Assembly (NCBI GenBank): GCA_002269645.1
Contig: NIVC01000028.1
Location: 310,001 to 374,000 of the forward strand
DNA: 64,000 bases
DNA from: Macrostomum lignano
Taxonomy: Eukaryota
Reading direction: 5' to 3'
A program made the position numbers and the translations under genes. Below, piece after piece: positions 1 to 64,000 of the stretch. The notes below the pieces were generated by a model. The model had not been told where the DNA came from, did no database searches, and saw nothing but the letters and a program-made list of their open reading frames with translations. Numbering within the stretch: position 1 is the first letter of the stretch; the number at the start of each line of letters is the position of its first letter.

Positions 1-255
1 GCATTCTCCTCTATTAAAAGCAACCTTGCTAATACTATTAGACAAAACGATCTTTATCAAACACAAACATCTCACAAAGACACAACACAGTCTCTTATAC
101 TGTCACTATAAAATATGCAACAACCTTCACTATAAACTTACATGTGAGACAACCTTCTCGATACTATAGGACGCAACGATATTTGATACGACACAAACGT
201 CCGTATAAGCTACAAGCAACTCTATAAGACAGTAGGTAGAAAATGCAACACTCAC

Positions 256-643
256 CGGCGTAGGTCAGAGCGAACACCGAGTTCAGGAAGGCGCCGCCAC
301 AATTTTTTTTCCCATTTCCCGAGCAAGCTTTATTGCATCTGGTTAAACTGCGAGGACCGTATCTTCCGTAAGACTCGCCACAAAAACAGTAGCTGGCGTA
401 TTGCAAGCCGAAGTAGGGGAACTCGCCCAGAGAGCAGATGTCGCGGCAAACTTCGTGAGACATGCTCGTGCTCAGGATTCTCATGTCTGCAACGTTAATT
501 CCGTTTATGCTAGTGATGTTTTTCAGTGCGGTCATGTCTCTGGGCCTGCCGTCACCGTAGCAGCCAATGTAGGAATATTCAACGATTCTTGCATCCACAG
601 AAGCAGCCGATACAGCAGCCAGAAATATCTGCAGCATGAGCAT
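256..643 (-). CDS. Exon of a secreted WSC-domain protein (signal peptide + WSC domain); gene continues off the left end of the window
   Basis: ATG at 643 gives MLMLQIFLAAVSAAS (hydrophobic signal peptide). It is followed by YIGCY...C...C...YFGLQYASYCFCG...C...CSGNGKKNCGG, the WSC cysteine pattern. GTGAGT donor at 255. Confidence 0.85.
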
Positions 644-1046
644 TTTGGTCAGTGCCCACGGCACAGTGCGAACTACGCTCGTATGATTTTATCAAGCAAC
701 CATGTGTTTTCAAGGAAATTTCCAGCCACTTATAATAAGCAGTATAACCTGTTTCAAGTGATTTTTTATCTTGCCTGTCAAATATTTGTCAAGAACTACA
801 CGGCGTCTCGATATCCAGCAGGCGTCATTCCATTGGACTCACTTCTTAAGTATTCAATTATGTTTTTTCATCCCTAACGAAAGTCGGCAATTAGTGCCTG
901 AGTGTTATTGCAGAAAGGCGAGACAAGTGTGGCAGATCCATTTTATTGATGAAGTCAGTCAAAAAATCTAATGGCTATACTCAAAACACCAACCGTGACG
1001 AGTTCCCAACTCGAGGGCGAAATTTTAGTACGACATGTACGACATG

Positions 1047-1131
<85 letters not shown>

Positions 1132-1132
1132 G

Positions 1133-1206
<74 letters not shown>

Positions 1207-1207
1207 G

Positions 1208-1248
<41 letters not shown>

Positions 1249-1252
1249 GCTG

Positions 1253-1290
<38 letters not shown>

Positions 1291-1314
1291 GCTACTACTA
1301 CTACTACTACTACT
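1047..1314. repeat. (TAC)n trinucleotide microsatellite with occasional TGC units
   Basis: Direct reading; explains the poly-T/S/L/V/Y ORFs. Confidence 0.99.
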
Positions 1315-2021
1315 AATACTATTACCAAAGCTTAAGTCCAACTCACAATAATCGATTGGAGCTAGGAACGTGTACCTTGACTACTCCGCACATGCTTAAA
1401 GTAATGCTTACTGTATATTTACTCTATTTAAAAAGTAAAAAAATTGTTTGCCTTAATCTCTGCGCCCGATAAAAGAGAAAAAAATCAGCACGCGAAGTTT
1501 CAAAAATACGTTTAGCAGGATAACAGAAGGCTTTATCAAAACAATCCAGTTTTATTCATGCAGCGCTACTCAAAGTAGCACGTCCAACCTGTAAGGAACG
1601 GTTATTTTTTACAGAGAAAGGTCCAGAATCGCATACTTTATTTACAACTCTGCCGTGCTGTTAAGGTCGTTGCGTTAACTAAAAGACACATTTTGGTTCA
1701 TTTAACAGCAGAACTTTAATAGACAGAAATTAGCAGCAAAAGTAACAAAAATTAAGGCAACATTTCTAACAGAAGATGAATAACTAAAACATCCTACTAA
1801 CAGTAGTTAAAATTTAACAGAAATTAACTTATAATAGAACGGCTCAAGTGCAGTAAAACTTTCTGGAAGCTTCTCAAGAAAAACTTAAAGCAAACTTCTT
1901 GATGGCAAAACCTAAAAAGTTACACCCATGGTTTGGTTCCCTAGCGACTGTCTCTCAAATGCAGCAGGCTTAATTAATGAAAATTAAAACAAAACAGAAT
2001 CAGCTGATTTTCGATCAATCT

Positions 2022-2722
2022 ATTACTAATTAAGGACCACAAAAGCAACGTATTTACAGAACGCGACACTCGAAATCTAAGGAAAATGTTTTGAAAGCCA
2101 CTTTTTGTCTAAAAATACACTACGGAGATAGGAAGGTTTCATTTTTTTCAGAACAAAAATTGTTATTGCTTTCGATAAGGGAGGCAGACCCAATCTTCAT
2201 ATTTTGATATGCTGTGCCTTATTTATTGCTCTATTGATATTCACAGAGCTTTTCGTTCAGAAAATTAGGATTCTATGTTAATTTTGGATTCTACGTACAT
2301 TTGCACATATCATGTGCCTGAAAACCATTAAAATGGCACGGCTCAGCTCATTGGTTTAATGAATCTAATATTTTGTCATTCTTAGCTGATGACAAAATCG
2401 ATTCATAAAACCAAAAACTCCGGCTGTGCCATGCATTTTTATGATTTTTAGGTATAGGAAATTTACGTAAAAAAATAAACATAGAATCCTAATTTTCTGA
2501 ACGAAAAGCTTCATGAGTATCGATAGAGTCATAAAGAAAGGCAAGTCATACCAAAAGATGAACATTCGGTCCGCCTCCAATCCAAAGCAATAACAGTTTT
2601 TGTTCTGAAAAATGAAAACTTCCTACCTCCGTAGCGTATTTCTCGACGAAAACCGGCCTTCGAAACATTTTCCATAGATTTCAAGTTTAGCGTTCTTCTA
2701 CTTTAGTAGTCCTTTTTAGTAA
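2022..2722. repeat. ~700-bp imperfect foldback (long inverted repeat with ~9-nt loop), MITE-like
   Basis: GCTTTTCGTTCAGAAAATTAGGATTCTATGTT (~2249-2280) pairs perfectly with ~2478-2509, and TTTTGTCAT 2371-2379 pairs with ATGACAAAA 2389-2397. Pairing continues with mismatches out to ~2022/2722. Confidence 0.8.
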
Positions 2723-2832
2723 AAGTTATGGCGCAAGTCAAAAGCGGGGATAGCTCGTAATGATCAATAAATTGAAAAGACATTACTCAGGTTTAGTTGG
2801 ACAAATCAACACGATTATTTAGTTCTTCAATT

Positions 2833-3641
2833 TCAGTTGCTGCTTGGCTGTTCCTTTGTGGCGCCGTTTCCCTCGGTGGCGCCCTGGCCGCTGGCGCCTG
2901 CAGCGCCGCCGCCCATCAAATCGATGCGCTCGATCACTTCCGTCTCCTTGCGATCTGACACCCTGATGGAGCTGGTTGGCTGTGGCGGAGGCTGCTGCTG
3001 CTGCTGCTGGAGCTGAGGCAGCCGGTGCCGTCGAGTGATCGGCGGCAGCACCACACCGGAGCCTTTGAAACCGGTGCTGGCGCCACCGCTCAGAGCGCGG
3101 AGATGCGGAGGCGCGGCGGTTGGGATCATGGCCGAGGCCTGCAGGATGAGGTTGGCTGGCTGCTGATGCTGCTGCTGCTGCGGAGGCTGCTGAGAGCCGC
3201 CGGTCTTTGCTGGCAGGGGGAGTCTGCGGATGAAGACTGGCCCGGCGCTGCTGTTCAGCGAAGACGATCCGCCAGCATCCGCTGTTGACGGAGGCGGCGG
3301 AGGCGACGGGGACGACAAGGAGGAGGCGGAGACGGCGGCGGCAGCGGCTGCGGTGGCCGCGGCGTGGAAGGCGCGCAGCTGGTCCAGTTCGGCTTCGTAG
3401 GCGACGTTGCGTCGCTCGGAGGCGTCGTACTTGGCTGTCAGGGCGTCCACCTTGGCGCGCAGGTCGGCGACCTCCTTCTCCCGGTTGGCCAGGGCTCGGC
3501 GCAGCTCGTCGACACGGTTGCCGCGCTCGCGATCCAGCAGCGCCAGCTTCGCCGGCCGGGCGACGCCTGCCGTCGCTGCTGTCGTCGCTGGGTCGTCGAC
3601 AGCTGATGCGCTTGAAGACATCGACAGGCGAAAGTTGAGCT
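2833..3641 (-). CDS. Terminal exon of an unidentified coiled-coil protein with a Q/P/A/S-rich low-complexity tail
   Basis: 262-aa ORF with heptad-like RVDELRRALANREKEVADLRAKVDALTAKYDASERRNVAYEAELDQLR, GC-rich codon usage and candidate acceptor TTCTTACCTAG at 3642-3643. Upstream exons not located. Confidence 0.65.
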
Positions 3642-3771
3642 CTAGGTAAGAATATCACAAAGACAGTCGTGGATTTTATGGTGGAAGGACAAAGCTAAGA
3701 ACTCTGTATGACGAAATTTCTACATCATTTTTGGAATCAGTGTTGATACTGATAGCAGTTACTTTAACACC

Positions 3772-3962
3772 TCAGGCACTCATTTTAGCGCCGCAGTCAG
3801 GCACTCATTTTAGCGCCGCAGGCACTCATTTTGGCGCCACAGGCAGGCACTCATTTTGGCGCCATAGACAGGCACTCATTTTGGCACCACAGACAGGCAC
3901 TCATTTTGACGCCACAGACAGGCACTCATTTTGGCGCCATAGACAGGCACTCATTTTGGCAC
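3772..3962. repeat. ~25-bp minisatellite (CAGGCACTCATTTTGGCGCCACAGA), ~8 copies
   Basis: Direct reading. Confidence 0.95.
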
Positions 3963-6794
3963 ACAAGGGAACCAGCAAATGATACACTGGCAAATGAACT
4001 GGAGACACAAACGGGGTGCCATATATTTCATTCGAGGGGTGCCCTGGGAGCTGGCCACATACCTGAGCACTTGGTTTGCAATCGAGACATCTCTTGGTGC
4101 AGACCGCGCAGAGTATCTGCGTGCTGCTCCTGCAGGTACAAAATGCTGCTTTCGAGGCTTCTAATCCGACTTTCTGCTTCCATACTCTGCAAAATATATT
4201 AAAAGAAATTTGTAGTTGATATACATGCATTTTATTATAAGCTATAGCTAACCACTTTGTAAAAGTTTAACATAAATCACATAGGCTATTATGTACTTTA
4301 GTAGTACAGAAAAAAAAATTAACTATTAATTAAATTAAAATTAATCAATTCAACTGGGTCAAATATGATGTTGGTATCTTTCAAAAAGAAACTATCATGC
4401 ATCTATCTTACTAATACTACACCCATAAGTTTTAAAATTAAAAAAATATATTTTAGCTTCCTCAATTTCATGATGGTTCTCGCAATGTTATTTTAGTATT
4501 CAGGATTATCAAGCATGTAATAGATTTTTATTACTATATGATCAATATTTATAGTTACATTGCTTAACTTGTGTAAGGCATAAGAATCCCTAAAGGTTGA
4601 AGGAAGGGGTGTTTGTTTTAGACAGGGTTAGGACAACAAGAATAGGCTGATGAAGACAAAATAAACCAATTAAATCTAATTTATAATCAACTTTTTGGGT
4701 TTAGTTTAACTTCATTACAAATTGAAATATAATTGAAATACGCCGTCCCCCCGCGCCTGATGTAGTTGTAACTTAGTTTAGTCTTGCTTGGAGTAAAATA
4801 AATGTTGCGATCCTATTTAGTGCTAAAATGTTAGTCAATAGATGCTAGTAATAATAGAGTAATAAAAGGATCATTCATTAATTCGTAAACATTTTGTTCG
4901 TAGCTGAAATTTTTTAGCTGAAAAATAACTTCGTATATTAGCATTAGGAATTCCACTTTACAAAAGACAAAAATGATAACTGCTACCGAAAGCAAAAATG
5001 CACAACGTTTACCTTATGTTCGACATACAGTTTCATTTTCTTACCGTAAAATACTTAAATAAGTATTTCACGCTATATTTTTTAAAAAATTGGAAAAAAT
5101 TATTAACACCTGTTAATAATTGTGAGACACTTTGTTATACTTATTATTTACTGTATTATTTGAAATTTGCGAAATTTTGTCTGCATGTGCTCGCCTTATA
5201 AAATTATCATCGTCGACAACGATCGAGTCTTGAATTGGTCACTGCAGCCAATGGTAAATCTCTATTGTCAAATATGTTTGTCACCAAATTGGTAGGTGCA
5301 TGTCCAAGTTTTGGGCGCCAGCATGATTATAAAAAGTGCCAATTTTTAAGCTAGGGGGCAAAAAATTAAGTTTTGGAGGCAGGCACAAACAGACAAACTT
5401 AAGACTAGGTTTTGTTTTTGGTGGCGCATATGTTCTATCAAGCTATATTTTTTTTGGGGGGGGACGCCTTTTCCCCCTAAATCTGCCCCTGTTTATTACA
5501 TTATTTAGCTTTAAATAACTAGCTTAAAAGTATATCTGCATTGATTGCACAGGGACTTCTCTATATAGCATCTGGACTGGAAGCTCTCCACCCGCATATA
5601 CCTTAGACGTTAGAGGGGCAAAAAAAGCCTTCCCAAAATAGGCTAGATCCTAGTTGCACCATATATTAGATAGCATGGCAATTATGCATTTATATTGTTA
5701 TAAAAATCATGAGCATAATAAAAAGTCATTCAGAATGATTTAGATTTCTTTTTGTAAAAAAGAAATACTCACAAATTAGCAGCTACTAGCAGAAGACTTG
5801 CTGGAAAGCTTGGCGATCTTTCGCTTTCCTGCACAATCACTATTAGAAATGTCTTTCACTAAATTTTTCATCATGCAATTAAAGAATGCCTTTGACAGTC
5901 CAGTCTTGATGTCGTGTCCTTTTGTGCAGGTGGTCAGATGTGCAAAGCACTCTAGAAACTTGGCGTTGTCTGTCATCTCGTCAACGAGTCCACAGAAGAC
6001 TTGTTGCTGCTGTTGGGCGCGCAGGAATTCTTTGCGTAGTGATTCCTTACTTTTAATTTCTTTGAAGATTTTCTAGCAATGCGTGGCTAACGCAAAAGCA
6101 AGCTCCCTCGGCTGGCAAATACCACCTCAGTTGATCTGGTCAATGAATGCAGATGCCTGAGGTGGAACCTAATCAACTTCTAGCAGCGACGTAGCTTTGG
6201 ATTCTAGCAGCATGCCTCTGCACGACTCGCATGCTCGGTTTTGCGAAAAATTTCAACCAACTGCAGCGATAACGTAGTAAATAACAGTAAAATCATCTTG
6301 CTGGGGCTCGCAATCCAATTCCAGTAAACTGGACAGATGGCTGACCAGCTCCTTGGTTCGACTACATTCATTAGGTTTGTCAAAGGCGTAGTTGATCTCC
6401 TTTATGGAAAACTTGGAGTACTTCAACAAACTAACTGTTGAGATCTTTCTGCTATTCTCTTTGACTTGCCAAGCTGAAATATAGTAGTTGGCGCCTGACA
6501 TTTGGTAAAGCCACCCAAATCTTTGCTCAATGCAGTCCGATTGGAGTGCTCTAAGGAGCACATAGGCGAAGCCCTATCGATCAAGCAGGTGCATGGCACA
6601 GGCAGCCAGAGTGCGACAAGTTACTCTACATGCCAGGAAAGTCTCCTTGGACAGGCCAGGCAATGCTAATGCTTCCCACTTGTCCAGGAAAACAGCAAAC
6701 TTGTAGAGAAACTACAGCTTCCAGTCCAATGATGAGCAAATCGGGTCCTAGCTTATGTCACGCTTGCGCTTTCCCTTCGAAGGTATCTTTACAT

Positions 6795-6797
<3 letters not shown>

Positions 6798-6827
<30 letters not shown>

Positions 6828-7664
6828 GTTACGCCCCACGCCAGCCACGGGAGTGGCCAAGAGGGGGGAGCGTCAAATCGCGCGTTTCAGAGCCAGGTCT
6901 CTAATGTGCTTCACACCGGCCGTCTGGCTGGGTGCTCGCGCATCTTCAAAAAGGCGGTCGACGTAGCGGGCTGATCGTCCCTGACCACGCCTGCGCAGTC
7001 CCTGCGGGGTCCATAGCAGGACGTCCTGCAGCGGCTCTGGGCAGTAGGCTTCGGCCCGGATGACATGTCTGGCAAGCCGCAGGCGCCGCTGACTCAGCAG
7101 GGCAGAAGGCTGCGTCAGGCCTGTGCGTTTGTACAGGGACTCGGTTGTCTCGCTGCCAGGGCCGCGGCGGGCGCCGAAAGCGGCGCGGACTAGGGCCGCA
7201 TGCGCCGCGTCGAGCTGCGCCTCAAGCGCCCCGGTCAGCATCCAGGTCTCAGCATTGTACAGCAGGGCGGTCTCAACAACCGCCTGGAACAGCTGGGACC
7301 TGGCGCCGTCGGACAGGGCCTCGGAGAGCAGCACCGCCCGCACAGATTGGAAGGCAGCCCAGGCCTTGCCGCGCCGTCTCGCTAGGTCGTCACCGACGTC
7401 CGGCACCAGTCCGCCGAGGTAGACGAACTGAAGGCACTTCGGGAGCGCCGTCCCGGGGCCGTCGCCGTCTCGAAGTCGAATCTCGGCGGGTAGATCATGC
7501 GGCACCGTCAGCACCTCGGTCTTCCTGGCGTTGATGACGAGACCGACCCTCGCTGCCGCCGCAGTCAGGCCGTCCAGCAGCCGTTGGGCGCCTTCGGCCG
7601 TGGAAGACAGCAGGGCGAGGTCGTCCACGTAGCCAAGGACAGACAGTTTCTTCTCCGGGTGCCA
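6798..7664 (-). mobile_element. 5'-truncated RTE-clade non-LTR retrotransposon (RT C-terminal half + tail)
   Basis: RT motifs GYVDDLAL, GLVINARKTEVL, FVYLGG, ALLYNAETW. (ATT)n 3' tail at ~6798-6828. 11-bp TSD CTTTACATTTA at 6787-6797 and 7665-7675. Confidence 0.92.
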
Positions 7665-7992
7665 CTTTACATTTAGTATGTGCCATAGCTTCAGTACTAG
7701 GCTAATGAAATCTGCAGTAGCTTTCCAGGCCTTGCCTTGCCATTCTGAGTAATAGAGAAGTGCATCTCGGGTAGCGTCATTAAAGACAGCAACTGCCAAC
7801 TTGACAGAAGTTCTCTCGATGCTCTTTGGACTCAGTACTATCAGGTTCAACTTGTATGCTAACTTCAGTGGCATCAATGCTTCCAGCTTGTGGAGTTGAA
7901 CAATGTGCTCAAAACGAGCTTCGCGAGCATTAGGCAGTAGTGGAGTTGAAGGAAAGCTAAAGACTCGCCGAGTTTGAAAATTGTTGTAGATA

Positions 7993-9340
7993 CAAGGGTC
8001 ATCCCAAAAGTTCTCTGTATTTGTGTATAAGACTAAAACAAAATACAATATTGCTTAAAAAACTAGTTCAGCTGATAGTCAAACATCCAGTCACTCAGTG
8101 TATTGACCGTCAAGCTCAATGCACTTCGTCCAGCGTGTCACCAAGCCGTCAATGCCGGCACTCAAACCGCGCTTGGCCAAGCTGATGCACTGCTGATGAA
8201 AAGTGCCATCGAGCTCCTCCACAGAAAAAAACCGATGGCCCCGAAGCTCGTTCTTGACCTGCGGAAAGAAGTAAAAATCGCATGGCGATAAGTCCGGTGA
8301 GTACGCAAGGTGTTCGAGAATTTCCCAGTCGTACTCCTCTATGAGAAGCTGCACGACTGCTCGACAAGTGTGCGGAGCCGCGTTGTCATGCAGAAGAATT
8401 AGGCCTTCTCCTAGCAAATTGGGGCGCTTCTTGCGAATGGCAGGCCTCAGATGATTGCAAATGAATGCTGTGTAGTACTCTCCATTGACTGTAGTGCCAT
8501 GTGGCACAGCGTGATCAACCAGGAGCCCCTGCGCATCGAAGAAAACAATGTGCATCAACTTGATCGGCGTCTGACTTCTGATTGCCTTCGCTGGCCGCTG
8601 TTCGCCCTCACCAATCCACTCTGCTGACTGACGCTTCAGCTCAGGCTCAAAAGCCCTGGCCCATGTTTCATTGCCAGCAACAATGCGATGCAAGAACTTG
8701 TTGCCCTGGCAACGAAATCAACGGAGATGCATCGCAGAAATCCGCATTCGGTTGCTAAGCTGCTCAGCTATCAGCACATGCGGGATCCATTTTGCAGCCA
8801 CTTTGCGCTTGTGAAGCTGCTCTGTCAGAATTCTGTGCACAGTAAAAGCGCTGATGTCAGACAGTTCAGCGAGTTCCTCACAGGTCAACCGGCTGTCCTG
8901 CTCAAGCCATGCGCTGACAAGAGCCACGTGCTTGTCATCACGAGCAGTACTCGGACGTCCTGTTCGTGCAGCATCTTGGACTTCGGCTGAGCCGGTCTTG
9001 AACTGCTTGTGCCACTTTTTGACTGTCTCGTATGATGGACAGCAGGGTCCCAGTACATCTTGCAGGCTTGAGTGCGTTTCGGTGACCGATTTTCCCAGCA
9101 GCAGGTGAAATTTTATAAGTTGGCAAACATCCGTTTTCAAAAAACTTTCTTGCATGGCCATTCGATCCATAAGTGCTGATTTAATTTGGCTGCTGAAATC
9201 AAACAATGCAGAATTTTCTGTCAAAAATTTTGGACTTTGCTCAGCTCTTATACAATTCTGAATGCCTGCATTTTCAGGGCCAGCTTTTACCCCAAACATA
9301 ATTTACAGCCCAATGCAGAGAACTTTTGGGATGACCCTCG
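7993..9340 (-). mobile_element. mariner (Tc1/mariner) element, 1348 bp
   Basis: ~28-bp TIRs C(A/G)AGGGTCATCCCAAAAGTTCTCTG at both ends. TA TSD at 7991-7992 and 9341-9342. Removal restores the host transposase frame. Confidence 0.95.
8091..9170 (-). pseudogene. mariner transposase, inactivated (in-frame TGA at 8718-8720; first catalytic D is N)
   Basis: HTH region, WIPHVL, GNETW (normally GDETW), HDNAAPH, YSPDLSPCDF. Both ORF halves are in the same frame. Confidence 0.92.
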
Positions 9341-12011
9341 TATTTTTCAAATTGTGCACAGGGTCAAAAAAGACAAAGATGGGCTGGCCGGTTACTTCAT
9401 CTAAAAACGATGGGTTGAAGCTACTGCCACACAATCCCTTTACAAATTTGCGGTTCACAGCGGTGTTGTCAACGGACACGGCAACAACGGTAAATGACAG
9501 CCTTCTTAGCATATCCATGGCTTGCTGAAACCATTCAGTCAGCTTCTTTGCCATCAAGGTTGCCACCGCATGCATCACCACCATATCTTTGTATGGCCCA
9601 GCTACAGAGTTTACCATGAAGCAGCAGATTGTTGAAGCAACAGCACCATCTTTGCTTATTCCAGTTACTTGACCATTGCTGTATTCAACCTGGCTGGCTA
9701 TGTAAATCTCATCAATTACAAGTGTGACAGTCTTCTCAAACTGGGATAACTTCGATGCTCTCAACTGAAGGTAGCTTTCGATGTCTAGACCATTCTTTAA
9801 ACCAACTTTGGCTGAAACAGACCAAAGGGTTCAATCAGATGGAAAACAGAGGACATCCTGCTCCAGTATTGTCTTATAAGCTAAAGCGCTGGTGGAGTAC
9901 AGAAGATAAGCAAAGATCATGAGCTGCTGTGAATATCTCCTTCTGCAGCTTGGTTGCCTGCTGAGTTTCAGCTGCTCCAAAATGAAGCCAACAGTGCGAT
10001 TCTCAACAAGATTCTCCACTTCTTCCAGAAGATCTTGGGCCATGTCAAGCATACAGTTCGCCTTACCTTCAGCTTTGGCACTGTCAGTGTCTACCTCCCA
10101 GTTCTTGACTCTGGACATTATGTTGACTAGTTGACTGAGAGTCTATACTTTCCCGTCCAAAAGTAAGTCTCTGAGTCAGGTTGGCTTTAGCAACACTCCA
10201 TTGACTCCAATAGTGATGCTGTGGTCCTTAGCCATGCAGATGTAGCAGGAGACATGAAAGGAAAGCTCCATGTCCAGCATGTAGATGCAGAGCTGGTCAG
10301 CAAGCATGGTGGTATGAAATCCTGCCGGTTTTCCTTCCTCTCAATTTAGTTTTAGCTGCACTTCATCAAAGTCATCGTCTACGATTGAGTCCGCATCTCT
10401 GAACTGATCAATTTGGCCTTGCAATGCAGTATTTTCTCTCTCTAAGCGCTGAGTTGATGTTGCCGCAGTTGACCTCGGTTCTGCCTTGGCAGAAGAGAGA
10501 TAAGGAGTATTTGGGAAGATAGATGGCACCACCCCTGGCTTCAGACACCACCTCGACAGTTGGTCCCGGCCCTTCTTGCAGCTCGCGTTGGTGTCCAGAG
10601 AGTTTTCCACAAAGTCTTGGGGGTGGAAGTGCGCAGAGCAAATGGTTGAGCTCTTGGTAGGCTCGAAATTCTGCCTTGGATTTGCTTGCTTCCATTGTTC
10701 AAGAAGGACTGCATTGTGCATAGGATAGCCATGAAAGCTCAGTCGCTTGTTCAAGGAGGCTCGATTAGTGCAGCCCTGTGCTGAGCACAACTTAACCATT
10801 TTGTTTGTACAAAATTTTCAGTGCTTGAAGCAACTGTAGCAGTGTTGTGAATTTGATGAGGCAAGCACTGAAGGCAAAATTTTCTTTTTTATTTGTACAG
10901 TACAGCCAGCTTGTCAGTATATATAGAACATGGGAGTGGGACTCCCACTTATCACCTCGAGTCATGACTCAGTCCGAATAGCAGACTAGTTTTCAAGATA
11001 AACATACATGTTAAAGATTCATTGTTGGGGGATAAACTTTACCCCACGAGCTCTTCCCTGCATGCCCCTGAACTTTGCTTCCTTTCTGTGTACAGTGTCT
11101 GTCATGTTTATGGCCAGCTTGATAGTTAAATTTTTCCTGTCTCCTTTCCACCTTCTGGGTCTTTTCTTCTTTTGCCCCGGTGAGATATAGAGTCGGAAAA
11201 AAATTGCAAAGCTTCCAGTCCAGATGCTATATAGAGAAGTCCCTGGATTGCATATGATGTATAATGTATGCATTGCAAGTAAGAAGTAAATAACTTAAAT
11301 AAGTTTGATAGAAGTTAAAATGACATAGAAGCTAATAGAATTGGTATAATCTTTTTTATTTTTCTCCTAGACATTTTTCTGGCTATATAATATAGTTTTT
11401 GTAATATATTCAAAACACAAAAATAAATAGGCCTAAGACAGGCCTAGTGCCTAAGTAATGGCAGACCTGGTCTAACCAATATTTTTGTGGTAAAAATTTT
11501 GTATGTTACACTTATAGTTATAAACATTTAACTAATTATAGGTTTGTATTATTTATAGGTTTGGTCAATATGTATTTATTATAGATCTGGCTCTGGGTAA
11601 ACTTGTCAACTTTTTAGTTTTTATTCATCTATTATATTGAAAAAAAGGTTAAAAAAGTTTTTTTATAGAGGATTTTAGTTGTTTAGTTCAAAAGAGCTTT
11701 ATTGTTAAAGTCAATGCTAAGGTCAAAAAAGCAATTGTCTAATTAGAAGTATCCTAAAAAGTGAATTTTATATTGAAGTGAATAGAATTGAAAACTTGAA
11801 AAGTTAACAATTAGATCTTAATTATTTGTCATCCAATATGGCAAAGGTATCATCAACATAGTATAGTACAAGTCTATCTAGTTATTATTCTAACAAGTCA
11901 TATAAACATCTAAAAGAGTAGGCCTATGAGCTTATTGACTAGGCTCCCTACCATTGTTATCGCTTTCATTTATGGCAGTAATATTTGTTACTTATTACAA
12001 ATAAGTAATAA

Positions 12012-12303
12012 GTCTTCTCTCCCCTTCTCTCCTCTCCTCTCTCTTCTCTCCTCTCCTCTCCCTTCTCTCCTCTCCTCTCCCTTCTCTCCTCTCCTCTCCC
12101 TTCTCTCCTCTCCTCTCCCTTCTCTCCTCTCCTCTCCCTTCTCTCCTCTCCTCTCTCCTATCCTCTCCTCCCTTCCCTTCTCTCCTCCCCTTATTGATCC
12201 TCTCCCTTCACTCCTCTTCAATCTTCGGGCCCGGCCTGCAGTAATGTACTAGATTTTTCATCTGGCATTTTTACAATATAAAACTTTGCCAACCCCCGTG
12301 TTA
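12012..12303. repeat. 19-bp CT-rich tandem array plus ~110-bp unique tail shared with 15061-15175
   Basis: (CTCCTCTCCCTTCTCTCCT)n followed by CGGGCCCGGCCTGCAG...AAACTTTGCCAACCCCCGTG, also present at 15100-15173. Confidence 0.85.
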
Positions 12304-13152
12304 ACCCCCGTGGTCAAACCCAAAGATTTTTAATGAGGCTAAGTTTGGAATCCTGAATTCTGCTAGCTTTTTCAGTAGTGTCTTCTAGTGCCCTATCTTA
12401 AGAATATACTAATATAGGCTTTATAAGTGCTTTGAGTCTTTAAACTGCTACAACTGTTACATTTTTGCAATAACAAAGACTGAGATTGGCAATTCCAAAG
12501 GCTCATAACTGAGCTACAACAGCAAATATATTGCCTTCTAGTATGTGACTGGTCTGTTTATAGCATGTGCTCAAAAATAAGGTTGATCCAAAGAAAAATC
12601 CATCATCACAATGTGATAGAAAAGTTTTTTTTTCATGCTGGACAAATAGAATTAGTGGTTTTGGTCATTAACTGTTCAAATTTGGTTATCACCTTGTGTC
12701 TTGTTTGAACAGAAGTTTGTATGGTTTACAGTGGCTTAATTTTCTGAAGCAATTGAAAGTGTTTGTTTAGCTTTTTTGATTTATAAGATAATACAAATAT
12801 GTTGGAGACCAAATGGAAGAGCATGCTGTTCCTTTAGGCTGAGTCTATGTTTGAAGATATTGGTAATAACATGTAGAGTTGTAGACCAGACCTGTGGCAC
12901 TTCTCTTGTGGCCAGAGATTTTGTAGCTTTTTCTCAAGTTTGGCTTTATCCAGCATTATTGCATTTAGTTGTCCTCTTGTTGATGTGATAAGATAGTTAA
13001 TGTGACTTATAAAGATTATTTTTTGCCACATAACTGGTTTTAATTTGTTGTTAATATATTATCTTTAAAAATACTTCAGCATTTGAATTTCTATATACAC
13101 TCGTTTCGTCATTCAAGTCATCAGTTTATTAAATAAAATCGAACAAAAAGCA

Positions 13153-16100
13153 ATGGACACCAGCATTGATGATGCAACTGATGCAGCCACACTGGCATCT
13201 GCTTCAATCCTATCTGACAGTTTTATGGTGCCGCAATCTCCGGCTTTAATGAAACTGTCAGCAACTGCTCCTAGCAATCGTATGAAGGTCAGAACTTTAT
13301 TATTTATTATTATAAGTTATCATAGCTGGAATCTCAAAATCTAACTCTACACACCGTCACCAAGTACATCTATCCCGTTGATACTGAAACAAGAATCGCA
13401 AAAAAGTCATTGAAGAGTAGTTGTGTTTAGTGCCTAACTTTCTACTAAATCAGTAGGCTAGTTAGAGTGCAATTTAGAGTTCAATATAGGCTACTCTGAG
13501 TTTTGATTGTAAAACTGTAGTTCTCTAACTGTGTAACGCATCCAGGGTGTCTCAGAAGTAACGACTCAAATACGATTCTATGGCTCTCCAGAGTCGTTTC
13601 AAAGTTGTAGACAATAAAACAACTTCATAGTGATTCTTGGACCTCATATCTTGTATCGTGACATCTCAGATATTTCATCAGGTATTTCAACCCCCTTCCA
13701 TCCTCTCCCACAGGTGTACCTCCGAGTTCGCCCAGTGACACCCAACGAGCAGCTCAGCTGTACCGCCTGCGCCGGCCTGGACCTCAGCAGCCCCACCGGC
13801 CGCTGCTTCACCGCAGACTCCGCTAACGGCTGGCTGGTGGCCAGAAGCCCCTCAACGCTGCAGAGTCAGCAGGCGAATACTGGATTGGACGAGTCAAAAT
13901 TATCGAATTCTGCCTCAGCAAACGGGGGAGGAGGCGGTGGAGGCGAGCGGGTGAGCAACAGGTTCACATTTAGTGGCGTGTTCGATGAGACGGCAGATCA
14001 GCAGGGCCTGTACGCGGGCACGGTGGCTGAGACGGTGCGTCAGCTTGCTGAGGGAGACCTGAGCAGTGGATTGCTGTTCAACTATGGGGTGACGAGCTCG
14101 GGAAAGACTTTTACAGTGCAGGTGAGTCTTCTATGCAGTGTTGGCCACTTTTAAGTTGAAAAATCAAAACTGGGGTTGTAGCCCAGTGATCAGAGTGTCT
14201 GACTCACGACTTGAAGGTCGGGGGTTCGATTCTCGACCCACTCGGAACAATTTGTATGCTTGAGCCAGCTGTAAAATGGGTGCCAGCATTAGCTGGGGTA
14301 ATTGAGGGTGTGTGTGTGGCGACCCCCCAGTCCTTGGACTGAACAGCCGTACGCAGCCTTTAGATGCGCCGCGCAATAGCTGCGGCTGAGCTGTCGGTTG
14401 CACATCTGCCCATTAGGCCAGGTGTAATCAATTATCAATTAATTTTGAGTAGGGGTCGGCAAACTCCGTCCAGTGGGCCATACGCGGCCCGCCAAGTCTC
14501 TACCCGGCCCTTTGGTCCTTTGAAACTTCACAATAGCAATCCGGCCCGTTCAGGGTCTGTGTCTCATCTCAAATCTGTCTGATTTCCTCTCCCTTCTCTC
14601 CGCTCTCCTCCCTTCTCTCCTCTCCTCTTCCTTCTCTCCTCTCCCTTCTCTCCTCTCCCTTCTCTCCGCTCCTCTCCCTTCTCTCCTCTCCTCTCCCTCC
14701 TCTCCCTTCTCTCCTCTCCTCTCCCTTCTCTCCTCTCCTCTCCCCTCTCTCCTCTCCTCTCCCCTCTCTCCTCTCCTCTCCCTTCTCTCCTCTCCTCTCC
14801 CTTCTCTCCTCTCCTCTCCCTTCTCTCCTCTCCTCTCCCTTCTCTCCTCTCCTCTCCCTTCTCTCCTCTCCTCTCCCTTCTCTCCTCTCCTCTCCCTTCT
14901 CTCCTCTCCTCTCCCTTCTCTCCTCTCCCTTCTCTCCTCTTCTCTTCCGTCTCTCCTGTCCTCTCCCTTCTCTCCTCTCCTCTCCTCTCCTCTTCTCTCC
15001 CTTCTCTCCCTTCTCTCCTCTCCTCTCTCCTATCCTCTCCTCCCTTCCTTTCTCTCCTTCCCCTTATTGATCCTCTCCCTTCTCTCCTCCTCAATCCTCG
15101 GGCCCGGCCTGCAGTCATGTGCTAGATTTTTCATCTGGCATTTTTGCAATATAAAACTTTGCCAACCCCCGTGTTAGCGTATGTTTAACTATAATTCAGG
15201 CAAAGTTAAGCAAAAGCGGTTGCGATTAGTCAGTGCGCAGAGCAAATAAGCTGGCGGCTTGAAACTTTGTTAAACTTGGCCTTAATTAGCGCCTCCGTTA
15301 TTTTCCCAGGGCACCCCTCAGTCTCCCGGCCTGCTGCCGCGCGCCCTCGCCGACCTGTTCCGGCGCCTTGACGGTCAGCTGAGCGGCGCCGAGCAGCTGC
15401 TGCCGTTCCGGCCGGTCAGCTTCAGCGAGGCTGCCCCGCTGGCGCCGGATGAGGCCAGGGCGGCGCTGGCGGAGACTCGAGCAGTGCTGAGTCGGTTTGA
15501 TGCCTGCGATGCCCAGCTTGGGGACTGGTGAGGCTGGGGTGGCAAACATCATCAATCACGATTGTTTCTGAGCAGTTCCCCTTTGAGCAGTCCCTGCACA
15601 GTCTAAGCAGTTCCTCTTTGAGCAGTCCCTGCACAGTCTGAGCAGTTCCCCTTTGAGCAGTCCCTGCACAGTCTAAGCAGTTCCTCTTTGAGCAGTCCCT
15701 GCACAGTCTGAGCAGTTCCCCTTTGAGCAGTCCCTGCACAGTCTGAGCAGTTCCCATTTGAGCAGTCCCTGCACAGTCTGAGCAGTTCCCATTTGAGCAG
15801 TCCCTGCACAGTCTGAGCAGTTCCCCTTTGAGCAGTCCCAGCAGTCCCAACAGTCCCTGCACAGTCTGAGCAGTTCCCCTTTGAGCAGTCCCTGCACAGT
15901 CTGAGCAGTTCCCATTTGAGCAGTCCCTGCACAGTCTGAGCAGTTCCCCTTTGAGCAGTCCCTGCACAGTCTGAGCAGTTCCCATTTGAGCAGTCCCTGC
16001 ACAGTCTGAGCAGTTCCCCTTTGAGCAGTCCCTACACAGTCTGAGCAGTTCCCATTTGAGCAGTCCCTGCACAGTCTGAGCAGTTCCCATTTGAGCAGTC

Positions 16101-19100
16101 CCTGCACAGTCTGAGCAGTTCCCATTTGAGCAGTCCCTGCACAGTCTGAGCAGTTCCCATTTGAGCTGTCCCTGCACAGTCTGAGCAGTTCCCATTTGAG
16201 CAGTCCCTGCACAGTCTGAGCAGTTCCCCTTTGAGCAGTCCCAGCAGTCCCTGCACAGTCTGAGCAGTTCCCCTTTGAGCAGTCCCTGCACAGTCTGAGC
16301 AGTTCCCCTTTGAGCAGTCCCTGCACAGTCTGAGCAGTTCCCATTTAAGCAGTCCCTGCACAGTCTGAGCAGTTCCCCTTTGAGCAGTCCCAGCAGTCCC
16401 AACAGTCCCTGCACAGTCTTAGCAGTTCCCCTTTGAGCAGTCCCTGCACAGTCTAAGCAGTTCCCATTTGAGCAGTCCCTGTACAGTCTGAGCAGTTCCC
16501 ATTTGAGCAGTCCCTGCACAGTCTGAGCAGTTCTTATTTGAGCAGTCCCTGCACAGTCTGAGCAGTTCCCATTTGAGCTGTCCCTGCACAGTCTGAGCAG
16601 TTCCCATTTGAGCAGTCCCTGCACAGTCTGAGCAGTTCCCCTTTGAGCAGTCCCAGCAGTCCCTGCACAGTCTGAGCAGTTCCCATTTGAGCAGTCCCTG
16701 CACAGTCTGAGCAGTTCCCCTGGAGCAGTCCCTGCACAGTCTGAGCAGTTCCCCTTTGAGCAGTCCCTGCACAGTCTGAGCAGTTCCCATTTGAGCAGTC
16801 CCTGCACAGTCTGAGCAGTTCCCATTTGAGCAGTCCCTGCACAGTCTGAGCAGTTCCCCTGGAGCAGTCCCTGCACAGTCTGAGCAGTTCCCCTTTGAGC
16901 AGTCCCTGCACAGTCTGAGCAGTTCCCATTTGAGCAGTCCCTGCACAGTCTGAGCAGTTCCACTTTGAGCAGTCCCTGCACAGTCTGAGCAGTTCCCCTG
17001 GAGCAGTCCCTGCACAGTCTGAGCAGTTCCCCTTGAGTCCTTGGCCCTCACCCTGAAGCCGCAGCCATCCCAGCTTCATCCCAGCAGCTGTACTCAAACG
17101 CTGAAACATTCGCAGGCGAGCGGCTCTGCAGCTCCCCAGCCCGAGTCCGCAGCTCCCAGCTGATGCCGCAGACCCCGTAGCCGCTGGCAAAGTCGGCAGC
17201 CGCTGCTCAGTGTGGGTGTCCTGCGCCGAGATCTACAACGAGATCGTCTACGACCTGCTGGAGCCGCTGAGCCGCCGGGCGCCCAGAAGGACGGCCTTGG
17301 AGCTGCGGGCGGACCGCACGGGCTCCGTGTACGTCAAAGGCCTTCGCTGCCTGCCGGTGTCAAGCGCTGATGAGGCCTTCAGGTTGGCGCTGCTGGGCAA
17401 ACACAATCAGCACCTGGCTGCCACCAAGCTGAACCAGCAGTCTTCCAGGAGTCACGCGCTGTTCTCCATCAGGCTGGTGCGCTGCGCTGACAGACCTTCG
17501 CCTCGCTTCAGTCAGGTGAGAAGGTTTGCGGGGCCAAGTCTTTGTTCACTCAGCCTTTGACACCAGACTCCAGATCCCCAATCCCAGATCCCCAATCCCA
17601 GATCCTCAATCCCAGATCCCCAATCCCAGATCCCCATCCCAGATCCCCAATGCCAGATCCTCAATCCCAGATCCCCAATCCCAGATCCCCAATCCCAGAT
17701 CCTCAATCCCAGATCCCCAATCCCAGATCCCCAATCCCAGATCCCCAATGCCAGATCCCCAATGCCAGATCCTCAATCCGAGATCCATAATCACAGATCC
17801 CAAATCCCCGATCCCAAATCACAAATCCCCGATCCCAAATCCCAAATCCCCGATCCCAGATTCCCAAATCAGAGATCCCCAACCTCAGTACCCAGATTTC
17901 ATCTCCCATCTTGCATCACGCATATCCGATCTCCCCTATCCCATTCCAAATCAACCATCTCCCATCACCCATCTCCCATTTCCTACATCACAGACCCCAT
18001 CTCTCACATCCCGCATCCATCTCCCACATCCCATCTCCCATCACCCAGATCCCATCTCCCATCACCCATATCCCACATCCCAGATCCCAGTGCATCCCGC
18101 CTCTTGCAGGTGTCCAGCCTGACCTTCTGCGACCTCGCCGGCTCGGAGCGGCAGCGCCACGCCGGCACGGCAGGCGAGCGCACCCGAGAGGCCGGCAGCA
18201 TCAACTCCAGCCTGCTGACCCTGCGCCGCTGCGTTGAGACTCTGCAGAGAAATCAGCGAAATCCCCGAGCCTCCATGCTGGTGCCGTTCCGGGACTCGAA
18301 GCTCACCCGCCTGCTGCAGCCCTACTTCAGCGGCAGCGGGCAGGCGGCGATGATTGTCAACATCTCCCAGTGCCCGTCGCTGTTCGACGAGACCTTCAAC
18401 GCGCTGAAGTTCAGCAGCTTGGCGCGCAGCGTCATCGTGAGCGAGCCAACGCCCAAGCGCCTGCGGCTGGCGGCCGCTGCCACCGCGTCTCCTGGGTACG
18501 GAGTGGCGTCCAAGTCTGCGGCGTCTGGGAGGGCCGGCGGCGGCGTCAGGACTGGAAGAAGACAAGATGGGGAGCAGAGGCTGGCCGATGAGGACGATGA
18601 GCTTGAGGCTTTGGATGTGACTTATGCTGATGAAGAGGAGGCTGAGATGGCGGACTTGGCCCAGATGGACAAGGAGGTGAGGCTGCCTGTGTCCGCTTGT
18701 GTCTGCTGTGTGTCTGTTGTATGCCTGCTTTGTGTCTGCTGTGTGTCCGCTGTGTGTATGCTGTTTCTTCTGTGTGTACTGTTGTTTGTATATAAAATAG
18801 TTGGGCTCTGACTTTGATTAAAATTGAGCCTGGTCGACTTAACTGCTGATCTGCAGGCTTTAACATAGACAATACTCGTATAAAGTTCAACGCAAGCGAT
18901 ATTTCACTACCAACACCTCTCTTCAGTTCATGCATGTGGCTTAAGCAGGGTTGCCCAATTCATTATACGTGAGCCTCTGGGGTGGAACACCGTGAGTAGG
19001 TCTGGTACTCCTGGTCGGAACAATCGGCTCAGCTGTGGGCAAAGAGCGATTCCGTTCCGCGTTCTCTACAGCGAGTCAAGAATCGTCTCACAGCTTCAAT

Positions 19101-21371
19101 ATGGCTTTCTCGACTCGAACTTGCAGTCAGACAGTCGTCAACGATGTGTCGAACTTCTGGTAGGCCTTGGAAGGCCGTATCGAGTCTCTGGTTATAAAAC
19201 TCCACAATGAAGCTGATTCCAAATTGAGCCATTCGAAGCATGTATCTTCCGAACGGCGTTATAAAAGTAGTGAGTGGCATGCTTTCGTCGGCCAGAGAAT
19301 CTGATGATATCCCTTGAGAGCATCCACCACTGTGAACCAATTAGAGTTAGTCATGTCTGTGTTTGCGACAACTTCAAGGGGCGTTGGAGACTGATACCGT
19401 GCCCGAATGACGAATTTATTGAGCTGACGAAAGTCAATGCAGAGTCTGATCTTGTCTGTGCCCTTCTTCGGAGCAACTACAATAGGCGCGCACCATAGGG
19501 TTGGCTCCGAGACAGGACAGATGACTTTCTGCTCTTCGAGAGCGTCTAGCTCGCTCTTAAGTTTTTGCTGCAGAGGCATTGCTAAACGTCGCGGAGTTCG
19601 AAACGCGAAGGGCTGAGCGTCATCCGCCAACTGAATTTTGAATTTCTCTCCGCTCATAGGGCGTATCTGCCCGTCGAAAACTGTAGGAAACTCTCTGATG
19701 AGCTGCTCCTCAGTGGTTGGTGGTTCGCTAATGCTACACGTCAACGGTGCAGGCTTTGGGAAATTCATCGGAATGATCCCCAGTTGCTGGCAGGTATGCC
19801 ATGACAAGACTGGATTGACTAGCTTTTTCAGTACATGCACCTCTGATAAAACAGTGCGCTGTCAGATGTGTCTTGAACTTCCCCATCACGGGAATGTTTT
19901 GGCCGTTTGCAGCTCTTGGAATGATAGTTGAGTGTTTGAGCTCATGAGCGCCAATCTTGAGCCGATTTCGATGATGGCGTCGATATTCGAGCCTGTATCC
20001 GGCATCATAGCGAATGAGGTGCCCCTGATGTCTACGTCCAGCGCTTTGCGCGACAGAGGCGATGATGGTGGAAACTCTCTTGTTCATGCGCTTTTTTCTG
20101 CACACAGTCGAAATGGCCACTCTTTCCACAACTAAAGCATGTTTTGTCTTTCGCTCGGCATGATCTTCCAAGGTGCATTGACTTGCCACAGAATCCACAT
20201 GTCCCGGAAGCGTTGATCTTTGGTCTCGCAGCGCTCTGTCGGGATGAATTTCGTTGGTGCTTTTCTTCTCTGGGGTTTTTGAAATCGACTTTTGCTAATG
20301 ACTTTGTTGTAGCGTCCTTCATTGTGTTAATGTTAGATGCACAGATTTCGTCCCTTTGCTTTGTCGAAGCCTCTTCTGCTCTGCAAATTTCGAGGACTCC
20401 AGCTCCATTAGCTTTGGCTCCGATAGTAGCTTTTTGATTGCTTCTGGGCTGCTCACTCCCAGCACTATCTTGTCCCGCAGCAAGTCGTCCGAATGTTTGC
20501 AGAATGCACACGTCCTCATTAAGTCTCTGAGTTCTAATAAATACTCATTGAAGGGTTCTCCGTCTTTCTGGTGTCTCTTCCATAACCTGTTGCGCTCCAC
20601 AATGATGTTTACTTGTCCCAATAGGTGCTGTCTAAGCGCGGAGATGACCTTTTTGGGGTCTTTGAAGTCTGCGTCCGACAATGGTAAGTTCTTGTACTTA
20701 CTGAAACTCGCAGACGAAAAAGCGTTCAGCATGCAGGCGCGTCGGCTACCTCTTTTCTGTGCCGTCACGTCTGCTGAATCAGTTGCTAGATGTTGGAAGC
20801 CCATGGCCTCAAAAGAAGCTTCTAGGGTAGCCTGCCATGCATCAAAACCGTCTAAATTGTCGGTTGCAAGATCCAATTGCGGGATTTGCAATCCAGGAAG
20901 TCCGAACTTGACCTTTTCCGGTTCACTGCTTTCGCTTGGTGGAGGGGCCCTTGATGCCCTTGATGGCGACTTCTGTGGCGGCGGAGGTGCCTTTGATGGT
21001 GATCTCTGTTGTGTTTTAGACATTCGGCTGAACAAGATGTAGCGCTTTCAGATGCTCAGACTCAGACTGCTATGCAATGCCATGTTTATATATAAAATAG
21101 TTGGGCTCTGACTTTAAGCCGAGTTTGCGTGAGAGTATATTATAAAAAAAAATTGAGCCTGGTCGACTTAACTGCCGAGCTGCGATTTTAACATAGACTA
21201 GACAATACTCCTATAAAGTTCAAGAAATTTGTCACTACCGACAGCTGTGTGTCTTTCTGTCTGTGTCTGTCTGTCTGTCTGTCTGTGTCTGTCTGTCTGT
21301 CTGTCTGTGTTTGTCTGTCTGTGTCTGTCTGTCTGTCTGTGTTTGTCTGTCTGTGTCTGTCTGTCTGTCTG

Positions 21372-21430
<59 letters not shown>

Positions 21431-22183
21431 AACAAGCCCCAGTCCCGCCCCACTCGACCCCAGGAGCTGCTGGCGGTCATCGCCTCGTTGCGGCAGTCCC
21501 GCCGCCAGCTGGACGAGGCGGTGGAGGCCCGCGAGCTGCAGATCCGCCGGGAGCTGATCGCCGAGCGGGACCGCCTGATGGAGACCATGGAGGAGCGGTT
21601 TGAGGCCCAGCTGCAGCAGCAGAAGGACAAGCAGCTGGTGAGTGGGGCAGCGAATCCCAACTGAGCACACCCAGATCCCACCTGAGCACACCCAGACCCC
21701 ACCTGAGCACACCCAGACCCCACCTGAGCACACCCAGATCCCACCTGAGCACACCCAGATCCCAGCAGACCCCAGCCCCAATGCCCTCAGGACCAGCACG
21801 AAGAGCGCCTCACTGAGTACCTGAGCACAGCCAACAAGCTCGCCAGTCGCCAGCTCGAGCTGTGCCGACGCCGCGGCGAGGCGAGAGTCGCCCGCCTGAA
21901 CGAGAGGCTGGGCGAGGCGACGGCGAGGCTGGACCAGCAGGACGCCGTCATCGCCGCCCTGACAGCCGAGCGCGATGAAGCCCGGCTGCAGCTGGCGGCT
22001 CTGGAGGCCAGACTGGCCGATGCTCAGCTTGCTGATGACGCTTTGAGTGCGGAGAAGCTGCTGAAGCTGAGGCGCGTCGGCGACTTCCAGCAGGGACTTC
22101 GGGCGGCTCGGGAGAGCGGCGACGTGGCGGCCTGCGGCGGCGGCGAAGTCGAAGCGCCTGCGGAGGCGGCGGCGAGCGGGTGA
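13153..22183 (+). CDS. KIF20A: Kinesin-6 family motor (KIF20A/B, MKLP2-like), 7 exons, ~764 aa
   Basis: Exons 13153-13287, 13714-14121, 15310-15527, 17116-17515, 18110-18676, 21464-21637, 21791-22183, all GT-AG with matching phases. Motifs [27 protein letters not shown] plus long loop-6 insert, [41 protein letters not shown], then coiled coil. First exon and terminal stop are less certain; A versus B orthology is not resolved. Confidence 0.88.
14172..14445 (+). mobile_element. tRNA-derived SINE
   Basis: 5' tRNA-like head GGGGTTGTAGCCCAGTGA (A box) ... GGTTCGATTC (B box), central CCAGCTGTAAAATGGGT motif and short (TCAATTA) tail. No intact tRNA 3' acceptor arm. Confidence 0.65.
14450..15171. 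mobile_element. Putative hAT-type non-autonomous element with internal CT minisatellite
   Basis: Imperfect terminal inverted repeats TAGGGGTCGGCAAACT / AACTTTGCCAACCCCCG. No 8-bp TSD found. Confidence 0.5.
15565..17033. repeat. 35-bp minisatellite (CTGAGCAGTTCCCATTTGAGCAGTCCCTGCACAGT), ~42 copies, fills kinesin intron 3
   Basis: Direct reading; source of the Cys-rich pseudo-ORFs. Confidence 0.98.
17565..18090. repeat. ~14-bp (CCAGATCCCCAATC)n array decaying into C/A/T-rich repeats, kinesin intron 4
   Basis: Direct reading. Confidence 0.9.
18783..21243 (-). mobile_element. Internally deleted Ty3/Gypsy LTR retrotransposon (gag, CCHC, protease, partial RT; no RNase H or integrase)
   Basis: TG..CA LTRs at 18783-18915 and 21083-21243. 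PBS TGGCATTGC next to 21082, purine tract GAAGAGAGG next to 18916. Motifs [48 protein letters not shown]. Flanks ACTGT/GCTGT (4/5 TSD). Confidence 0.88.
21252..21430. repeat. (CTGT)n microsatellite
   Basis: Direct reading. Confidence 0.98.
21660..21775. repeat. 21-bp minisatellite (CTGAGCACACCCAGATCCCAC) in kinesin intron 6
   Basis: Period 21 at 21661, 21682, 21703. Confidence 0.95.
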
Positions 22184-23267
22184 GGGCGGAGGTCGACGGG
22201 TCAAATGAGGTCACGCTCTTGATGCCTGGGTCATCTAGGTTCAAGTTACGGGTTTCCAGATTTACGGGTTTCCAGATTTCCAGATTTACGGGTTTCCAGA
22301 TTTCCAGATTTACGGGTTTCCAGAAGTTTCAGGGTTGTCTAAGGTCATGATTAGGTCTGTGGGGTCATCTAAGGTCATTTGTAGTTCAGGTCAATTCAGA
22401 GTCTTCAATGGGACTGTCCATCTACTGCAGACATTCATTGGACACCCCTGAGCTGATTGAACAACATTTTCAATCCCGCAGCTGTCAGGGGAATTCCGAA
22501 TGAGCCGCTGAGGGCACCGCCTGGGCATCCCGCATTTCACTGACCAAGTCTGCACCCGGTACCCAGCTGTGCTACTGCAAGTACTGAATATGGCGCGCTT
22601 GACTGCAATCTGCATGAATTTGTGTCTGACTTTTCTGCCTTCACTTCACCCTGCTGTGGCACCTCATCAATGGCGCTTTGTGCTCAAATGCAGTTTATTT
22701 ATAAATTTATTAATAATTTTGCATTTTGTACTCACAGCTTATTTTGCTAATCTTTATACACAGTTCAGGTGTGCATTTTGTAACCCTTTGATAATCCTTG
22801 GATTTATTTATTGGGTGCAACAGACTGACACGGCAGTTCTGCATTAATCATTTATATTGACCTGCATTGCTCAGATGAAATCATTGCTGTTTCAGTTTCT
22901 CTGCCACATCAACATTGGATGGCACTGCAGTGCAGCAATGTAAAGTATGTGCAGTTTACTATTTATTAATTGGGACATATTTTTGTCTGCTAATCTGCAT
23001 TTGCCTCTGCTGCCATCAGAGCTGAAGTGAGTTGACAGCTCAGCCTCACACCCAGTGTTTTCTTTTGTGCTCAAATCCCAAATCATCAGTGCAATGAGAT
23101 TTCTCACATTATTAATAATTTATCTGAATTTATACTTTTCAAGATCTCAAACAGCTCAACTCATAAAACTGCTGAAAGTTCTCAGCCTGTGTGACTGACT
23201 TTATCATTTTGTGCGTTTGGGATTTGGATTGGTGCTCATGTGCCATAACCCCTATCTCATGCAGACA

Positions 23268-23575
23268 GCCATTGCTCATGTGCCATGGCCCAAATCTCAT
23301 GCACACAGCCATTGCTCATGTGCCATGACCCATATCTCATGCACACAGCCATTGCTCATGTGCCATGACCCATATCTCATGCACACAGCCATTGCTCATG
23401 TGCCATGACCCATATCTCATGCACACAGCCATTGCTCATGTGCCATGACCCATATCTCATGCACACAGCCATTGCTCATGTGCCATGACCCATATCTCAT
23501 GCACACAGCCATTGCTCATGTGCCATGACCCATATCTCATGCACACAGCCATTGCTCATGTGCCATGACTCATAT
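23268..23575. repeat. 40-bp minisatellite (CCATTGCTCATGTGCCATGACCCATATCTCATGCACACAG), ~8 copies
   Basis: Period 40 read directly. Confidence 0.97.
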
Positions 23576-23889
23576 CTCTGCGCTCCGTTCGCCCCACCTG
23601 TTTCCTTAATTAGCAACAGTCTCTCAGCAGCTGCATCAGCAAATTCGCAGCCTCTCTCTTGCGTGACAAAAGAAGACTTGCAGCAAATGCTTTTCTGGGG
23701 GTTGATGGCTGCCTAACAGCGGCACAGACAAACTGCTTGAGCGCTAACCCTACCCTCTCAAACCATTCACTGCTTTGCACTGCGCCTGTGCGTTCTCGGT
23801 GACTGTAAAATTCGCTGCCTTGGATATTCGGCACTGCGGGTTTTCAGATGCGAGCCTTGCACTCATAATTGGGCGTTTAGAATTAGGGA

Positions 23890-24262
23890 GAGAGACAGGC
23901 TGGGATGTAGGGCGAGGATCAGGGAGAGACAGGCTGGGATGTAGGGTGACGAGCAGGGAGAGAGACAGGCTGGGATGTAGGGTGAGGGGCAGGGAGAGAG
24001 ACAGGCTGGGATGTAGGGTGGGGGCATGGAGAGACAGGCTGGGATGTAGGGTGACGAGCAGGGAGAGAGACAGGCTGGGATGTAGGGTGGGGGCATGGAG
24101 AGACAGGCTGGGATGTAGGGTGGGGGCAGGGAGAGACAGGCTGGGATGCAGGGTGAGGGGCAGGGAGAGACAGGCTGGGATGTAGTGTGAGGGGCAGGGA
24201 GAGAGGCAGGCTGGGATGCAGGGTGGGGGCAGGGAGAGACAGGCTGGGATGTAGGGTGGGTG
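23890..24262. repeat. G-rich ~36-40-bp minisatellite (AGAGACAGGCTGGGATGTAGGGTG...)
   Basis: Direct reading, ~10 copies. Confidence 0.93.
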
Positions 24263-25752
24263 CAGGGCTGGAGGGGTTAATATCGATACTGAAGGGACAC
24301 CCACCTTTCCTCTAAAAGCGTGAAAAAAACACGGTACAGCAGCTGCCATCAATCTCTATGCATCGCTTCTTTGTCCTTGTGGATGTATATTCTAGCAGTC
24401 CAAAAATACTTTTAAATCTCCCCAAGCAATATTGCTTACAATAATCTACTTATAGTACTCATAAGAATATTATTTGCCGTGAAAGAGATGGGCTGGATTG
24501 AATTTTTCAGGAAATTTGTTTGCACCTGAAGATTCGCTATACTACGTACATTTATTTTACTCAAAAGTGAGTCACAGACCTCTTGCACTGCCTTGAGTCG
24601 TGCCTTGGGCTCTCGGGGGTGGGGTGGGCGCTCAGTTTTTTTAGCGTCTCTTCGATGCACTTCGCTCTGCATCTCTCTCTCTCTCTCTGCTCAGCTTGTG
24701 TTTTGTTGCGCATCTGTAAAAATTCAATTCTACTGCACATTCGAGTCCGCCTCTCCATCAGTTTCATTTTCCTGCCTTTGGCTCACAAAACACTGGCTTG
24801 TCAAGCATTTGTTGCATTTTGTAGCAAATGCTCGCTCAGCTCGTGTTTTGTTCAGCTGCGAGCTTGAGCAGTCCTGCTCACAGGGCTCTCTTAGCCAGCT
24901 GCATGTGCACGCATACAATTGAACAGAGTTTATTAATCCACCCTCGCTTTGACCCACTGCATGGCCAGATGTTCCACCAATCTTTCTATTATTTTTTATT
25001 CTTATCTGTCTGCAGTTTATATCTCAGACACATTCCTAAGCATCCGATGGCGCACCTGTGCCTGCAGTTGCCAACGTCTCATCAAGAAGTAAAAAAAAAC
25101 ATTTTTTTATTTGGTTTGCGATGAAAAGTCTTTTACCGCGGGATAAAACAAATAAAAACAGGTTTATTTTTCAGAAAGGATTAAACTTTTGTAGTTCAGA
25201 ATCAATTCATCACAGGGTTAAAAACTTGAACTGAAAGGAAAAAACGATTATAAAAAACTACTTAGGTTAAACAAGGTTAAACAGATCAACCTAAGTAGAC
25301 ATGGGAGGCGATTAACAATTAGGATAAAGTGCGCTTGAGCAGAAGGGCCAAAAATTAACGTAATTGAGAATTGTTAAGCTTGTTAAACAGCAAGAAAGAT
25401 AGTATATCAAAACCAAAAACATCTAGATTATCTAGGCTACAGGGAGCAGAGCGAAACTTAGATATGTATAGTTCAAATATTACTCACTCAAGCAACATGT
25501 AAAAGTTTCCACCCCGAAACCAGTGGCCAAATTTTCTCAGATCTCAGCCCCAAATAGCGAAATTCATCTCAACTTAGGGTGATGCGATTTTTGTCACAAG
25601 GCCGCAGGTGAGGAGAGAGTGGAGAGTCATAGCTAGAGTTGGATTGAAGCTGCCACTTTCAGTTCTCAGTCCCCATGAACTGCTTTCGGTGTGGAAACTC
25701 ACATGTTGCTTGGGTGTCTCAGAAACCGCCAAACAGTTTCATTAAGCAGCCT

Positions 25753-26723
25753 CTAAACTTTCCGAGCTCTTTCTGGATCGAAGCTAACAAGGCGTGAAAG
25801 CTGGTCGACTTTCTGCGGCACAACGTGAAACAGGCCGTCCTTTATCCGAACAGGGTTTTTCTGCAAGTGGCCGCTGACCTTGGTCATGATGGTAATTAGG
25901 TCGAGCTCACGAAAGTACTTCTCGATGAACTCGCAAGCAGTCTGCACGTACCGCGAACCCGAGTCGATGTTTCTAAAGGCGGCTGAGCCTTCAGTGGTGG
26001 CGTAGCAGAGCAGAAAGTCGCCCTCTGGAGGACGGATTGCGGAGTTGAACACCGGAGCGGGTGCCTCGTCCGTTTGCTCACGAGATTTGGCAGCATCAAC
26101 TCGGTCGCGACGGCTTCCGCGACAGGCCTGGATGAAGAACACCTTCGGCTTTCCTTCAAGGCTGCGGCAGACAGAACTCTGTGATGCGATGGTAGTGGCG
26201 GTGGAGTCTTCGGTCTTAGAAACTAAGTACAGTTCAGTCAAGACTTGTAAATGCGAGAAACATGTCAGTATCACCTTTTGGTACAACATTATACATTTCT
26301 ATTTAAGGGATTTTTATATCTCTCTTCTTGCTTGTACGAGCGAATCTATAGATAATTAGGCTCACCTTGAACTTTCCTGTCAGCTTTCGAACTTTGTAGG
26401 GAAAACCGTCCCTACCGTAGATGCAGTCGTGGCTGCCGTGCGCCATCAAGAAGCAGACAAAGCTGCCGTGCTTGGCAAGGTCCGGTAAGATTTTTATCTC
26501 ATTAAGAAAATTATCTACCTGCTCAACGGTGAGATCATTTTTTATCCTGACGATGAAGCGCAGACTCTCGAATACCCGCTTCACTCGGTCAACATCACGA
26601 TCCGAACCTTGACGCTCTTCAAAATTGAAGGTGATGTCACTTCCCCTGTCGTACTCGCTGATGTTGATGATCAGGCAGAAGCCTTGCGGATTCGTCACTG
26701 GATAGAAATCTTCCTCTTCGTGC
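25753..26723 (-). CDS. Caspase catalytic domain (p20 + p10) exons
   Basis: FYPVTNPQGFCLIIN, RQGSDRD, FLMAHG (catalytic His), GKPKVFFIQACRG (catalytic Cys), DFLLCYATTEG..AFRN..GSRYV. Confidence 0.96.
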
Positions 26724-29700
26724 CTGGAATGCAGAAGACGCTGAATATGGTTTCATACTTTAGAGCACACGAATAATTATGTATTAAGCACCTTGACGGT
26801 TGATGTCGAATTGCTTTGACAGAGATGGCTCCTTCGGGAGTTCTGAAAAGTTTTTATTTGATTCGACAGAAAAAAATATGCATTGCATTATCCAATCAGT
26901 GATAATTTCTGAGCACTTCCAACGTGATGCATAAATTTAACCTTGACTCACGGATCTGCTTCATCATCACTCGGTTCCTCGTCATAAGCATGGTCCGTGA
27001 CAACTCTTCGTCTGGAATGGTTAAAATGTGCTGTAGCTGTATGTGCTGTAGCTGTGTGTGCCGTAGCTGTGTGTGCCGTAGCTGTGTGCGCTGTAGCTGT
27101 GTGCTGAAGGAACTTTTAACAGAGTCAACTATTGCAATATTTGACGGACGATAACAATTACACGAGGTCTCAAAAGCCAAAATCAGTCGATTTATATATT
27201 TTAATATATATATACAGTATTAGGCATGCACAAAGAACGTGCGTACATTACAATCGATAAATTAAAAGGCAACTTGAGCGTGCCCCACCCCCCAGCGCAG
27301 GCCAACCCCAAAACCGATATTGTTACTCACAATATAAAGTCATCACATCCCTTCGCACTTAAGTATGAAAGTAGGATTAACAAAAAATAACATTATTAGT
27401 TATAATAAAAAATATTGAAGCGAGCAACACAACTAAGGTACTAAAATCTAGTTCATAAACAACAGTTACTTCAGCTGTAAGTCAGTCGCTCAGGTGCAGC
27501 GCACTTCCTCATCGAACGGCGAAGCTGCGGCATGGCGTCGGGCTCCACCGCAGCCTCAGCAGCAACGCCGTCAGGGAAAACTTCGGGTGCGTTCTTCGGC
27601 ACTGCATCGCACTGCGGCACCGCTGCCGCAAGTACCGCCGGCTTGGTCGGAAGCTGACTGACCGCGGCCGGCTTGCGCACCTGGTCCACGTGCCTGTGTG
27701 CGTCTCTGTCGTCATCGAACCGGCACGTGAAGTCGGCCGCACCAGAACTGTCCGTGACTGTCGCCGGCCTCCAGCGTCCGTCACTCGCGAAGTTTCGCGC
27801 CAGCACCGAGTCGCCGACATTAATGCGGCAGTCGTGCGCGTGGGCATCGTGCTGCTCCTTCTGCAGTGCCTGCTGTACGGCCACCCGAGCGGGCAGGTCA
27901 GGGCGGACTCGGTCGAGCAACGATTTCAGCCTCCGTCCCATCAGCAGCTCGCAGGGAGCCCTCCCGGTAGTCGCATGCGGCGTGACTCGGTACGTCAGGA
28001 GGAACCGGGAGACTCGCTCCTCCAGAGAGCCGCTTCGCTGCTTGGCCAGCGCGCGCTTCAGAGTCTGAACTGCTCGCTCTGCTTGGCCGTTGGACGCCGG
28101 GTGGTACGGAGCCGTGCGCACGTGCCGGATGCCGTTCTTGCTCAGGAATGTCTCCATCTCCGCGCTGACCAGGTTCGGACCGTTGTCGGAAACAATCACG
28201 ACCGTGAGTTGCAAAGCTCGATCGCAGCTTCTCGATTGTCGCAGTCGACGACGTCGAAGGCATCACATGCACGTCTATCCACTTGGAGTGGGCGTCAACG
28301 ACAACGAGCAACATCCGGCCCTGGACTGGCCCGGCGTAGTCAATGTGCAGGCGCAACCACGGCTTGTCCGGCCTAGCCCACGGCTGCAGTGGAAACGGAC
28401 CTGGTGACTTCTGCATCTCCTGGCATTCGGTGCACGCGGCGACCAGCCGCTCGATCGCCTCGTCCAGCTTAGGCCACCAGAAAACGCTTCGAGCCAGCGC
28501 CTTCATTCTCGTGGCGCCCTGGTGCCCCTGGTGCAGGCTGTGCAGCAGCGCCTCTCGACCGGCCTCGGTAACTACGACTCGGCAGCCCCAGAGCAGACAA
28601 CCGTCTTGGGTGCTTAGCTGGTCGGCTCGCGTGCAGTATGGCTGCAGCTCAGGCGGCGGCCGCTCTGGCCAGCAGCCGGTCTCAGTGAAGCGCAGAACTC
28701 GGGACAAGTCCGGGTCTGTCCGAGTCCACGTCCGGATGTGCCGAGCCGTCACCGGTCCCTCGTCCAGGAAGTCCATGAGTAGGACGACTTCAGCTGGAGT
28801 TGGCGCTTCCTTCGGCTTCTCCGGCAGCGGCAGCCGACTCAGCGCATCGGCTCGAAGCAGCGACTTGCCCGCTCGATGGACCATTGAGTACTGGTAGTCG
28901 GCCAGGAGCAGCGCCCACCGCTGGATTCTGCCAGAAGCCAGTGCTTGTATCGGTTTCGACTGGTGCAGCAGCCCGAGCAGCGGCTTGTGGTTGCTCACCA
29001 GCTCGAAGTCTCGCCCGAACAGGTACATGTGAAATTTCTTAACTCCGTAGATGACCGCGAGCGCCTCCTTCTCGAGTTGTGAGTATCGGGTCTCTGCTTC
29101 ATTTAGCGTGCGAGAGGCAAAGGCGATCGTTCTGTCGACTCCGTCGATCCGGTGGCTGATGACGGCACCGATGCCGTAAGGCGAGGCGTCGCACTCGAGC
29201 ACCAGCGGTTTCTGACGGTCGATATGCGCGAGCACCGGTGCCTGGCTGAGTAGCGACTTGCACCTGCGGAACGCCTCGTCCTGCACAGCGTCCCATCGCC
29301 AGGGGGCGCCCTTGTTCAGCAGCTGGTTCAGCGGCGCCAGTTTGGTTGACAGATTGGGCATGAACTTGCCGTAATAATTTACCAGCCCGAGGAAGCTGCG
29401 CAGCTGCGTCTGGTCGCGGGGTGGTGACGCATCCTGGATCGCCCGCACCTTGTCCTGGAGAGGGTGCAGCCCTTCGGCGTCGATTCGGCGGTGCCTGAAG
29501 CTGATGCTCTGCTGCATAAAACTGCACTTGCTCAGGCCGCACCGGAGGCCGCTCTGCTGCAGTCGCCGAAGGACCTGCTCTAGCGTCTTCAGGTGGCTGT
29601 CATCATCCACACCGGTAACCAGCAGGTCGTCAACAAAGCAGGTGACGTGGGGAATACCCTGCAGAAGGCAGTCCATCAGGCTCTGGAAAATGCCGACAGC

Positions 29701-32700
29701 GGGAGCAACTCCAAACGGCAGTCTCGTGTACCGCAGCAGCCCCTTGCTGGTATTGATGGTGCAGAGTTCTTGCGAGGCCTCGTCCAGAGGCAGCTTGCGA
29801 CAAGACAAGCTTGGTGAATTTCTTTCCGCCGGCCAGTTTTGCGAAGAGCTCCTCGATCCTCGGCACCGGGTACGTGTCAGGCTCTACGTCGAGGTTCACC
29901 GTTTGTTTAAAATCAGCGCATATGCGGACCGAGCCGTCTGTCTTTAAAACGGGTACGATCGGAGACGCGTAGTCCGAGCTGCTCACCGGCTTCAGCACTC
30001 CCTGTTCGATCTCTTTTCGAGTTGCGCCTCGACCTTCTCCTTTAGCGCAAGCGGGAAGTTTTTGGCCTTGAAGAACCTCGGCCGCGCTGAGGCTTTCAGC
30101 TGCAGCCGAACTGCGGGCCCCGTGTACCGACCGAGGCCCGGCTCGAAGACTTCGGCGTACTTGTCCAGCAGGCTCTTGAGCCCTGGTTGCCCTGACGGAT
30201 GCTGTTGCACCTCCTTGATGTTTCGCCAGTCCAGTGGAAGTTCGGCCAGCCAGTCGCGGCCAATCAGATTTGAGCCCGCACCGTCGGTCACGAGCAGCGG
30301 AAGCACCTTGATGGCGACCTCGGTCGGCGCGCGAACTCGAAGTTGGCCGAGTACGGGCACCAGCTCTCCGGAGTACGTCCGCAGCTGCATGTTGACTTGT
30401 TCGAGTCTGGGACGCCCGCGCAGTACTTCGTTGTAGGTCTTCGCAGAGATGAGTGACACAGACGCCCCAGTATCGACCTCCATGCAGACTGGCGTGCCGT
30501 CGATGTCGATGGTGGTCTTGATCGGCGGAATCTTGCCGCCTACGGCAGCCGCCATCACTTGCAGCGAGAAAGCCTCCTCCACTGCCTCCTCCGCCTGCAG
30601 CTCTTGGACGGTCGAGTCGACGCGACGATTCGAAGCTCGCTGCAGCCCCGCTGATCTCTCGTCCCGCTGAGCAGGCGGCGCTGCCTTGCACGCAGCAGCG
30701 ATGTGTCCGGTTTTCGAGCATGCGTAACACCTACTATTAATGAACGGGCACTTTGCAGCCAGGTGGCGCTGGGACCGGCATCCATAGCAACGCTTCGCTG
30801 GCGGCCCGCTGGCCGCCTCCCGCTGGGCAGAATGGTGAAGAGCGTGCACCGTGTCAGAGCCGGCGCCTTTAGCCACCAGCAGGTTGCCTTGAGCGGCCGA
30901 CTCGTGCGCCTGCGCCAGCGACAGCGCCGTATCCGGCGAGAACTCCTTCTCTGTGAAGAGCCTCCGCTGAATGGAATCATCACTGATCCCCAGGACCAGC
31001 CGGTCCCTGAGCATGCTGCTGAGCCCAACGCCGAAATTGAAGTCCCGAGCTAGCTTACACAGCTCAGCCAGGAACTCTGCCACCGACTCGCCTGCCTGAC
31101 GGCTTCTGCTGTAGAACCTGAATCGCCGTACAATCTCTGGTGGGGTTGGATCAAAATGCTCCTTCAGCTTAGCACAGATGGCGTCGTAGGTCGTGTCCTT
31201 CGGCAGAGCTGGTGACAGCAGGTTTGATATCAGCTGGTAGGTGTCCCTGCCACAAATGCTCAGCAGCACGGCTCGTCTCTTTTTATTGCTGATTTCATTT
31301 GCTGTGAAAAACTGTTCTAAGCGCTCCTGGTACTGCTGCCAGGTCTCAGTGCCCTCTTCAAAGGGTCCTATTGAGCCTATCAGACTCATTCCTCGTCGCC
31401 ACTTTAACAGAGTCAACTATTGCAATATTTGGCGGACGATAACAATTACACGAGGGCTCAAAATCCAAAATCAGTCGATTTATATATTTTAACAAGCTGT
31501 TAAAACCCGCAGATTTTGAACCCGGGGAACTCCATTCCCTGGAATTATTTTTGCATGTATTCTAAAATCTGAGGTCAAACTCAAACAAAACTTGTTAATA
31601 GTTAGGAAAGACTTAAACATAAAATAGAGTATTCGTGTAAAATTAAGATTTGAAGCCAGCATTGATATTGTCAGGCAAACTCTGGCCTCTACCTCTGTCT
31701 CTCCCTATGTCCCTTGGATCCTTTGAAACTTCTATCTTCTCTCCTTTTCTCTCCTTTCTCCTTTCTCCTCTTTTATCTCTTCTCATTTCTCTCTGCTCTC
31801 TACTCCCTCTTTCCTCTCCCCTTTTTTCACTCCTTACTCTACGCTCTCTCAACACTTCCCAGTTTCAATGCATGTCTGTCCACTCTCTTCTCATCTCTTC
31901 TATTGTCTCTTCCTTCACCTCTCTTCTCGTCTTTGCTCTCTTATCTCCCCTTTCTCTTCTTTTATCTTCTCTCTCTTATCTTTTCTCATTTCTCTATGCA
32001 CTCTCTCCTCTCATCTCTCTGCTCTCTCATCTCTCTGCTCTCTCATCTCTCTGCTCTCTCCTGTCCCATCTCCTTTCTCTCTAATCTCTCCCCTTTTTCT
32101 CACCTCCCTCCTTTTCACCAATTTCCCCTGTCCTCTCGATTCTCTCCCCTCCCCTCCTCTCTCCTCACTCACTTCTCATCTCTCCCTTGTTTCCACCTCT
32201 TATCTCTTATTTCTTATTTCTCCTTTCTCTCTACTCTCCCATCTCTTGTCTGTTCAGTGTTCACTCTCGTTTCTGCTATCTCATCTCCCTTCTCTAATCT
32301 TTCATCTTTACTCTCATATGTTCTCTCACCTCTCTCCTATTGTACTCTTCTCTTTTCCCTTTTCTGACTCAGGACTCTCTTTCCTTTCTTCTTTCTTCTC
32401 GTCTCTTCTCTTCCATCTTCTATACTCTCTCCCTCTCTTGTTTTCTCTCTTCTCTCTACACTCTCCTCTCCTCTCATATATTGTCTGTTTACTCTCATCT
32501 TTGCTCACTCATTCCCCTCTCTCTTCTGTCATCTCTACTCCCCTTCTCTCCTCTTTTCCTCTCTCCTTGTACTCTTCTCTTTTTCCTCTTCTGACTCTAC
32601 TCTTTTCTACTCCTCTCTTCTCTTCCCTCTTGTCCCCTCTATTCTCTTCTCTCGTCTCTCTGCACTGCAAGTTTCAACGCTGAGTTGCCACTATTCAAGG

Positions 32701-32724
32701 AGGAGATGTCGAAATGACAGACAC

Positions 32725-32759
<35 letters not shown>

Positions 32760-35700
32760 ACACGTCAACTTTAGTATATACAGAGACGAGTGGAACTCCT
32801 CCTTCGGAGAAAGGGGAACAACTCCCATCACCGGAATTCCATTCCCTGAAATATCCATCAACTGAAATTCCCTGTATTGAACCCTATCTTCCAAATCGTC
32901 TCTAAATTCTTTACAAAACCTTTCAAAGACCATAGCTCAAAGACTCTCACGTCTCTCATATCTCATATCTCCTCTTCTCTTCGCTATTATCGTGACTCTC
33001 TTCTCTGTCCTCTCTCTCATCTTATCTCTACCCCTACTCCCTTATTTATCTCTTCTCCCTCGTCTTTCGTCTGTAACCTCTCCTGTCACTTGTCTCCTCT
33101 CTTCTCTCATATCTCTCCTCTTCACCTCTGTCTCCTGTCTCCTCTCTTCTCTCTTATCTCTCCCTCTTCTCTCCTCTCTCAAATCTCATCTCTACTAACT
33201 TATCTATCGTCTCTCCTAACCCTCTGTCTCTTCTCTTTTCTCTCCTATCTGATCTCATATCTCATATGCGCTCTCACACTCTACTTTCTTATCTCCCATT
33301 TTTCTTCCCTCCCTTCCACTATCCCCTGTCTCTTCTCTTCTCTCTTCTCTATCCTCTCCATCCTTTCTTCTCTCCTCTCCTTTCTCCTTTCATCTTCTCC
33401 CCTCTCTTCTCTAATCTCTAATCTCTTCTCTCCTATGTTCTCACTTATCTCTTTTCTCATCGCATCTCTCCTCTCTCCTCTCCTCACTACTTTCCTCTCT
33501 TAACTCTCTCTTCTCCTCTCGCTTCTCTCTCCTCTCTCTTCTCTCATCTCTACTACCTTGTTTATATCTTCTCCCGGGTCTTTCGTCTCTACTCTCTCCT
33601 GTCTCTTTTCTCCTCTCTTCTCTCTTCCCTCATCTCTCATCCCTCATCCCCTCATCTTACTCTTTCTTTCTCCTCTACTCTCCCCTCTCTTCTCCCCTCT
33701 GTACGCTCTTATCCCTCATCTTTTCTCTCTTTTATCATCTCTTTTGTCTCCCTGTGTTATCTCATATCTCCCCTCTCATCTCCTCTCTCATCTTCTCTTC
33801 TCTCTCCCTCTTTGTTCCCGCCTTACTTCCCTCTTCTCTCCCCCTTGTCATGTCTAATTTCTCCACTCATTTCTACTCTGTTTTCTATCATCTCATCTCT
33901 CTTCTCTTTTCATTATTTTCTTTACTCTCTTCTCTGACTGATTGAAGATGCCAAATCCATCAAGATCCTCTCCGCGAAGCAGAAATCCTGTCGGTGCAAC
34001 TGAAAACCATCGAAATCCTCTCCGTGAAACTGGACTGAGACTAACAAAACTAGACTCAACAAAACTGGACTCAATCGAAATTTTCTCCGTCAAAAAGAAT
34101 AAATTATCAGGATTCATTGGTTAGGGCTATTGTTAGGGTTAGGGTTCGAGCTACACACAGCTGCGTGTCCAAATAAAAATTGAACCAATTGAATCAATTG
34201 ATTGCGCAACCGATTTCTCAGTCAGTCAGTATCCGTCTCAGTTAAAGTTAACAAAAAGATTGCGCAATCTAAATCAACCCTCCAGTACACAGAGGCCGAC
34301 CCCTTTTCAATACGCAGTGGCAGTTAGAAATTGAATCCCCAACTGTTGGGGGGGGTCGGTCGAACGCCCATTGAACCAAAAAATGAGTACAATCTTTGCA
34401 GAAAGCTAAAAGTATGAAATAGTTTTTGTGATGCTGTGCTTTTAGTTTTTATATTTAAAACAAACAATTTATATCCTCGAACTCAGCGTTGCAAGATCTT
34501 TTCAGCAGTATAAGTCTCTTCTCTGGAAGTTTAAAACTCGAAGAGCAGTTAGCGTTTGAAACTGTCTGATTTATAGCATTGAAGTATCGAGTGTACGTTC
34601 ACTGCCTGCTTGCAAGTTGATGCATTGAATTTCAATGTCCAAAAAATACACATGGCTGCCCATTGAGAGGCAGGAAAACTCCTGCTGAATTATCTATACA
34701 GTCAGCCAGTGAGCCAGGGTCCAAGTGTACACACGCAGCCATGAGAACGCTCCCACCCCCCACTGGAGAGAAATACACTACAGAGATAAGAAAAAGTGGT
34801 GGCGCAATCACTAAAAATTGATGCATTTTCAGCTCCGAGCAGAAAAAAGGGACAAATAAGACTATCAAAATTATTAAAATAGCCTATAGCCGACCTCGGA
34901 TAATTTCCAATCTTCCCATTTAAGTTTCAACGCTGAGTTGCCACTATTCAAGGAGGAGTTGTCGAAATGACACACAGACAGACAAACAGACAGACTTAAG
35001 TGTACCCCAACCCACAGAACTCACGGCAGTGCCAGAGGCTCGTCGAAGTAAATCTTTCCGTCGTACCTAAATAGGCAGTGCGGAGTCTGAAGTCAGGGGG
35101 TATTCCATTGAGAGACCATGCTCTATGCTTAATTTCTTCCTTTTGTTTAAATTAACTTCAAAACAATTTTTTTAAATTTGTTTTAAAATTTGTTTTAAAA
35201 TTTGTTTTAAATTCTTTGTTTTGTTGTAAAAATCTGTAATATTACCAAAAAAGCACAAAAAATTTAAATGTTAAACTTAAACTCAACTATCACAGCAAAC
35301 TGCTTGCTGGTGTCTCACAGCTCGCAGGCAGCTGAACATTAATATTCAACTGGCAATCTGCAGTCAAACTGCACTGCAAACTCCCTCAATGCAGCTCAGT
35401 CAGTGTCTGCTGCCCGTTTAAACTACAAAAATGTAAAAATGCCCACTCAGAGCAACTGCAGTCAGCTGCTCAATATTAAATCATAAATTACAGCATAATG
35501 TTTATCAATGATAAATCAAAGTCAGAGAGACATTCTCAGTCGCCATGGAAACTCACCCACGCAGCAGCTCAGCCAATTCGCTCTTTTCCTTCTGTGTGGC
35601 CAAATCCAGCGCAGTCCTGCCGTATTTGTTCTTCAGGCTCCAATCCGCCCCTGAGTCCAGCAGAACCCGACCGAATGCGGCGGCGGTGGCGGAGGGCGTA

Positions 35701-38700
35701 TTGATGGCTGCCAGCATGAGGGGCGTGAATTCACACTGACCCGTGGCATTGGCGGAGGCTCCGGCAGCCAGCAGAGCGGAGGCTGCGGCAGAATTGCCAG
35801 TCCTGGCTGCATGGTGCAGGCAACTTTCAGCCAATATAGTCGCACAGGTGGGGTCACCTAGCTGCACCAGCTGCTCCCACTGAGCCTCATCACCACACGA
35901 GCTGTTCTCAGCTGCCCACATCAACGCGGTGCGACCCCGAATGTCAGGCAGGTCGCAGTTGCCGCGGGTCGCCGCTCGCCGCAGCCCCGCCAAGTCGCCC
36001 GCCTCGGCCAGCCGCTCCAGTTTCTGTCGAACCGCCTCCTCCTGCAAAGGCGAGCGGGAAATTTGAGCACAGCTGCTCAGCTGCAGCCGCATCGGCACTG
36101 CAGATGCCGCTCACCTGGTCTGTCAGGCCGGAGATCTTGTCACCTTTGCTCACAACCAGCCGCATCTCCCTGAAACAACAAAAATGAGCAGCGAATTTGC
36201 AATTTTCTCAAATCCGACAACTAAGATCGCAAAAAAATTAATTCCAAGATGTATGAATTAATTTTCATGATAAATTCAGTAGACAGAAATGTTTTGTTTG
36301 AAGAACGCCAAGTCAATGAATTATGGTAGTTTGAAATTAAGCTATATTTTAGCGGCAGCGCGCTCCTAGGGTCTTGTGCTCCTAAATGAAAAGATTCAAA
36401 GCTTAGGAAACAAAGGAGAGTACCGTATCGCGTCGCATAAACCATAGACTATTTTCGAAGTAAAAGTCTATACTTTGCAGTAGTCATAGCAATACGCAAC
36501 ACCCCCACCGATGCTTATACAGTGCAGTTCAAAGTTACGCCTTAAGCAATTCAGTAATAAGTCAATCGTTCCGGAGGTCGCCTGACTCGTGTGCTCCTAC
36601 GGAACTCGAGCACACCGTGTTCCTTGTGCCTAGGCGACTGCATTGCATGGCGCATTGGACTTGTGGTAGCACTGTCTTGGCACGTAGTTGCATCAGTATC
36701 ACGAGGGGTGATCCCAGACTGCTTCGAATCATCAATCGGTAGTTCCTCTGTACGAGCAGTAGCATCGGACTGGTGCACTAGTCGTCCTTCTGCGTCTCGG
36801 AAAGTATTTGTACCAACTGTAGACTTCAGCTCAGAGGGGACCCGTTGCTCCTTGTGCTCCACACGCACGAAAACAGGAACTGGCTCTTGAACCGGCCTCG
36901 TCCTCTCTGTACAAATGGCTGATAGACGTGTTCGGGGCGACTGCTGAAACACCAGAAGTGCCGGAATTGATCCATTGCAGTGAGGAGTCGTATTCTGAAA
37001 CAGGCAGAATCCTGCTCAATGCCTTTCCAGCTCAGAAAGATTGGCACCAGCGTTTAACTTTCTTAAATAAAACTTCAGTTCTTCAATGACTCTCTCCACC
37101 TGACCGTTGGATTGATGATGTCCTCGGGGAGTAAGTGTGTGGTCGATGTAGTTCTCTCGCAGGAAAGTAACGAAATCTTCTGCCACAAAAGTTCCACCAT
37201 TGTCCGAAACCAGATTTTTCGGCAATCCGGTATACTTGAACGTTTTTCTCAGCGCACTGATGACAATGGATGCTTTCATTGACGGCACGGACTGTACATC
37301 TACCCATTTTGAAAATGCGTCAACCAGGACAAGGAAGCGTTGACTTTTGAAAGTAGCGATGTCAACGTGAACTCTCTCGAAGAAACTTTTTGTCTCCGGC
37401 CATGACGACAGATTTGCATTGCTTCTTTTCCTAGCATGTAGCTGGCATTGAACACAACGTTGAACGAATGCATTGATTTGAGCATCTATGTCGGGCCACC
37501 AGAAGTACTGTCTGGATAGACGTAGCATCCTCACGATGCCGGGGTGGTCCTCGTGAAGCATCTGAAGAATTTCGCTTCTCAGGCTAGAGGGTGGGACGAT
37601 GCGCAATCCTTTGAAAATCAATCCGTTTTGGAGTGTGTATTCCAACTTATTGCGTGAATATGGCAGCATAGCTGGTGGTGGATAAGCAGGCCAGCCGTCT
37701 TGAATGTACTTCTTGAGCATGTCCAACTTGTAATCTTTAGTTCGCACGATCCTCTGCAGTAGCTGTTCGGGGTTTCCGAAACCCTCCAGTGCATTGATTT
37801 CTATGAGGTTGATCTTCTGATCCGCTGAGTCCGACTGCAATGGAAGTCTAGACAAAGTGTCTGCAGCGTACATCGTTTCACCCTTGACGTACTTCACATT
37901 GTAATCGTAAGCTCTTAACAGTAATGCCCATCGCTGAATCCTTGCTGAAACTCGCTCGGAGACCTTGTTCGGATTAAATATGTACTGAAGCGGTCGGTGA
38001 TCAGAAATGATGGTAAATTTTCGACCCGCGAGGTACTGATAAAAGTATCTGGTCCCTTCGACGATCGCTAACGCCTCCCGCTCAATGTTAGCGTAGTTGC
38101 TCTCCGCTGGAGTCAGGACTCGGCTGCCTAGCCAGACAACCTGTCGTTGCATTGGATCATGAGCTAGAACGTACCCGAGGCCATCCTTAGAGGCGTCACA
38201 AATCAAGTACAACGGTTTCGTAATGTCGTATGCGGTTATCACACCGCCTGCAATAATGCTCTTCAGCTTGTCGAATGCCGCAGACTGCTCTCCATGCCAA
38301 CTCCAGTGAACTCCTTTCTTCAGCAGCTGATATAACGGTCGTGCAATCATTGAAAAGTTTTTGCAGAAGACGCCATAGTGTCGGAAGGTGCACAGAGCGC
38401 TACGCAGTTGGTCTTTGTCTTTTGGATATGGTAACCTCTTCCACGCCTCCATTCGTGCTGGGTCGGGGTGCATGCCTCCATCGCGCAAAATGAAGCCAAG
38501 AAATCGAACTTCTCTACGACATTCTTGAGACTTTCTCTGGTTAATCTTGAACCCGCAGTTTGCCAAACGATCCTTGACTTGACGAACCAGCTGCATGTGT
38601 TTTTCGACTGAATCCTCAGGAGTCCCAATACCAGGGGGGTAATGATGTCATTCTGATATGAGGCTGTAAATGGTTTTTTATTATAGGCAGGGGGGTTGTG

Positions 38701-41700
38701 TGCACCCTGGCGCACTTTAAGCGACATAGGCACACAACCGGCGAGAGGCATTACTGCCCATTCCGCCGACTCCCCTGAGCTGGCATACAAGCGCGCGGAT
38801 ACGTACGCAGGCACACACTCACACAGGAGTGTACAGCGGCCCTAACTTTATATACATACTTAACAGGGGCGGTAAATGGTACATCCCGAAGAACTTCGTC
38901 CATGATTTCCTGAAATATTAGAGGCGCCACGGAAATCCCGAATTGTAGATATCTGAATGCAAAGAATCCCATGTGAGTAGAAATGCATGTGAGCTCTTGG
39001 CTCTCAGGGGATAGAGCCACCTGTAAGAAGGCCTGTTCTAAGTCTAGGACCGTATAGAATTTAGCGTTGGGAATCTTAGCCAGGATCTCCTCCATCTTCG
39101 GAAACCTGTACTTGTCCACGTCAATAAGACGATTGAGCGTCATAGAGTAGTCGCCACACAGTCGAATAGGTCTTACTGATCCCTCGGGCTTGACCATTGG
39201 GACTATTGGCGCTGCAACAGTAGGATTCTTGACTGAATAGATGATTCCTGAAGCAAGAAGTCTTCTTAGTTCGGTTTCTACCATAGACTTCATGGAGAAA
39301 GGAAGTGAGCGAGCAGGAAATCGCATGCCTTCCATACTCACACCCGAACGTAAGCGAAAGCTGGCAATGAAGTTTGAGTTTTGATCTCGGACGACTGGTA
39401 GGCACTTGTGTTCATTCGACACTCGAACCGCTTGATCCATTCGCACTAGGTCTAGGGACGGTATGAAGTTCATGCCCAGAATAGCTGTTGTATCTTGACC
39501 GACGTAGATGTTTTCTGAAGCAGACTTGCCACCAATAACCTGTAGCTTTGCCCCGTAGATGACAGAAGTGACCGTAGCTTGAAAACCTCCGTAAGATCTT
39601 AGTTTTTGGCTGACTGGCTGTAACTCTAAGCCTGAGCTCTTATCGATTTGATCCGGAACCACGGTTACTTGGCTGCCGGTGTCCACAAGCATGTTGACTT
39701 CGGTTTTTCCTAGACGACACCGAACAAACCACTGATCTGAGTAACCCGTTTTTGGCTGTCTAACCGCATGAATGAGTTCCAGATGGTAAGAGCTAGTGTT
39801 CCCTGGTGAAGGGCTGCAGCTTGGCATTCGTTGGATTGCGTTCATAGCCTTTGATCTGCACACGGTAGCTAGATGTTCTACCTTGCCGCATTTAGGGCAC
39901 TTGGCTTCTCGGAACCTGCATGCTGATCGTAGATGTCCCGATTTCCCACAGGTGTGACACTTAGCTGTTTTACCTTTAGGTTTGCCGCTCGACTGATTAT
40001 GCAGATGTCCCTGAGGTTGCTTGAATGAGACAGAGCGTTGAGCACTGCAGCTTCTTGGTCTCGAGAATGTCCCAGCATTCTGCACATTAGCGATAGTTTC
40101 CGGCTTGTCTGTAGCAGTTGCAATTGACTCGGTCATGAGTCCCTCTTGAATAGCATCATTAAGCTCAAGCGTGCCTTTGGATAGCAGTTTTTGCCGCAGA
40201 TTCTGACTACGAAGTCCGAAGATAAACTGAGACAGGATCAGGTCTTCGCGCAATTCACCATATTGGCACTTGTTCGCCTGTTGCTTGAGCCGTGCAACGA
40301 AATTTGTAATGCTCTCCGCGTCCTTTTGAACAGTAGAATGGAACACATGTCGCTCATAGTGAAGCAGAACTTTCGGTTTGAAGTGCTCGAGCAAAGTGTC
40401 CTGAATCGACTTGAACGTAACACCGGCCTTGGTGATGTCTTCTGGTTTTATCAGCTCCTCCACCAGATTGAATGCAGATTCACCGCAGGTAGCCAGTAGG
40501 ACTGCTTTAGCTTGCTCATTCTTCTCAGTTGCCTCCAGGTAGAACAGAAGTCGTTTGAAGTATTGTTCTATCTCTGGGTAAGAAAGTGGCATCTCACCAA
40601 GACGGTACTCCATTGACTGAGCCATTTTGAGGGCAGCAGGTGCGGAATTTTCCTCGACCCTCAGTTGCTTTTTATTCTCGTCGCCATGTTTTGTTTGAAT
40701 AACGCCAAGTCAATGAATTATGGTAGTTTGAAATTAAGCTATATTTTAGCGGCAGCGCGCTCCTAGGGTCTTGTGCTCCTAAATGAAAAGATTCGAAGCT
40801 TAGCAAACAAAGGAGAGTACCGTATCGCGTCGCATAAACCATAGACTATTTTCGAAGTAAAAGTCTATACTTTGCAGTAGTCATAGCAATACGCAACAAA
40901 AAATTCCTAATTATCTGAGCTGCTCGCAGATGGACTTTCTGTTGTGTTGCTACTCTATGCGTGTGCGTAATTGTGTGTACGTTCGATGTACATCTCTTAG
41001 CTATCGATCGCATTACAATGTATGATATATAAGTGAGAGCGCGGTGAGTTTGGGAGCTTGAGAGTTTCGCCTACAAACTTGCAGACTGGCTGGCTTATTC
41101 ATTATACAACAGTTTCCAAGAGGCCTGCAGCAGCTCTGCAACAATCAGCATTGGCGAGAGCGCATCCGACTTCTCACACGCAGCTAATTTTCCATTTTTG
41201 CAGCATGATTTTCCTTTCATCTCACAATGTCTCACAAAGCACTCACGCACAGCCTCCCAGTTCTCCATCTACACCTCAACCCACACACTCTCACTACATA
41301 CGAGGCCCTGCAGCTTCCATTCTCGACTGACATCAACCGGCACCCCATTGGCTGTTAGGCAGCCAGCCAATCACAGCTCTCGCCCATCAAGCAGTCAGCC
41401 AGAGACAAGCTCAGCTGACTGGCTCTGATTGGCTGGCCTGAGACTGCAGCTCTGGTCACCCCAGCCGAATGCTGCAAAACTTGATGGACACAGCAGCGAA
41501 CTGCTCACTCACCGCTCGATGTAGCTGGCCAGCTCTGAGTGGCCGCTGAGCCTCGCCAGGTCCGACGCCGTCCGACCCTCGCGATCCTTCAGTCCGAGCA
41601 GCTCCGACCTCTTCGAGTTTCCGTGCTTGAAGCATTCATTGAACCTGGGCTCTCTGAGCAGGTGCAGCAGGTGCTTGGCGCATTTCCAGCTTCCAGTCCG

Positions 41701-42140
41701 CGCCGCCTCCATCAGCGGAGTGGCGCCGTTTTCGTTCCGCAGCCACTTTGCATCGAACGACAGCAGCGTCAGCAGCCGCAGGTGGTCCCGTCGGGCTGCC
41801 AGGTGCGCAGCCGTGTCGCCGTTCGCGTCAGCCGCCTTGGGGTTCGCGCCCAGCTCAAGTAAGTACAAGATGCATTTTTCAGTGTGCACGGGAGTCTCAG
41901 GAGCGTCGGCCGCCAGCATGAGGACGGTCCGACGAGCTGCATCAGCGCTGGAGAGCAGCTGGCGCGTTGCCAGCCGCCGCACCTGGCCGAAGTCACCTCG
42001 GATGAGATAGTGGGTGAGAGTCTGGAAATTTAAACATGTGAGTGAATTCCTGCAACTGCAACTGCAACAGAAATAATTTAATCAGAAATAAATTAAAGTT
42101 TTATTACCTTATCCTCTAACTTAGAGGCTTCATTACCCAT
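25753..42140 (-). CDS. Ankyrin-repeat caspase (ANK-caspase), 8 exons, ~667 aa
   Basis: Exons 42108-42140, 41513-42021, 36115-36169, 35557-36041, 35025-35066, 26952-27011, 26366-26723, 25753-26214. All GT-AG, phases 0/2/0/2/2/2/0 join without a stop (2004 nt). The last acceptor is the least certain. N-terminal ANK repeats, C-terminal caspase. Confidence 0.8.
27030..27105. repeat. 13/15-bp minisatellite (GTAGCTGTGTGCT)n, short copy in the pre-caspase intron
   Basis: Same unit as 48523-48915 and 58817-59185; followed by GAAGGAACT exactly as at 59187-59195. Confidence 0.95.
27471..31389 (-). pseudogene. Gypsy gag-pol (two CCHC knuckles, protease, RT, RNase H, integrase) with frameshifts
   Basis: MSLIGSIGPF..WQQYQERL, CYGC..H..C, CYAC..GH..C, VDTGAS, ICADFK, FVDDLL, CDASPYGIGAV, HQGH..C..C, HIDYAGP, SDNG, SNGQAER. 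Spread over several frames. Confidence 0.93.
31700..33935. repeat. Two ~1-kb cryptically simple pyrimidine-rich (CT) tracts (31700-32660, 32940-33935)
   Basis: Almost purine-free + strand with no fixed period. Confidence 0.95.
32669..32760. repeat. Dispersed repeat head + (GACA)n, second copy at 34921-34996
   Basis: AAGTTTCAACGCTGAGTTGCCACTATTCAAGGAGGAG.TGTCGAAATGACA followed by CAGA repeats at both loci. Confidence 0.85.
36290..40898 (-). mobile_element. Ty3/Gypsy (Mag-like) LTR retrotransposon, full length, recent, in intron 2 of the ANK-caspase gene
   Basis: 212-bp TG..CA LTRs at 36290-36501 and 40687-40898 (3 mismatches). PBS TGGCGACGAG, PPT GGTGGGGG. gag-pro-RT ORF 38751-40625, RNase H-integrase ORF 37016-38596. 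Flanks AGAAA/AAAAA. Confidence 0.95.
38674..38867 (-). mobile_element. 194-bp insertion splitting the Gypsy RT just before the YxDD box
   Basis: Flanked by GGCTGTAAATGG (38662-38673) and GGCGGTAAATGG (38868-38879). A-rich 3' end on the minus strand. Removal joins VPFTA to SYQNDII. Confidence 0.7.
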
Positions 42141-43394
42141 TATGCGTACCTCGACTTGCTTTTTCTCAACTCAGCCTGAAAAGAAAACGGCATGAGCAGC
42201 CGCCCCAACACAGCAGGTTTTATATCGGTCTCAGAAGACAGTGTCTGAGCGATGCACTGCCTGCACCTGATTGGCGAGGTGCCTCGGCCTCGGATTCTTT
42301 TTCGTATGGAATGCATACTACTTATGGCAGTAGCGGTTGGAGTGCAGACTTGCAGAGGTCGAGTGTGTAGTGAAAAATTGCAGAGCTGGAAGAAGAGTGG
42401 AATGTTTTTATGTGAAAATAAATAAACTGGGAAGTAGCAGATACTCGTAGAATATCCAGTTAGAACACACAGACAAAATATACGTGCATGTCAATCTGTC
42501 AAATGTGTCTGTCAAATATGCTGTCAGTCTCGAAGTCACAGCTGATTGCAGGGACACTGCTGGGACCGGATCGCATTGACCATGCAGGGACAGAGAGGAC
42601 TTCTGTGTCCTTTTTGACTAAGCGAGTGTCTCTTGGATCATGCACTATTACATTATTGAATTCGCAGAAAGGACCTGGCATGTACTTTGCACGCTTCTCA
42701 TGGACTCCAGAGAGCGCATAGCGCTGAACGGGGTTTTACCAAAGACAGGTTCGGCTGAGAAAAATCGGATTTCTCCGACAACTGGCCAGCGCATTTCTAA
42801 GAAAATCGGCAGCAGCGCTCTTCTGCTTCAGCTGCGCAAGACGCTTTCAACTCGTCGAAGCGTCCACCAGATGCCATCGCCCACGTAGTCTGCTTGAGAC
42901 AGACCTCTGCCGTCATTGCTTGCCTTCAGTGGAACTGTGGAACTCCTGCTACTCCTACTTCTGGCTGCACTGGTGCCATCTAAGAGCAGCACATCCAGTT
43001 AATGCATGCAATCTTTGCTCATTTCTGACTGCAGTATTTTCATTTCTCTCCGCATTCGAGATTGAGTCTGTGCGAGTTGAGACAGCAGTCGTTTTCAGTC
43101 GGATTGGCTATTTACTGAGCACGATTTATTTGAGATATTATTTTTTTTCATTTTAATTGTGGCTTCCTTGACCCTCAGAGAATTCTGAACACATCGAACC
43201 TCAACTCTGCTGAACAGTCAATGCCTTTTACAGACTGTGAACGCGTCCGACTCTCGCGCCACGATCCGTGGTTCGATTCCGTGTGGGAGGGAGCAAATTT
43301 ATTTGAGATTTCTGCATGAAAATTGACGGGGTTGCCGTCAAATTCACAGCCATGATGGCCGACTCTAAGGTTCTATTCACTGGTCTGTTCCGGT

Positions 43395-44210
43395 TTTACC
43401 CATTGGTCTGTGTCCGGTACTATCCATTGGTCTGTGTCCGGTACTATCCATTGGTCTGTGTGCGGTACTATCCATGGTCTGTGTCCGGTACTAACCATTG
43501 GTCTGTGTCCGGTACTATCCATGGTCTGTGTCCGGTACTATCCATTGGTCTGTGTCCGGTACTATCCATTGGTCTGTATCCGGTACTATCCATGGTCTGT
43601 GTCCGGTACTATCCATTGGTCTGTGTCCGGTACTATGCATTGGTCTGTGTCCGGTACTATCCATTGGTCTGTGTCCGGTACTATGCATTGGTCTGTGTCC
43701 GGTACTATCCATTGGTCTGTGTCCGGTACTATCCATGGTCTGTGTCCGGTACTATCCATTGGTCTGTGTCCGGTACTATGCATTGGTCTGTGTCCGGTAC
43801 TATGCATTGGTCTGTGTCCGGTACTATCCATTGGTCTGTGTCCGGTACTATGCATTGGTCTGTGTCCGGTACTATCCATTGGTCTGTGTCCGGTACTATC
43901 CATGGTCTGTGTCCGGTACTATCCATTGGTCTGTGTCCGGTACTATCCATTGGTCTGTGTCCGGTACTAACCATTGGTCTGTGTCCAGTACTAACCATTG
44001 GTCTGTGTCCGGTACTATCCAATGGTCTGTGTCCGGTACTATCCATTGGTCTGTATCCGGTACTATCCATGGTCTGTGTCCGGTACTATCCATTGGTCTG
44101 TGTCCGGTACTATCCATTGGTCTATGTCCGGTACTATCCATTGGTCTGTGTCCGGTACTATCCATTGGTCTATGTCCGGTACTATCCATTGGTCTGTATC
44201 CGGTACTATC
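43395..44210. repeat. 23/24-bp minisatellite (CCATTGGTCTGTGTCCGGTACTAT), ~34 copies
   Basis: Direct reading. Confidence 0.98.
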
Positions 44211-44774
44211 GATTTTTCTGTGTCTGGTTTGAAAATTTCGAAAATGAGTGCGAGAACTCATCGTTAATTTTAGGATTTATGATTAGAAATTCATTTATTG
44301 GGGTATGGAATTTGGGTGCCACACGGTTTGCTCAAGGACTTCTTCTAGTCTAGAAGTCCTTGGCTTTTTCCATATCAAATGCAGTCCAGGCGCTAGGGAG
44401 TCCCTATACCAGCCTACGGCCTTATCACGAAACCTCACATTAAATGAATTTGCACAGCTAAAAAGAAAATTGTGACAGCGTACAGTTGTAGGCACCTCAC
44501 CCCATGCAGTTTCCTACAAGGGCCCTTGAAACCCACCTGTTTGCATTGCAGGCCATGTTGGACCATTTTCTGTGCTTTATTACGACAAAAACATATGAAT
44601 GAAATTTAATTGAGCGCTGGCTTCGGCTCTGTCCAGATTTTTAGCTGACTCGAGGCTTGGAGATCAGAAACGAAGCAGAATATTCTCATCCAGATATCAG
44701 TACTTGCATTTCCAGTACAAGGCGGCCGATGCAGATATTCAGTTCTGGCTCTGCAGGTTGGCCTCTTCATCATT

Positions 44775-45090
44775 GGCATCCCAGAATCTCTCAGCATCTC
44801 AGAATCTCTCAGCATCCCAGAGTCTCTCAGCATCTCAGAATCTCTCAGAATCTCAGAATCTCTCAGCATCTCAGAATCTCTCAGCATCTCAGAATCTCTC
44901 AGCATCTCAGAATCTCTCAGCATCCCAGAGTCTCTCAGCATCTCAGAATCTCTTAGCATCTCAGAATCTCTCAGCATCTCAGAATCTCTCAGCATCTCAG
45001 AATCTCTCAGCATCTCAGAATCTCTCAGCATCTCAGAATCTCTCAGCATCTCAGAGTCTCTCAGCATCTCAGAATCTCTCAGCATCTCAG
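44775..45090. repeat. 18-bp minisatellite (TCTCAGCATCTCAGAATC), ~17 copies
   Basis: Direct reading. Confidence 0.97.
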
Positions 45091-45487
45091 AATTGTGCAC
45101 TCTAATAAAAAACAAAAGAAACTCTCACATCAAAACTTTCTTAGTTTTTTAATTTAAAATATAAATAAGGGACTCGTACAGTCATGGTACTGACAGTAGC
45201 ATGACACTGACCCAGTTCAATGTACAGAATTAAGGAGAATATGAAAATTGAAATGGGTTTCATACCGAAATGGCTGTCTGGTGACAAACAAAACTAGAAG
45301 TCTTCAGTGAAACTGTTTTAACAGTTTTTCAAGCACCAATCAACCATACGTTTGCATCCAGTTACTGAGGTGTTTTTCACCGAAAATATAAATTAATGGC
45401 CTCTCACTCGCTGCAGATCATAGATCTCATCACGCCTTCCAACCATACCCTGAACCAAACTGCTTCTCTAGCATTAGTTTTGGAGTC

Positions 45488-45761
45488 TTCTCTGAGCACT
45501 CTCAATCAGCCCTTCTCTGAGCACTCTCAATCAGCCCTTCTCTGAGCACTCTCAATCAGCCCTTCTCTGAGCACTCTCAATCAGCCCTTCTCTGAGCACT
45601 CTCAATCAGCCCTTCTCTGAGCACTCTCAATCAGCCCTTCTCTGAGCACTCTCAATCAGCCCTTCTCTGAGCACTCTCAATCAGCCCTTCTCTGAGCACT
45701 CTCAATCAGCCCTTCTCTGAGCACTCTCAATCAGCCCTTCTCTGAGCACTCTCAATCAGCC
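45488..45761. repeat. 25-bp minisatellite (TTCTCTGAGCACTCTCAATCAGCCC), ~11 near-perfect copies
   Basis: Period 25 read directly. Confidence 0.98.
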
Positions 45762-47505
45762 CTGCTGTGTGCTAACTCGGATGCAGCTCAAATTAAAGCC
45801 GAGCCCTTCTTCTGGTACCAATTAATTCTGCAATGAGAAAATGCTGAATCATGATCACATGCAAAGCACATGGATAGCAAAGGATTGCTAAACAGCACTA
45901 CGAGTATGGCGCGATTTTTGAACTTTCCGCTGCAATCAAAGTGCCTCACGTGAGCTCCGCAACCAACAGACAAAGTTTATCTTATCACAAAGCTTTCAAT
46001 GCTCGCACAGCTACTCAAAATAGTCAACAGCTAAACAGTTTATCATGCAGCTCTCCTGCCCAGTGTTTCTTCGACCCTTGACGTCAGTGTCAGCTGATTC
46101 TTGGGGTGTTCTGTTGTGCGTGGCGGTTCTTCTCAGGTGAGCTGTCCGCACCTCTCTTATCGGGAAGACCTGGCTCGATCTGAGCTCAGGTGCAGCCTCG
46201 GTGGCTCCACTTATCTTGTTTTTCTACAGTGTCTGCCTTGAGGTGCGACCTGTGGCACTTTTGCCCTTTTTAGTCTGTCCTTGCAGTGAATCTGAAACTC
46301 TTGTTTGGTCATCGTCTTCGCGAGACACCTCACTGGCACCCCAGTGTCCAGTTCGACCTCCGCCTGCCTCGTTCAGGTGACTCCGACAGGTGACATGCTC
46401 AGCCAGGCCTTTGAACCAAACACGAGCGTGCATTGTAGGGTGCCCAGGCTAAGCCTTGATCCTACGCCCGACCTGCTCATGGATCTGATGCTCCCCAAAC
46501 AGGCTCCCAGCCTCTGCAAGTCATGGATCGGACATTTCCCTGATAAACTATATAAGCAATGAAAACCAAGCACTCATGGCTGATGTGCAGAAACTCTCAG
46601 AAATTTTAACAGCTAAATAAGTTTTTTCTGATTAAAGCAAAACTCGAATTCACGTGCTTCAGCTTGGAGCAGTCGTGAGTTATCTGAGATTGATTCACCC
46701 TTATGCATTGGGCACACACAGAGAATAAAATGTTCCAAGTGTGCTGATTTTTTTATAGTATTTTTGAGGCAAACCAATGGATACAGAGAAAGTCAAATAG
46801 TGAACAAAAATTTCGACTTAACAAGAATCAAAATAAAATCTGGTACAACGAGTAGTTAAGCTTGTTTTCATTGGTACCGATATGAAGGCTCAGGGCTGTT
46901 GCGATTCTCCGTTGGTCTTTGGTAGAATTCACAGGAAAAGCACTTTATACTTTTTTTAAATTAGAAACTTTATCGGAGATTTCCTGTTTAAGTTTAATTT
47001 ACCGTGGGGAGCACGATAACAGTTCCAAATGCACTTAAACGGGAGCTGAACTTTGCTTTCCACCCCCACGCAGCACTTTAGGCAGGACCCATTCCCCTAA
47101 GGCATCTTTGGTCTCGCAGTCCTCCATGTTTCGCAGCCCAGTTTATGGTTTGCTAATCTGAACTGTGACAGGGTGCACTTTAATTCTGGGTTGGAAATTT
47201 CTACATGCACATGTAGCACATGCTTTTCCGTTGACCAGTACCATTTAAAACTAAAGTAAAAGTGACTCAGCTCTGAACAGCTCGGTAATCTTTGTCTACT
47301 CTTTGTCTACTCTTTGTCTACTCTTGCAATTTCTAATTTAAAACTCAGGCACTACCAGTACTTTGGCTATCTTGTAGAATTATCATGTCAAGGACGAAAA
47401 AAGTTTCTAAAAATTGCTCATACGAAGTTTACTGCAGACAGTTCCAAACTAAACAAAAGCTACGTAGAAATTTTCGCCATCGAAGAGCGCTCTGACCGGT
47501 GTCTG

Positions 47506-50500
47506 TCATTTCCGTGCACCAAAAAACGAGCTCAGGAATCGCGGTTTCAGCTTCCCACCCGCCAGGTACTCGTGCCCCATCAGCTCCAGTGCGGATCTTC
47601 TCTTCCTGCGGTCCTTGGCGGTGCAGCGGCTGTAGAAATCCCTCAGCTCTGCGGACCGGCCGTCCGGCAGGGCGGGGGCGCCCCTCCTGTCGATCAGCTG
47701 GGCCATTTCTAGCAGGCTTTTGGTGTTCGCGAACGGCCTTGAGCCGGACGCCATCTGGAAGACGGAGCAGCCGAACGCCCAGATGTCCGACTCTCTGCTG
47801 TACTGCACGCTGTCCGACTCTCCCGCTCCGAGCAGCTCTGGCGCCATGAAGTTCAGAGTGCCCTTTGGTTTCGAAGTGGAGGCTGAGATGTGGCTGACTG
47901 AATGCTCCAGCTTAATTGACAGGCCGAAGTCGATCAGCTTGATTCGCGTCTTGTCAGCACAAACAATTATGTTGGAGCAGTTGATGTCTCTGTGGATGAC
48001 GGGCGGCTGCTGGCTGTGCAGGTAGAGCAGCGCGCGGCAGATCTGCGAGCGGTCGGTCAGTGAGCAGTCATCATTCATGGGAACATGGAGCAGGAGCATC
48101 AAGGATGCACAATGCTCACCTGCTCGCTGAAGTCTCGGGTCGTCAGCTCGTCCAGCGGCTTGTTGTCGATAAACCTCTCCAAGCTTCGGCCGTCCAGCAG
48201 CTCCATGAACACAACGACTGTGGCGGGCTTCGGCTGAGCGATGTGCAAGAACCTGACGATGTTGGGATGCCGCAGTCGGCACAGGTTTCTCTCGCTCTCG
48301 ACAGCTCTGTGGATCTCTGAGCTTACATCGGTTTGGTCATCACCGAGCTGCACAGGCAGTCTGAGAGTCTTGGCAGCGCACGTGACGCCCGTGTCAGTTC
48401 GAACTTCGTGGACTTCGCCGAAGCCTCCGCGGCCGATGAGACGAACGGCGTCCCAGCGCTCCAGGAATGGGGGGCCTTCGGGTCTGAGGGGATGCGAATT
48501 GAGGCAATGAGGGATAATATGCATGCTGTAGCTGTGTGCTGTAGCTGTGTGCTGTAGCTGTGTGCTGTAGCTGTGTGCTGTAGCTGTGTGCTGTAGCTGT
48601 GTGCTGTAGCTGTGTGTGCTGTAGCTGTGTGTGCTGTAGCTGTGTGCTGTAGCTGTGTGTGCTGTAGTTGTGTGCTGTAGCTGTGTGCTGTAGCTGTGTG
48701 TGCTGTAGTTGTGTGCTGTAGCTGCGTGCTGTAGCTGTGTGTGTTGTAGCTGTGTGCTGTAGCTGTGTGTACAGTAGCTGTGTGTGCTGTAGCTGTGTTT
48801 GCTGTAGCTGTGTGTGCAGTAGCTGTGTGTGCTGTAGCTGTGTGTGCTGTAGCTGTGTGTGCTATAGCTGTGTGCTGTAGCTGCGTGCTTTTCTGTGTGT
48901 GGTGTAGCTGTCTGTACTGAATGAACTCACGGCAGTGCGAGAGGCTCGTCGAAATAAATTTTCCTGTCGTACCTGAAAAAGCAGTGCGGAGTCTGATTTC
49001 TGGCGGAATTCTGGTGAGAGCCCATCATGTTCTGTGCTAACTTACATTCTAACATTCTATTCTACCTAATTATTTTGCTTTATTTATATTTGTTACAAAA
49101 TAGATTTTTAAACATTTTCTGCAATTTAATATGGTTAAATTGAACTTAAATGTCACAGCAAAATGGTTGCTGGTGTCTCACAGCTCGCAGGCAGCTGAGC
49201 ATTAATATTCAACTGGCAATCTGCAGTCAACTGCACTGCAAACTCCTTCACTGCAGCTCAGTCAGTCCCTGCTGCCGATTTAAACTACAAAAATGTAAAA
49301 ATGCTCACTCAGAGCAACTACAGTCAGCTGCTCAATATTCAATCATAAATTACAGCATAATGTTTATCAATGATAAATCAAAGTCAGAGAGACATTCTCA
49401 GTCGCCATGGAAACTCACCCACGCAGCAGCTCAGCCAGTTCGCTTATTCTGTACTCTGTGGCCAAATCCAGCGCAGTCCTGCCGTCTTCGTCCTTCAGGC
49501 TCCAATCCGCCTCTGAGTCCAGCAGAACCCGACCGACTGCGGCGGCGGTGGCAGGGGGCGCAAAGGCTGCCAGGATGAGGGGCGTTGATTTAAAGTCATT
49601 CCTCGCATTGGCGGAGGCTCCGGAAGCCAGCAGAGCGGAGGCTGCGGCAGAATTGCCAGCGGTGGCTGCATGGTGCAGGCAACAAAAAGCCCATCTATTC
49701 GCACAGGTGGGGTCACCCAGCTGCAGCAGCTGCACCCACAGAGCCTCATCACTGCACGAGCTGTTCTGAGCTGCCCGCATCAACGCGGTGCGACCCCAGT
49801 CGTCAGGCAGGTCGCAGCTGCCGCGGGTCGCCGCTCGCCGCAGCCCCGCCAAGTCGCCCGCCTCGGCCAGCCGCTGCAGTTCCTGTCGATCCGCCTCCTC
49901 CTGCAAAGGCGAGCGGGAAATTTGAGCACAGCTGCTCAGCTGCAGCCGCATCGGCACCGCAGATGCCTCTCACCTGGGCTGTCAGGCCGGAGATCCTGCC
50001 ATCCACAACCAGCCGCATCTCACTGCAACAGTAAAAATGAGCAGCGAATTTGCAATTCTCCTAAATCCAATACCTACAATCGCAAAAATAATTATTTCAT
50101 GATAAGTTTTGTAAACAGAAATTCTAATTCTAATTCTAATTCTAATCTGAGCTGCTCGCAGATGGAGTTTCCGAGAGGACTGCAGCAGCTCTGCAACAAT
50201 CAGCATTGGCGAGAGCGCATCCGACTTCTCACATGCAGCTCATTTTCCATTTCTGCAGCATGAGTTTCCTTCCATCTCACAATGTCTCACAAAGCACTCA
50301 CGCACAGCCTCCCAGTTCTCCATCTGCAGCTCCACCACACACTCTCACTGCACACCGAGGCCCTTCAGCTTCCATTCTCGACTGAGATCAACCGGCACCC
50401 CATTGGCTGTGAGGCAGCCAGCCAATCACAGCTCTCGCCCATCAAGCAGTCAGCCAGAGACAAGCTCAGCTGACTGGCTCTGATTGGCTGGCCTGAGACT

Positions 50501-51348
50501 GCAGCTCTGGTCACCCCAGCCGAATGCTGCAAAACTTGATGGACACAGCAGCGAACTGCTCACTCACCGCTCGATGTAGTTGGCCAGCTCTGAGTGGCCG
50601 CTGAGCCTCGCCAGGTCCGACGCCGTCCGACCCTCGCGATCCTTCAGTCCGAGCAGGTGCGACCTCTTTGAGCTTCCGTGCTCCTCGCACTCATTGAACC
50701 TTCCCTGCCTGAGCAGGTGCAGCAGGTGCTTGGCGCATTTCCAGCTTCCAGTCCGCGCCGCCTCCATCAGCGGAGTGGCGCCGTTGTCGTTCCGCAGCCA
50801 CTTCGCATCGAACGACAGCAGCGTCAGCAGCCGCAAGTGGTCCCGTCGGGCTGCCAGGTGCGCAGCCGTGTCGCCGTTCGCGTCAGCCGCCTTGGGGTTC
50901 GCACCCAGCTCAAATAAGTACAAGATGCACTTTTCAGTGTGCACGGGAGTCTCAGGAGCGTCGGCCACCTGCATGAGGACGGTCCGACGAGCTGCATCAG
51001 CGCTGGTGACCAGCTGGCGCGTTGCCAGCCGCCGCACCTCGCCGAATTCACCTCGGATGACGTCGTGGGCGAGAGTCTGGAGATCGGCTGGTGAGTCTCC
51101 GACGCTTGGCCGGTTGCTGGGGTCCGGCTGAGTGAGTTCCTGCAACTGCAATTGAGGCACCCAAGCTGCCCATTCAAACATGTGAGTGAGTCCCTGCAAC
51201 TGCAATTGAGGCACCCAAGCTGCACATTCAAACATGTGAGTGAGTCCATGCAACTGCAATTGAGCCTATAAATATTCTGTCTCAGTTTTCTCACTTTAAC
51301 TTTACTTACTATTTCGTCAATAGATGGTGATCTCCGTCGCTCTGCCAT
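47506..51348 (-). CDS. Ankyrin-repeat Ser/Thr kinase (MAP3K/STE11-like domain), copy A, 7 exons, ~673 aa
   Basis: Exons 51310-51348, 50568-51076, 49974-50022, 49419-49900, 48931-48972, 48120-48483, 47506-48042; phases join (2022 nt). Kinase motifs GRGGFGEV, AAK, HPNIVRF, HRDINCSN, DFG, GTLNFMAPE, SDIWAFG. An extra 3' exon cannot be excluded. Confidence 0.87.
48523..48915. repeat. (GTAGCTGTGTGCT)n 13/15-bp minisatellite in the pre-kinase intron
   Basis: Direct reading. Confidence 0.98.
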
Positions 51349-52127
51349 GGCTGCAAGCTCAGTCCGTCAGTCGCAGGTGTCTCAGCTCAGCCCGAGAGTG
51401 GTGCAGGGCAGCGGCCGCCTCTGCAGCAGATTTTATTGGCCCTGGAGCAGCTGCAGCGAATTCCTTCTCACCCTGCCTTTCTGCCTCTCCTATTGGCTCT
51501 GAGGGAACAGCAGAACTGCTGCAATGTCGGTGCGTGGCTACTTGAAGCAGTCAGTGTGTGACTGCGGAATTTCTTGCGAAGTTGGTGCAATTAACATGAG
51601 TAGAATGCATGAGGGGGCTTCTGGGACAAAATTTTTCACCTCCTCCATAATCCCATTAAATCCATCCATATTATCCCCGACAGAATCAGAGCAGGTGTCC
51701 ACTGATACCTGTTATGCTCACTGACACAGACATAATCCACTGACATCCACCCATAGCATCTTCGAAACAATCAGAAAATAATCTGCATTCTTCTCCCCAC
51801 ATTCAATCCGCAACGTGCTACCAGATCCCTAAGACTTTAAATCCCCTAACCCAGGGTCCTCACCCTTTAAAAAAAATTAAATTCTCAATAAAAATGTTTC
51901 CAGTTGTCTCTCCAGGTTCTTATTATACTCAGCCTAATCCATTGTACAAACCCAAGTACCGATGCAAACTTGAATGCAGCGAGTACATGAGAAAATATTG
52001 GCCCGGCGTTAATATCAATGTCTCTAATATTAATATTATATTTTTGCGCTCCCTCAGCAAATAGCAGTTACCCCACCCCTTTTCGAAATGCAGCTGTTGC
52101 GCTTGGCTGCGAATAATCTTTCCCGAC

Positions 52128-52628
52128 TCAAGCGCCTCTCTCAACCCCCAGCTCTTTCAACAGTCTTCCCAATTCATTGTTTGGAGCACACAAAATAAAC
52201 CCTGCTCCCGTGCGTCCGCCCTCTCTCCCTGTGCACCCGCCCTCTCTCCCCGTGCACCCACCCTCGGCGCCGACCCCCAACCCCAACTTTGTCTTACCAA
52301 AAATAACCGCCTTGACTAATTTCCTAGCAATCGACTCACGAAATCCGCTTGAAATCCCCATATTGTCGAGTCTCCTGAGGATTTCTTTGTCCCAGCGATT
52401 CTTCTCCTCAGGAAAATCTCTATATTTAACATCGTGCCACATGCAGACAGAGTCTAGCTCGTTCACAGGCTCATGCCCAGGATTTGGATTATTGTTTTTA
52501 TCTAACTGTATTTCAAATGGATTCAAAGGCCCACAATATTTGTACCCGGGAAGTGTCCAGCCTTTGTTTGGATGAGGAAGCTTTTCTATCAGTCCATGTG
52601 AATCTAACTTACCACCAGAGTGTTGCAT
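52128..52628 (-). CDS. Parvovirus VP1-type phospholipase A2 domain protein
   Basis: WTLPGYKYCGPLN (Ca-binding loop) and NELDSVCMWHDVKY (catalytic HD..Y); ATG at 52628. Confidence 0.85.
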   Translation of the reverse strand: MQHSGGKLDSHGLIEKLPHPNKGWTLPGYKYCGPLNPFEIQLDKNNNPNPGHEPVNELDSVCMWHDVKYRDFPEEKNRWDKEILRRLDNMGISSGFRESIARKLVKAVIFGKTKLGLGVGAEGGCTGREGGCTGREGGRTGAGFILCAPNNELGRLLKELGVERGA

Positions 52629-52658
52629 TATTTTATTTAAAATTTTCTTTTTAAAAAA

Positions 52659-53468
52659 ATGACAGATCAGAAACTTAAAAAACTCTACTACAGCGACAAA
52701 GGATTCTTTGTAGGCAAAAATGCCGTTAGTAAACTCATGGAGCTGAGTAAGGAACCAAAAGCTACAGTAGAAAAATGGCTCTCTAAGCAGGCTGTCTACC
52801 AAGTCTATTTCCCACCAGTAAAATTTGAAAGGCCCCATTTCAGTATTTATAAACCTAATGAGGCGCACCAAGCAGATCTTCTGTTTCTCCCCAATGACTC
52901 AGGCTACAAGTATGCTCTTACAATTATAGACATTGCTTCCAGATATAAGGAAGCTCGCCCACTCAAGACGAAGAAGTCAGAGGTCGTTGCCAGCGCACTG
53001 CAAGAGATCTATGAAACCTCTCCTCTAACCTATCCAGAAATCTTTATGACGGACCCTGGTAAGGAATTCATGGGTGCAGTGAAATCCCTTATGGAAAAGA
53101 AAAACACAGAGATTCGCTATGGCAGAAAAAACTTGCACAGAGACCAGGCTTTTGTGGAAAGATTCAATCTAACTCTAGCCAAGAGGCTATTCAATAAGCA
53201 GACAGCTGAGGAGCTGAAACTAAAAAGTGGTCAGTACTATTCAAAATATTTACTATTTAAACACACTAATATTAAATTCATGCTCACAATCATCACGATC
53301 GGGGCAGCCCTCTCCTGCCTTAATTGTTATACCTTTGTCTCTTGCAATCTTTTGCAATTCCAGCTGGTGGGCTCTATCATTCCCAGCTTTAACAGCAGTT
53401 GCTACACCTCCAGCTACACCACCTGCGGCACTTACAGCGCCTGCAATGATCGGAATAAGAGCTGCTAA
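52659..53468 (+). CDS. Polinton-type retroviral-like (rve) integrase, C-terminus probably truncated by deletion
   Basis: HQADLL, LTIIDIASRY, MTDPGKEF, QAFVERFNLTL: intact D-D-E. Similarity appears to fade after about residue 190. Confidence 0.88.
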   Translation: MTDQKLKKLYYSDKGFFVGKNAVSKLMELSKEPKATVEKWLSKQAVYQVYFPPVKFERPHFSIYKPNEAHQADLLFLPNDSGYKYALTIIDIASRYKEARPLKTKKSEVVASALQEIYETSPLTYPEIFMTDPGKEFMGAVKSLMEKKNTEIRYGRKNLHRDQAFVERFNLTLAKRLFNKQTAEELKLKSGQYYSKYLLFKHTNIKFMLTIITIGAALSCLNCYTFVSCNLLQFQLVGSIIPSFNSSCYTSSYTTCGTYSACNDRNKSC

Positions 53469-53540
53469 TGGTAGGATTCCTCCTGACTTTTCATCTGTGA
53501 TGCTGTGTCTTTGCTCATTACACTGAACTATTTGCTGCAC
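53253..53540 (-). CDS. Remnant of a small Gly/Ala-rich hydrophobic Polinton protein
   Basis: GGILPLAALIPIIAGAVSAAGGVAGGVATAVKAG..HQLELQK; frame stays open upstream to ~53610 without a Met. Confidence 0.55.
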   Translation of the reverse strand: MQQIVQCNEQRHSITDEKSGGILPLAALIPIIAGAVSAAGGVAGGVATAVKAGNDRAHQLELQKIARDKGITIKAGEGCPDRDDCEHEFNISVFK

Positions 53541-56002
53541 GGGATCGATTTTTACTTTGGCACCTTTAATTGATATAAGACCTGGTTTCTTTGATTCAAT
53601 GATTTTATTGAGATTGGGAAATATGTATAAATATGTATGGGAAATATGTATGGGAAATATATATATGAATGTGGGGAGAAGAATGCAGATTATTTTCTGA
53701 TTGTTTCGAACATGCTATGGGTGGATTTGGAGCTGTTATGCTCAGAGCATAAACCCTCAGAGCATAACAGTAGGACACCTGTTATGCTCTGATTCTGTCA
53801 GGGATAATATGGATGGATTTAATGGGATTATGGAGGATGTTTTGTGAGCGAGTGCGACCCCCCTTTTTTTTCTGATTCTGTCAGGGATAATATGGATGGA
53901 TTTAATGGGATTATGGAGGATGTTTTGTGAGCGAGTGCGACCCCCCTTTTTTTCTGATTCTGTCAGGGATAATATGGATGGATTTAATGGGATTATGGAG
54001 GACGTGAAAAATTTTGTCCCAAAAGCCCCCTCATGCCTTTTACTAACATGGCAAATATGAATAATAATTTTTTTAGGCAGACTCCATTTGTCGATCGGGA
54101 ATTCGAATTGGAAAATACTTTGCTGCGGTGAAGCAGATCAGTGAAAATAAAAACAGCGTCAGCACATTATTGTTCAGTAAGTATTCTGCTCAGACTCAAC
54201 CAGAAGACTCAGACTGCTACTTAGCAGTAGTCAGTGAGTGCTTCTAGAAGCTCACAGTTGCTACTTCAGCTCAAAAATCCACACTGACAAAACTGTTGCG
54301 AGTCGGCAGCGCCAAAAACAAGGAGACTATTTGGAATTAAGAAATTCAGAAATTTACTTATCGAACCCCTGGTCAGCTGATGGGTGCCTCCTTAGTTTAG
54401 AGATGCCAGCAGTGGTGAGCTGCTGCAGGCCTTCAAGGCTTTCTTCGGTGCCCTGCAATCGCAAAACCAAAGCGAAAACCTTTGAAGTTACACGCAGGCA
54501 ATACTTGAAGGACAAACTTTTTTTGACTGCTGAAGTGCGAGGGCAGTCCATAAAGAAGTTACGGTTTTGCCTGTAGATTATTTATTTAACAAGTTTGGAG
54601 CCATTGGAATGCGCAAATCTTAAATTTCATTTGACTGAAAATCTTGTTATTTAAGTCTTTAGTTGAATTCGCTGAGTTGTCAGTTTAAGGGCGGTGATTT
54701 TTATCAATTCAAACTGCGGCAAGAATTTGCCATTGATTGAAACAAAGCTGGTGCCGATCAGGGCAGATTCCGTCTGCGGGTTCCTCAGCTTCAGGGGAAG
54801 AGCAGCTGAGGCTGCGGCTGAGTGGCCGAGATGCTGCCGAAACTCTCGAAGGCTGGCCGAATTGCAGTTGCTTTGCAGGTGGATATACTTTGCCGATGAA
54901 GTTGGTATTCTTGCACTGAATTGAATATCGAGAGAAAATATTATTGTAGAATAATTAGTCGCTACCAGCAACTGCTTTCATGGCGTGACGTCAGAGTGCT
55001 GACGGGCTGCCATGCACACCAGCGAGCGACCACGCAGTCAATTCTGATCGACGACGAGCGGGCGCAAAACGGATTATTCAATTTTTCGTAATTTCCACAG
55101 ACAAAAATGGTTGCAGCAATAATCAGCTGATGCAAGCAGACATAGAAACCATCAGGTGCTGCTGTAAGAAATTTAGAGTTCGAACATTCACTCTGCAGTT
55201 GCATATTTTTACAAATTCATCACACACTGCTCTGTGAATTGAGGCTGTTCTCTCCCCAGACAGCCTCCCAGCCTCTTCAAGTCATGCATGGATTTGACAT
55301 TCCCCAGATAAACTATTTAAGCAATGAAAACCAAGCACTCATCGGTAATATACAGAAATTCGCATAAATTTTAACAGCTAAAAAAGTATTTTCTTATTAA
55401 AGCAAACTCGAACTTCACGTGCTTCAGCTTTGAGCAGTCGTGAGTTATCTAAGAATTCATAGTTTGAGATTGGCTCACCTTGTATTGGGCACACAGAGCC
55501 GCAGGCGGGCAACTTCAGCGCCAAGTCGCACTGCAGGCACTGCGGCACTGATAAGGGCTGCCGATTCCCCAGTGCAGAAACTGCCTCGAGTCCGGCTTAT
55601 CTGCTCTGAGAGACTTTTGCTGCTCCTGGAGAGCAAAAACTGGCATGATTCGGAGACTTTTTCGATAAGATTTGAATAAAGTTTTGCTTTTGCAAGCAAA
55701 ACACATTGGGAGGCTCTTGAGAAGCCAGCATTACTTATTTCTGGCGTTTATTGCTATTTTTCAACATGATGGAGTGAAGTATTTGTGCTGCAATGCCGCC
55801 CCGCAATGTCGGCCGCTTGAGTTGGCGGGGCCAACCCGGCCTCCGATGTACAAGGCTTCATCATAACCCAGCTCAGCTTCCTCATTCTCCATCAGACCCC
55901 TGCTCAGCTTCCTCATTCTTCATCAAATTTCACAAATTCTGTTTTCCAGCGTCCGTGATTTCTGAAAAAAATCAAATGGGACTTTATAGAAATCGGTGGA
56001 TG

Positions 56003-56100
56003 ATGAGCTGTGATGGAGAATGGAGATCATGAGCTGTGATGGAGAATGGGGATCATGAGCTGTGATGGAGAATGGGGATCATGAGCTACGATGGATCATG
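56003..56100. repeat. 26-bp tandem repeat (ATGAGCTGTGATGGAGAATGGGGATC), ~3.5 copies
   Basis: Period 26 at 56003, 56029, 56055, 56081. Confidence 0.93.
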
Positions 56101-57100
56101 AGTGATACTGAGCACTATTGGCCTCACTATCATTCGAGTAACAACCGAATCTCTGAGCTGCAAGTCGGTGGGTGGAAGAGGTTCACGCCCCCAGACTCGA
56201 ACAGAACTGCATCAGGTGCGCACTGAGATTCCGATCAGACCCGATCTGCAGAGGCTGATGAGTCACAAGAGTTGTCCAGCCTGCACTGTGCTGCAATTCA
56301 CTCTTGGCTGCAGCTGATTAACTTTATGCCTGCAGCTTTGAACTGAGACAGGGGATCGAGCTGTACTGAAGACCAGTCTCTGCTCACCATCTTGCAGTCT
56401 CGCCCACCGAAATACGGGATTTCTAGTGAGGTTTCTGAAATTCCCAGTGTCTCTCCCATAAAGTCCGCAGCTTTAAGTCCTGCATGGCTAAGAGCAAACC
56501 TGTGGTAGTGAATATCTGAATTTCAGTGTTGTATTGCTGTTCAGAGGGCTCAGTGAGATGGCATCAGCAGGAACTTTAGTATCTGAGTAAATAAATATTA
56601 TTATTACAATCTTGCAATTTATATTATTGGCATTGAAATTAACCTAATATGTACTGAATATAGAGTTCCAAGTGTGCCGATTTTTTATTTTATAGTATTT
56701 TTGAGGCAAACTAATGGATACAAAGTCAAATGGTGAACAAAAATTTCGACCCAAAAGGAATTAAAATAAAATCTGGAACGCAGAGTAGTTGAGCTTGTTT
56801 TCATTGGTACCGATATGAAGGCCCAAAGCTAGTGCGATTCTCTGCTGGACTTTGGTAGAATTTTCAATGTCTTTATCTTCCTGAGTCACAGGAAAAGCAC
56901 TTTATACTTTTTTAAATTAGAAACTTTATCGGAGATTTCCTGTTTAACTTTAATTTATAGTGGGGAGCACTATAAAAGTTCCAAATGCACTCAACAAGGA
57001 AGTGAACTTTGCTTTCCACCCCACACAGCACTTTAGGCAGGACCCATTCCCCTAAGGCATCTTTGGTCTCGCAGTCCTCCATGTTTCGCAGCCCAGTTTA

Positions 57101-57341
57101 GGGTCGCCATCATAAGCTCCAAAAATCACATCGTCGAAAAGTTTAGCAACCACAATCTCTAGCTCTAACCCTAACCTAACCCTAAGGCACTAACCCTAAC
57201 CCTTAACCTAACCCTCAACCGTAACCCTACTTTTCGACGATGTGACTTTTCGAGCTTGTGATTTTTCGAGCTTATGACTTTTCGGGCTTGTGATGGTGGA
57301 TGCTTTTCGACGATGTGATTTTTCGAGCTTGTGATGTGCCC
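57101..57341. mobile_element. 241-bp MITE with 9-bp TSD (Mutator-type) and internal telomere-like (CCCTAA)n
   Basis: TSD CCCAGTTTA at 57092-57100 and 57342-57350. ~40-bp imperfect TIRs GGG...AAAAATCACATCGTCGAAAAG. Empty site in the paralogous segment at ~47137-47146. Confidence 0.88.
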
Positions 57342-57493
57342 CCCAGTTTATGGTTTGCTAATCTGAACTGTGACAGGGTGCACTTTAATTCTGGGTTGGA
57401 AATTTCTACATGCACATGTAGCACATGCTTTTCGGTTGACCAGTACCATTTAAAACTAAAGTAAAAGTGACTCAGATCTGAACAGCTCGGTAA

Positions 57494-57630
57494 TCTTTGT
57501 CTACTCTTTGTCTACTCTTTGTCTAATATTTGTCTACTCTTTGTCTACTATTTGTCTACTCTTTGTCTACTCTTTGTCTACTCTATGTCTATGCTTTGTC
57601 TACTCTTTGTCCACTCTTTGTCTACTCTTG
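57494..57630. repeat. 11-bp (TCTTTGTCTAC)n array, ~12 copies (about 3 copies in the paralogue at ~47290-47325)
   Basis: Direct reading. Confidence 0.92.
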
Positions 57631-57809
57631 CAATTTCTAATTTAAAACTCAGGCACTACCAGTACTTTGGCTATCTTGTAAAATTATCATGTCAGGGACG
57701 AAAAAAGTTTCTAAAAATTGCTCAAACGAAGTTTACTGCAGACAGTTCCAAACTAAACAAAAGCTACGTAGAAATTTTCGCCATCGAAGAGCGCTCTGAC
57801 CGGTGTCTG

Positions 57810-60800
57810 TCATTTCCGTGCACCAAAAAACGAGCTCAGGAATCGCGGTTTCAGCTTCCCACCCGCCAGGTACTCGTGCCCCATCAGCTCCAGTGCGGAT
57901 CTTCTCTTCCTGCGGTCCTTGGCGGTGCAGCGGCTGTAGAAATCCCTCAGCTCTGCGGACCGGCCGTCCGGCAGGGCGGGGGCGCCCCGCTTGTCGATCA
58001 GCTGGGCCATTTCTAGCAGGCGTTTGGTGTTCGCGAACGGCCTTGAGCCGGACGCCATCTGGAAGACGGAGCAGCCGAACGCCCAGATGTCCGACTCTCT
58101 GCTGTACTGCACGCTGTCCGACTCTCCCGCTCCGAGCAGCTCTGGCGCCATGAAGTTCAGAGTGCCTTTGGGTGACTGAGTGGAGGCTGACACGTGGCTG
58201 ACTGACTGCTCCAGCTTGATTGACAGGCCGAAGTCGATCAGCTTGATTCGCGTCTTGTCAGCACAAACAATTATGTTGGAGCAGTTGATGTCTCTGTGGA
58301 TGACGGGCGGCTGCTGGCTGTGCAGGTAGAGCAGCGCGCGGCAGATCTGCGAGCGGTCGGTCAGTGAGCAGTCATCATTCATGGGAACATGGAGCAGGAG
58401 CATCAAGGATGCACAATGCTCACCTGCTCGCTGAATTCTCGGGTCGTCAGCTCGTCCAGCGGCTTGTTGTCGATAAACCTCTCCAAGCTTCGGCCGTCCA
58501 GCAGCTCCATGAACACAACGACTGTGGCGGGCTTCGGCTGAGCGATGTGCAAGAACCTGACGATGTTGGGATGCCGCAGTCGGCACAGGTTTCTCTCGCT
58601 CTCGACAGCTCTGTGGATCTCTGAGCTTACATCGGTTTGGTCATCACCGAGCTGCACAGGCAGTCTGAGAGTCTTGGCAGCGCACGTGACGCCTGTGTCA
58701 GTTCGAACTTCGTGGACTTCGCCGAAGCCTCCGCGGCCGATGAGACGAACGGCGTCCCAGCGCTTCAGGAATGGGGGTCTGAGGGGATGCGAATTGAGGC
58801 AATGAGGGATAATATGCATGCTGTAGCTGTGTGTGCTGTAGCTGTGTGCTGTAGCTGTGTGCTGTAGCTGTGTGTGCTGTAGCTGTGTGCTGTAGCTGTG
58901 TGTGCAGTAGCTGTGTGCTGTAGCTGTGTGCTGTAGCTGTGTGTGCTGTAGCTGTGTGCTGTAACTGTGTGTGCTGTAGCTGTGTGCTGTAACTGTGTGT
59001 GCTGTAGCTTTGTGTGCTGTAGCTGTGTGTGCTGTAGCTGGGTGTGCTGTAGCTGTGTGCTGTAGCTGTGTGTTGTAGCTGTGTGCTGTAGCTGTGTGTG
59101 CTGTAGCTGTGTGCTGTAGCTGGGTGTGCTGTAGCTGTGTGTGCTGTAGCTGTGTGCTGTAGCTGTGTGTGCTGTAACTGTGTGCTGAAGGAACTCACGG
59201 CAGTGCCAGAGGCTCGTCGAAGTAAATCTTGCCGTCGTACCTAAATGGGCAGTGCGAAATCTGAAGTCAGTGTGAATTCTTTTGACAGCCCATGCTCTGT
59301 GCTTCATTCTTTCCATTTCTTTAAATTAACCATATAATAATATTTTTAATAGTTTTTATTCTATTGTAAAACGCTGTAATATTACCAGAAAAGCACAAAG
59401 TAATTCAGATGGCAAAATGCTTGCTGGTGTCTCACAGCTCGCAGGCAGCTGAACATTAACATTCAACTGGCAATCTGCAGTCAAACTGCACTGCAAACTC
59501 CCTCAATGCAGCTCAGTCAGTGTCTGCTGCCCATTTAAACTAAAAAAATGTAAAAATGCCCACTCAGAGCAACTGCAGTCAGCTGCTCAATATTCAATCA
59601 TAAATTACAGCATAATGTTTATCAATGATAAATCAAAGTCAGAGAGACATTTTCAGTCGCCATGGAAACTCACCCACGCAGCAGCTCAGCCAGTTCGCTC
59701 TTTCCCTCCTCTGTGGCCAAATCCAGCGCAGTCCTGCCGTCTCTGTTCTTCGGTCTCCAATCCGCCCCTGAGTCCAGCAGACCCCGACCGACTGCGGCGG
59801 CAGTGACGGGTGGCGCATGGGCTGCCACCATGAGGGGCGTGGATTTAGACAGACCTGCCCCTGCATTGGCGGAGGCTCCGGCAGCCAGCAGAGCGGAGGC
59901 TGCGGCAGAATTGCCAGCCCCGGCTGCACGGTGCAGGCAACTTTCACCAATTAAATTCGCACAGGTGGGGTCACCCAGCTGCACCAGCTGCTCCCACAGA
60001 GCCTCATTACCGCACGATCTGTTCTGAGCTGCCCACATCAACGCGGTGAAACCAAAACTGTCAGGCAGGTCGCAGCTGCCGCGGGTCGCCGCTCGCCGCA
60101 GCCCCGCCAAGTCGCCCGCCTCGGCCAGCCGCCGCAGTTCCTGTCGATCCCGCTCCTCCTGCAAAGGCGAGCGGGAAATTTGAGCACAGCTGCTCAGCTG
60201 CAGCCGCATCGGCACCGCAGATGCCGCTCACCTGGTCTTTCAGGCCGAAGACCATGCCATATTTATCCATATCCAGCCGCATCTCCCTGCAACAGAAAAA
60301 TTGAGAACTGAATTTGCAATTTTCTCAAATCCGCAACTACAATCACCAAAAGAAATTTATTTATATTTTGACAGAATCTTAGTAAACAAAAATCCCCAAT
60401 TATCTGAGCAGCTCGCAGATGAAGTTTCCAAGAGGACTGCAGCAGCTCTGCAACATCAGCATTGGCGAGAGCGCATCCGACTTCTCACACGCAGCTCATT
60501 TTCCATTTCTGCAGCATGAGTTTCCTTCCATCTCACAATGTCTCACAAAGCACTCACGCACAGCCTCCCAGTTCTCCATCTGCAGCTCAACCCACACACT
60601 CTCACTGCACACCGAGGCCCTACAGCTTCCATTCTCGACTGAGATCAACCGGCACCCCATTGGCTGTGAGGCAGCCAGCCAATCACAGCTCTCGCCCATC
60701 AAGCAGAGTCAGACAGAGACAAGCTCAGCTGACTGGCTCTGATTGGCTGGCCTGAGAGTGCAGCTCTGGCCACCCCAGCCGAATGCTGCAAAACTTGATG

Positions 60801-61609
60801 GACACAGCAGCGAACTGCTCACTCACCGCTCGATGTAGCTGGCCAGCTCTGAGTGGCCGCTGAGCCTCGCCAGGTCCGACGCCGTCCGACCCTCGCGATC
60901 CTTTAGTCTGAGCAGCCGCGACCTCTTCGAGTTTTCGTGCTTCCCGTACGCATTTAATCTCCACTTTCTTAGCAGGTGCAGCAGGTGCTTGGCGCATTTC
61001 CAGCTTCCAGTCCGCGCCGCCTCCATCAGCGGAGTGGCGCCGTTTTCGTTCCGCAGCCACTTCGCATCGAACGACAGCAGCGTCAGCAGCCGCAGGTGGT
61101 CCCGTCGGGCTGCCAGGTGCGCAGCCGTGTCGCCGTTCGCGTCAGCGGCCTTGGGGTTCGCACCCAGCTCAAATAAGTACAAGATGCACTTTTCAGTTTG
61201 CACGGGAGTCTCAGGAGCGTCGGCCACCTGCATGAGGACGGTCCGACGAGCTGCATCAGCGCTAGTGACCAGCTGGCGCGTTGCCAGCCGCCGCACCTGG
61301 TCGAAGTCACCTCGGATGACGTCGTGGGCGAGAGTCTGGAGATCGGCTGGTAAGTCTCTGACGCTTGCCCGGTTGCTGGGGTCCGGCTGAGTGAGTTCCT
61401 GCAACTGCAATTGAGGCAACCAAGCTGTACATTCAGACATGTGAGTGAGTTCCTGCAACTGCAATTGAGGCAACCAAGCTGTACATTCAGACATGTGAGT
61501 GAGTTCCTGCAACTGCAATTGAGCCTATAAATATTCTATGTCTCAGTTTTCTAACTTCAACTTTACTTACTATTTCGTCAATAGATGGTGATCTCCGTCG
61601 CTCTGCCAT
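57810..61609 (-). CDS. Ankyrin-repeat Ser/Thr kinase (MAP3K/STE11-like domain), copy B, 7 exons, ~673 aa
   Basis: Exons 61571-61609, 60827-61335, 60232-60286, 59674-60158, 59199-59240, 58424-58778, 57810-58346; phases join (2022 nt). Same kinase motifs as copy A. Confidence 0.87.
58817..59185. repeat. (GTAGCTGTGTGCT)n 13/15-bp minisatellite in the pre-kinase intron
   Basis: Direct reading. Confidence 0.98.
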
Positions 61610-63747
61610 GGCTGCAAGCTCAGTCCGTCAGTCGCAGGTGTCTCAGCTCAGCCAGAGAGTCCGGCAGGGCAGCGGCCGCCTCTGCAGCAGATTTTATTGG
61701 CCCTGGAGCAGCTGCAGCGAATTCCTTCTCACCCTGCCTTTCTGCCTCTCCTATTGGCTCTGAGGGAACAGCAGAACTGCTGCAATGTCGGTGCGTGGCT
61801 ACTTGAAGCAGTCAGTGTGCGACTGCGGCTTTTCTTGCTAAATTGGTGCAGTTCAAACGCAAAATCAGATTCAGGTCAGTGCAAACACTAACAGCTTGAG
61901 CGCATCATTGTTCATTAAGTGTTCTGCTCAGCCTAAACTACAAGACTCGGACGGCTACTCGACATTAGTCAGGGAGTGCTTGCACAAGCTAACAGCTGCT
62001 ACTTCTGCTCAAAATGTCTCACTGACAAAAAGTGCTGCAGTTCGCAACTGCACTGGCTGGAAACTCCACGAGTTCGAAAATATGAAATCTCAGTGCTGCT
62101 ACTCGGTGAGGTTGTGAAAGTTGTGGTAAATTTATTCTCCCGCAGTTTTTAGGCAGAAATGGCATTGAGGCTCTTCTGGAGCGTACGTAATAGCTGCTGA
62201 CATAAAGATTGTCAGAGCTGCCCTGGAAAGATGTCTGGGAAGAGTGGAAACTGGAAATTTCAGAGAAGAGAGGCAGAAAATAGTTTCTGAAGAGGCATTG
62301 ACATAAACATAAGTGTTGGAATTGAAGATGGCCTTTTAGTTCAATTCCAAAGAGCCGTCAACGGCTGACTTGGTTATGGCAATGCAATACGTACAGCGTA
62401 TTTGCGAGCGCGAGTTACTAGGAAAATAAACTATAATTAATGTGCATGCAGTACTTATAAGCCCACAGCGAAACCGGTGCGTACCATGGTATTATCCTTT
62501 TGCCTCTTCCCATCAAGCAAACAACACTAAGCATGAATGCACACAAAGAGCCATAAACGTAAAAAAACAAATATAGAGGTGCATATAAAGTTCTATGCAA
62601 TTATTTAGAATATCCGATTTCTGGAAAGGCGAGGGAAAAAGTCAACAATGCACTTTTGTGAAATATTCTGGAATGCTCAGTGCGGGGTACCTCAGTTTCT
62701 GTGGGAGAGCAGTTGAGGCTGCGGCTGAGCGACCCGAGTTGCTGCCGAAACTCTCGAAGGCTTGCCGAATTGCAGACAGATCTACTTTGCCAAATGAAGT
62801 TGGTATTCTTGCACTGAGTTAGCCGAATGGAGTGATTTTGAGCGGAAATTCCATATATATTGCTTTAAGTAGCCACTGTTACCACAATAACGAATTCGCG
62901 GAGAAGCAAACGAACAATTTCTGGCTCTGAGCAGTGGACCTGTTCACAACTGAGCAGCATGTTTTGCTCCTCCTGGATCGAAATTCAAGCAACATTCCTG
63001 GAAAGCAACTTTTTGATTGGCTGGAACATGAACATGACCCCCTGAGCATTTCTCAACTCCTATGCTGACTGCACGTGGATCAGCCATAGGGGAGGCAATT
63101 CAGTGGGGAATGTCCTTAACCGCGAGTGAATAATTTCTACCCATGGCGGCCGAAGGCCTGCGCTCTCCCAATTTGGCACGTTTCGTTAGTAAGGTGCTGT
63201 TCGGTAAAGTCCCGGACAGTGAGCATCACCTTCGGATAGTAAATAAGGTATTTTTAGACTCCAACTCCAAGTTGGCTCTCAAATAAACCTCCCAAGAGTT
63301 TCTGGATCATCTAGCTACCGGAAAGCCTATTGGTATGTCCTTCAGGATAATCTAGAAAATGGCAACATTATCCGCTCCTGTATTTTCCCCAGCGACCATT
63401 GATAAAGCAATTGATCAACCCACTGCGAAAATGCAGGAAACAATTACCGAAGTTGTCCCAGATCGTGAACTCAGGGAGCAGCTGCCTCCTGATAGTATCT
63501 GTAAAACCAAACATAGAAGAAAACTCTACAAAACTTATAAGACCAGTATGGATAATTTCAGAGTTCTGACTGAACAACTTCTAAGGCGCTCTATTCAGGG
63601 TGCAGCGTTGCGAAAAATTTGAAGACTTTTGTAAAAGTCGCTAAAACCAGTTACAGAATGAAACCCCGGATGCTGGGTCGATATAAAAAAGATGCTGAGC
63701 GAGTCCCTCGAACTCATCTCCTTCCCCACCCTCAGTTACAAGGGAAC

Positions 63748-64000
63748 CTCAGCTGAGGCTGCAGAGGAGACTGCATGCCTGTTTCAAGATTTCCATGAAG
63801 CTCAGCTGAGGCTGAAGAGGAGACTGCATACCTGTTTCAAGATTTGCATGAACCTCAGCTGAGGCTGCAGAGGAGACTGCATGCCTGTTTCAAGATTTGC
63901 ATGAAGCTCAGCTGAGGCTGAAGAGGAGACTGCATGCCTGTTTCAAGATTTGCATGAAGCTCAGCTAAGGCTGAAGAGGAGACTGCATACCTGTTTCAAG
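63748..64000. repeat. 53-bp minisatellite running off the window end
   Basis: CTCAGCTGAGGCTG(C/A)AGAGGAGACTGCAT(G/A)CCTGTTTCAAGATTTGCATGAA(G/C) at 63748, 63801, 63854... Confidence 0.96.

Follow-up and report, generated by a model that had tools for sequence, protein, structure and literature searches.

A shared ankyrin-repeat core leads into either a caspase or a MAP3K-like kinase in a tandem gene cluster of the flatworm Macrostomum lignano

In a 64,000-nucleotide window of the Macrostomum lignano genome (contig NIVC01000028.1), three tandem minus-strand neighbours, genes A, B and C, share an ankyrin-repeat front end. Gene A (42140–25753, minus strand) combines ankyrin repeats with an intact caspase, and genes B and C carry the ankyrin core of gene A followed by a MAP3K-like kinase. 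In the rebuilt gene models, one ankyrin core is continued, at one shared phase-2 intron, by a caspase or by a MAP3K-like kinase, in agreement with the original prediction. The layout has four parts: a 350-residue two-block ankyrin module, a conserved 14-residue hinge exon, a linker and a C-terminal enzyme. Overall, the cluster is probably best explained as tandem family members that are related by intron-level recombination and bear a putative recognition surface on the second ankyrin block.

The open frames of genes A, B and C span 655, 673 and 673 codons, respectively, without an internal stop, and all introns are GT-AG and in frame. The junctions proposed earlier (35025/27011, 26952/26723, 48931/48483 and 59199/58778) are exact, and every exon that had been named was found. 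All features described here lie on the minus strand. Gene A comprises an A-specific first exon (42108–42140, MGNEASKLEDK), ankyrin block 1 (exon 2, 41513–42021, 509 bp, phase 2 at its end), a linker exon (exon 3, 36115–36169, 55 bp), the hypervariable ankyrin block 2 (exon 4, 35557–36041, 485 bp), the hinge exon YDGKIYFDEPLALP (exon 5, 35025–35066, 42 bp, phase 2 on both sides) and an acidic linker exon RRVVTDHAYDEEPSDDEADP (exon 6, 26952–27011, 60 bp, phase 2 on both sides). The caspase is encoded by exon 7 (26366–26723), which holds the first part of p20 with the catalytic His (MAHG), and exon 8 (25753–26178), which holds the end of p20 (QACRG), the intersubunit loop, p10 and the stop codon. 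The start of this last exon at 26178 (KFK|SSVCRSLEGKPK) matches paralogues P0121, P0122 and P0001. A 42-bp exon is also found at the place of the hinge exon in paralogues L001, L002 and L004, and homologues of the 60-bp exon are present in P0001 (RKIVTDH...) and P0003 (RKVFTDH...).

Genes B (47506–51348) and C (57810–61609) are ANK-kinase genes of seven exons each. Those of gene B lie at 51310–51348, 50568–51076, 49974–50022 (49 bp), 49419–49900 (482 bp), 48931–48972, 48120–48483 and 47506–48042, and those of gene C at 61571–61609, 60827–61335, 60232–60286, 59674–60158, 59199–59240, 58424–58778 and 57810–58346. Judging by transcript-derived models of paralogues, genes B and C probably have a first ankyrin exon that extends 69 nt more in the 5' direction (to 51145 and 61404, respectively), which would add an in-frame LQELTQPDPSNR...DLQ. 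This stretch has been lost from gene A, which has its own first exon instead. The start of gene A looks like an N-myristoylation signal (Gly2, Ser6), and its 5' region (42333–42124) is homologous to the first-exon region of the ANK-caspase paralogue P0003 (MGSAASS...). Exon 2 of gene A shares 94% DNA identity with gene C, and exon 4 is 100% identical to part of the public model P0002.

Both enzymes have the residues of active members of their families. Pfam detects ankyrin repeats and Peptidase_C14 (PF00656, 1e-38) in gene A, and ankyrin repeats and Pkinase (5e-50), a complete eukaryotic protein kinase catalytic core, in gene C. The best solved-structure matches are caspase-3/-8 for the caspase and MAP3K2/MAP3K5 for the kinase. 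The gene A caspase, whose best matches are caspase-8-like, aligns to caspase-3 (6e-37) with MAHG, QACRG, ERQGSD (Arg) and AFRN (Arg) kept. The catalytic His/Cys dyad, the residues that align with the Arg, Gln and Arg of the caspase-3 Asp pocket (S1) and the p20/p10 fold of the AlphaFold model are thus those of a caspase, and the gene A enzyme is predicted to be catalytically complete and Asp-specific. The kinase motifs GRGGFG, AAK, HRDINCSN, DFG and APE likewise predict a catalytically complete STE/MAP3K-like enzyme in genes B and C; by best-hit similarity, its closest matches are MAP3K2 (5e-28) and MAP3K5 (2e-26), with STE20-type kinases, WNK1 and PAK1 not far behind. In an AlphaFold model of gene A (pLDDT 84), the ankyrin module is continuous, with the 55-bp linker exon structured (pLDDT above 90), and the caspase is folded. 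The acidic linker and the intersubunit loop are disordered in this model, the linker having been modelled in gene A only.

Gene A contains two large insertions. The LTR retrotransposon TE2 (36289–40898) lies in the intron that separates ankyrin block 1 from the linker exon, in sense orientation relative to the gene. It has the domain order PR-RT-RNaseH-INT (Pfam) and 213-bp LTRs that are 98.6% identical, and it occupies a clean insertion site and is absent from the equivalent intron of paralogue locus L001. The hinge-to-effector intron contains a 7.9-kb block (27115–35016) made up of an LTR-type gag-pol element (27115–31492) and ~3.5 kb that includes CT-rich low-complexity DNA (~31650–33900). 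This block is flanked by a 5-bp target-site duplication, AGTTC, and splits the ancestral intron start GTGAGTTCCTTCAG into GTGAGTTC|...|AGTTCCTTCAG. The Gypsy-order LTR element described earlier between the ankyrin and caspase exons is real. Both insertions are in sense orientation with terminal repeats that are 97–99% identical. By sequence comparison, the 5-kb and 8-kb gaps in gene A are later retrotransposon insertions into introns formerly of a few hundred bases. All splice sites were left intact.

The compact paralogue P0001/L001 has its exons in the order seen in gene A; its GenBank model derives from an RNA-seq transcript assembly. Gene A is collinear with L001 over exons and introns (42029–41111, 36290–35422, 35099–35017 and 27114–25655), and because of this homology the caspase exons, 8 kb away, belong with the ankyrin exons, as had been proposed. 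Ankyrin repeats and a caspase also occur on one polypeptide in the transcript-assembly-derived GenBank models P0001, P0005, P0022 and P0031. In its predicted structure gene A is an ordinary ANK-caspase gene, and the in-frame eight-exon model predicts an mRNA for a single ANK-caspase polypeptide. It is very improbable that copy A represents two genes, one ankyrin-only and the other a short-prodomain caspase started inside the intron or LTR. The public model P0121 is a caspase-only, 5'-partial model that runs into the intronic repeat, and spliced-leader trans-splicing is widely used by M. lignano (PMC8629364). However, no in-frame ATG is found upstream of the caspase before residue 113 (FLM|AHG), just ahead of the catalytic His, the reading frame upstream is shut off at the edge of the LTR, neither candidate acceptor puts the spliced-leader ATG in frame, and the compact paralogues carry the same exons joined in one transcript-derived model. 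As judged from these predicted frames, the caspase exons cannot stand alone as a separate gene.

A rather unlikely reading is that gene A has ceased to function as an ANK-caspase: the retrotransposons would terminate or mis-splice the transcript, at most an ankyrin-only protein would be made and the caspase exons would survive only as a silent relic. Premature termination is plausible because both insertions are sense-oriented and young, and AATAAA signals are present within them. Read-through at either gene A donor leads to an immediate stop (...ELLRG* or ...PLALP*), and the transcript-derived ANK-only paralogues P0006 and P0009 end at exactly these stops, right after the hinge exon. The nearest ANK-caspase paralogues are already disabled, P0001 by a QAGRG motif and the P0003 gene by a stop codon in p20. 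Gene A is also missing from the transcript-based annotation of M. lignano, and no public annotation has a full-length gene A protein; the two models that exist are P0002, which is mis-fused, and P0121, a caspase model that is partial at its 5' end. This absence, however, is explained by the annotation pipeline, which built GenBank models from RNA-seq transcript assemblies and discarded transcripts that overlap repeats (PMC5730564). The eight exons are open with canonical splice sites, the catalytic and Asp-pocket residues are intact, and the dN/dS of the caspase is 0.4–0.5 versus paralogues. As the insertions are recent, an intact frame alone is no proof of function.

The point at which the two architectures diverge is marked by a 13–15-bp minisatellite that fills the phase-2 intron immediately 5' of the enzyme exons. 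In gene A a remnant (27019–27114, unit about CACACAGCTACAGCA) adjoins the acceptor of the 60-bp exon on its 5' side. The repeat fills the intron between the hinge and first kinase exons in gene B (48524–48911) and gene C (58819–59187), and in P0001/L001 the entire 410-bp intron is minisatellite. Between kinase and caspase genes, homology in exons and introns extends as far as the 3' edge of the repeat, and past it the genes are unrelated; gene C, for example, is homologous to L001 over 61418–58813 only, i.e. to the repeat end. Five crown-group genes of both effector types contain the minisatellite, which is absent from deep paralogues. From this anatomy, we infer that both architectures are linked by recombination at one minisatellite-filled phase-2 intron.

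Gene A itself has a mosaic make-up: the caspase type is seen in its first exon, its promoter region, its caspase exons and its 3' flank, and its ankyrin exons are closest to those of the neighbouring kinase genes. The dS of the ankyrin exons versus genes B and C is 0.06–0.09. Versus the P0003 gene, dS values are 0.11, 0.155 and 0.18; versus the P0001 gene, they are 0.11, 0.27 and 0.34–0.37. For the gene A caspase versus other caspases, dS is 0.18–0.37. The mosaic is compatible with gene conversion and also with an effector swap between neighbours in the array. Because the ankyrin dS is low and the caspase dS is higher, a recent exchange is needed, whatever the ancient history. The ankyrin-core tree is weak within the crown clade, where its branching is not resolved, so it does not give the direction or number of swaps.

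Without an intron swap, the ANK-caspase and ANK-kinase genes would both descend from an ANK-kinase-caspase ancestor through loss of kinase or caspase exons, an origin that appears distinctly unlikely. Triple-domain genes exist in several copies and form deep branches in the ankyrin-core tree; P0162 (BOX15_Mlig018903g1-3) has ankyrin repeats, Pkinase and a caspase domain with QACRG, and in P0043 the last kinase exon is followed, 190 bp on, by a degenerate caspase exon. Within the window, however, no kinase relic is found in gene A and no caspase relic after gene B or C, and the P0162 caspase shares only 35% identity with that of gene A. The homology between the crown-group architectures stops sharply at the minisatellite 3' edge, whereas the deep and triple-domain genes do not have this repeat. 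The ankyrin dS of ~0.07 between gene A and its kinase neighbours, set against 0.18–0.37 for the caspases, calls for a recent exchange in any case.

The three genes belong to a large multigene family. In M. lignano, 49 models contain this ankyrin core with a caspase, a kinase, both or neither, and public models of the species include ANK+kinase+caspase, Ras+ANK+kinase, SH3+ANK+caspase and Ras/Roc+caspase architectures. All family-type matches recovered come from this free-living flatworm, and the proposal of a lineage-specific, modular family holds. The kinase of P0043 shares 49–59% identity with those of genes B and C.

That the ankyrin part is variable was also borne out, and the variation is structured. 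Among 22 paralogues, block 1 is nearly invariant, and hypervariability is seen in block 2, at the positions canonically used for binding by ankyrin repeats. The entropy of block 2 is 1.81 bits at binding positions versus 0.58 bits in the framework (p = 5e-8), and block 1 shows no such contrast. In the codon classes of block 2, surface pN is 0.37–0.40, framework pN is 0.08–0.10 and framework pS is 0.05. Among genes A, B and C, dN/dS is about 2 for block 2, 0.6–0.8 for block 1 and 0.6 for the kinase; the signal above 1 is modest, as it comes from three sequences with p = 0.03–0.04 per non-independent pair. The variability of block 2 could alternatively be independent of ligands, a product of patchy gene conversion and relaxed constraint in a pseudogene-rich birth-and-death family that would serve ordinary cell turnover, germline or stress signalling and not recognition, a reading that we consider unlikely. 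Disabled paralogues are indeed common, examples being QAGRG, a premature stop and, in P0014, a frameshifted kinase, and dN/dS drops to ~0.8–1.3 in comparisons with the more distant paralogues P0001 and P0003. Relaxed constraint, however, would scatter changes evenly and would not raise dN above dS, whereas the variation is clustered in four successive repeats, at their canonical binding positions, with the framework and block 1 conserved.

A tentative working mode, to which we give somewhat less than even chances as a whole, runs from recognition by block 2 through clustering to caspase or kinase output. Block 2 would be a protein-recognition surface under diversifying selection, and ligand binding would cluster the protein. 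In caspase members, clustering would lead to proximity activation of a long-prodomain caspase and self-processing at conserved Asp sites, one in the linker (VVTD|H) and two in the intersubunit loop (DRVD|A and EQTD|E); the MGxxxS start of these members suggests membrane anchoring. In kinase members, the same recognition event would give a MAP3K-type phosphorylation output.

The repeat domain with alternative enzymatic or death effectors and the expansion into varied architectures resemble NLR/STAND families. Hypervariability of block 2 (dN/dS about 2) is found together with alternative effectors, namely caspase, kinase or kinase plus caspase. Membership in this group was nevertheless rejected, and the earlier comparison with NLR and HET receptors does not hold: Pfam (E <= 0.01) detects no NTPase domain in gene A or C, and none of the defining central NTPases (NACHT, NB-ARC or other STAND) is present in nine family members scanned; a tenth protein is Ras/Roc + caspase only. 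As no NTPase domain is found, the Macrostomum family is not NLR-like. Its ankyrin module also differs in being short and N-terminal, and its extra N-terminal modules are Ras or SH3. Two mollusc proteins, Haliotis P0149 (caspase + nSTAND3 + 24 ankyrin repeats) and Batillaria P0172 (nSTAND3 + ankyrin + ZU5 + caspase), are the only ones with nSTAND3. Their resemblance is taken to be convergent, because their caspase domains share 27–28% identity with that of gene A, below generic caspase-3/-8. ILK and TNNI3K have an N-terminal ankyrin domain and a C-terminal kinase, the domain order of genes B and C, and RIPK4/ANKK1 also combine ankyrin repeats and a kinase on one chain. The kinases of all these proteins belong to the TKL group, whereas that of genes B and C is closest to STE-group MAP3K2/MAP3K5 and gives no sign of orthology to these TKL proteins.

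The ankyrin-caspase architecture is already known from a published clade of flatworm "ANK caspases" (Horkan et al. 2024, Genome Biol Evol, PMC11463336), noted first in Schistosoma by Lee et al. 2014 according to that paper. Like gene A, these proteins have an N-terminal ankyrin-repeat pro-domain in place of CARD or DED. According to Horkan et al. (PMC11463336), the clade is confined to parasitic flatworms, whereas the Macrostomum family occurs in a free-living, early-branching flatworm, is much expanded and also pairs its ankyrin core with a kinase. Either the published restriction is too narrow or the Macrostomum ANK-caspase is an independent fusion; sequence searches recovered no parasite ANK caspase, and the ankyrin parts are hence set beside the published clade by architecture. 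A M. lignano caspase with a kinase pro-domain has also been published and placed sister to the ANK-caspase clade (PMC11463336). It is most likely of the P0162/P0043 type, which has a two-block ankyrin core and a related kinase, as in the window genes, followed by a caspase domain, so that kinase and caspase lie on one chain rather than one or the other. That paper makes no mention of the ankyrin core or of ANK-only-caspase or ANK-kinase members in M. lignano. Apparently new are the ANK-kinase counterparts, the precise point of the swap and the putative binding surface with its fast evolution.

It is conceivable, although improbable, that this family is a flatworm receptor repertoire without an NTPase switch, in which a hypervariable ankyrin surface would bind non-self or danger ligands and exon shuffling would direct the response to caspase death or MAP3K signalling. 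If so, the family would be an animal counterpart, built from different parts, of plant and fungal sensor-effector repertoires, and ANK caspases would go back to an immune or death system ancestral to flatworms and would not have arisen as an adaptation to a parasitic life.

Gene models for the three tandem genes were built by reading the minus strand at each claimed junction and then assembling the coding sequences. Gene A, the ANK-caspase gene (42140-25753, minus), comprises eight exons of 33, 509, 55, 485, 42, 60, 358 and 426 nt, and the ANK-kinase genes B (51348-47506, minus) and C (61609-57810, minus) comprise seven exons each. All introns are GT...AG and the open frames are 655, 673 and 673 codons for A, B and C, respectively, in agreement with the in-frame GT-AG splicing of the original prediction; the four junctions quoted there match the minus-strand reading exactly. 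The last caspase exon of gene A starts at 26178 (KFK|SSVC), as in its paralogues, and the first ankyrin exon of B and C probably starts 69 nt more 5', judging from transcript-derived paralogue models. Pfam assigns ankyrin repeats and Peptidase_C14 to gene A, and ankyrin repeats and Pkinase to gene C. The nearest solved structures are MAP3K2 and MAP3K5 for the kinase and caspase-3, followed by caspase-8, for the gene A caspase, in which the His, Cys and Asp-pocket residues are kept.

Much of the spacer from B to A consists of three tandem-repeat arrays (43369-44228, 44776-45093 and 45487-45763, with 24-bp, 18-bp and 25-bp units). Between B and C lies an ORF (52128-52871, minus) with a parvovirus-VP1-type phospholipase A2-like domain (PF08398, 1e-12); an rve integrase ORF on the opposite strand (52659-53468, plus) overlaps it head-to-head, and this pair (52128-53468) may represent a Polinton-like or other integrase-bearing element. 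Elsewhere in the window, kinesin-motor-like exons (13630-18811, plus) with P-loop SSGKTFT and DLAGSER motifs are broken by tandem repeats spanning ~2.7 kb (14.5-17.2 kb), which yield long artificial ORFs on both strands. A WSC-domain ORF (164-664, minus) is found at the window edge, followed by a long trinucleotide microsatellite (946-1351) whose translation is poly-Ser, poly-Thr, poly-Leu or poly-Val, a mariner-type transposase (8091-9299, minus) and an ORF (10341-10799, minus) that resembles a THAP zinc finger by eye only.

The assignment of the remote caspase exons to the ankyrin exons of gene A holds upon comparison with L001, the locus of the close ANK-caspase paralogue P0001 in GenBank assembly Mlig_3_7. 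L001 is compact and has the exon order of gene A (ankyrin 1, linker, ankyrin 2, 42-bp hinge exon, 410-bp intron, RKIVTD exon, caspase), and gene A aligns with it collinearly across every part, intron stretches included. Because the Mlig_3_7 gene annotation was built on RNA-seq-based transcript assemblies (PMC5730564), the ankyrin-to-caspase splice is transcript-supported in the paralogues. By sequence comparison, the two long gaps in gene A are later insertions. The first contains TE2, an LTR retrotransposon (36289-40898) with 213-bp LTRs that are 98.6% identical, in the intron 3' of ankyrin block 1. The second is a 7.9-kb block (27115-35016) inserted eight bases into the hinge intron, where it divides the ancestral GTGAGTTCCTTCAG into GTGAGTTC and AGTTCCTTCAG and leaves a 5-bp duplication. 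Both TE2 and the 7.9-kb block share the orientation of gene A. With two sense-oriented retrotransposons lying across any full-length mRNA, gene A could now be ANK-only or silent, a state that is considered rather unlikely. A stand-alone caspase, with its own transcript start or with spliced-leader trans-splicing at the caspase exons, is ruled out by reading frame. No in-frame ATG was found upstream of the caspase exons before a position just ahead of the catalytic His, the upstream frame is shut at the LTR edge, and the ATG that ends the M. lignano spliced leader is out of frame at both candidate acceptors. The independently starting caspase transcript raised in the original prediction was thereby examined by reading frame, and the caspase exons by themselves cannot encode a protein. 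Gene A is represented in public data by two faulty models only: P0002, an ab initio model in which retrotransposon reading frames are joined to ankyrin exon 2 and the caspase, and P0121, a 5'-partial caspase that reads on into an intron. Two public pipelines split or mis-fused the gene because its introns are filled with retrotransposons, and this breakage is a lesson for annotation.

The best matches to the ankyrin core all come from the free-living flatworm Macrostomum lignano, where the core is common to about fifty public protein models and is followed by either a caspase or a kinase, by the two together, or by neither. The ANK-kinase-caspase arrangement is seen in P0162 (BOX15_Mlig018903g1-3; three gene copies, QACRG intact) and in P0043 (deep paralogue locus L003, 10001-16269), whose degenerate caspase consists of a caspase-like exon ~190 bp 3' of the last kinase exon with both His and Cys gone. 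Further architectures are Ras-ANK-kinase (P0037), SH3-ANK-caspase (P0290) and Ras/Roc-caspase (P0266 and P0281, caspase 44% identical to that of gene A), and the ANK-only products P0006 and P0009 end precisely after the hinge exon. P0001 contains QAGRG in place of QACRG, and in the gene for P0003, the other nearest ANK-caspase paralogue, a stop interrupts the frame of the first caspase exon, within p20 (..FIVKVK*DLTAEQ), which accounts for its shortened 498-residue model; from these changes, both look catalytically dead. In P0014 the kinase is frameshifted, and tandem copies are also present at other family loci. The family is one of fast birth-and-death with modular ends.

The donors after block 2 (35554-35558) and after the hinge exon (35022-35026) read ..G|GTGA.. 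or ..CC|GTGA.., as do the equivalent positions in B and C. Because these donors read GTGA, intron retention would give an immediate stop (...ELLRG* or ...PLALP*), and transcript-derived ANK-only paralogues end exactly at these retention stops. Together, the donor stops and the paralogue ends suggest that a short ANK-only isoform is built in. Just 5' of ankyrin block 1, C (61388-61523) and B (51129-51264) each contain 2.5 tandem copies of a 54-bp unit; since every copy holds the acceptor-like TTGCAGTTGCAG, several in-frame alternative acceptors are available in both genes.

Gene A is a mosaic, and its parts have different nearest relatives. At the 5' end, the region upstream and the first exon (MGNEASK) correspond to those of P0003 (MGSAASS); at the 3' end, the match to the P0003 gene is 88-91% across the last caspase exon and the flanking sequence. 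The ankyrin exons are nearest to those of the neighbouring kinase genes B and C (dS 0.06-0.09), with dS of 0.11-0.155 relative to the P0003 gene and 0.11-0.27 relative to the P0001 gene; for the caspase exons, dS to these two genes is 0.18-0.37. The dN/dS of caspase exon 1 between A and the P0003 gene is unreliable and its value not usable, because the in-frame stop upsets the codon alignment. Ankyrin block 1 has a low dS (0.07-0.14) in all comparisons, which suggests concerted evolution. In a bootstrap tree of 39 ankyrin cores computed from pairwise distances, caspase-linked and kinase-linked cores are interleaved, and a well-supported crown clade contains both effector types, with unresolved internal branching. 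We read the mosaic as recombination among tandem relatives, by gene conversion or effector replacement in either direction, with the minisatellite intron as its 3' limit; given the internally unresolved crown clade, no direction is claimed for the swap.

This intron, 3' of the hinge exon, consists in B, C, L001 and L002 (the P0003 locus) almost entirely of a 13-15-bp minisatellite with the core CAGCTACAGCA, and a 96-bp remnant of it adjoins the 60-bp exon of gene A. C and L001 are homologous from a point 5' of ankyrin block 1, across every intron, as far as the 3' end of the minisatellite; the homology ends there, ~35 bases ahead of the kinase acceptor. Every intron bordering the 42-bp or the 60-bp exon, the one preceding the first enzyme exon among them, is in phase 2, so both exons are symmetrical and their skipping or exchange would keep the frame. 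The deep paralogue loci L003 and L004 retain the exon layout without the minisatellite. Within the window, no kinase relic was found in the long intron of gene A and no caspase relic 3' of B or C. The event can be read straight from the DNA because the phase-2 exons are symmetrical, a common minisatellite intron marks the breakpoint and the introns on one side still align. The locus is an unusually clean case of exon shuffling, which bears on the origin of new proteins.

Among A, B and C, ankyrin block 2 has a dN of 0.13-0.16 and a dS of 0.06-0.08, a ratio of about 2 (one-sided Fisher p 0.03-0.04 per pair, the pairs being non-independent); among the compared copies, dN/dS is 0.6-0.8 for block 1 and 0.6 for the kinase. 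Block 1 hardly varies among 22 crown-group paralogues, and the variation in block 2 falls at -4, -2, -1, +1, +9 and +10, counted from repeat position 4; these are the same positions at which designed ankyrin binders are randomised. Mean block 2 entropy is 1.81 bits at these binding positions versus 0.58 bits in the framework (p = 5e-8), a contrast that is absent from block 1 of the same 22 paralogues. The non-synonymous difference among A, B and C in block 2 is 0.37-0.40 at binding-position codons and 0.08-0.10 elsewhere, with a framework synonymous difference of 0.05. Entropy, dN/dS and codon-class differences thus bear out the earlier description of the ankyrin part as variable, and the block 2 variation points to a putative binding face.

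AlphaFold2 was run on gene A with an input of 27 relatives. The gene A model (mean pLDDT 84) has the ankyrin module, linker exon included, as one confident unit (residues 12-365) and a folded caspase; disorder is confined in this description to residues 374-398, encoded by the acidic 60-bp exon, and to the intersubunit loop (537-566). Conserved Asp motifs within these disordered parts (VVTD|H, DRVD|A and EQTD|E) could be candidate processing sites. An invariant block 1 versus a block 2 that varies at the binding positions only yields a concrete model, in which block 1 would engage one constant partner and block 2 many variable ligands, coupled to death or kinase signalling. This model is testable in M. 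lignano, for which transgenesis and RNA-seq resources exist.

The ankyrin-caspase architecture itself is already known. Horkan et al. 2024 described 'ANK caspases', first seen in Schistosoma, as a flatworm-specific clade that is sister to DED caspases, stated its occurrence in parasitic species only and discussed a possible adaptation to parasitism; M. lignano appears there only with a caspase that has a kinase-like pro-domain, sister to the ANK-caspase clade (PMC11463336). Literature searches, paralogue gene ids included, found no published account of plain M. lignano ANK-caspases or their expansion, of the ANK-kinase siblings built on that core, or of the breakpoint intron or structured hypervariability. 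In a profile search of the full library with seven ANK-caspases, the top 150 matches were swamped by giant ankyrin proteins and included triple-domain, Ras-caspase and mollusc STAND proteins, with no parasite ANK caspase among these best 150. Word-indexed searches used the isolated caspase domain or an alignment of caspase domains as query, and Macrostomum was the sole flatworm that they recovered. The proposed likeness to NLRs fails in the strict sense because Pfam scans of family members show no NTPase domain. In contrast, P0149 from Haliotis rufescens and P0172 from Batillaria attramentaria join a caspase to an nSTAND3 NTPase and 15-24 ankyrin repeats (with an additional ZU5 domain in P0172); theirs is a genuine STAND-type architecture in which the effector is a caspase. 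These mollusc proteins were rejected as relatives; their caspases are 27-28% identical to that of gene A, below generic caspases. Unlike the published clade, which comprises parasites, the M. lignano family is expanded and resides in a free-living, early-branching flatworm. Such a family would place the origin of ANK-caspases at the base of the phylum, or else reflect a second independent fusion.

Follow-up and report, generated by a model that had tools for sequence, protein, structure and literature searches.

A putative ankyrin-prodomain caspase gene in a tandem ankyrin-module family of Macrostomum lignano

Caspases that carry ankyrin (ANK) repeats were first noted in Schistosoma and have been described as a platyhelminth class, the "ANK caspases" (Genome Biol Evol 2024, PMC11463336). 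They were reported there as confined to parasitic flatworms, an annelid case (Alitta virens) was cited, and a kinase-prodomain caspase of Macrostomum lignano was placed as their sister.

Here we describe a gene of this general design, named gene C, in a window of 64,000 nucleotides of M. lignano DNA (the whole stretch that was analysed). Gene C is probably protein-coding and belongs to a Macrostomum-specific tandem family, in which a two-block ANK module is combined with interchangeable C-terminal effectors and may act through clustering at the membrane.

Locus and exon model of gene C

Gene C is a multi-exon open reading frame on the minus strand (42140-25753), with its ATG at 42140 and its stop at 25753. 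A minimal canonical model contains 7 exons and 1926 nt, while a fuller model based on homology to annotated M. lignano paralogs contains 9 exons, 2019 nt and 672 aa. The two extra small exons (35066-35025 and 26842-26792) are backed by homology to paralog P0001. All exon junctions are GT-AG, and there is no internal stop and no frameshift over the 2019 nt. The protein begins with MGNEAS, followed by two five-repeat ANK blocks, an acidic disordered linker and the caspase domain. The exons are as follows.

Exon 1: 42108..42140, minus strand, 33 nt, MGNEASKLEDK
Exon 2: 41513..42021, minus strand, 509 nt, ANK block 1 with five repeats, non-ancestral acceptor at 42022
Exon 3: 36115..36169, minus strand, 55 nt, (R)EMRLVVSKGDKISGLTDQ, joins ANK block 1 to block 2
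Exon 4: 35557..36041, minus strand, 485 nt, ANK block 2 with five repeats, phase 2 end after ...AELLRG
Exon 5: 35025..35066, minus strand, 42 nt, phase 2-2, YDGKIYFDEPLALP, linker cassette 1
Exon 6: 26952..27011, minus strand, 60 nt, phase 2-2, RRVVTDHAYDEEPSDDEADP, linker cassette 2, acidic
Exon 7: 26792..26842, minus strand, 51 nt, phase 2-2, TPEGAISVKAIRHQPSR, linker cassette 3, placed by homology
Exon 8: 26366..26723, minus strand, 358 nt, HEEEDFYPVTNPQGF..., p20 part with ERQGS (Arg449) and MAHG (His507)
Exon 9: 25753..26178, minus strand, 426 nt, QACRG (Cys550), RVD, QTD, p10 part with AFRN (Arg600), stop

Exon 1 encodes an N-myristoylation-type motif (G-N-E-A-S-K) right after the start Met; this exon and ~36 nt of its 5' flank have a homologous counterpart in the annotated paralog P0004 (L002), whose exon 1 reads MGSAASSLNNT. 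Exon 3 has its counterpart in the P0001 gene (L001 11276-11332), and so does exon 5 (L001 14236-14277), which was found by tblastn with P0001 and P0009 at 79% identity. Exon 7 matches NFSGAMRAKIVRHQPPR of P0001. The three small linker exons are all phase 2 and can be skipped with the frame kept, so that 8 of 8 combinations are open, none of which yields a total of 2004 nt. The preliminary description, which had reported 8 exons and 2004 nt without a stop, was right about the open frame and about an acidic linker between ANK and p20 (DEEPSDDEADP and HEEED are present). Its exon count and length could not be reproduced; its model fuses DEADP straight to HEEED, as P0121 does, and lacks exon 7.

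The best database matches of gene C are all from M. lignano: its caspase part is matched by P0121 at 100% identity, and P0001 shares 67% identity over 98% of the query, with the same intron positions in a locus of 6 kb. The protein collection has no full-length version of the gene C product; P0002 and P0121, which are fragmentary or merged, are its only models there.

Two retrotransposons within the gene had been recognised before, and both turned out to be Ty3/gypsy-type LTR elements in sense orientation to gene C.

TE2: 36289..40898, minus strand, Ty3/gypsy-type LTR retrotransposon in intron 2
TE1: 27115..31492, minus strand, Ty3/gypsy-type LTR retrotransposon in intron 5

The LTRs of TE2 (213 nt; 40898-40686 and 36501-36289) are 98.6% identical, and those of TE1 (~90 nt alignable; 31492-31403 and 27204-27115) are 96.7% identical. 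TE2 has the primer-binding site TGGCGACGAG, and that of TE1 is of the same type. Both elements are degenerate: in TE2 the RT is split over two frames and a stop lies within the integrase region, and in TE1 gag-PR, RT-RNaseH-INT and the INT end are in three different frames. Exon 6 starts 104 nt past the end of the TE1 3' LTR, and a 2.3-kb CT-rich expansion also lies within the introns. Later intronic insertion of the two elements, followed by degeneration, best explains how a gene of ~6 kb came to span 16.4 kb. LTR elements in sense orientation within introns often disturb transcripts.

Caspase domain and ankyrin module

Pfam Peptidase_C14 matches residues 395-606 of a 641-aa gene C model at 143.6 bits (cut-off 21.4, E=1e-41). 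Alignment to caspase-3 (E=5e-37) places His507 (MAHG) and Cys550 (QACRG) on H121 and C163, and the P1-Asp pocket residues Arg449 (ERQGS), Gln548 and Arg600 (AFRN) on R64, Q161 and R207, in agreement with the earlier assignment of the catalytic pair and of the two pocket arginines. As judged by alignment, the catalytic and P1-Asp apparatus of gene C is complete. A structure prediction, which had been proposed as a check, gave an AF2 model with pLDDT 86 (>90 across most of the caspase domain) and with disorder in the prodomain-p20 and p20-p10 linkers, at 374-413 and 563-582; in Foldseek the TM to target is 0.87-0.90 for caspase-3/-7/-8, and the predicted caspase fold is a confident one. The sites RVD (557-559) and QTD (566-568), which had been assigned to the p20-p10 linker, both follow QACRG. 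QTD lies within the predicted disordered loop 563-582, and RVD lies outside it.

The long prodomain comprises ~360 residues of ANK repeats (Pfam Ank_2, E=9e-26) and a disordered linker of ~50 residues; Pfam gives ANK families only and no death-fold (CARD or DED) prodomain. The sequence, the profile match and the fold prediction all support an architecture of ANK prodomain, disordered acidic linker, p20/p10 and intersubunit Asp sites. At 69 family-conserved caspase columns gene C has no private substitutions, and other paralogs have 2-7. Compared with the P0001 gene, the caspase exons are under purifying selection, with dN/dS of 0.41 for exon 8 (p20; p=0.003) and 0.49 for exon 9 (p10; p=0.005). 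P0001, the closest full-length paralog, has a dead Cys (QAGRG), which indicates that catalysis is not needed in every family member.

Upstream of gene C there are two adjoining paralogs, absent from the preliminary description, that have the same ANK module with a kinase in place of the caspase.

Gene B: 47509..51145, minus strand, tandem paralog with ANK blocks and an STE-like Ser/Thr kinase
Gene A: 57813..61404, minus strand, second tandem ANK-kinase paralog

ANK blocks 1 and 2 of gene B share 89% and 75% aa identity with gene C, and its kinase, joined at ...AELLRG, retains HRD, DFG and APE. The kinase exons of genes A and B are 97-98% identical, and the best PDB matches of this effector are MAP3K5/ASK1, MAP2K5 and PAK1. 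A relic of the YDGK mini-exon is found in gene A (59239-59198), and a possible one in gene B (48971-48888) is a weak tblastn match. The layout of an ANK exon of ~500 nt, a 55-nt exon, a second ANK exon of ~500 nt and phase 2 after AELLRG is common to gene C and the P0001 gene. Genes A and B likewise have both ANK-block exons and the AELLRG boundary, and the P0004 gene has the 55-nt exon. An MG[SN]xxS start, also seen in P0003 and P0024, occurs in four caspase-bearing paralogs but not in any kinase-bearing one.

Among the paralogs, ANK block 1 is strongly conserved and block 2 is hypervariable (entropy 0.33 vs 0.76) at beta-turn and helix-1 surface positions, the canonical target-binding surface, with hot spots at repeat positions 2, 3, 5, 13 and 14. 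For block 2 (exon 4), dN/dS is 1.1-1.8 when gene C is compared with genes A and B, and 1.9 for the A-B pair in spite of its near-identical kinase exons; values above 1 are not significant for a single pair (p=0.08) and could reflect relaxed constraint instead.

The 5' end, phylogeny and alternative readings

Relative to genes A and B, gene C has lost 89 nt at the start of exon 2, and with them the ancestral exon-2 acceptor and ~20 codons. In the Macrostomum ANK-module family the segment LQELTQPDPSNR..SPADLQTLA precedes ANK block 1; in gene C it is deleted and only ...TLTHYL is left. Three better-placed acceptors of the ancestral type (TTGCAG), located ~46-58 nt beyond the exon-1 donor, give a frame that stops after ~20 codons (LQEFTHMFKFPDSHPLSHPR-stop). 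The frame is kept solely by the fourth AG after exon 1, at 42022, within TTTCCAG, a type of acceptor used twice elsewhere in gene C; continued expression of this copy depends on the use of a non-ancestral exon-2 acceptor. The gene had been called "intact", which holds for the open frame and the canonical splice sites but must be qualified at the 5' end, where the deletion was overlooked and ancestral-type acceptors run into a stop.

A caspase-domain phylogeny had also been suggested as a check. In the neighbour-joining tree (236 columns, 200 bootstraps, deeper nodes <50%), gene C belongs to a separate clade made up of Macrostomum sequences only (84% bootstrap), and another clade (84%) unites the M. 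lignano protein P0241 with the ANK caspases of Schistosoma, Trichobilharzia and Taenia. Because the method is crude, the position of gene C outside the published ANK-caspase clade is provisional. BLASTP between the prodomains of gene C and P0241 returned generic repeat matches only (<=32.7 bits), and no neodermatan ANK caspase is among the matches listed for gene C (best 120 full-length).

The damaged 5' end raises a real, if unlikely, possibility that gene C is an incipient pseudogene, a decaying paralog that is unexpressed or non-productive and whose frame is open only through the recency of the damage. Such decay would agree with the lost acceptor and codons and with the early stop behind the ancestral-type acceptors, with the two sense LTR elements and the CT-rich expansion in the introns, with the lack of a full-length database protein matching gene C, and with the state of some relatives (the P0031 model runs through a 5' region with a frameshift, and in P0001 the motif is QAGRG). 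It is harder to reconcile with nine exons free of stops and frameshifts and canonical at every splice site, or with the unaltered conserved caspase columns. After the deletion, exon 1 still joins in frame through a usable TTTCCAG acceptor, and the two LTRs differ by now by 1.4% in TE2 and 3.3% in TE1, with the exons undamaged.

Two further readings concern the fusion itself. It is highly improbable that the gene model has artificially joined two genes 8 kb apart, one with ANK repeats only and the YDGK mini-exon at its end, the other with the caspase only: an 8-kb intron does separate the two parts, and ANK-only models ending ...YDGKNYFDEPQAMP (P0009) and caspase-only models (P0121, P0122) exist in databases, but the latter two have no start Met and are read in from intron sequence. 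The NCBI Mlig_3_7 (BOX15) models P0001, P0003 and P0032 cover both domains with identical exon phases, P0001 holds both within one 6-kb locus, and the junction phases in the window are all compatible. We also think it very unlikely that gene C is a plain M. lignano orthologue within the published platyhelminth clade of Schistosoma, Taenia and others. The order of ANK and caspase and the flatworm host are shared, and the kinase-prodomain caspase that PMC11463336 places as sister to the ANK caspases is in the gene C clade of our tree; against this, it is P0241, a different protein, that groups with the parasite sequences, and gene C is set apart in its own clade. The ANK similarity between gene C and P0241 is generic (32 bits), and their repeat number and N-terminus differ.

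Proposed function and comparison with known systems

The reading that we prefer has gene C as a coding member of the Macrostomum family. Initiator caspases are activated through prodomain-driven dimerisation, and by analogy it is plausible that ANK-mediated clustering activates the gene C protease, to which the hypervariability of block 2 at its target-binding positions lends indirect support. In this reading the ANK module is spliced at the phase-2 intron after ...AELLRG either to a caspase (gene C) or to an STE-like kinase (genes A and B). The protein may be N-myristoylated at MGNEAS, to judge from the motif, and sit on a membrane, with the conserved block 1 as a scaffold and the variable block 2 as the part that could bind a ligand or partner. 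Binding would cluster the molecules and draw their caspase domains close to each other, in the manner of long-prodomain initiator caspases, and a cut at an intersubunit-linker Asp (QTD568, perhaps RVD559) may stabilise the active enzyme.

A bolder and rather improbable extension is that the family is a Macrostomum sensor system unlike NLR or death-fold receptors, with a membrane-anchored ANK solenoid, a fast-diversifying block 2 and exon-shuffled outputs. If so, block 2 would recognise varied ligands, possibly pathogen- or stress-derived, and the outputs would be proteolysis or cell death (caspase), signalling (STE-like kinase) and perhaps, at another place in the genome, a fusion of a Ras/Roc GTPase with a caspase from the gene C clade (P0199). 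Gene C and its neighbours would then form a Macrostomum-specific repertoire of innate-immune or cell-death receptors.

Within the family, the ANK-kinase paralogs (P0005, P0007, P0012, genes A and B) have ANK blocks 75-90% identical to gene C and the same exon structure as far as ...AELLRG, whereas their exon 1 begins with MA(E/Q)R... and that of gene C with MG.... P0041 shares with gene C the ANK-module family and the Macrostomum-specific caspase clade; it has a kinase between ANK and caspase and lacks the QACRG cysteine motif, while gene C is free of a kinase and retains its catalytic dyad.

Compared with the catalytic domains of caspase-3/-7 and caspase-8 (PDB 5jft, 2j32, 4ps1, 1f1j), gene C shows 30-36% identity, with the equivalents of caspase-3 R64, H121, Q161, C163 and R207 conserved. 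It differs by AHG and AFRN in place of SHG and SWRN, by the C-terminal tail motif VSFDPERA, found in the Macrostomum clade only, and by 412 residues of ANK prodomain and linker where caspase-3/-7 have a short prodomain and caspase-8 has tandem DEDs. The preliminary description had cautioned that ANK-caspase fusions may occur in other invertebrates, and PMC11463336, the annelid case and the lobster protein P0283 bear this out. P0283 (Homarus americanus, "ankyrin-3-like") likewise has ANK repeats N-terminal to Peptidase_C14, but has FCRG where gene C has QACRG, and in the tree its neighbour is a caspase-2-like sequence of a tick, in an unrelated caspase lineage. The lobster and Alitta virens fusions look convergent.

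The published ANK caspases (S. mansoni P0330, Taenia solium P0338 and M. lignano P0241) are, like gene C, flatworm proteins with an N-terminal ANK prodomain, a long low-complexity linker and p20/p10 with QACRG. Gene C has ten repeats in two blocks where P0241 has about four to five, it has the MGNEAS myristoylation-type start that P0241, P0330 and P0338 lack, and its ANK module, unlike theirs, is common to kinase genes. Both P0241 and the family of gene C occur in a free-living species, in contrast to the limitation of ANK caspases to parasitic flatworms in PMC11463336. Since ANK caspases have already been described in flatworms and the 5' end of gene C is rearranged, we regard gene C as a variant and not as a new kind of protein.

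Structure and 5' end of the ankyrin-caspase gene

Gene C, the ankyrin-repeat (ANK) caspase gene on the minus strand (42140-25753), forms an unbroken frame of 7 exons, 1926 nt and 641 aa when two small exons (5 and 7) are left out. These two were found by tblastn with annotated paralogs, both have good splice sites, and adding them gives 9 exons, 2019 nt and 672 aa. Two Ty3/gypsy-type LTR retrotransposons, TE2 and TE1, lie in introns 2 and 5; the preliminary description had noticed two retrotransposons.

Exons of gene C (minus strand) and retrotransposons in its introns (same orientation)
Exon 1: ATG at 42140, 33 nt; MGNEASKLEDK, donor GTAATA
Exon 2: 42021-41513; canonical AG/GT borders
TE2: 36289-40898; 213-nt LTRs, 98.6% identical
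Exon 3: 36169-36115, 55 nt; canonical AG/GT borders, joins the two ANK-block exons
Exon 4: 36041-35557; canonical AG/GT borders
Exon 5 (linker): 35066-35025, 42 nt; YDGKIYFDEPLALP, in P0001 YEGKVYFNEPLALP
TE1: 27115-31492; about 90 nt of alignable LTR, 96.7% identical
Exon 6 (linker): 27011-26952, 60 nt; canonical AG/GT borders
Exon 7 (linker): 26842-26792, 51 nt; TPEGAISVKAIRHQPSR, in P0001 NFSGAMRAKIVRHQPPR
Exon 8 (p20): 26723-26366; canonical AG/GT borders
Exon 9 (p10): 26178-25753; canonical AG/GT borders

All three linker exons are in phase 2 at both ends, and the frame stays open in all 8 inclusion patterns, so that canonical and homology-supported exons can be combined into models from 1866 nt (621 aa) to 2019 nt (672 aa). 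Inclusion of these exons also varies among database models of the paralogs. None of the combinations gives the 8 exons and 2004 nt proposed earlier; exon count aside, the earlier observation is essentially right, and the frame contains no stop in either the 1926-nt or the 2019-nt model. A chance or transposon-derived ORF is rejected, since annotated M. lignano proteins match each of the large exons at 57-100% identity.

The protein collection contains no entry for the full-length product of gene C, and a search scoring a prefiltered candidate set gave no near-identical full-length cluster among the matches listed. P0121 (UniProt model, 302 aa) matches the caspase part at 100% identity and starts within intron sequence. 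P0002 (1038 aa) merges exons 3-4, 6, 8 and 9 with pieces of both retrotransposons into one model and therefore points to the same or a near-identical transposon-bearing locus in another assembly. Its differences from the window are mostly junction artefacts (TE2 piece identical, TE1 piece about 90% identical). Among full-length relatives, P0001 comes closest (67% identity, 98% coverage); its gene in GCA_002269645.1 fits the same series of exons, in the same phases, into 6 kb. At this locus (L001, 10001-15978), QAGRG replaces QACRG, changing the catalytic Cys to Gly in an otherwise conserved caspase domain. P0001 is thus a candidate pseudo-caspase, and catalysis would not be kept by all family members.

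The window carries a minus-strand tandem array of ANK-module genes, in which two ANK-kinase paralogs lie upstream of gene C.

ANK-kinase genes of the array
Gene A: 57813-61404, minus strand; ANK module as in gene C, joined at ...AELLRG to a kinase
Gene B: 47509-51145, minus strand; ANK module as in gene C, joined at ...AELLRG to a kinase

In the alignment, gene C lacks 89 nt present in genes A and B. This loss takes away the ancestral exon-2 acceptor, TTGCAG/TTGCAGGAACTC, of the type used in the annotated P0004 gene, together with the codons for LQELTQPDPSNR..SPADL. Splicing to any of the three TTGCAG sites left 46-58 nt downstream of the exon-1 donor leads to LQEFTHMFKFPDSHPLSHPR-stop, and the frame is restored only by the next AG, TTTCCAG/ACT (42022/42021). 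Therefore, whether gene C is productive depends on the exon-2 acceptor used: the gene had been called intact, which holds for its open frame and only conditionally for its product, and the doubtful 5' end tempers the interest of this copy. Exon 1 and the 5' flank are conserved with the P0004 gene. The N-terminus, MGNEASK, matches the N-myristoylation consensus; MG[SN]xxS starts are also found in P0004, P0003 and P0024, all caspase-bearing, and the kinase-bearing paralogs begin with MA(E/Q)R...

Caspase domain and ankyrin prodomain

Peptidase_C14 was matched in gene C with E=1e-41 (Pfam), and the best solved structure is caspase-3 (E=5e-37), followed by caspase-8 and caspase-7. The residues earlier assigned to catalysis and the P1-Asp pocket all align to their caspase-3 counterparts, and so does Gln548: His507 (MAHG) to H121, Gln548-Cys550 (QACRG) to Q161-C163, Arg449 (ERQGS) to R64 and Arg600 (AFRN) to R207. 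A structure prediction of the full protein had been recommended; the AlphaFold2 model, built from a 44-sequence alignment, has a mean pLDDT of 86.4 with a confident caspase core, and Foldseek matched it to caspase-3, -7 and -8 (target-normalised TM 0.87-0.90). The intersubunit loop (residues 563-582) is disordered. Two candidate processing sites had been placed in the p20-p10 linker: QTD566-568 lies within this loop, and RVD557-559 just before it. Between gene C and the P0001 gene, dN/dS is significantly below 1 in both the p20 exon (0.41; p=0.003) and the p10 exon (0.49; p=0.005). Across ten Macrostomum-clade members, 69 columns are conserved in at least 9 of 10; in these, gene C shows no private change, and the other members have 2-7.

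The prodomain (residues 12-361) consists of two ankyrin blocks of five repeats; each is encoded by a single exon of about 500 nt, and pLDDT is mostly above 90. The acidic linker noted between ANK and p20 corresponds to residues 374-413, which are disordered in the model. Over 19 close paralogs, block 1 (exon 2) hardly varies (mean column entropy 0.33) and block 2 (exon 4) is variable (0.76). The hot spots of block 2 are the beta-turn residues before G-x-T and surface residues of the first helix, positions that form the ANK target-binding face and are the ones randomised in designed ankyrin repeat proteins. For block 2, dN/dS is 1.08 between genes C and A, 1.80 between C and B, and 1.94 between A and B (dN 0.16, dS 0.08). 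As the single-pair test for omega above 1 gave p=0.08, diversification at binding-surface positions is suggestive, not proven; it would be the signature expected of a recognition surface. The mechanism proposed earlier, in which ANK-driven clustering would activate the caspase, is a reasonable reading.

Neighbouring kinase genes and other elements

In genes A and B, the HRD, DFG and APE motifs of the kinase are intact, and its nearest solved relatives are MAP3K5/ASK1, MAP2K5 and PAK1. Tblastn with P0005 and P0001 found no kinase relic in the long introns of gene C and no caspase exons downstream of genes A and B. The ANK-module tree has a crown clade with 100% support that mixes caspase-bearing, kinase-bearing and ANK-only genes, and its deeper branches are mostly caspase-bearing, which suggests that the caspase fusion may be old in this family and that effectors were exchanged at a phase-2 intron. 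In this family, the ANK module would be a portable, sensor-like unit that adjacent genes combine with either a caspase or a kinase, and these neighbours would give a concrete, datable case in which effectors were swapped at a conserved phase-2 intron.

Besides, the YDGK mini-exon relic is retained in gene A, with a weaker match in gene B. The kinase exons of the two genes share 97-98% aa identity (dS 0.01-0.04) and the second ANK block only 77%, a pattern compatible with duplication or conversion in the very recent past and fast change restricted to a single exon.

TE1 and TE2 share the primer-binding site TGGCGACGAG and contain gag, protease, RT, RNase H and integrase in Ty3/gypsy order (Pfam). 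In both, RT is divided between frames; the integrase region is broken by a stop in TE2 and by a frame change in TE1, and no target-site duplications were clearly resolved at the element ends.

Several other features were observed in the window.

Further features of the window
6873-8048 and 8091-9299, minus strand: region of a mariner/Mos1-type transposase over two ORFs (HTH_48/HTH_32 and partial DDE), adjoined by an ORF with weak RT and TNP-like matches
17762-18811, plus strand: ORF with the C-terminal part of a kinesin motor (PF00225, E=4e-32)
23890-24267: array of a 33-nt unit
27030-27095, minus strand: short CACACAGCTACGG-like array between the TE1 3' LTR and exon 6, directly upstream of the exon-6 acceptor
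31650-33900: CT-rich low-complexity tract (2.3 kb) in intron 5, adjoining TE1
43369-44228: minisatellite, 24-nt unit GGTACTATCCATTGGTCTGTGTCC, 36 copies, 93% matches, 1.2 kb upstream of the gene C start
from 44776: array of an 18-nt unit
52128-52871 (minus) and 52659-53468 (plus): region of overlapping phospholipase-A2-like (PF08398, E=1e-12) and integrase-core (rve, E=2e-8) ORFs on opposite strands, between genes A and B

The CT-rich tract (GC skew -0.71 and AT skew -0.51 on the plus strand) yields long Ser/Leu-rich and Glu/Arg-rich pseudo-ORFs, and the 24-nt minisatellite gives long spurious ORFs in several frames. P0121 reads the CACACAGCTACGG-like array through as AHTATAHTATAH... The PF08398 domain is of the type found at the N-terminus of parvovirus capsid proteins; together with its rve partner, it may be what is left of an endogenous virus or a transposon. 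The kinesin ORF probably represents a single exon of a kinesin gene, which would lie on the opposite strand downstream of gene C, and the ORFs at 6873-9299 are more transposon debris.

Comparison with known ankyrin-caspases

M. lignano is amenable to transgenesis and RNAi, so ideas on the gene C family are testable, and caspases with non-death-fold prodomains are among the few handles on rewired cell-death and immune signalling outside model animals. New here are the modular kinship of gene C with the ANK-kinase genes beside it, the hypervariability of the second ANK block in its family, the putative myristoylation-type start and, provisionally, a second lineage of ANK caspases, in a free-living flatworm.

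The preliminary description had cautioned that novelty needed a search, rightly, since a 2024 paper had already introduced caspases with an ankyrin prodomain as a platyhelminth-specific clade (PMC11463336). They were first noticed in Schistosoma and reported as confined to parasitic species, with a proposed link to parasitism; for M. lignano, only a kinase-prodomain caspase is mentioned (PMC11463336). Because of its word-index prefilter, a caspase-domain-only search gave no flatworm ANK caspases outside Macrostomum among its candidates; these were reached only through an exhaustive HMMER scan, which with follow-up identified P0241 as an M. lignano ANK caspase, and then through P0241.

In a bootstrapped neighbour-joining tree of the caspase domain, the phylogeny advised earlier, P0241 clusters with the Schistosoma, Trichobilharzia and Taenia ANK caspases (84% bootstrap), and gene C falls in a separate Macrostomum-only clade (84%), which includes the ANK-kinase-caspase P0041 and the Ras/Roc-caspase P0199. 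As this tree covers 236 columns with its deep nodes unresolved, the two flatworm ANK-caspase types are only provisionally independent.

P0199 and P0316, encoded outside the window, both fuse a Ras/Roc GTPase to a caspase of this clade (43% identity to gene C in the caspase part), an unusual prodomain that the 2024 survey does not report for M. lignano.

The ANK module of gene C is not specifically related to that of the parasite-type P0241, and the lobster protein P0283 is an ANK-caspase like gene C but groups elsewhere in the caspase tree. A free-living flatworm has both P0241, an orthologue of the parasite clade, and the gene C family, which contradicts the restriction of ANK caspases to parasites and the proposed link to parasitism.

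Follow-up and report, generated by a model that had tools for sequence, protein, structure and literature searches.

The locus described here raises the question of how exons that differ strongly between neighboring gene copies can lie beside introns that are nearly identical. The window (the whole stretch of 64,000 nucleotides of Macrostomum lignano DNA that we analyzed) holds three tandem paralogues on the minus strand, which we call copies 1, 2 and 3. Copy 1 is a predicted ANK-caspase gene, and copies 2 and 3 are ANK-kinase (MAP3K-like) genes. A two-part ankyrin module (ANK1, linker, ANK2) is common to all three, and the order in the protein is ANK1, linker, ANK2, a short segment (YDGKIYFDEP) and then the effector, which is either a caspase or a MAP3K-like kinase. 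The open reading frames are intact (694 aa in copy 3, 694 aa in copy 2 and 655 aa in copy 1), all introns of the gene models are GT-AG, and indels among the copies are multiples of three (Table 1). In Pfam, Ank_2 was recognized on the ANK2 exon (5e-20) and on the ANK1 exon (1.5e-11). In UniRef, M. lignano P0004 agrees with the protein of copy 2 at every one of 368+274 residues, and P0082 is a 100% match to the caspase of copy 1. In copy 1, the splicing from ANK to caspase spans an 8-kb retroelement-filled intron, and we infer the joint 655-aa ORF from compatible phases and GT-AG borders; of the public annotations of this gene, P0082 is the caspase alone (split) and P0042 is chimeric. The 42-nt exon also matches P0001 and P0005, and the caspase-class paralogues P0023 and P0036 likewise begin with MGS.

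Table 1. Positions in the window of the exons, introns and repeats of the three gene copies
Feature	Copy 1	Copy 2	Copy 3	Strand	Evidence or remark
ANK2 exon (copy 3: four repeats plus N-cap, hypervariable)	35557..36041, 485 nt	49419..49900, 482 nt	59674..60158, 485 nt	-	Copy 3: splice sites, ORF, Pfam; copy 1: string verbatim in chimeric prediction P0042
ANK1 exon (copy 3: conserved except loop LRKWRLNAYGKHENSKRSRLLRL)	41513..42021	50568..51139	60827..61398	-	Copy 1: similarity to copies 2 and 3 begins at 42026
Class-specific first exon (MGNEASKLEDK), myristoylation-type N terminus	42108..42140			-	
Linker exon	36115..36169	49974..50022	60232..60286, 55 nt	-	Variable
42-nt exon YDGKIYFDEPLALP	35025..35066	48931..48972	59199..59240	-	tblastn, frame, splice sites
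Two kinase exons, MAP3K-like		47506..48483 (48120-48483 + 47506-48042)	57810..58778 (58424-58778 + 57810-58346)	-	Copy 3: Pfam PF00069
Caspase-side exons	25753..27011 (26952-27011, 26366-26723, 25753-26178)			-	tblastn with P0027, Pfam PF00656
Intron 3, 73 nt	36042..36114	49901..49973	60159..60231	-	1-2 differences between copies
Intron 4, first 260 nt			59414..59673	-	6-12 differences between copies
(CACACAGCTACAG)n minisatellite, intron between ANK module and effector	27027..27103 (remnant)	48516..48920	58787..59190	-	
LTR retrotransposon (gag, protease, RT, RNase H, integrase), intron 2	36289..40898			-	
Second LTR-retrotransposon gag-pol remnant, long intron between 42-nt exon and caspase exons	27471..31416			-	

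Judged by its sequence, the kinase is a eukaryotic protein kinase of the STE, or MAP3K-like, type. It was recognized by Pfam (PF00069, 1.1e-33), its catalytic motifs GxGxxG, AxK, HRD, DFG and APE are complete in copy 3 (the ORFs of copies 2 and 3 read GRGGFG, AAK, HRDIN, DFG and APE), and the closest solved structures in the PDB are MAP3K2 (4.9e-28) and MAP3K5/ASK1 (2e-26). On the caspase side, two exons of copy 1 match PF00656 (Peptidase_C14) at 5e-19 and 5e-18, and the catalytic HG and QACRG are intact, occurring as MAHGSHD and IQACRGS in the 655-aa model. No NACHT or NB-ARC Pfam domain was found in the window proteins or among the precomputed domains of 51 family members, and an oligomerization (NTPase) domain that could explain activation is absent.

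The three genes belong to a family specific to Macrostomum lignano, which comprises some 50 clusters of predicted proteins. All 51 of 51 best matches were from M. lignano, comprising 27 kinase, 11 caspase and 12 ANK-only proteins and 1 without a recorded Pfam domain; an ankyrin pro-domain is found on the caspase polypeptide in the paralogues P0023, P0027 and P0036-39. Many of the family's database models are fragments. Among the paralogues, the reading frame is open in 15/15 ANK2 exons and 16/16 ANK1 exons. Our literature search found no paper on this ANK-caspase/kinase family, whose members look like intracellular receptors of a family not described before.

On its concave face, ANK2 has contact positions that are different in each paralogue. 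These positions were set beforehand as those randomized in DARPins (positions 2, 3, 5, 13, 14 and 33 of the four repeats), giving 23 positions to be compared with 137 others. A preliminary description had counted about 40 of ~160 residues differing between copies 1 and 3, and the computed figure is 39/160; copies 1 and 2 likewise differ at 39/160 and copies 2 and 3 at 36/160. Its coordinates and peptide strings were also correct, position 35557 being the 3′ end of the copy 1 ANK2 exon and 60158 the 5′ end of that of copy 3. Differences fall at 18/23 DARPin positions versus 21/137 others in both comparisons that involve copy 1 (Fisher p=3.6e-9), and at 13/23 versus 23/137 between copies 2 and 3 (p=1e-4). 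To call the scaffold invariant was, however, too strong, in that ~15% of the non-DARPin positions differ too. Across 15 intact paralogous ANK2 exons, DARPin positions make up 18 of the 24 highest-entropy columns, with an entropy of 1.91 bit versus 0.52 bit at other columns (Mann-Whitney p=8e-10), and the same variability pattern is seen in 33 distinct modules, nearly all of which have a unique patch combination. ANK1 serves as an internal control: there, the same positions are conserved (0.34 bit), and the ANK2 pattern is therefore no general trait of ankyrin turns.

The variable residues are clustered on the surface, at the beta-turn and helix 1 end of each repeat. An AlphaFold model of copy 2 consists of paired helices (pLDDT >90 over residues 20-370) and places the variable residues just before the first helices and at their ends, again with pLDDT >90. 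Two-domain DARPin fusions are the closest PDB structures to the ANK module, and ankyrin structures are among the top matches. As had been noted, variation is also seen in the linker exon and in one block of the ANK1 exon. The remainder of the ANK1 surface is conserved and would probably hold an unvarying partner or the effector of the same protein.

The proposal that ANK2 is under diversifying selection was supported. NG86 dN/dS over the whole exon is 1.9-2.3 in all 3 window pairs, and nonsynonymous differences exceed synonymous ones in every pair (p=0.019-0.033). In a maximum-likelihood (ML) fixed-sites codon model in which contact codons were given their own rate, with a likelihood-ratio test against omega=1, contact-codon omega was 6.06 in the window copies (p=0.005) and 2.05 in 15 paralogues (p=0.0016), values to be read with the facts that the tested class holds only ~13 synonymous sites and that omega tests can be inflated by recombination between paralogues and by frequent multi-nucleotide changes. 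Non-contact codons had an omega of ~1 in the same model. With parsimony counts set against the synonymous rate of the codons themselves, the ratio across the family was just 1.37 (p=0.054). The suggested comparison of exon dN with intron divergence was also made, and nonsynonymous change exceeds intron change in every pair (p=1e-5 to 6e-9). For the linker exon, dN/dS is >1.8.

How alike the introns are depends on where they are compared. The difference of about 5 bases noted earlier between copies 1 and 3 (35340-35550 versus 59457-59670) was recovered: over 211 aligned nt there are 5 mismatches, and a further 3 columns are gaps. Near-identity holds for intron 3 and for the starts of introns 2 and 4 (7-15 differences in the first 400 nt of intron 2), but it covers only part of the intron sequence, because the last 75 nt of intron 2 are 20-32% different between copies and intron 4 of copy 1 is unalignable to copies 2 and 3 past ~300 nt. 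The introns are alike partly via sequence exchange inside the array: the outlier copy shifts along the unit, being copy 1 in ANK1 and intron 2 and copy 2 in intron 4, and the similarity of copy 1 to copies 2 and 3 ends at the module edges. The retrotransposon in intron 2 of copy 1 has 213-bp LTRs that are 98.6% alike. Diversity-generating retroelement-like mutagenesis finds no support in the window, where we found no RT with an invariant template repeat beside each variable gene. The (CACACAGCTACAG)n motif also occurs downstream of ANK2 in 8/8 other loci, and at all loci examined the minisatellite sits precisely where the module meets the effector.

Taken together, we think it probable that concerted evolution acts on the scaffold and introns while the binding face of ANK2 is being diversified by selection, in what we read as a family of sensors. 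Recent duplication and exchange (by gene conversion or unequal crossing-over) would limit divergence in the scaffold codons and in the introns next to them, and this homogenization would reach across genes that differ in their effectors. At the contact positions, replacements would be both driven and preserved by diversifying selection for novel binding specificities, and some patches are also of older or imported ancestry. The ligands of the ANK2 face would be diverse and would most plausibly come from pathogens or other non-self sources, and their binding would activate either the caspase (cell death) or the MAP3K-like kinase (stress signaling). By analogy, we infer an immune or non-self sensing role for the ANK module.

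The alternative that fares best, although we regard it as improbable, is concerted evolution alone: in old paralogues that have diverged throughout, frequent short conversion tracts would homogenize scaffold and introns, the patches would simply be the spots that the tracts miss, and no positive selection would be needed. The switching of the outlier copy along the unit fits this, as do a rate multiplier of ~3 at contact codons (where the codon model finds synonymous change also raised ~3-fold), the variable loop of ANK1, which has an omega of 0.61 (that is, no positive selection) and a 5.7-fold rate in synonymous and nonsynonymous change alike, and the dense synonymous differences (5) in the repeat-D patch of ANK2 between copies 2 and 3. 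The raised synonymous rates at contact codons and in the ANK1 loop imply that part of the patch diversity is old or imported, and the ANK1 loop and repeat-D patch indicate mosaic or older ancestry, with selection not acting alone. Omega nevertheless exceeds 1 within the contact codons themselves, both in the window copies and among the paralogues; patches B and C of copies 2 and 3 are rich in replacements, and the conserved codons between them have zero synonymous change; and identical spots of 3-6 codons would have to escape conversion in 33 modules. Escape at the same spots in so many modules needs selection against homogenization, which is itself diversifying selection. Of the idea that the intron similarity comes solely from gene conversion, only the weaker form survives: conversion contributes, but it is not the sole cause, because conversion would erase the patches and omega is taken relative to synonymous change within the same codons.

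Quite unlikely, in our estimation, is a targeted writing of the patches, whether mutational or templated (by micro-conversion from donor cassettes or by error-prone repair), with selection playing a minor part. Differences do come in clusters, with 2-3 bases altered in a codon, contact codons have the raised synonymous rate noted above, and certain patch strings recur in otherwise different paralogues, such as DKFSKTALRLAT (in two L002 copies), NIW and DKWG[RQ]T. Against this, variability at codon positions 1 and 2 of the window copies (0.49/0.44) is twice that at position 3 (0.23), self-comparison of the window shows just the three gene copies and no additional template copy of the ANK2 exon, RTs occur only as ordinary LTR elements in the introns of copy 1, and nearly every module has a unique patch combination. 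Relaxed constraint, with redundant copies or pseudogenes drifting at surface positions, is very improbable and already contradicted: two retroelement insertions in copy 1 introns, the non-contact omega of ~1 and the many fragmentary database models could be cited for it, but the paralogous ANK2 and ANK1 exons are all open, each gene of the window keeps an uninterrupted ORF with canonical splice sites and intact catalytic motifs, insertions and deletions come in multiples of three, the homologous ANK1 positions are conserved, and drift caps omega at 1 and would neither focus change 5-fold on 24 positions nor surpass intron divergence 15-30-fold.

The proposed combination of concerted evolution with diversifying selection on a binding face has counterparts in other systems. 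In plant resistance-gene clusters (Cf-4/9, RPP5), whose immune role is proven, solvent-exposed LRR residues show Ka/Ks >1 and tandem paralogues exchange sequence. The M. lignano array similarly consists of tandem paralogues with mosaic relationships and a conserved framework and flanks, and its replacements are concentrated on predicted ligand-contact residues; however, the repeat is ANK rather than LRR, and the effectors and nucleotide-binding switch differ. As for DARPins, the positions randomized in those libraries are the natural hypervariable positions of M. lignano ANK2. DARPins are built of synthetic consensus repeats and have no effectors; in the M. lignano modules, helix 1 position 10 and positions 1, 4, 15 and 16 vary too, and turn lengths differ by 1-5 residues. 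An N-terminal ankyrin sensor followed by a kinase fold is also found in RNase L, TNNI3K, ILK and RIPK4/ANKK1, and our model can be aligned from end to end with RNase L, which is a sensor of innate immunity. Unlike the M. lignano genes, each of these is conserved, is present as a single copy and has ligand sites that do not vary, and RNase L combines a pseudokinase with a nuclease, whereas the M. lignano kinase is closest to MAP3K2/MAP3K5.

Fungal NOD-like receptors (Podospora nwd/het, with ANK, TPR or WD40 repeats) have a central NACHT/NB-ARC NTPase, and their repeats are >85% alike inside one gene and shuffle within it (Dyrka et al. 2014, PMC4986451). The M. lignano family shares with them a hypervariable repeat sensor under positive selection and concerted evolution, the rest of the sequence evolving in concert, and one sensor type joined to many different effector domains. 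However, its proteins have no NACHT/NB-ARC NTPase; ANK1 and ANK2 of one protein are only ~30% identical (against at least 85% within a fungal gene), and the repeats within ANK2 are visibly dissimilar. Homogenization in M. lignano acts between paralogous genes, introns included, and the host is an animal. Platyhelminth ANK-caspases, first seen in Schistosoma, were described as single genes of parasitic flatworms only, M. lignano having been noted only for a caspase with a "kinase-like pro-domain" (PMC11463336). Paralogues such as P0023 likewise encode a flatworm caspase with an N-terminal ankyrin pro-domain, as copy 1 probably does, but free-living M. lignano has at least 11 ANK-caspase models, and its module is hypervariable and also found on kinases. 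A word-limited search with the copy 1 caspase found no flatworm caspase relatives outside Macrostomum, the nearest non-Macrostomum matches being caspase-3/8-like (32-36% identity).

A bolder possibility, which we offer only tentatively, is that the family amounts to a germline "natural DARPin library." It would then represent a new type of intracellular non-self receptor in animals, in which a hypervariable two-domain ANK sensor without an NTPase switch is mounted on alternative effectors, and the cassette may have been swapped between effector classes, perhaps at the (CACACAGCTACAG)n minisatellite. If this is true, the effectors available to such a sensor would be a caspase (cell death), a MAP3K-like kinase (stress signaling) or none at all, the last being possible decoys.

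The second ankyrin exon (ANK2) of the three tandem copies differs at 39, 39 and 36 of its 160 residues in the three pairwise comparisons. DARPin libraries randomise positions 2, 3, 5, 13, 14 and 33 of the ankyrin repeat, and these six positions in the four ANK2 repeats (24 alignment columns) were chosen as the test set before the data were inspected. Between the window copies, 18/23, 18/23 and 13/23 of the DARPin positions differ, compared with 21 to 23 of the 137 remaining positions (P = 3.6e-9 to 1e-4). The peptide strings and counts from which the preliminary description had drawn a hypervariable ANK2 surface were correct, and the intron stretch that it cited has 5 mismatches in 211 nt. Eight further Macrostomum lignano loci supplied 12 more ANK2 exons with flanking introns, giving a DNA set of 15 paralogues, all 15 with open reading frames. 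Across this set, the DARPin columns hold more distinct residues than the rest (5.6 versus 2.3 per column), have higher entropy (1.91 versus 0.52 bit; P = 8e-10), and account for 18 of the top 24 columns by variability; most of the other variable columns correspond to position 10 of helix 1 and turn-flanking residues. The pattern was the same in the 33 distinct modules obtained once database proteins were added, with combinations almost never repeated. The first ankyrin exon (ANK1) served as a control, and there the corresponding repeat positions proved conserved (0.34 bit).

For copy 2 (the UniRef protein P0004), an AlphaFold model has a pLDDT of >90 over residues 20 to 370. The variable residues, previously assigned to the concave ligand-binding face, do map, on this predicted structure, to two places in each repeat, immediately ahead of the first helix and at its end. 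The best PDB matches of the model are rigid DARPin-DARPin fusions, which fits a predicted arrangement of two ankyrin domains on a helical linker, and RNase L aligns over the full length of the model. The pLDDT of the kinase half is 30 to 60, and so no interdomain conclusion is drawn.

Minisatellites and transposons are abundant in the window, and self-comparison brings out a threefold unit whose coding sense is the minus strand throughout (see the table). The copy 1 unit is interrupted by a 4.6-kb insertion flanked by 213-bp direct repeats; these are the LTRs of the first of two retroelements and are 98.6% alike, which indicates a recent insertion. Exon models were derived by reading the sequence and by aligning copies 2 and 3, and both of these genes yield 694-aa open reading frames (ORFs) with all introns GT-AG. 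A kinase exon start at 58820, abutting a minisatellite, was rejected, as tblastn led to the 42-nt exon and an acceptor at 58778. At the boundary of intron 1 and exon 2, a 57-bp unit (CTCAATTGCAGTTGCAGGAACTCACTCACATG...) is present two to three times; its repetition multiplies an in-frame TTGCAG acceptor, which makes the actual 5′ boundary of exon 2 ambiguous. A kinase was searched for downstream of copy 1 and not found; a caspase is present instead. Copy 1 begins with an exon of its own (MGNEASKLEDK) and continues through the exons that it shares with the other copies (ANK1, linker, ANK2 and 42-nt). An 8-kb intron, which contains low-complexity CT-rich DNA and the second LTR retroelement, then separates these from three exons on the caspase side. 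The sequence suggests that the ankyrin exons are spliced to the caspase exons across this retroelement-filled intron; the joint ORF is 655 aa, and the caspase HG and QACRG motifs are intact. An assembly artefact, or collapsed alleles, was rejected as the source of the copies: they are spaced 10 kb apart, their intergenic content differs, and independent public predictions match both copy 2 and the caspase of copy 1 exactly.

Features of the window and differences between the three copies
Feature	Position	Strand	Remarks
Copy 1 unit	35261-36244 + 41111-42026	minus	self-comparison
Copy 2 unit	47290-51589	minus	self-comparison
Copy 3 unit	57594-61850	minus	self-comparison
Exon 1, copies 2 and 3		minus	short first exon
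ANK1 exon		minus	572 nt; copy 2/3 alignment
Linker exon		minus	49-55 nt; copy 2/3 alignment
ANK2 exon		minus	482-485 nt; "second ANK exon" of the preliminary description
42-nt exon		minus	encodes YDGKIYFDEPLALP (YDGKIYFDEP); tblastn with family members
Kinase exons		minus	two, at 3′ end of copy 2 and 3 genes
Caspase-side exons, copy 1	27011-25753	minus	three; tblastn, Pfam
57-bp repeats	61400-61540, 51140-51280		intron 1/exon 2 boundary
ANK1 variable loop	60900-60990 (copy 3), 50640-50730 (copy 2)		
Activation-segment patch	58170-58225 (copy 3), 47866-47921 (copy 2)		
Intron 2, first 400 nt	60423-60826 (copy 3), 50166-50567 (copy 2), 41111-41512 (copy 1)		7-15 differences, 96-98% alike
Intron 2, last 75 nt			20-32% different
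Intron 3 (73 nt)			1-2 differences
Intron 4, first 260 nt			6-12 differences
(CACACAGCTACAG)n minisatellite	58787-59190 (copy 3), 48516-48920 (copy 2), 27027-27103 (copy 1, remnant)		kinase genes and caspase gene
Two LTR retrotransposons	36289-40898, 27471-31416	gene orientation	copy 1 introns; gag, protease, RT, RNase H, integrase
Phospholipase-A2-like ORF, parvovirus-capsid type	52128-52871	minus	PF08398, 1.2e-12; between copies 2 and 3
Integrase core domain ORF	52659-53468	plus	PF00665; overlaps PF08398 ORF on opposite strand
Kinesin-motor-like exons	13630-18811	plus	
Other mobile-element ORF cluster	6873-10799	minus	RT-like ORF, mariner-type transposase (PF01359)

The introns had been described as near identical. 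This is true of the parts that adjoin the ankyrin exons but not of all intron, as the last 75 nt of intron 2 show. Intron 3 and the ANK1 exon are also conserved between distant loci, but intron 4 is not (median distance, 0.23), and intron near-identity is thus a local, array-level effect. The identity of the outlier copy shifts along the unit (copy 1 in ANK1 and intron 2, copy 2 in intron 4), and within the hypervariable patches each of the three copies is unique. Self-comparison aligns the caspase gene with the kinase genes from a point inside exon 2, and the match fades past the ANK2 exon; since this match is bounded by the module edges, the ankyrin module has been exchanged or homogenised as a cassette across effector classes. 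The first 400 nt of intron 2 hold three CCAAT-box motifs (CCAATCAG, ATTGG and CCAATGG). This conserved start may be an internal promoter or enhancer; for known RNAs in the conserved introns, there was no Rfam match in the window.

Nei-Gojobori dN/dS was 1.9 to 2.3 in the ANK2 exon for all three window pairs and >1.8 in the linker exon, with 0.57 to 0.77 in ANK1 and 0.6 in the kinase. Between the window copies, nonsynonymous differences exceed both synonymous (P = 0.019 to 0.033) and intron (P = 1e-5 to 6e-9) differences; in the 24 contact codons (those of the DARPin positions), dN is 0.58 to 0.74, set against an intron distance of 0.02 to 0.045. Codons with two or three changes are poorly handled by counting methods, and we therefore adopted a codon model of the fixed-sites type, fitted by maximum likelihood (F3x4, with kappa and branch lengths shared), in which the contact class has its own rate and its own omega; synonymous change within those codons is then the yardstick for omega. 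Contact omega was 6.06 for the window copies (rate, ×3.1; likelihood ratio against omega = 1, 7.8; P = 0.005) and 2.05 for the fifteen paralogues (rate, ×3.3; likelihood ratio, 9.9; P = 0.0016), in keeping with the diversifying selection proposed earlier; for the remaining codons, omega was 1.9 in the window copies and 1.0 in the paralogue set. Parsimony counting on a neighbor-joining tree gave a weaker result, 1.37 with the codons' own synonymous rate (P = 0.054) and 3.6 against that of the scaffold. Family-wide pairwise NG86 and parsimony ratios were modest (1.3 to 1.6), since multistep codon paths inflate synonymous counts. The synonymous-site count is small, and recombination and multinucleotide changes may inflate the tests.

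These data fit a model, built on sequence comparison, in which two processes would act together. Recent duplication and sequence exchange would hold the framework and adjacent introns alike, while selection would favour new residues on the concave ANK2 face and shield them from homogenisation. Some patches would be of old or imported origin. The one variable loop in ANK1 (RQxxFNECxxHGNSKRS), inside an exon otherwise 95% identical, has many synonymous as well as nonsynonymous differences (rate, ×5.7 in both change classes; omega, 0.61), a signature that points to a block of different or older ancestry and not to positive selection. The repeat-D patch of ANK2 has five synonymous differences between copies 2 and 3; patches B and C have none.

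Gene conversion alone, which might have accounted for the intron similarity, does not explain the data, as omega is >1 inside the contact codons themselves and the location of the patches is constant in 33 modules. Nor is a dedicated mutational mechanism that writes the patches needed, and one is improbable: codon positions 1 and 2 are twice as variable as position 3, self-comparison found no template copy in the window, and reverse transcriptases occur only in ordinary LTR elements in the copy 1 introns, the last two points being the grounds on which a DGR-like mechanism was rejected. Drift or pseudogene decay is excluded by intact ORFs (every examined exon is open), by conservation of the homologous ANK1 positions, and by contact positions with rates far above those of introns and omega of >1.

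All 51 best database matches are uncharacterised M. lignano proteins, 27 with a kinase, 11 with a caspase, 12 with ankyrin repeats only and 1 without any recorded Pfam domain. Over 368+274 residues, copy 2 and P0004 are identical. For copy 1, the caspase part matches the UniRef protein P0082 at 100% identity, and the linker and ANK2 recur verbatim in P0042, a public chimeric prediction that joins ORF pieces of both retroelements to ankyrin and caspase exons; current annotation therefore splits or chimerises copy 1. The closest solved structures to the kinase of copies 2 and 3 are MAP3K2 and MAP3K5/ASK1. Proteins of the caspase class begin with a myristoylation-type MG(S/N), and those of the kinase class with MA followed by basic residues. 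Of the 8 amino-acid differences that separate the two kinase domains, 5 fall in a small patch of the activation segment (EQSVSHVSASTQSPKGT in copy 3, EHSVSHISASTSKPKGT in copy 2), which is variable in other family members too. In four proteins (P0024, P0025, P0031 and P0046), the same MAP3K-like kinase domain stands behind a different, internally repetitive ankyrin array (GDTAVHLAAEHQGIESLE...), so that the kinase, like the ANK module, is reused across architectures.

The (CACACAGCTACAG)n minisatellite lies in the intron between the ANK module (after the 42-nt exon) and the first effector exon, and its motif is found downstream of ANK2, on the gene strand, in all eight other loci (L001 to L008). 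Recombination that swaps effectors may take place at this minisatellite. Elsewhere in the window, the overlapping PF08398 and PF00665 ORFs are probably a mobile-element remnant. The introns between the kinesin-motor-like exons are filled with 35-nt, 14-nt and 9- to 19-nt minisatellites, yielding long spurious ORFs, and one ORF of the other mobile-element cluster has an N terminus that by eye resembles a THAP zinc finger.

Given an architecture that pairs a recognition domain with a death- or stress-signalling effector and lacks a signal peptide, and by analogy, we infer a family of intracellular receptors in which the ANK2 face would recognise diverse, probably non-self, ligands and activate a caspase or MAP3K-like kinase. 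Among described systems, the fungal NLR family comes closest; its ANK, TPR and WD repeats combine positive selection on the concave face with concerted evolution, and it joins them to many effectors (PMC4986451). Unlike fungal NLRs, the M. lignano family has no NTPase, lacks internal conservation among its repeats, and is homogenised between genes. Literature searches for the M. lignano ANK-kinase/caspase family found no description, and we therefore class it as a diversified repeat-sensor family and not as a member of the NLRs. ANK-caspases are known in parasitic flatworms and have been reported absent in free-living ones, the only M. lignano caspase noted there being one with a "kinase-like pro-domain" (PMC11463336); that description covers neither the hypervariability nor the module shared by kinase and caspase genes.

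The present findings correct the literature in that ANK-caspase genes, although reported to be confined to parasitic flatworms, are predicted in free-living M. lignano, whose public annotation splits or chimerises them (P0082 and P0042). The positions that protein engineers selected for DARPin libraries appear to have been arrived at by evolution as well, and the ANK2 family offers natural data for studying the diversification of ankyrin specificity. Little is known about innate immunity in flatworms, and we know of no published account of a repertoire of diversified receptors in it. Since M. lignano is transparent and amenable to transgenesis and RNAi, the receptor idea is testable. If it is true, some 50 genes that wire an ankyrin sensor directly to a MAP3K-like kinase or a caspase would constitute a compact recognition-to-response system without NLR-type switches.

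Follow-up and report, generated by a model that had tools for sequence, protein, structure and literature searches.

A rearranged single-copy derivative of a large Polinton family beside an ankyrin-repeat protein kinase gene in Macrostomum lignano

The 2.4-kb element that lies upstream of an ankyrin-repeat (ANK) protein kinase gene in Macrostomum lignano is, very probably, a dead one-off derivative of a family of 15-17 kb Polintons, whichever way it was formed. We could trace it to its parent family and observed in it breakpoints, an inversion, fillers, a truncated integrase gene and mismatched tips, all in a single copy. The two ends likely derive from two different parent copies, and the mismatched tips together with fillers that copy distant parent sequence suggest that the element arose either as a chimeric defective genome or by rebuilding in place.

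The window analyzed here is a stretch of 64,000 nt from assembly GCA_002269645.1 (contig NIVC01000028.1, positions 310,001-374,000, forward strand), and all coordinates refer to it. The element occupies 51599-54044, beginning with AGTAG and ending with TTACT, and the features of the locus are as follows.

47509..51348 (-): host ANK-repeat protein kinase gene, copy A; ATG 51348 is the likely start, and the exon joins are predicted
51593..51598 (+): left copy of the target-site duplication (TSD), AACATG
51599..52034 (+): left terminal inverted repeat (TIR), the outer 436 bp of the ~700-bp family TIR; tip alleles G5, T8 and C23
51894-52034 (+): 5' stub of the TIR-inner ORF, inside the left TIR; this ORF has 146 aa in relative L094
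52035..52042 (+): junction J1, with an 8-bp filler; the inner TIR and the variable cargo region are missing
52128..52628 (-): parvovirus-type PLA2 gene, 166 aa, an open frame with YCGP and WHD motifs as in the relatives
52659..53247 (+): integrase gene, 5' part only (residues 1-196 out of about 345)
53248..53276 (+): junction J2, with a 29-bp AT-rich filler, found only in this element
53277..53612 (-): pX-like gene fragment, inverted, lacking start and end; Adeno_PX matches the gene in relative L039
53613..53665 (+): junction J3, with a 53-bp filler, found only in this element
53666..54044 (+): right TIR, the outer 379 bp, including three tandem units of 82-83 bp; tip alleles A5, G8 and T23
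54045..54050 (+): right copy of the TSD, identical to the left 6-mer

The AG...CT termini and perfect 6-bp TSD reported in an earlier note made from the sequence were thus confirmed, and three element-free paralogous loci (L053, L059 and L060) carry a single AAAATG-like word at the place of the TSD. The TIRs of ~200 bp described in the same note do exist, with arms that align over 92 nt at 95% identity or over about 207 nt when gaps are allowed; their description has to be corrected to unequal remnants of the longer family TIR. Apart from the three short fillers, every segment of the element maps to the family TIRs, the PLA2-integrase block or the pX gene, in agreement with the reported lack of polB, ATPase, protease and capsid genes.

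Full-length relatives, which the earlier note had suggested looking for, were found in large numbers. The terminal sequence has 489 exact matches in the genome (249 forward and 240 reverse), against none for the reversed sequence used as a control, and the family comprises ~245 copies. Ends were paired from the first 100 of the 489 termini listed; the 28 pairs so obtained include 14 with a span of 14-17 kb and six with less than 4 kb, and the TSDs of 29 other end pairs are perfect in 19 cases, have one mismatch in three and at least four mismatches in seven. One copy, G000:C2087, is 15,511 bp long with the TSD AGGGTC and a ~700-bp TIR. The relatives encode PLA2, integrase, pX, pPolB, adenain, an A32 ATPase and a double-jelly-roll (DJR) capsid protein, with profile scores of 8.7e-17 for DNA_pol_B_2 (pPolB, PF03175), 4.4e-6 for Pox_A32 and 9.5e-9 for DJR-like, and a Peptidase_C5 score (4.5e-4) just below its cut-off. 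This gene set, the long AG...CT TIRs, the 6-bp TSDs and the length of 15-17 kb are shared with animal Polintons/Mavericks and with Alpha-type adintoviruses, in which PLA2 belongs to the virion module (PMC8502044, PMC8097293). The family differs from the Alpha adintoviruses as outlined in PMC8502044 in that its PLA2 and Adeno_PX matches are two separate genes flanking the integrase instead of the fused PLA2X, and its ends read AGTAGA instead of the (AG)3 or (AGT)2 given for vertebrate Polintons (PMC8502044, PMC8097293). Unlike all of these, the copy in the window retains nothing of the gene set beyond PLA2, an incomplete integrase and the pX-like fragment.

The parvovirus-type PLA2 identified earlier holds up, since frame 52131-52628(-) matches Phospholip_A2_4 with an E value of 5.5e-13; the gene contains one GGNCC site, uninterrupted, at 52528, and no large insertion in PLA2 was seen in the stretches recovered from relatives, which had been selected for similarity to the window. 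The claim of an rve integrase with intact DDE stands for the domain (frame 52659-53465(+), E 1.6e-8) and for the D-D(35)-E residues (D73, D132 and E167) and fails for the integrase as a whole. Family-derived sequence stops at 53247, and the ORF continues to 53468 with 73 unrelated residues. Among 121 integrase positions that are near-invariant (conserved at 95% identity or more across 120 homologues), 39 fall beyond residue 196 and are lost. When mapped on the predicted model of a relative's 345-aa integrase, which has helices at 197-209 and 220-223 followed by a beta domain (273-338), the window protein lacks the last two core helices and the C-terminal beta domain. A fold search with this model matched integrases of retroviral intasomes, and a PDB sequence search with the same relative's integrase as the query gave nothing meaningful (best E 0.55). 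The loss of everything beyond residue 196 makes self-integration unlikely, and we infer that the truncated enzyme is inactive; the suggestion that the element is partly self-integrating therefore finds no support. The small hydrophobic ORF, previously listed as a gene of the element, merely sits on the inverted, start-less pX-like fragment.

The small size, the TIRs and the rve integrase could also fit a cut-and-paste transposon of the Ginger/TDD type carrying PLA2 as a passenger. Ginger1 and Ginger2 have 4-bp TSDs, and Ginger1 has TGTNR ends and a transposase with a zinc finger (PMC2836005). The element has a 6-bp TSD, AGTAG ends and an integrase without the H2C2 motif, and in the relatives the same integrase adjoins pPolB and capsid genes, which refutes this origin and leaves it next to no probability. 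It is on this gene context that we assign the integrase to the Polinton type.

The three internal junctions have different histories. J1 is also present in a full-length copy at a second locus (G000:C2955), so it is inherited from a full-length lineage and is not specific to the element. We rejected C2955 as the direct parent: it shares J1, yet its flanks differ and its identity is 90%. J2 and J3 each gave one candidate genome-wide, the window itself, in a word-based search that strongly diverged copies could escape. In the J3 filler a TGGGAAATAT-type word is present three times; the word also occurs in the family's 403-aa gene, deleted here, and the 15-mer that the filler shares with this distant gene was matched as well by 55 of 5000 shuffles. 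The 13-mer match of the J2 filler is weak, with 362 of 5000 shuffles matching as well.

These junctions bear on the idea that the element belongs to a MITE-like family of mini-Polintons and is mobilized repeatedly, either in trans or with some contribution from its own integrase. Its intact tips and TSD, the retained DDE residues and PLA2, and many copies of helper size would suit such a family. However, two of the three internal junctions occur only here, the integrase is truncated and the layout recurs neither in the 39 further candidates that were scored nor in the other short copies. The only repeated short form (C124 and C289) was rejected as a mini family, because identical flanks and TSD mark the two as one duplicated locus. 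Repeated transposition as a mini-element is consequently unsupported and, for this assembly, largely refuted; we consider it very unlikely. The earlier note correctly recognized the element as a deletion derivative of a Polinton that is non-autonomous, lacking its own pPolB and capsid module and a full-length integrase; it overlooked the inversion, the templated fillers and the mismatched tips. Mobilization in trans could have occurred only in a single event, by insertion of a molecule that was defective beforehand.

The tips of the element disagree with each other at positions 8 and 23, where all the alleles are common in the family. Tips are nearly always alike within one family copy, as joint copying of the two would predict, and among the termini listed they agree at both positions in all 21 other TSD-matched copies, two of which represent one duplicated insertion. 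The A5 allele is rare (4 of 489 ends). As a donor marker it was of no use: C273 shares A5, G8 and T23 and diverges farther inward (95.7% identity across 257 bp), so that no copy could be singled out as the donor.

Discordant tips among hundreds of near-identical copies might also be expected if the assembly had fused different family members at the internal joins; J2 and J3 were seen in this assembly, and no contig among those listed bridges either of them, which also counts against the defective-genome route described below. We regard such an artefact as highly improbable, because the perfect TSD fits the paralogous empty site, J1 recurs at a second locus and contigs of runs X2 and X9, which belong to two studies, show exactly the same right host junction, including the rare A5. 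In our judgement, repetitive templated fillers are also atypical of consensus errors.

Ank and Pkinase domains were confirmed in the host gene. Copy A, one of a family of at least 40 paralogues, has Ank frames at 50567-51235 and 49418-49969 (-) and kinase frames at 48099-48500 and 47509-48336 (-), and the distance of 250 bp from its start to the TSD agrees with the earlier description. Two CCAAT boxes are situated between this start codon and the insertion, whose suggested effect on copy A expression is putative. The element is missing from copy B, as had been stated, but copy B does not offer a clean empty site, because it also lacks ~70 bp around the position. No longer element was found at the matching site in the 29 paralogous loci recovered with the left flank, and the order of events can thus not be read directly.

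We give about an even chance to the following route as a whole. In a free genome, template switching or end-joining would have linked a left end from one family member to pieces and the right end of another before insertion; an intact helper copy would then have supplied the integrase, inserting the ready-made defective genome once with a perfect TSD, and the element would have been inert ever since. Another family member is consistent with such a process: G000:C276, at 11,248 bp and with a perfect TSD, carries a capsid-side end on both sides and lacks integrase, PLA2 and pPolB, a layout that would be expected of a copy-back defective genome. Against this route, the family is mosaic throughout, with the best-matching copy switching segment by segment, and conversion of one tip could have drawn on hundreds of ectopic donors.

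Change in place is the main alternative, to which we assign a probability not far below even. Here, a full-length J1-lineage Polinton would have inserted with its own integrase, and an internal break would later have been repaired by template switching, with ~12 kb deleted, the pX piece inverted, fillers added and the right arm copied from another member. Filler-bearing deletions do form in place by abortive gap repair in Ac/Ds, P and Mutator elements. J1 exists in a full-length copy, and short deleted copies, with breakpoints that differ from copy to copy and with kept TSDs, are common in the family. Polinton remnants of C. elegans were perhaps deleted after insertion as well (10.1101/2024.01.15.575659). 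In the PLA2-integrase block, the identity between the window copy and 29 relatives never exceeds 93.9%, and 16 bases are private to the window copy, which fits some age; the relatives, however, average only 93.6% among themselves, so that this divergence is no proof of age. The private substitutions (nine silent-type and seven residue-changing) are too few and too clustered for dating or for inferring selection. Furthermore, conversion would have had to reach within 8 bp of the tip with the TSD left untouched, and a tip mismatch of this kind occurs in none of the 21 other TSD-matched copies among the termini listed.

The element has partial parallels elsewhere. Internal-deletion derivatives of Ds, P and Mutator carry filler DNA at their junctions, and like these and MITEs the window element keeps its ends around a deleted interior; unlike them, it was not amplified, and its parent replicates by protein-primed synthesis and not by cut-and-paste. 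Like deletion and copy-back defective viral genomes, it has kept ends, a rearranged interior and a putative dependence on a helper, with C276 resembling the copy-back type, whereas both are integrated DNA copies and the papers listed by our search all concern RNA viruses. Remnant Polintons such as Polinton-1_CB at the eri-6/7 locus of C. elegans, for which the timing of deletion is likewise left open (10.1101/2024.01.15.575659), are also partial copies adjoining a host gene that have lost replication and capsid genes; the window element differs from them in its intact tips and TSD, templated fillers and inversion. None of the papers listed in our non-exhaustive literature search deals specifically with mini-Polintons or copy-back Polintons, and passages of 10.1101/2025.02.07.637071, 10.1101/2023.08.22.554363 and PMC6431247 contribute nothing on them.

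Non-autonomous Polintons are present in Repbase, and the replication and integration of Polintons are themselves mostly inferred. A single dead remnant carries little weight, as defective copies are the rule and 96% of vertebrate Polinton loci are reported to be degraded (PMC8097293); the value of this element is as a record of mechanism. Tips from two lineages inside a perfect TSD, together with an integrase-less, copy-back-like copy, would point to recombining free genomes inserted in trans. We propose, tentatively and with more doubt than belief, that this family makes deletion, chimeric and copy-back defective genomes extrachromosomally, that a helper integrase inserts them with perfect TSDs, and that the window element and C276 are their germ-line fossils. 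If true, such fossils would be an indirect sign that an animal Polinton passes through a free phase of multi-copy replication and is integrated in trans.

The ends of the element lie at 51599 (left, AGTAG...) and 54044 (right, ...TTACT), and AACATG flanks both sides. At the matching place in the element-free paralogous loci L053, L059 and L060, the flanks are continuous and contain a single 6-mer similar to AACATG. The pair is thus a true target-site duplication (TSD), perfect over 6 bp as the earlier note had claimed. The TIRs of ~200 bp proposed there extend over ~207 nt when gaps are allowed, but match at 95% only over 92 nt. The right host junction was bridged without differences by contigs of two studies (runs X2 and X9); the left host junction was found in one contig among those listed (X6), which holds just 27 letters of the element, and none of the contig pieces listed spanned the internal junctions.

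We searched the organism's own genome (764 Mb) with the element and obtained 929 candidates. Of the 40 that we scored, the window itself was the only one with the layout of this copy. A 20-base terminal motif had 249 forward and 240 reverse exact matches, with 0 for its reversed control. Among the fetched relatives there are genes for PLA2, an integrase of 345 aa, a pX-like protein, pPolB, adenain, an A32-type ATPase and a double-jelly-roll capsid protein, and full-length relatives were found, for example on contig G000:C2087 (15,511 bp, TIRs of ~700 bp, TSD AGGGTC). This gene set and the TSDs identify the element as a Polinton, as had been proposed, and not a Ginger element, for which PMC2836005 gives TSDs of 4 bp; the 6-bp TSD and the relatives' pPolB and capsid genes rule the latter out. 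Facing end pairs (28, from the first 100 of 489 ends) spanned 14-17 kb in 14 cases, less than 4 kb in six, 4-14 kb in two and longer distances in six. The TSD was perfect over 6 bp in 19, had one mismatch in three and was absent in seven of 29 non-window pairs, namely 27 of the 28 facing pairs with the copies on C2087 and C2955; a thirtieth pair, C897, had no match and was left out. Deleted copies of small size are thus nothing unusual in this family.

Other arrangements were observed among the family members. Deleted members include one of 8,669 bp (L032:425-9093, G000:C33), which keeps integrase and capsid-module sequence without pPolB, and L080, L081, L077, L078 and L079, of 3,836, 3,573, 869, 716 and 640 bp. 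The cargo region between left TIR and PLA2 (L002-L030) varies in length between copies and holds several different ORFs of 200-260 aa. In L007:732-1501, L008 and L044:6366-6618, one member's right end is followed after ~250 bp by the PLA2 block of a second member lacking its left TIR, in a head-to-tail-like order with no obvious TSD. In nested members (L091:431, L092:5893, L128; G000:C27), the TSD at the right end pairs with the one at the outer left end and not with that of the closer left end. Another member begins 5 kb past the window (L085:5305, G000:C28:379305), and one adjoins an ANK-kinase paralogue (L039/L040, G000:C1414).

The window copy consists of four family segments and three joins carrying filler DNA (J1-J3).

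Features of the window copy
52035-52042: J1, between the left TIR remnant (outer 436 bp) and the PLA2 block
53247: integrase break, where the family integrase sequence stops
J2: 29-bp filler between the integrase break and the inverted pX-like piece
Inverted pX-like gene piece: 336 bp, in relatives ~500 bp further on in the opposite orientation
J3: 53-bp filler between the inverted pX-like piece and the right TIR
Right TIR remnant: outer 379 bp, after J3

The small hydrophobic ORF of the earlier note is the inverted pX-like piece, devoid of the gene's start and end. The J3 filler contains three copies of one word, whose 15-mer matches the family's 403-aa gene in the deleted part, many kilobases away; 55 of 5000 shuffles equalled this match, and 362 of 5000 equalled the weaker best match of the J2 filler, a 13-mer. 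Word-based searches, whose copy counts are lower bounds, returned one genome-wide candidate each for J2 and J3, the window itself, and two for J1. The second J1 candidate, on C2955 (L130:422 to L131:6254), is full-length at 14.8 kb and 90% identical, and it has other flanks and no matching TSD. J1 is therefore an older lineage mark, J2 and J3 being confined to the window. The remaining short copies have breakpoints of their own, and just one of them, C124/C289, recurs, with the same flanks in both places. The multi-copy check thus spoke against a transposing mini-element; the reduction to 2.4 kb probably occurred once, with a second copy apparently absent from the assembly.

Pfam detected rve in the + strand ORF at 52659 and, in accordance with the earlier claim, a parvovirus-type PLA2 on the - strand, whose gene is open (166 aa) with the relatives' motifs. 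The integrase keeps the claimed DDE residues (D73, D132, E167), but the protein's own sequence stops at residue 196. At least 95% identity was seen at 121 positions across the best 120 of 577 homologues; 82 of these positions precede the break and 39 follow it. In the predicted structure of a relative's 345-aa integrase (mean pLDDT 82), the N-terminal part is helical and the catalytic core is present, together with further helices (197-209, 220-223) and a beta domain (273-338); a fold search matched it to the integrases of foamy-virus and HIV intasomes (best E 2.8e-13). Retroviral integrases dimerise through the last core helices and bind DNA with their C-terminal domain. With both lost, the truncated window integrase is predicted to be inactive, which argues against the suggested partial self-integration.

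At the polymorphic tip positions 8 and 23, left and right end carry the same allele in all 21 other TSD-matched copies. For independent ends, with allele frequencies of 0.29 and 0.33, the chance of such agreement is ~2e-5 and ~4e-6, respectively, which are rough figures because the copies are related and two of the 21 are one duplicated insertion. If every other pair with complete tips is counted, position 8 agrees in all 28 and position 23 in 27, the lone disagreement being a nested mis-pair. The window tips differ from each other at positions 5, 8 and 23, and the window's position-5 allele is carried by 4 of 489 ends. This disagreement suggests that the two ends likely came from different family lineages, although the TSD is perfect; mosaicism throughout the family counts against over-reading it, and so does the lack of any allele showing an earlier state of the insertion site among the fetched paralogous loci. 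The simplest single event would be that fragments of two free Polinton genomes were joined and that a helper integrase then inserted the product once, before a further replication round could make the tips alike; we assign this route an even chance. Repair in place, copying from another family member, would account for the same facts if conversion extended within 8 bp of the tip, and we consider it plausible at somewhat below even probability. The member on C276 (L082:399-10000 and L083:1-2646; G000:C276:289398-300645; 11,248 bp) has arms of ~4.75 kb and a 1.75-kb loop. It carries two capsid-side ends, with arms 99.6-99.7% inverted-identical and a perfect TSD (TAGATG), without PLA2, integrase or pPolB. 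It looks like a copy-back defective genome, and its layout fits the joining of free genomes; it could also have been rebuilt in place.

As previously noted, the insertion lies 250 bp upstream of an ANK-kinase gene, copy A, measured from the TSD to the likely start codon at 51348; the gene has Ank and protein-kinase frames. The element is indeed missing from copy B, but so are ~70 bp around the site. The 309 bp between gene and insertion have 42 candidate places in the genome, so copy A belongs to a large paralogue family. Because two CCAAT boxes (51496 and 51439) sit between insertion and ATG, the sequence suggests that the core promoter was likely left unbroken. Three tandem ANK-kinase paralogues occupy 35000-42100, 46500-51600 and 55200-62800 of the window (A and B 91.5% identical), and a third copy, besides A and B, is interrupted by a ~5 kb insert at roughly 36250-41100.

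According to PMC8502044, PLA2 and pX-like accessory genes mark the virion modules of Alpha-type adintoviruses as one fused gene, whereas the Macrostomum lignano family has two separate genes. Vertebrate Maverick loci are described as mostly defective in PMC8097293, and Polinton remnants altering a host locus are described for C. elegans in 10.1101/2024.01.15.575659. Our literature search, in the texts available, found no publication devoted to mini- or copy-back Polintons. The window element is a one-off and likely dead leftover from a large family of Polintons, real but mostly ordinary. Its chimeric tips and templated fillers lend it some modest interest, since it may be a defective viral genome preserved as a fossil.
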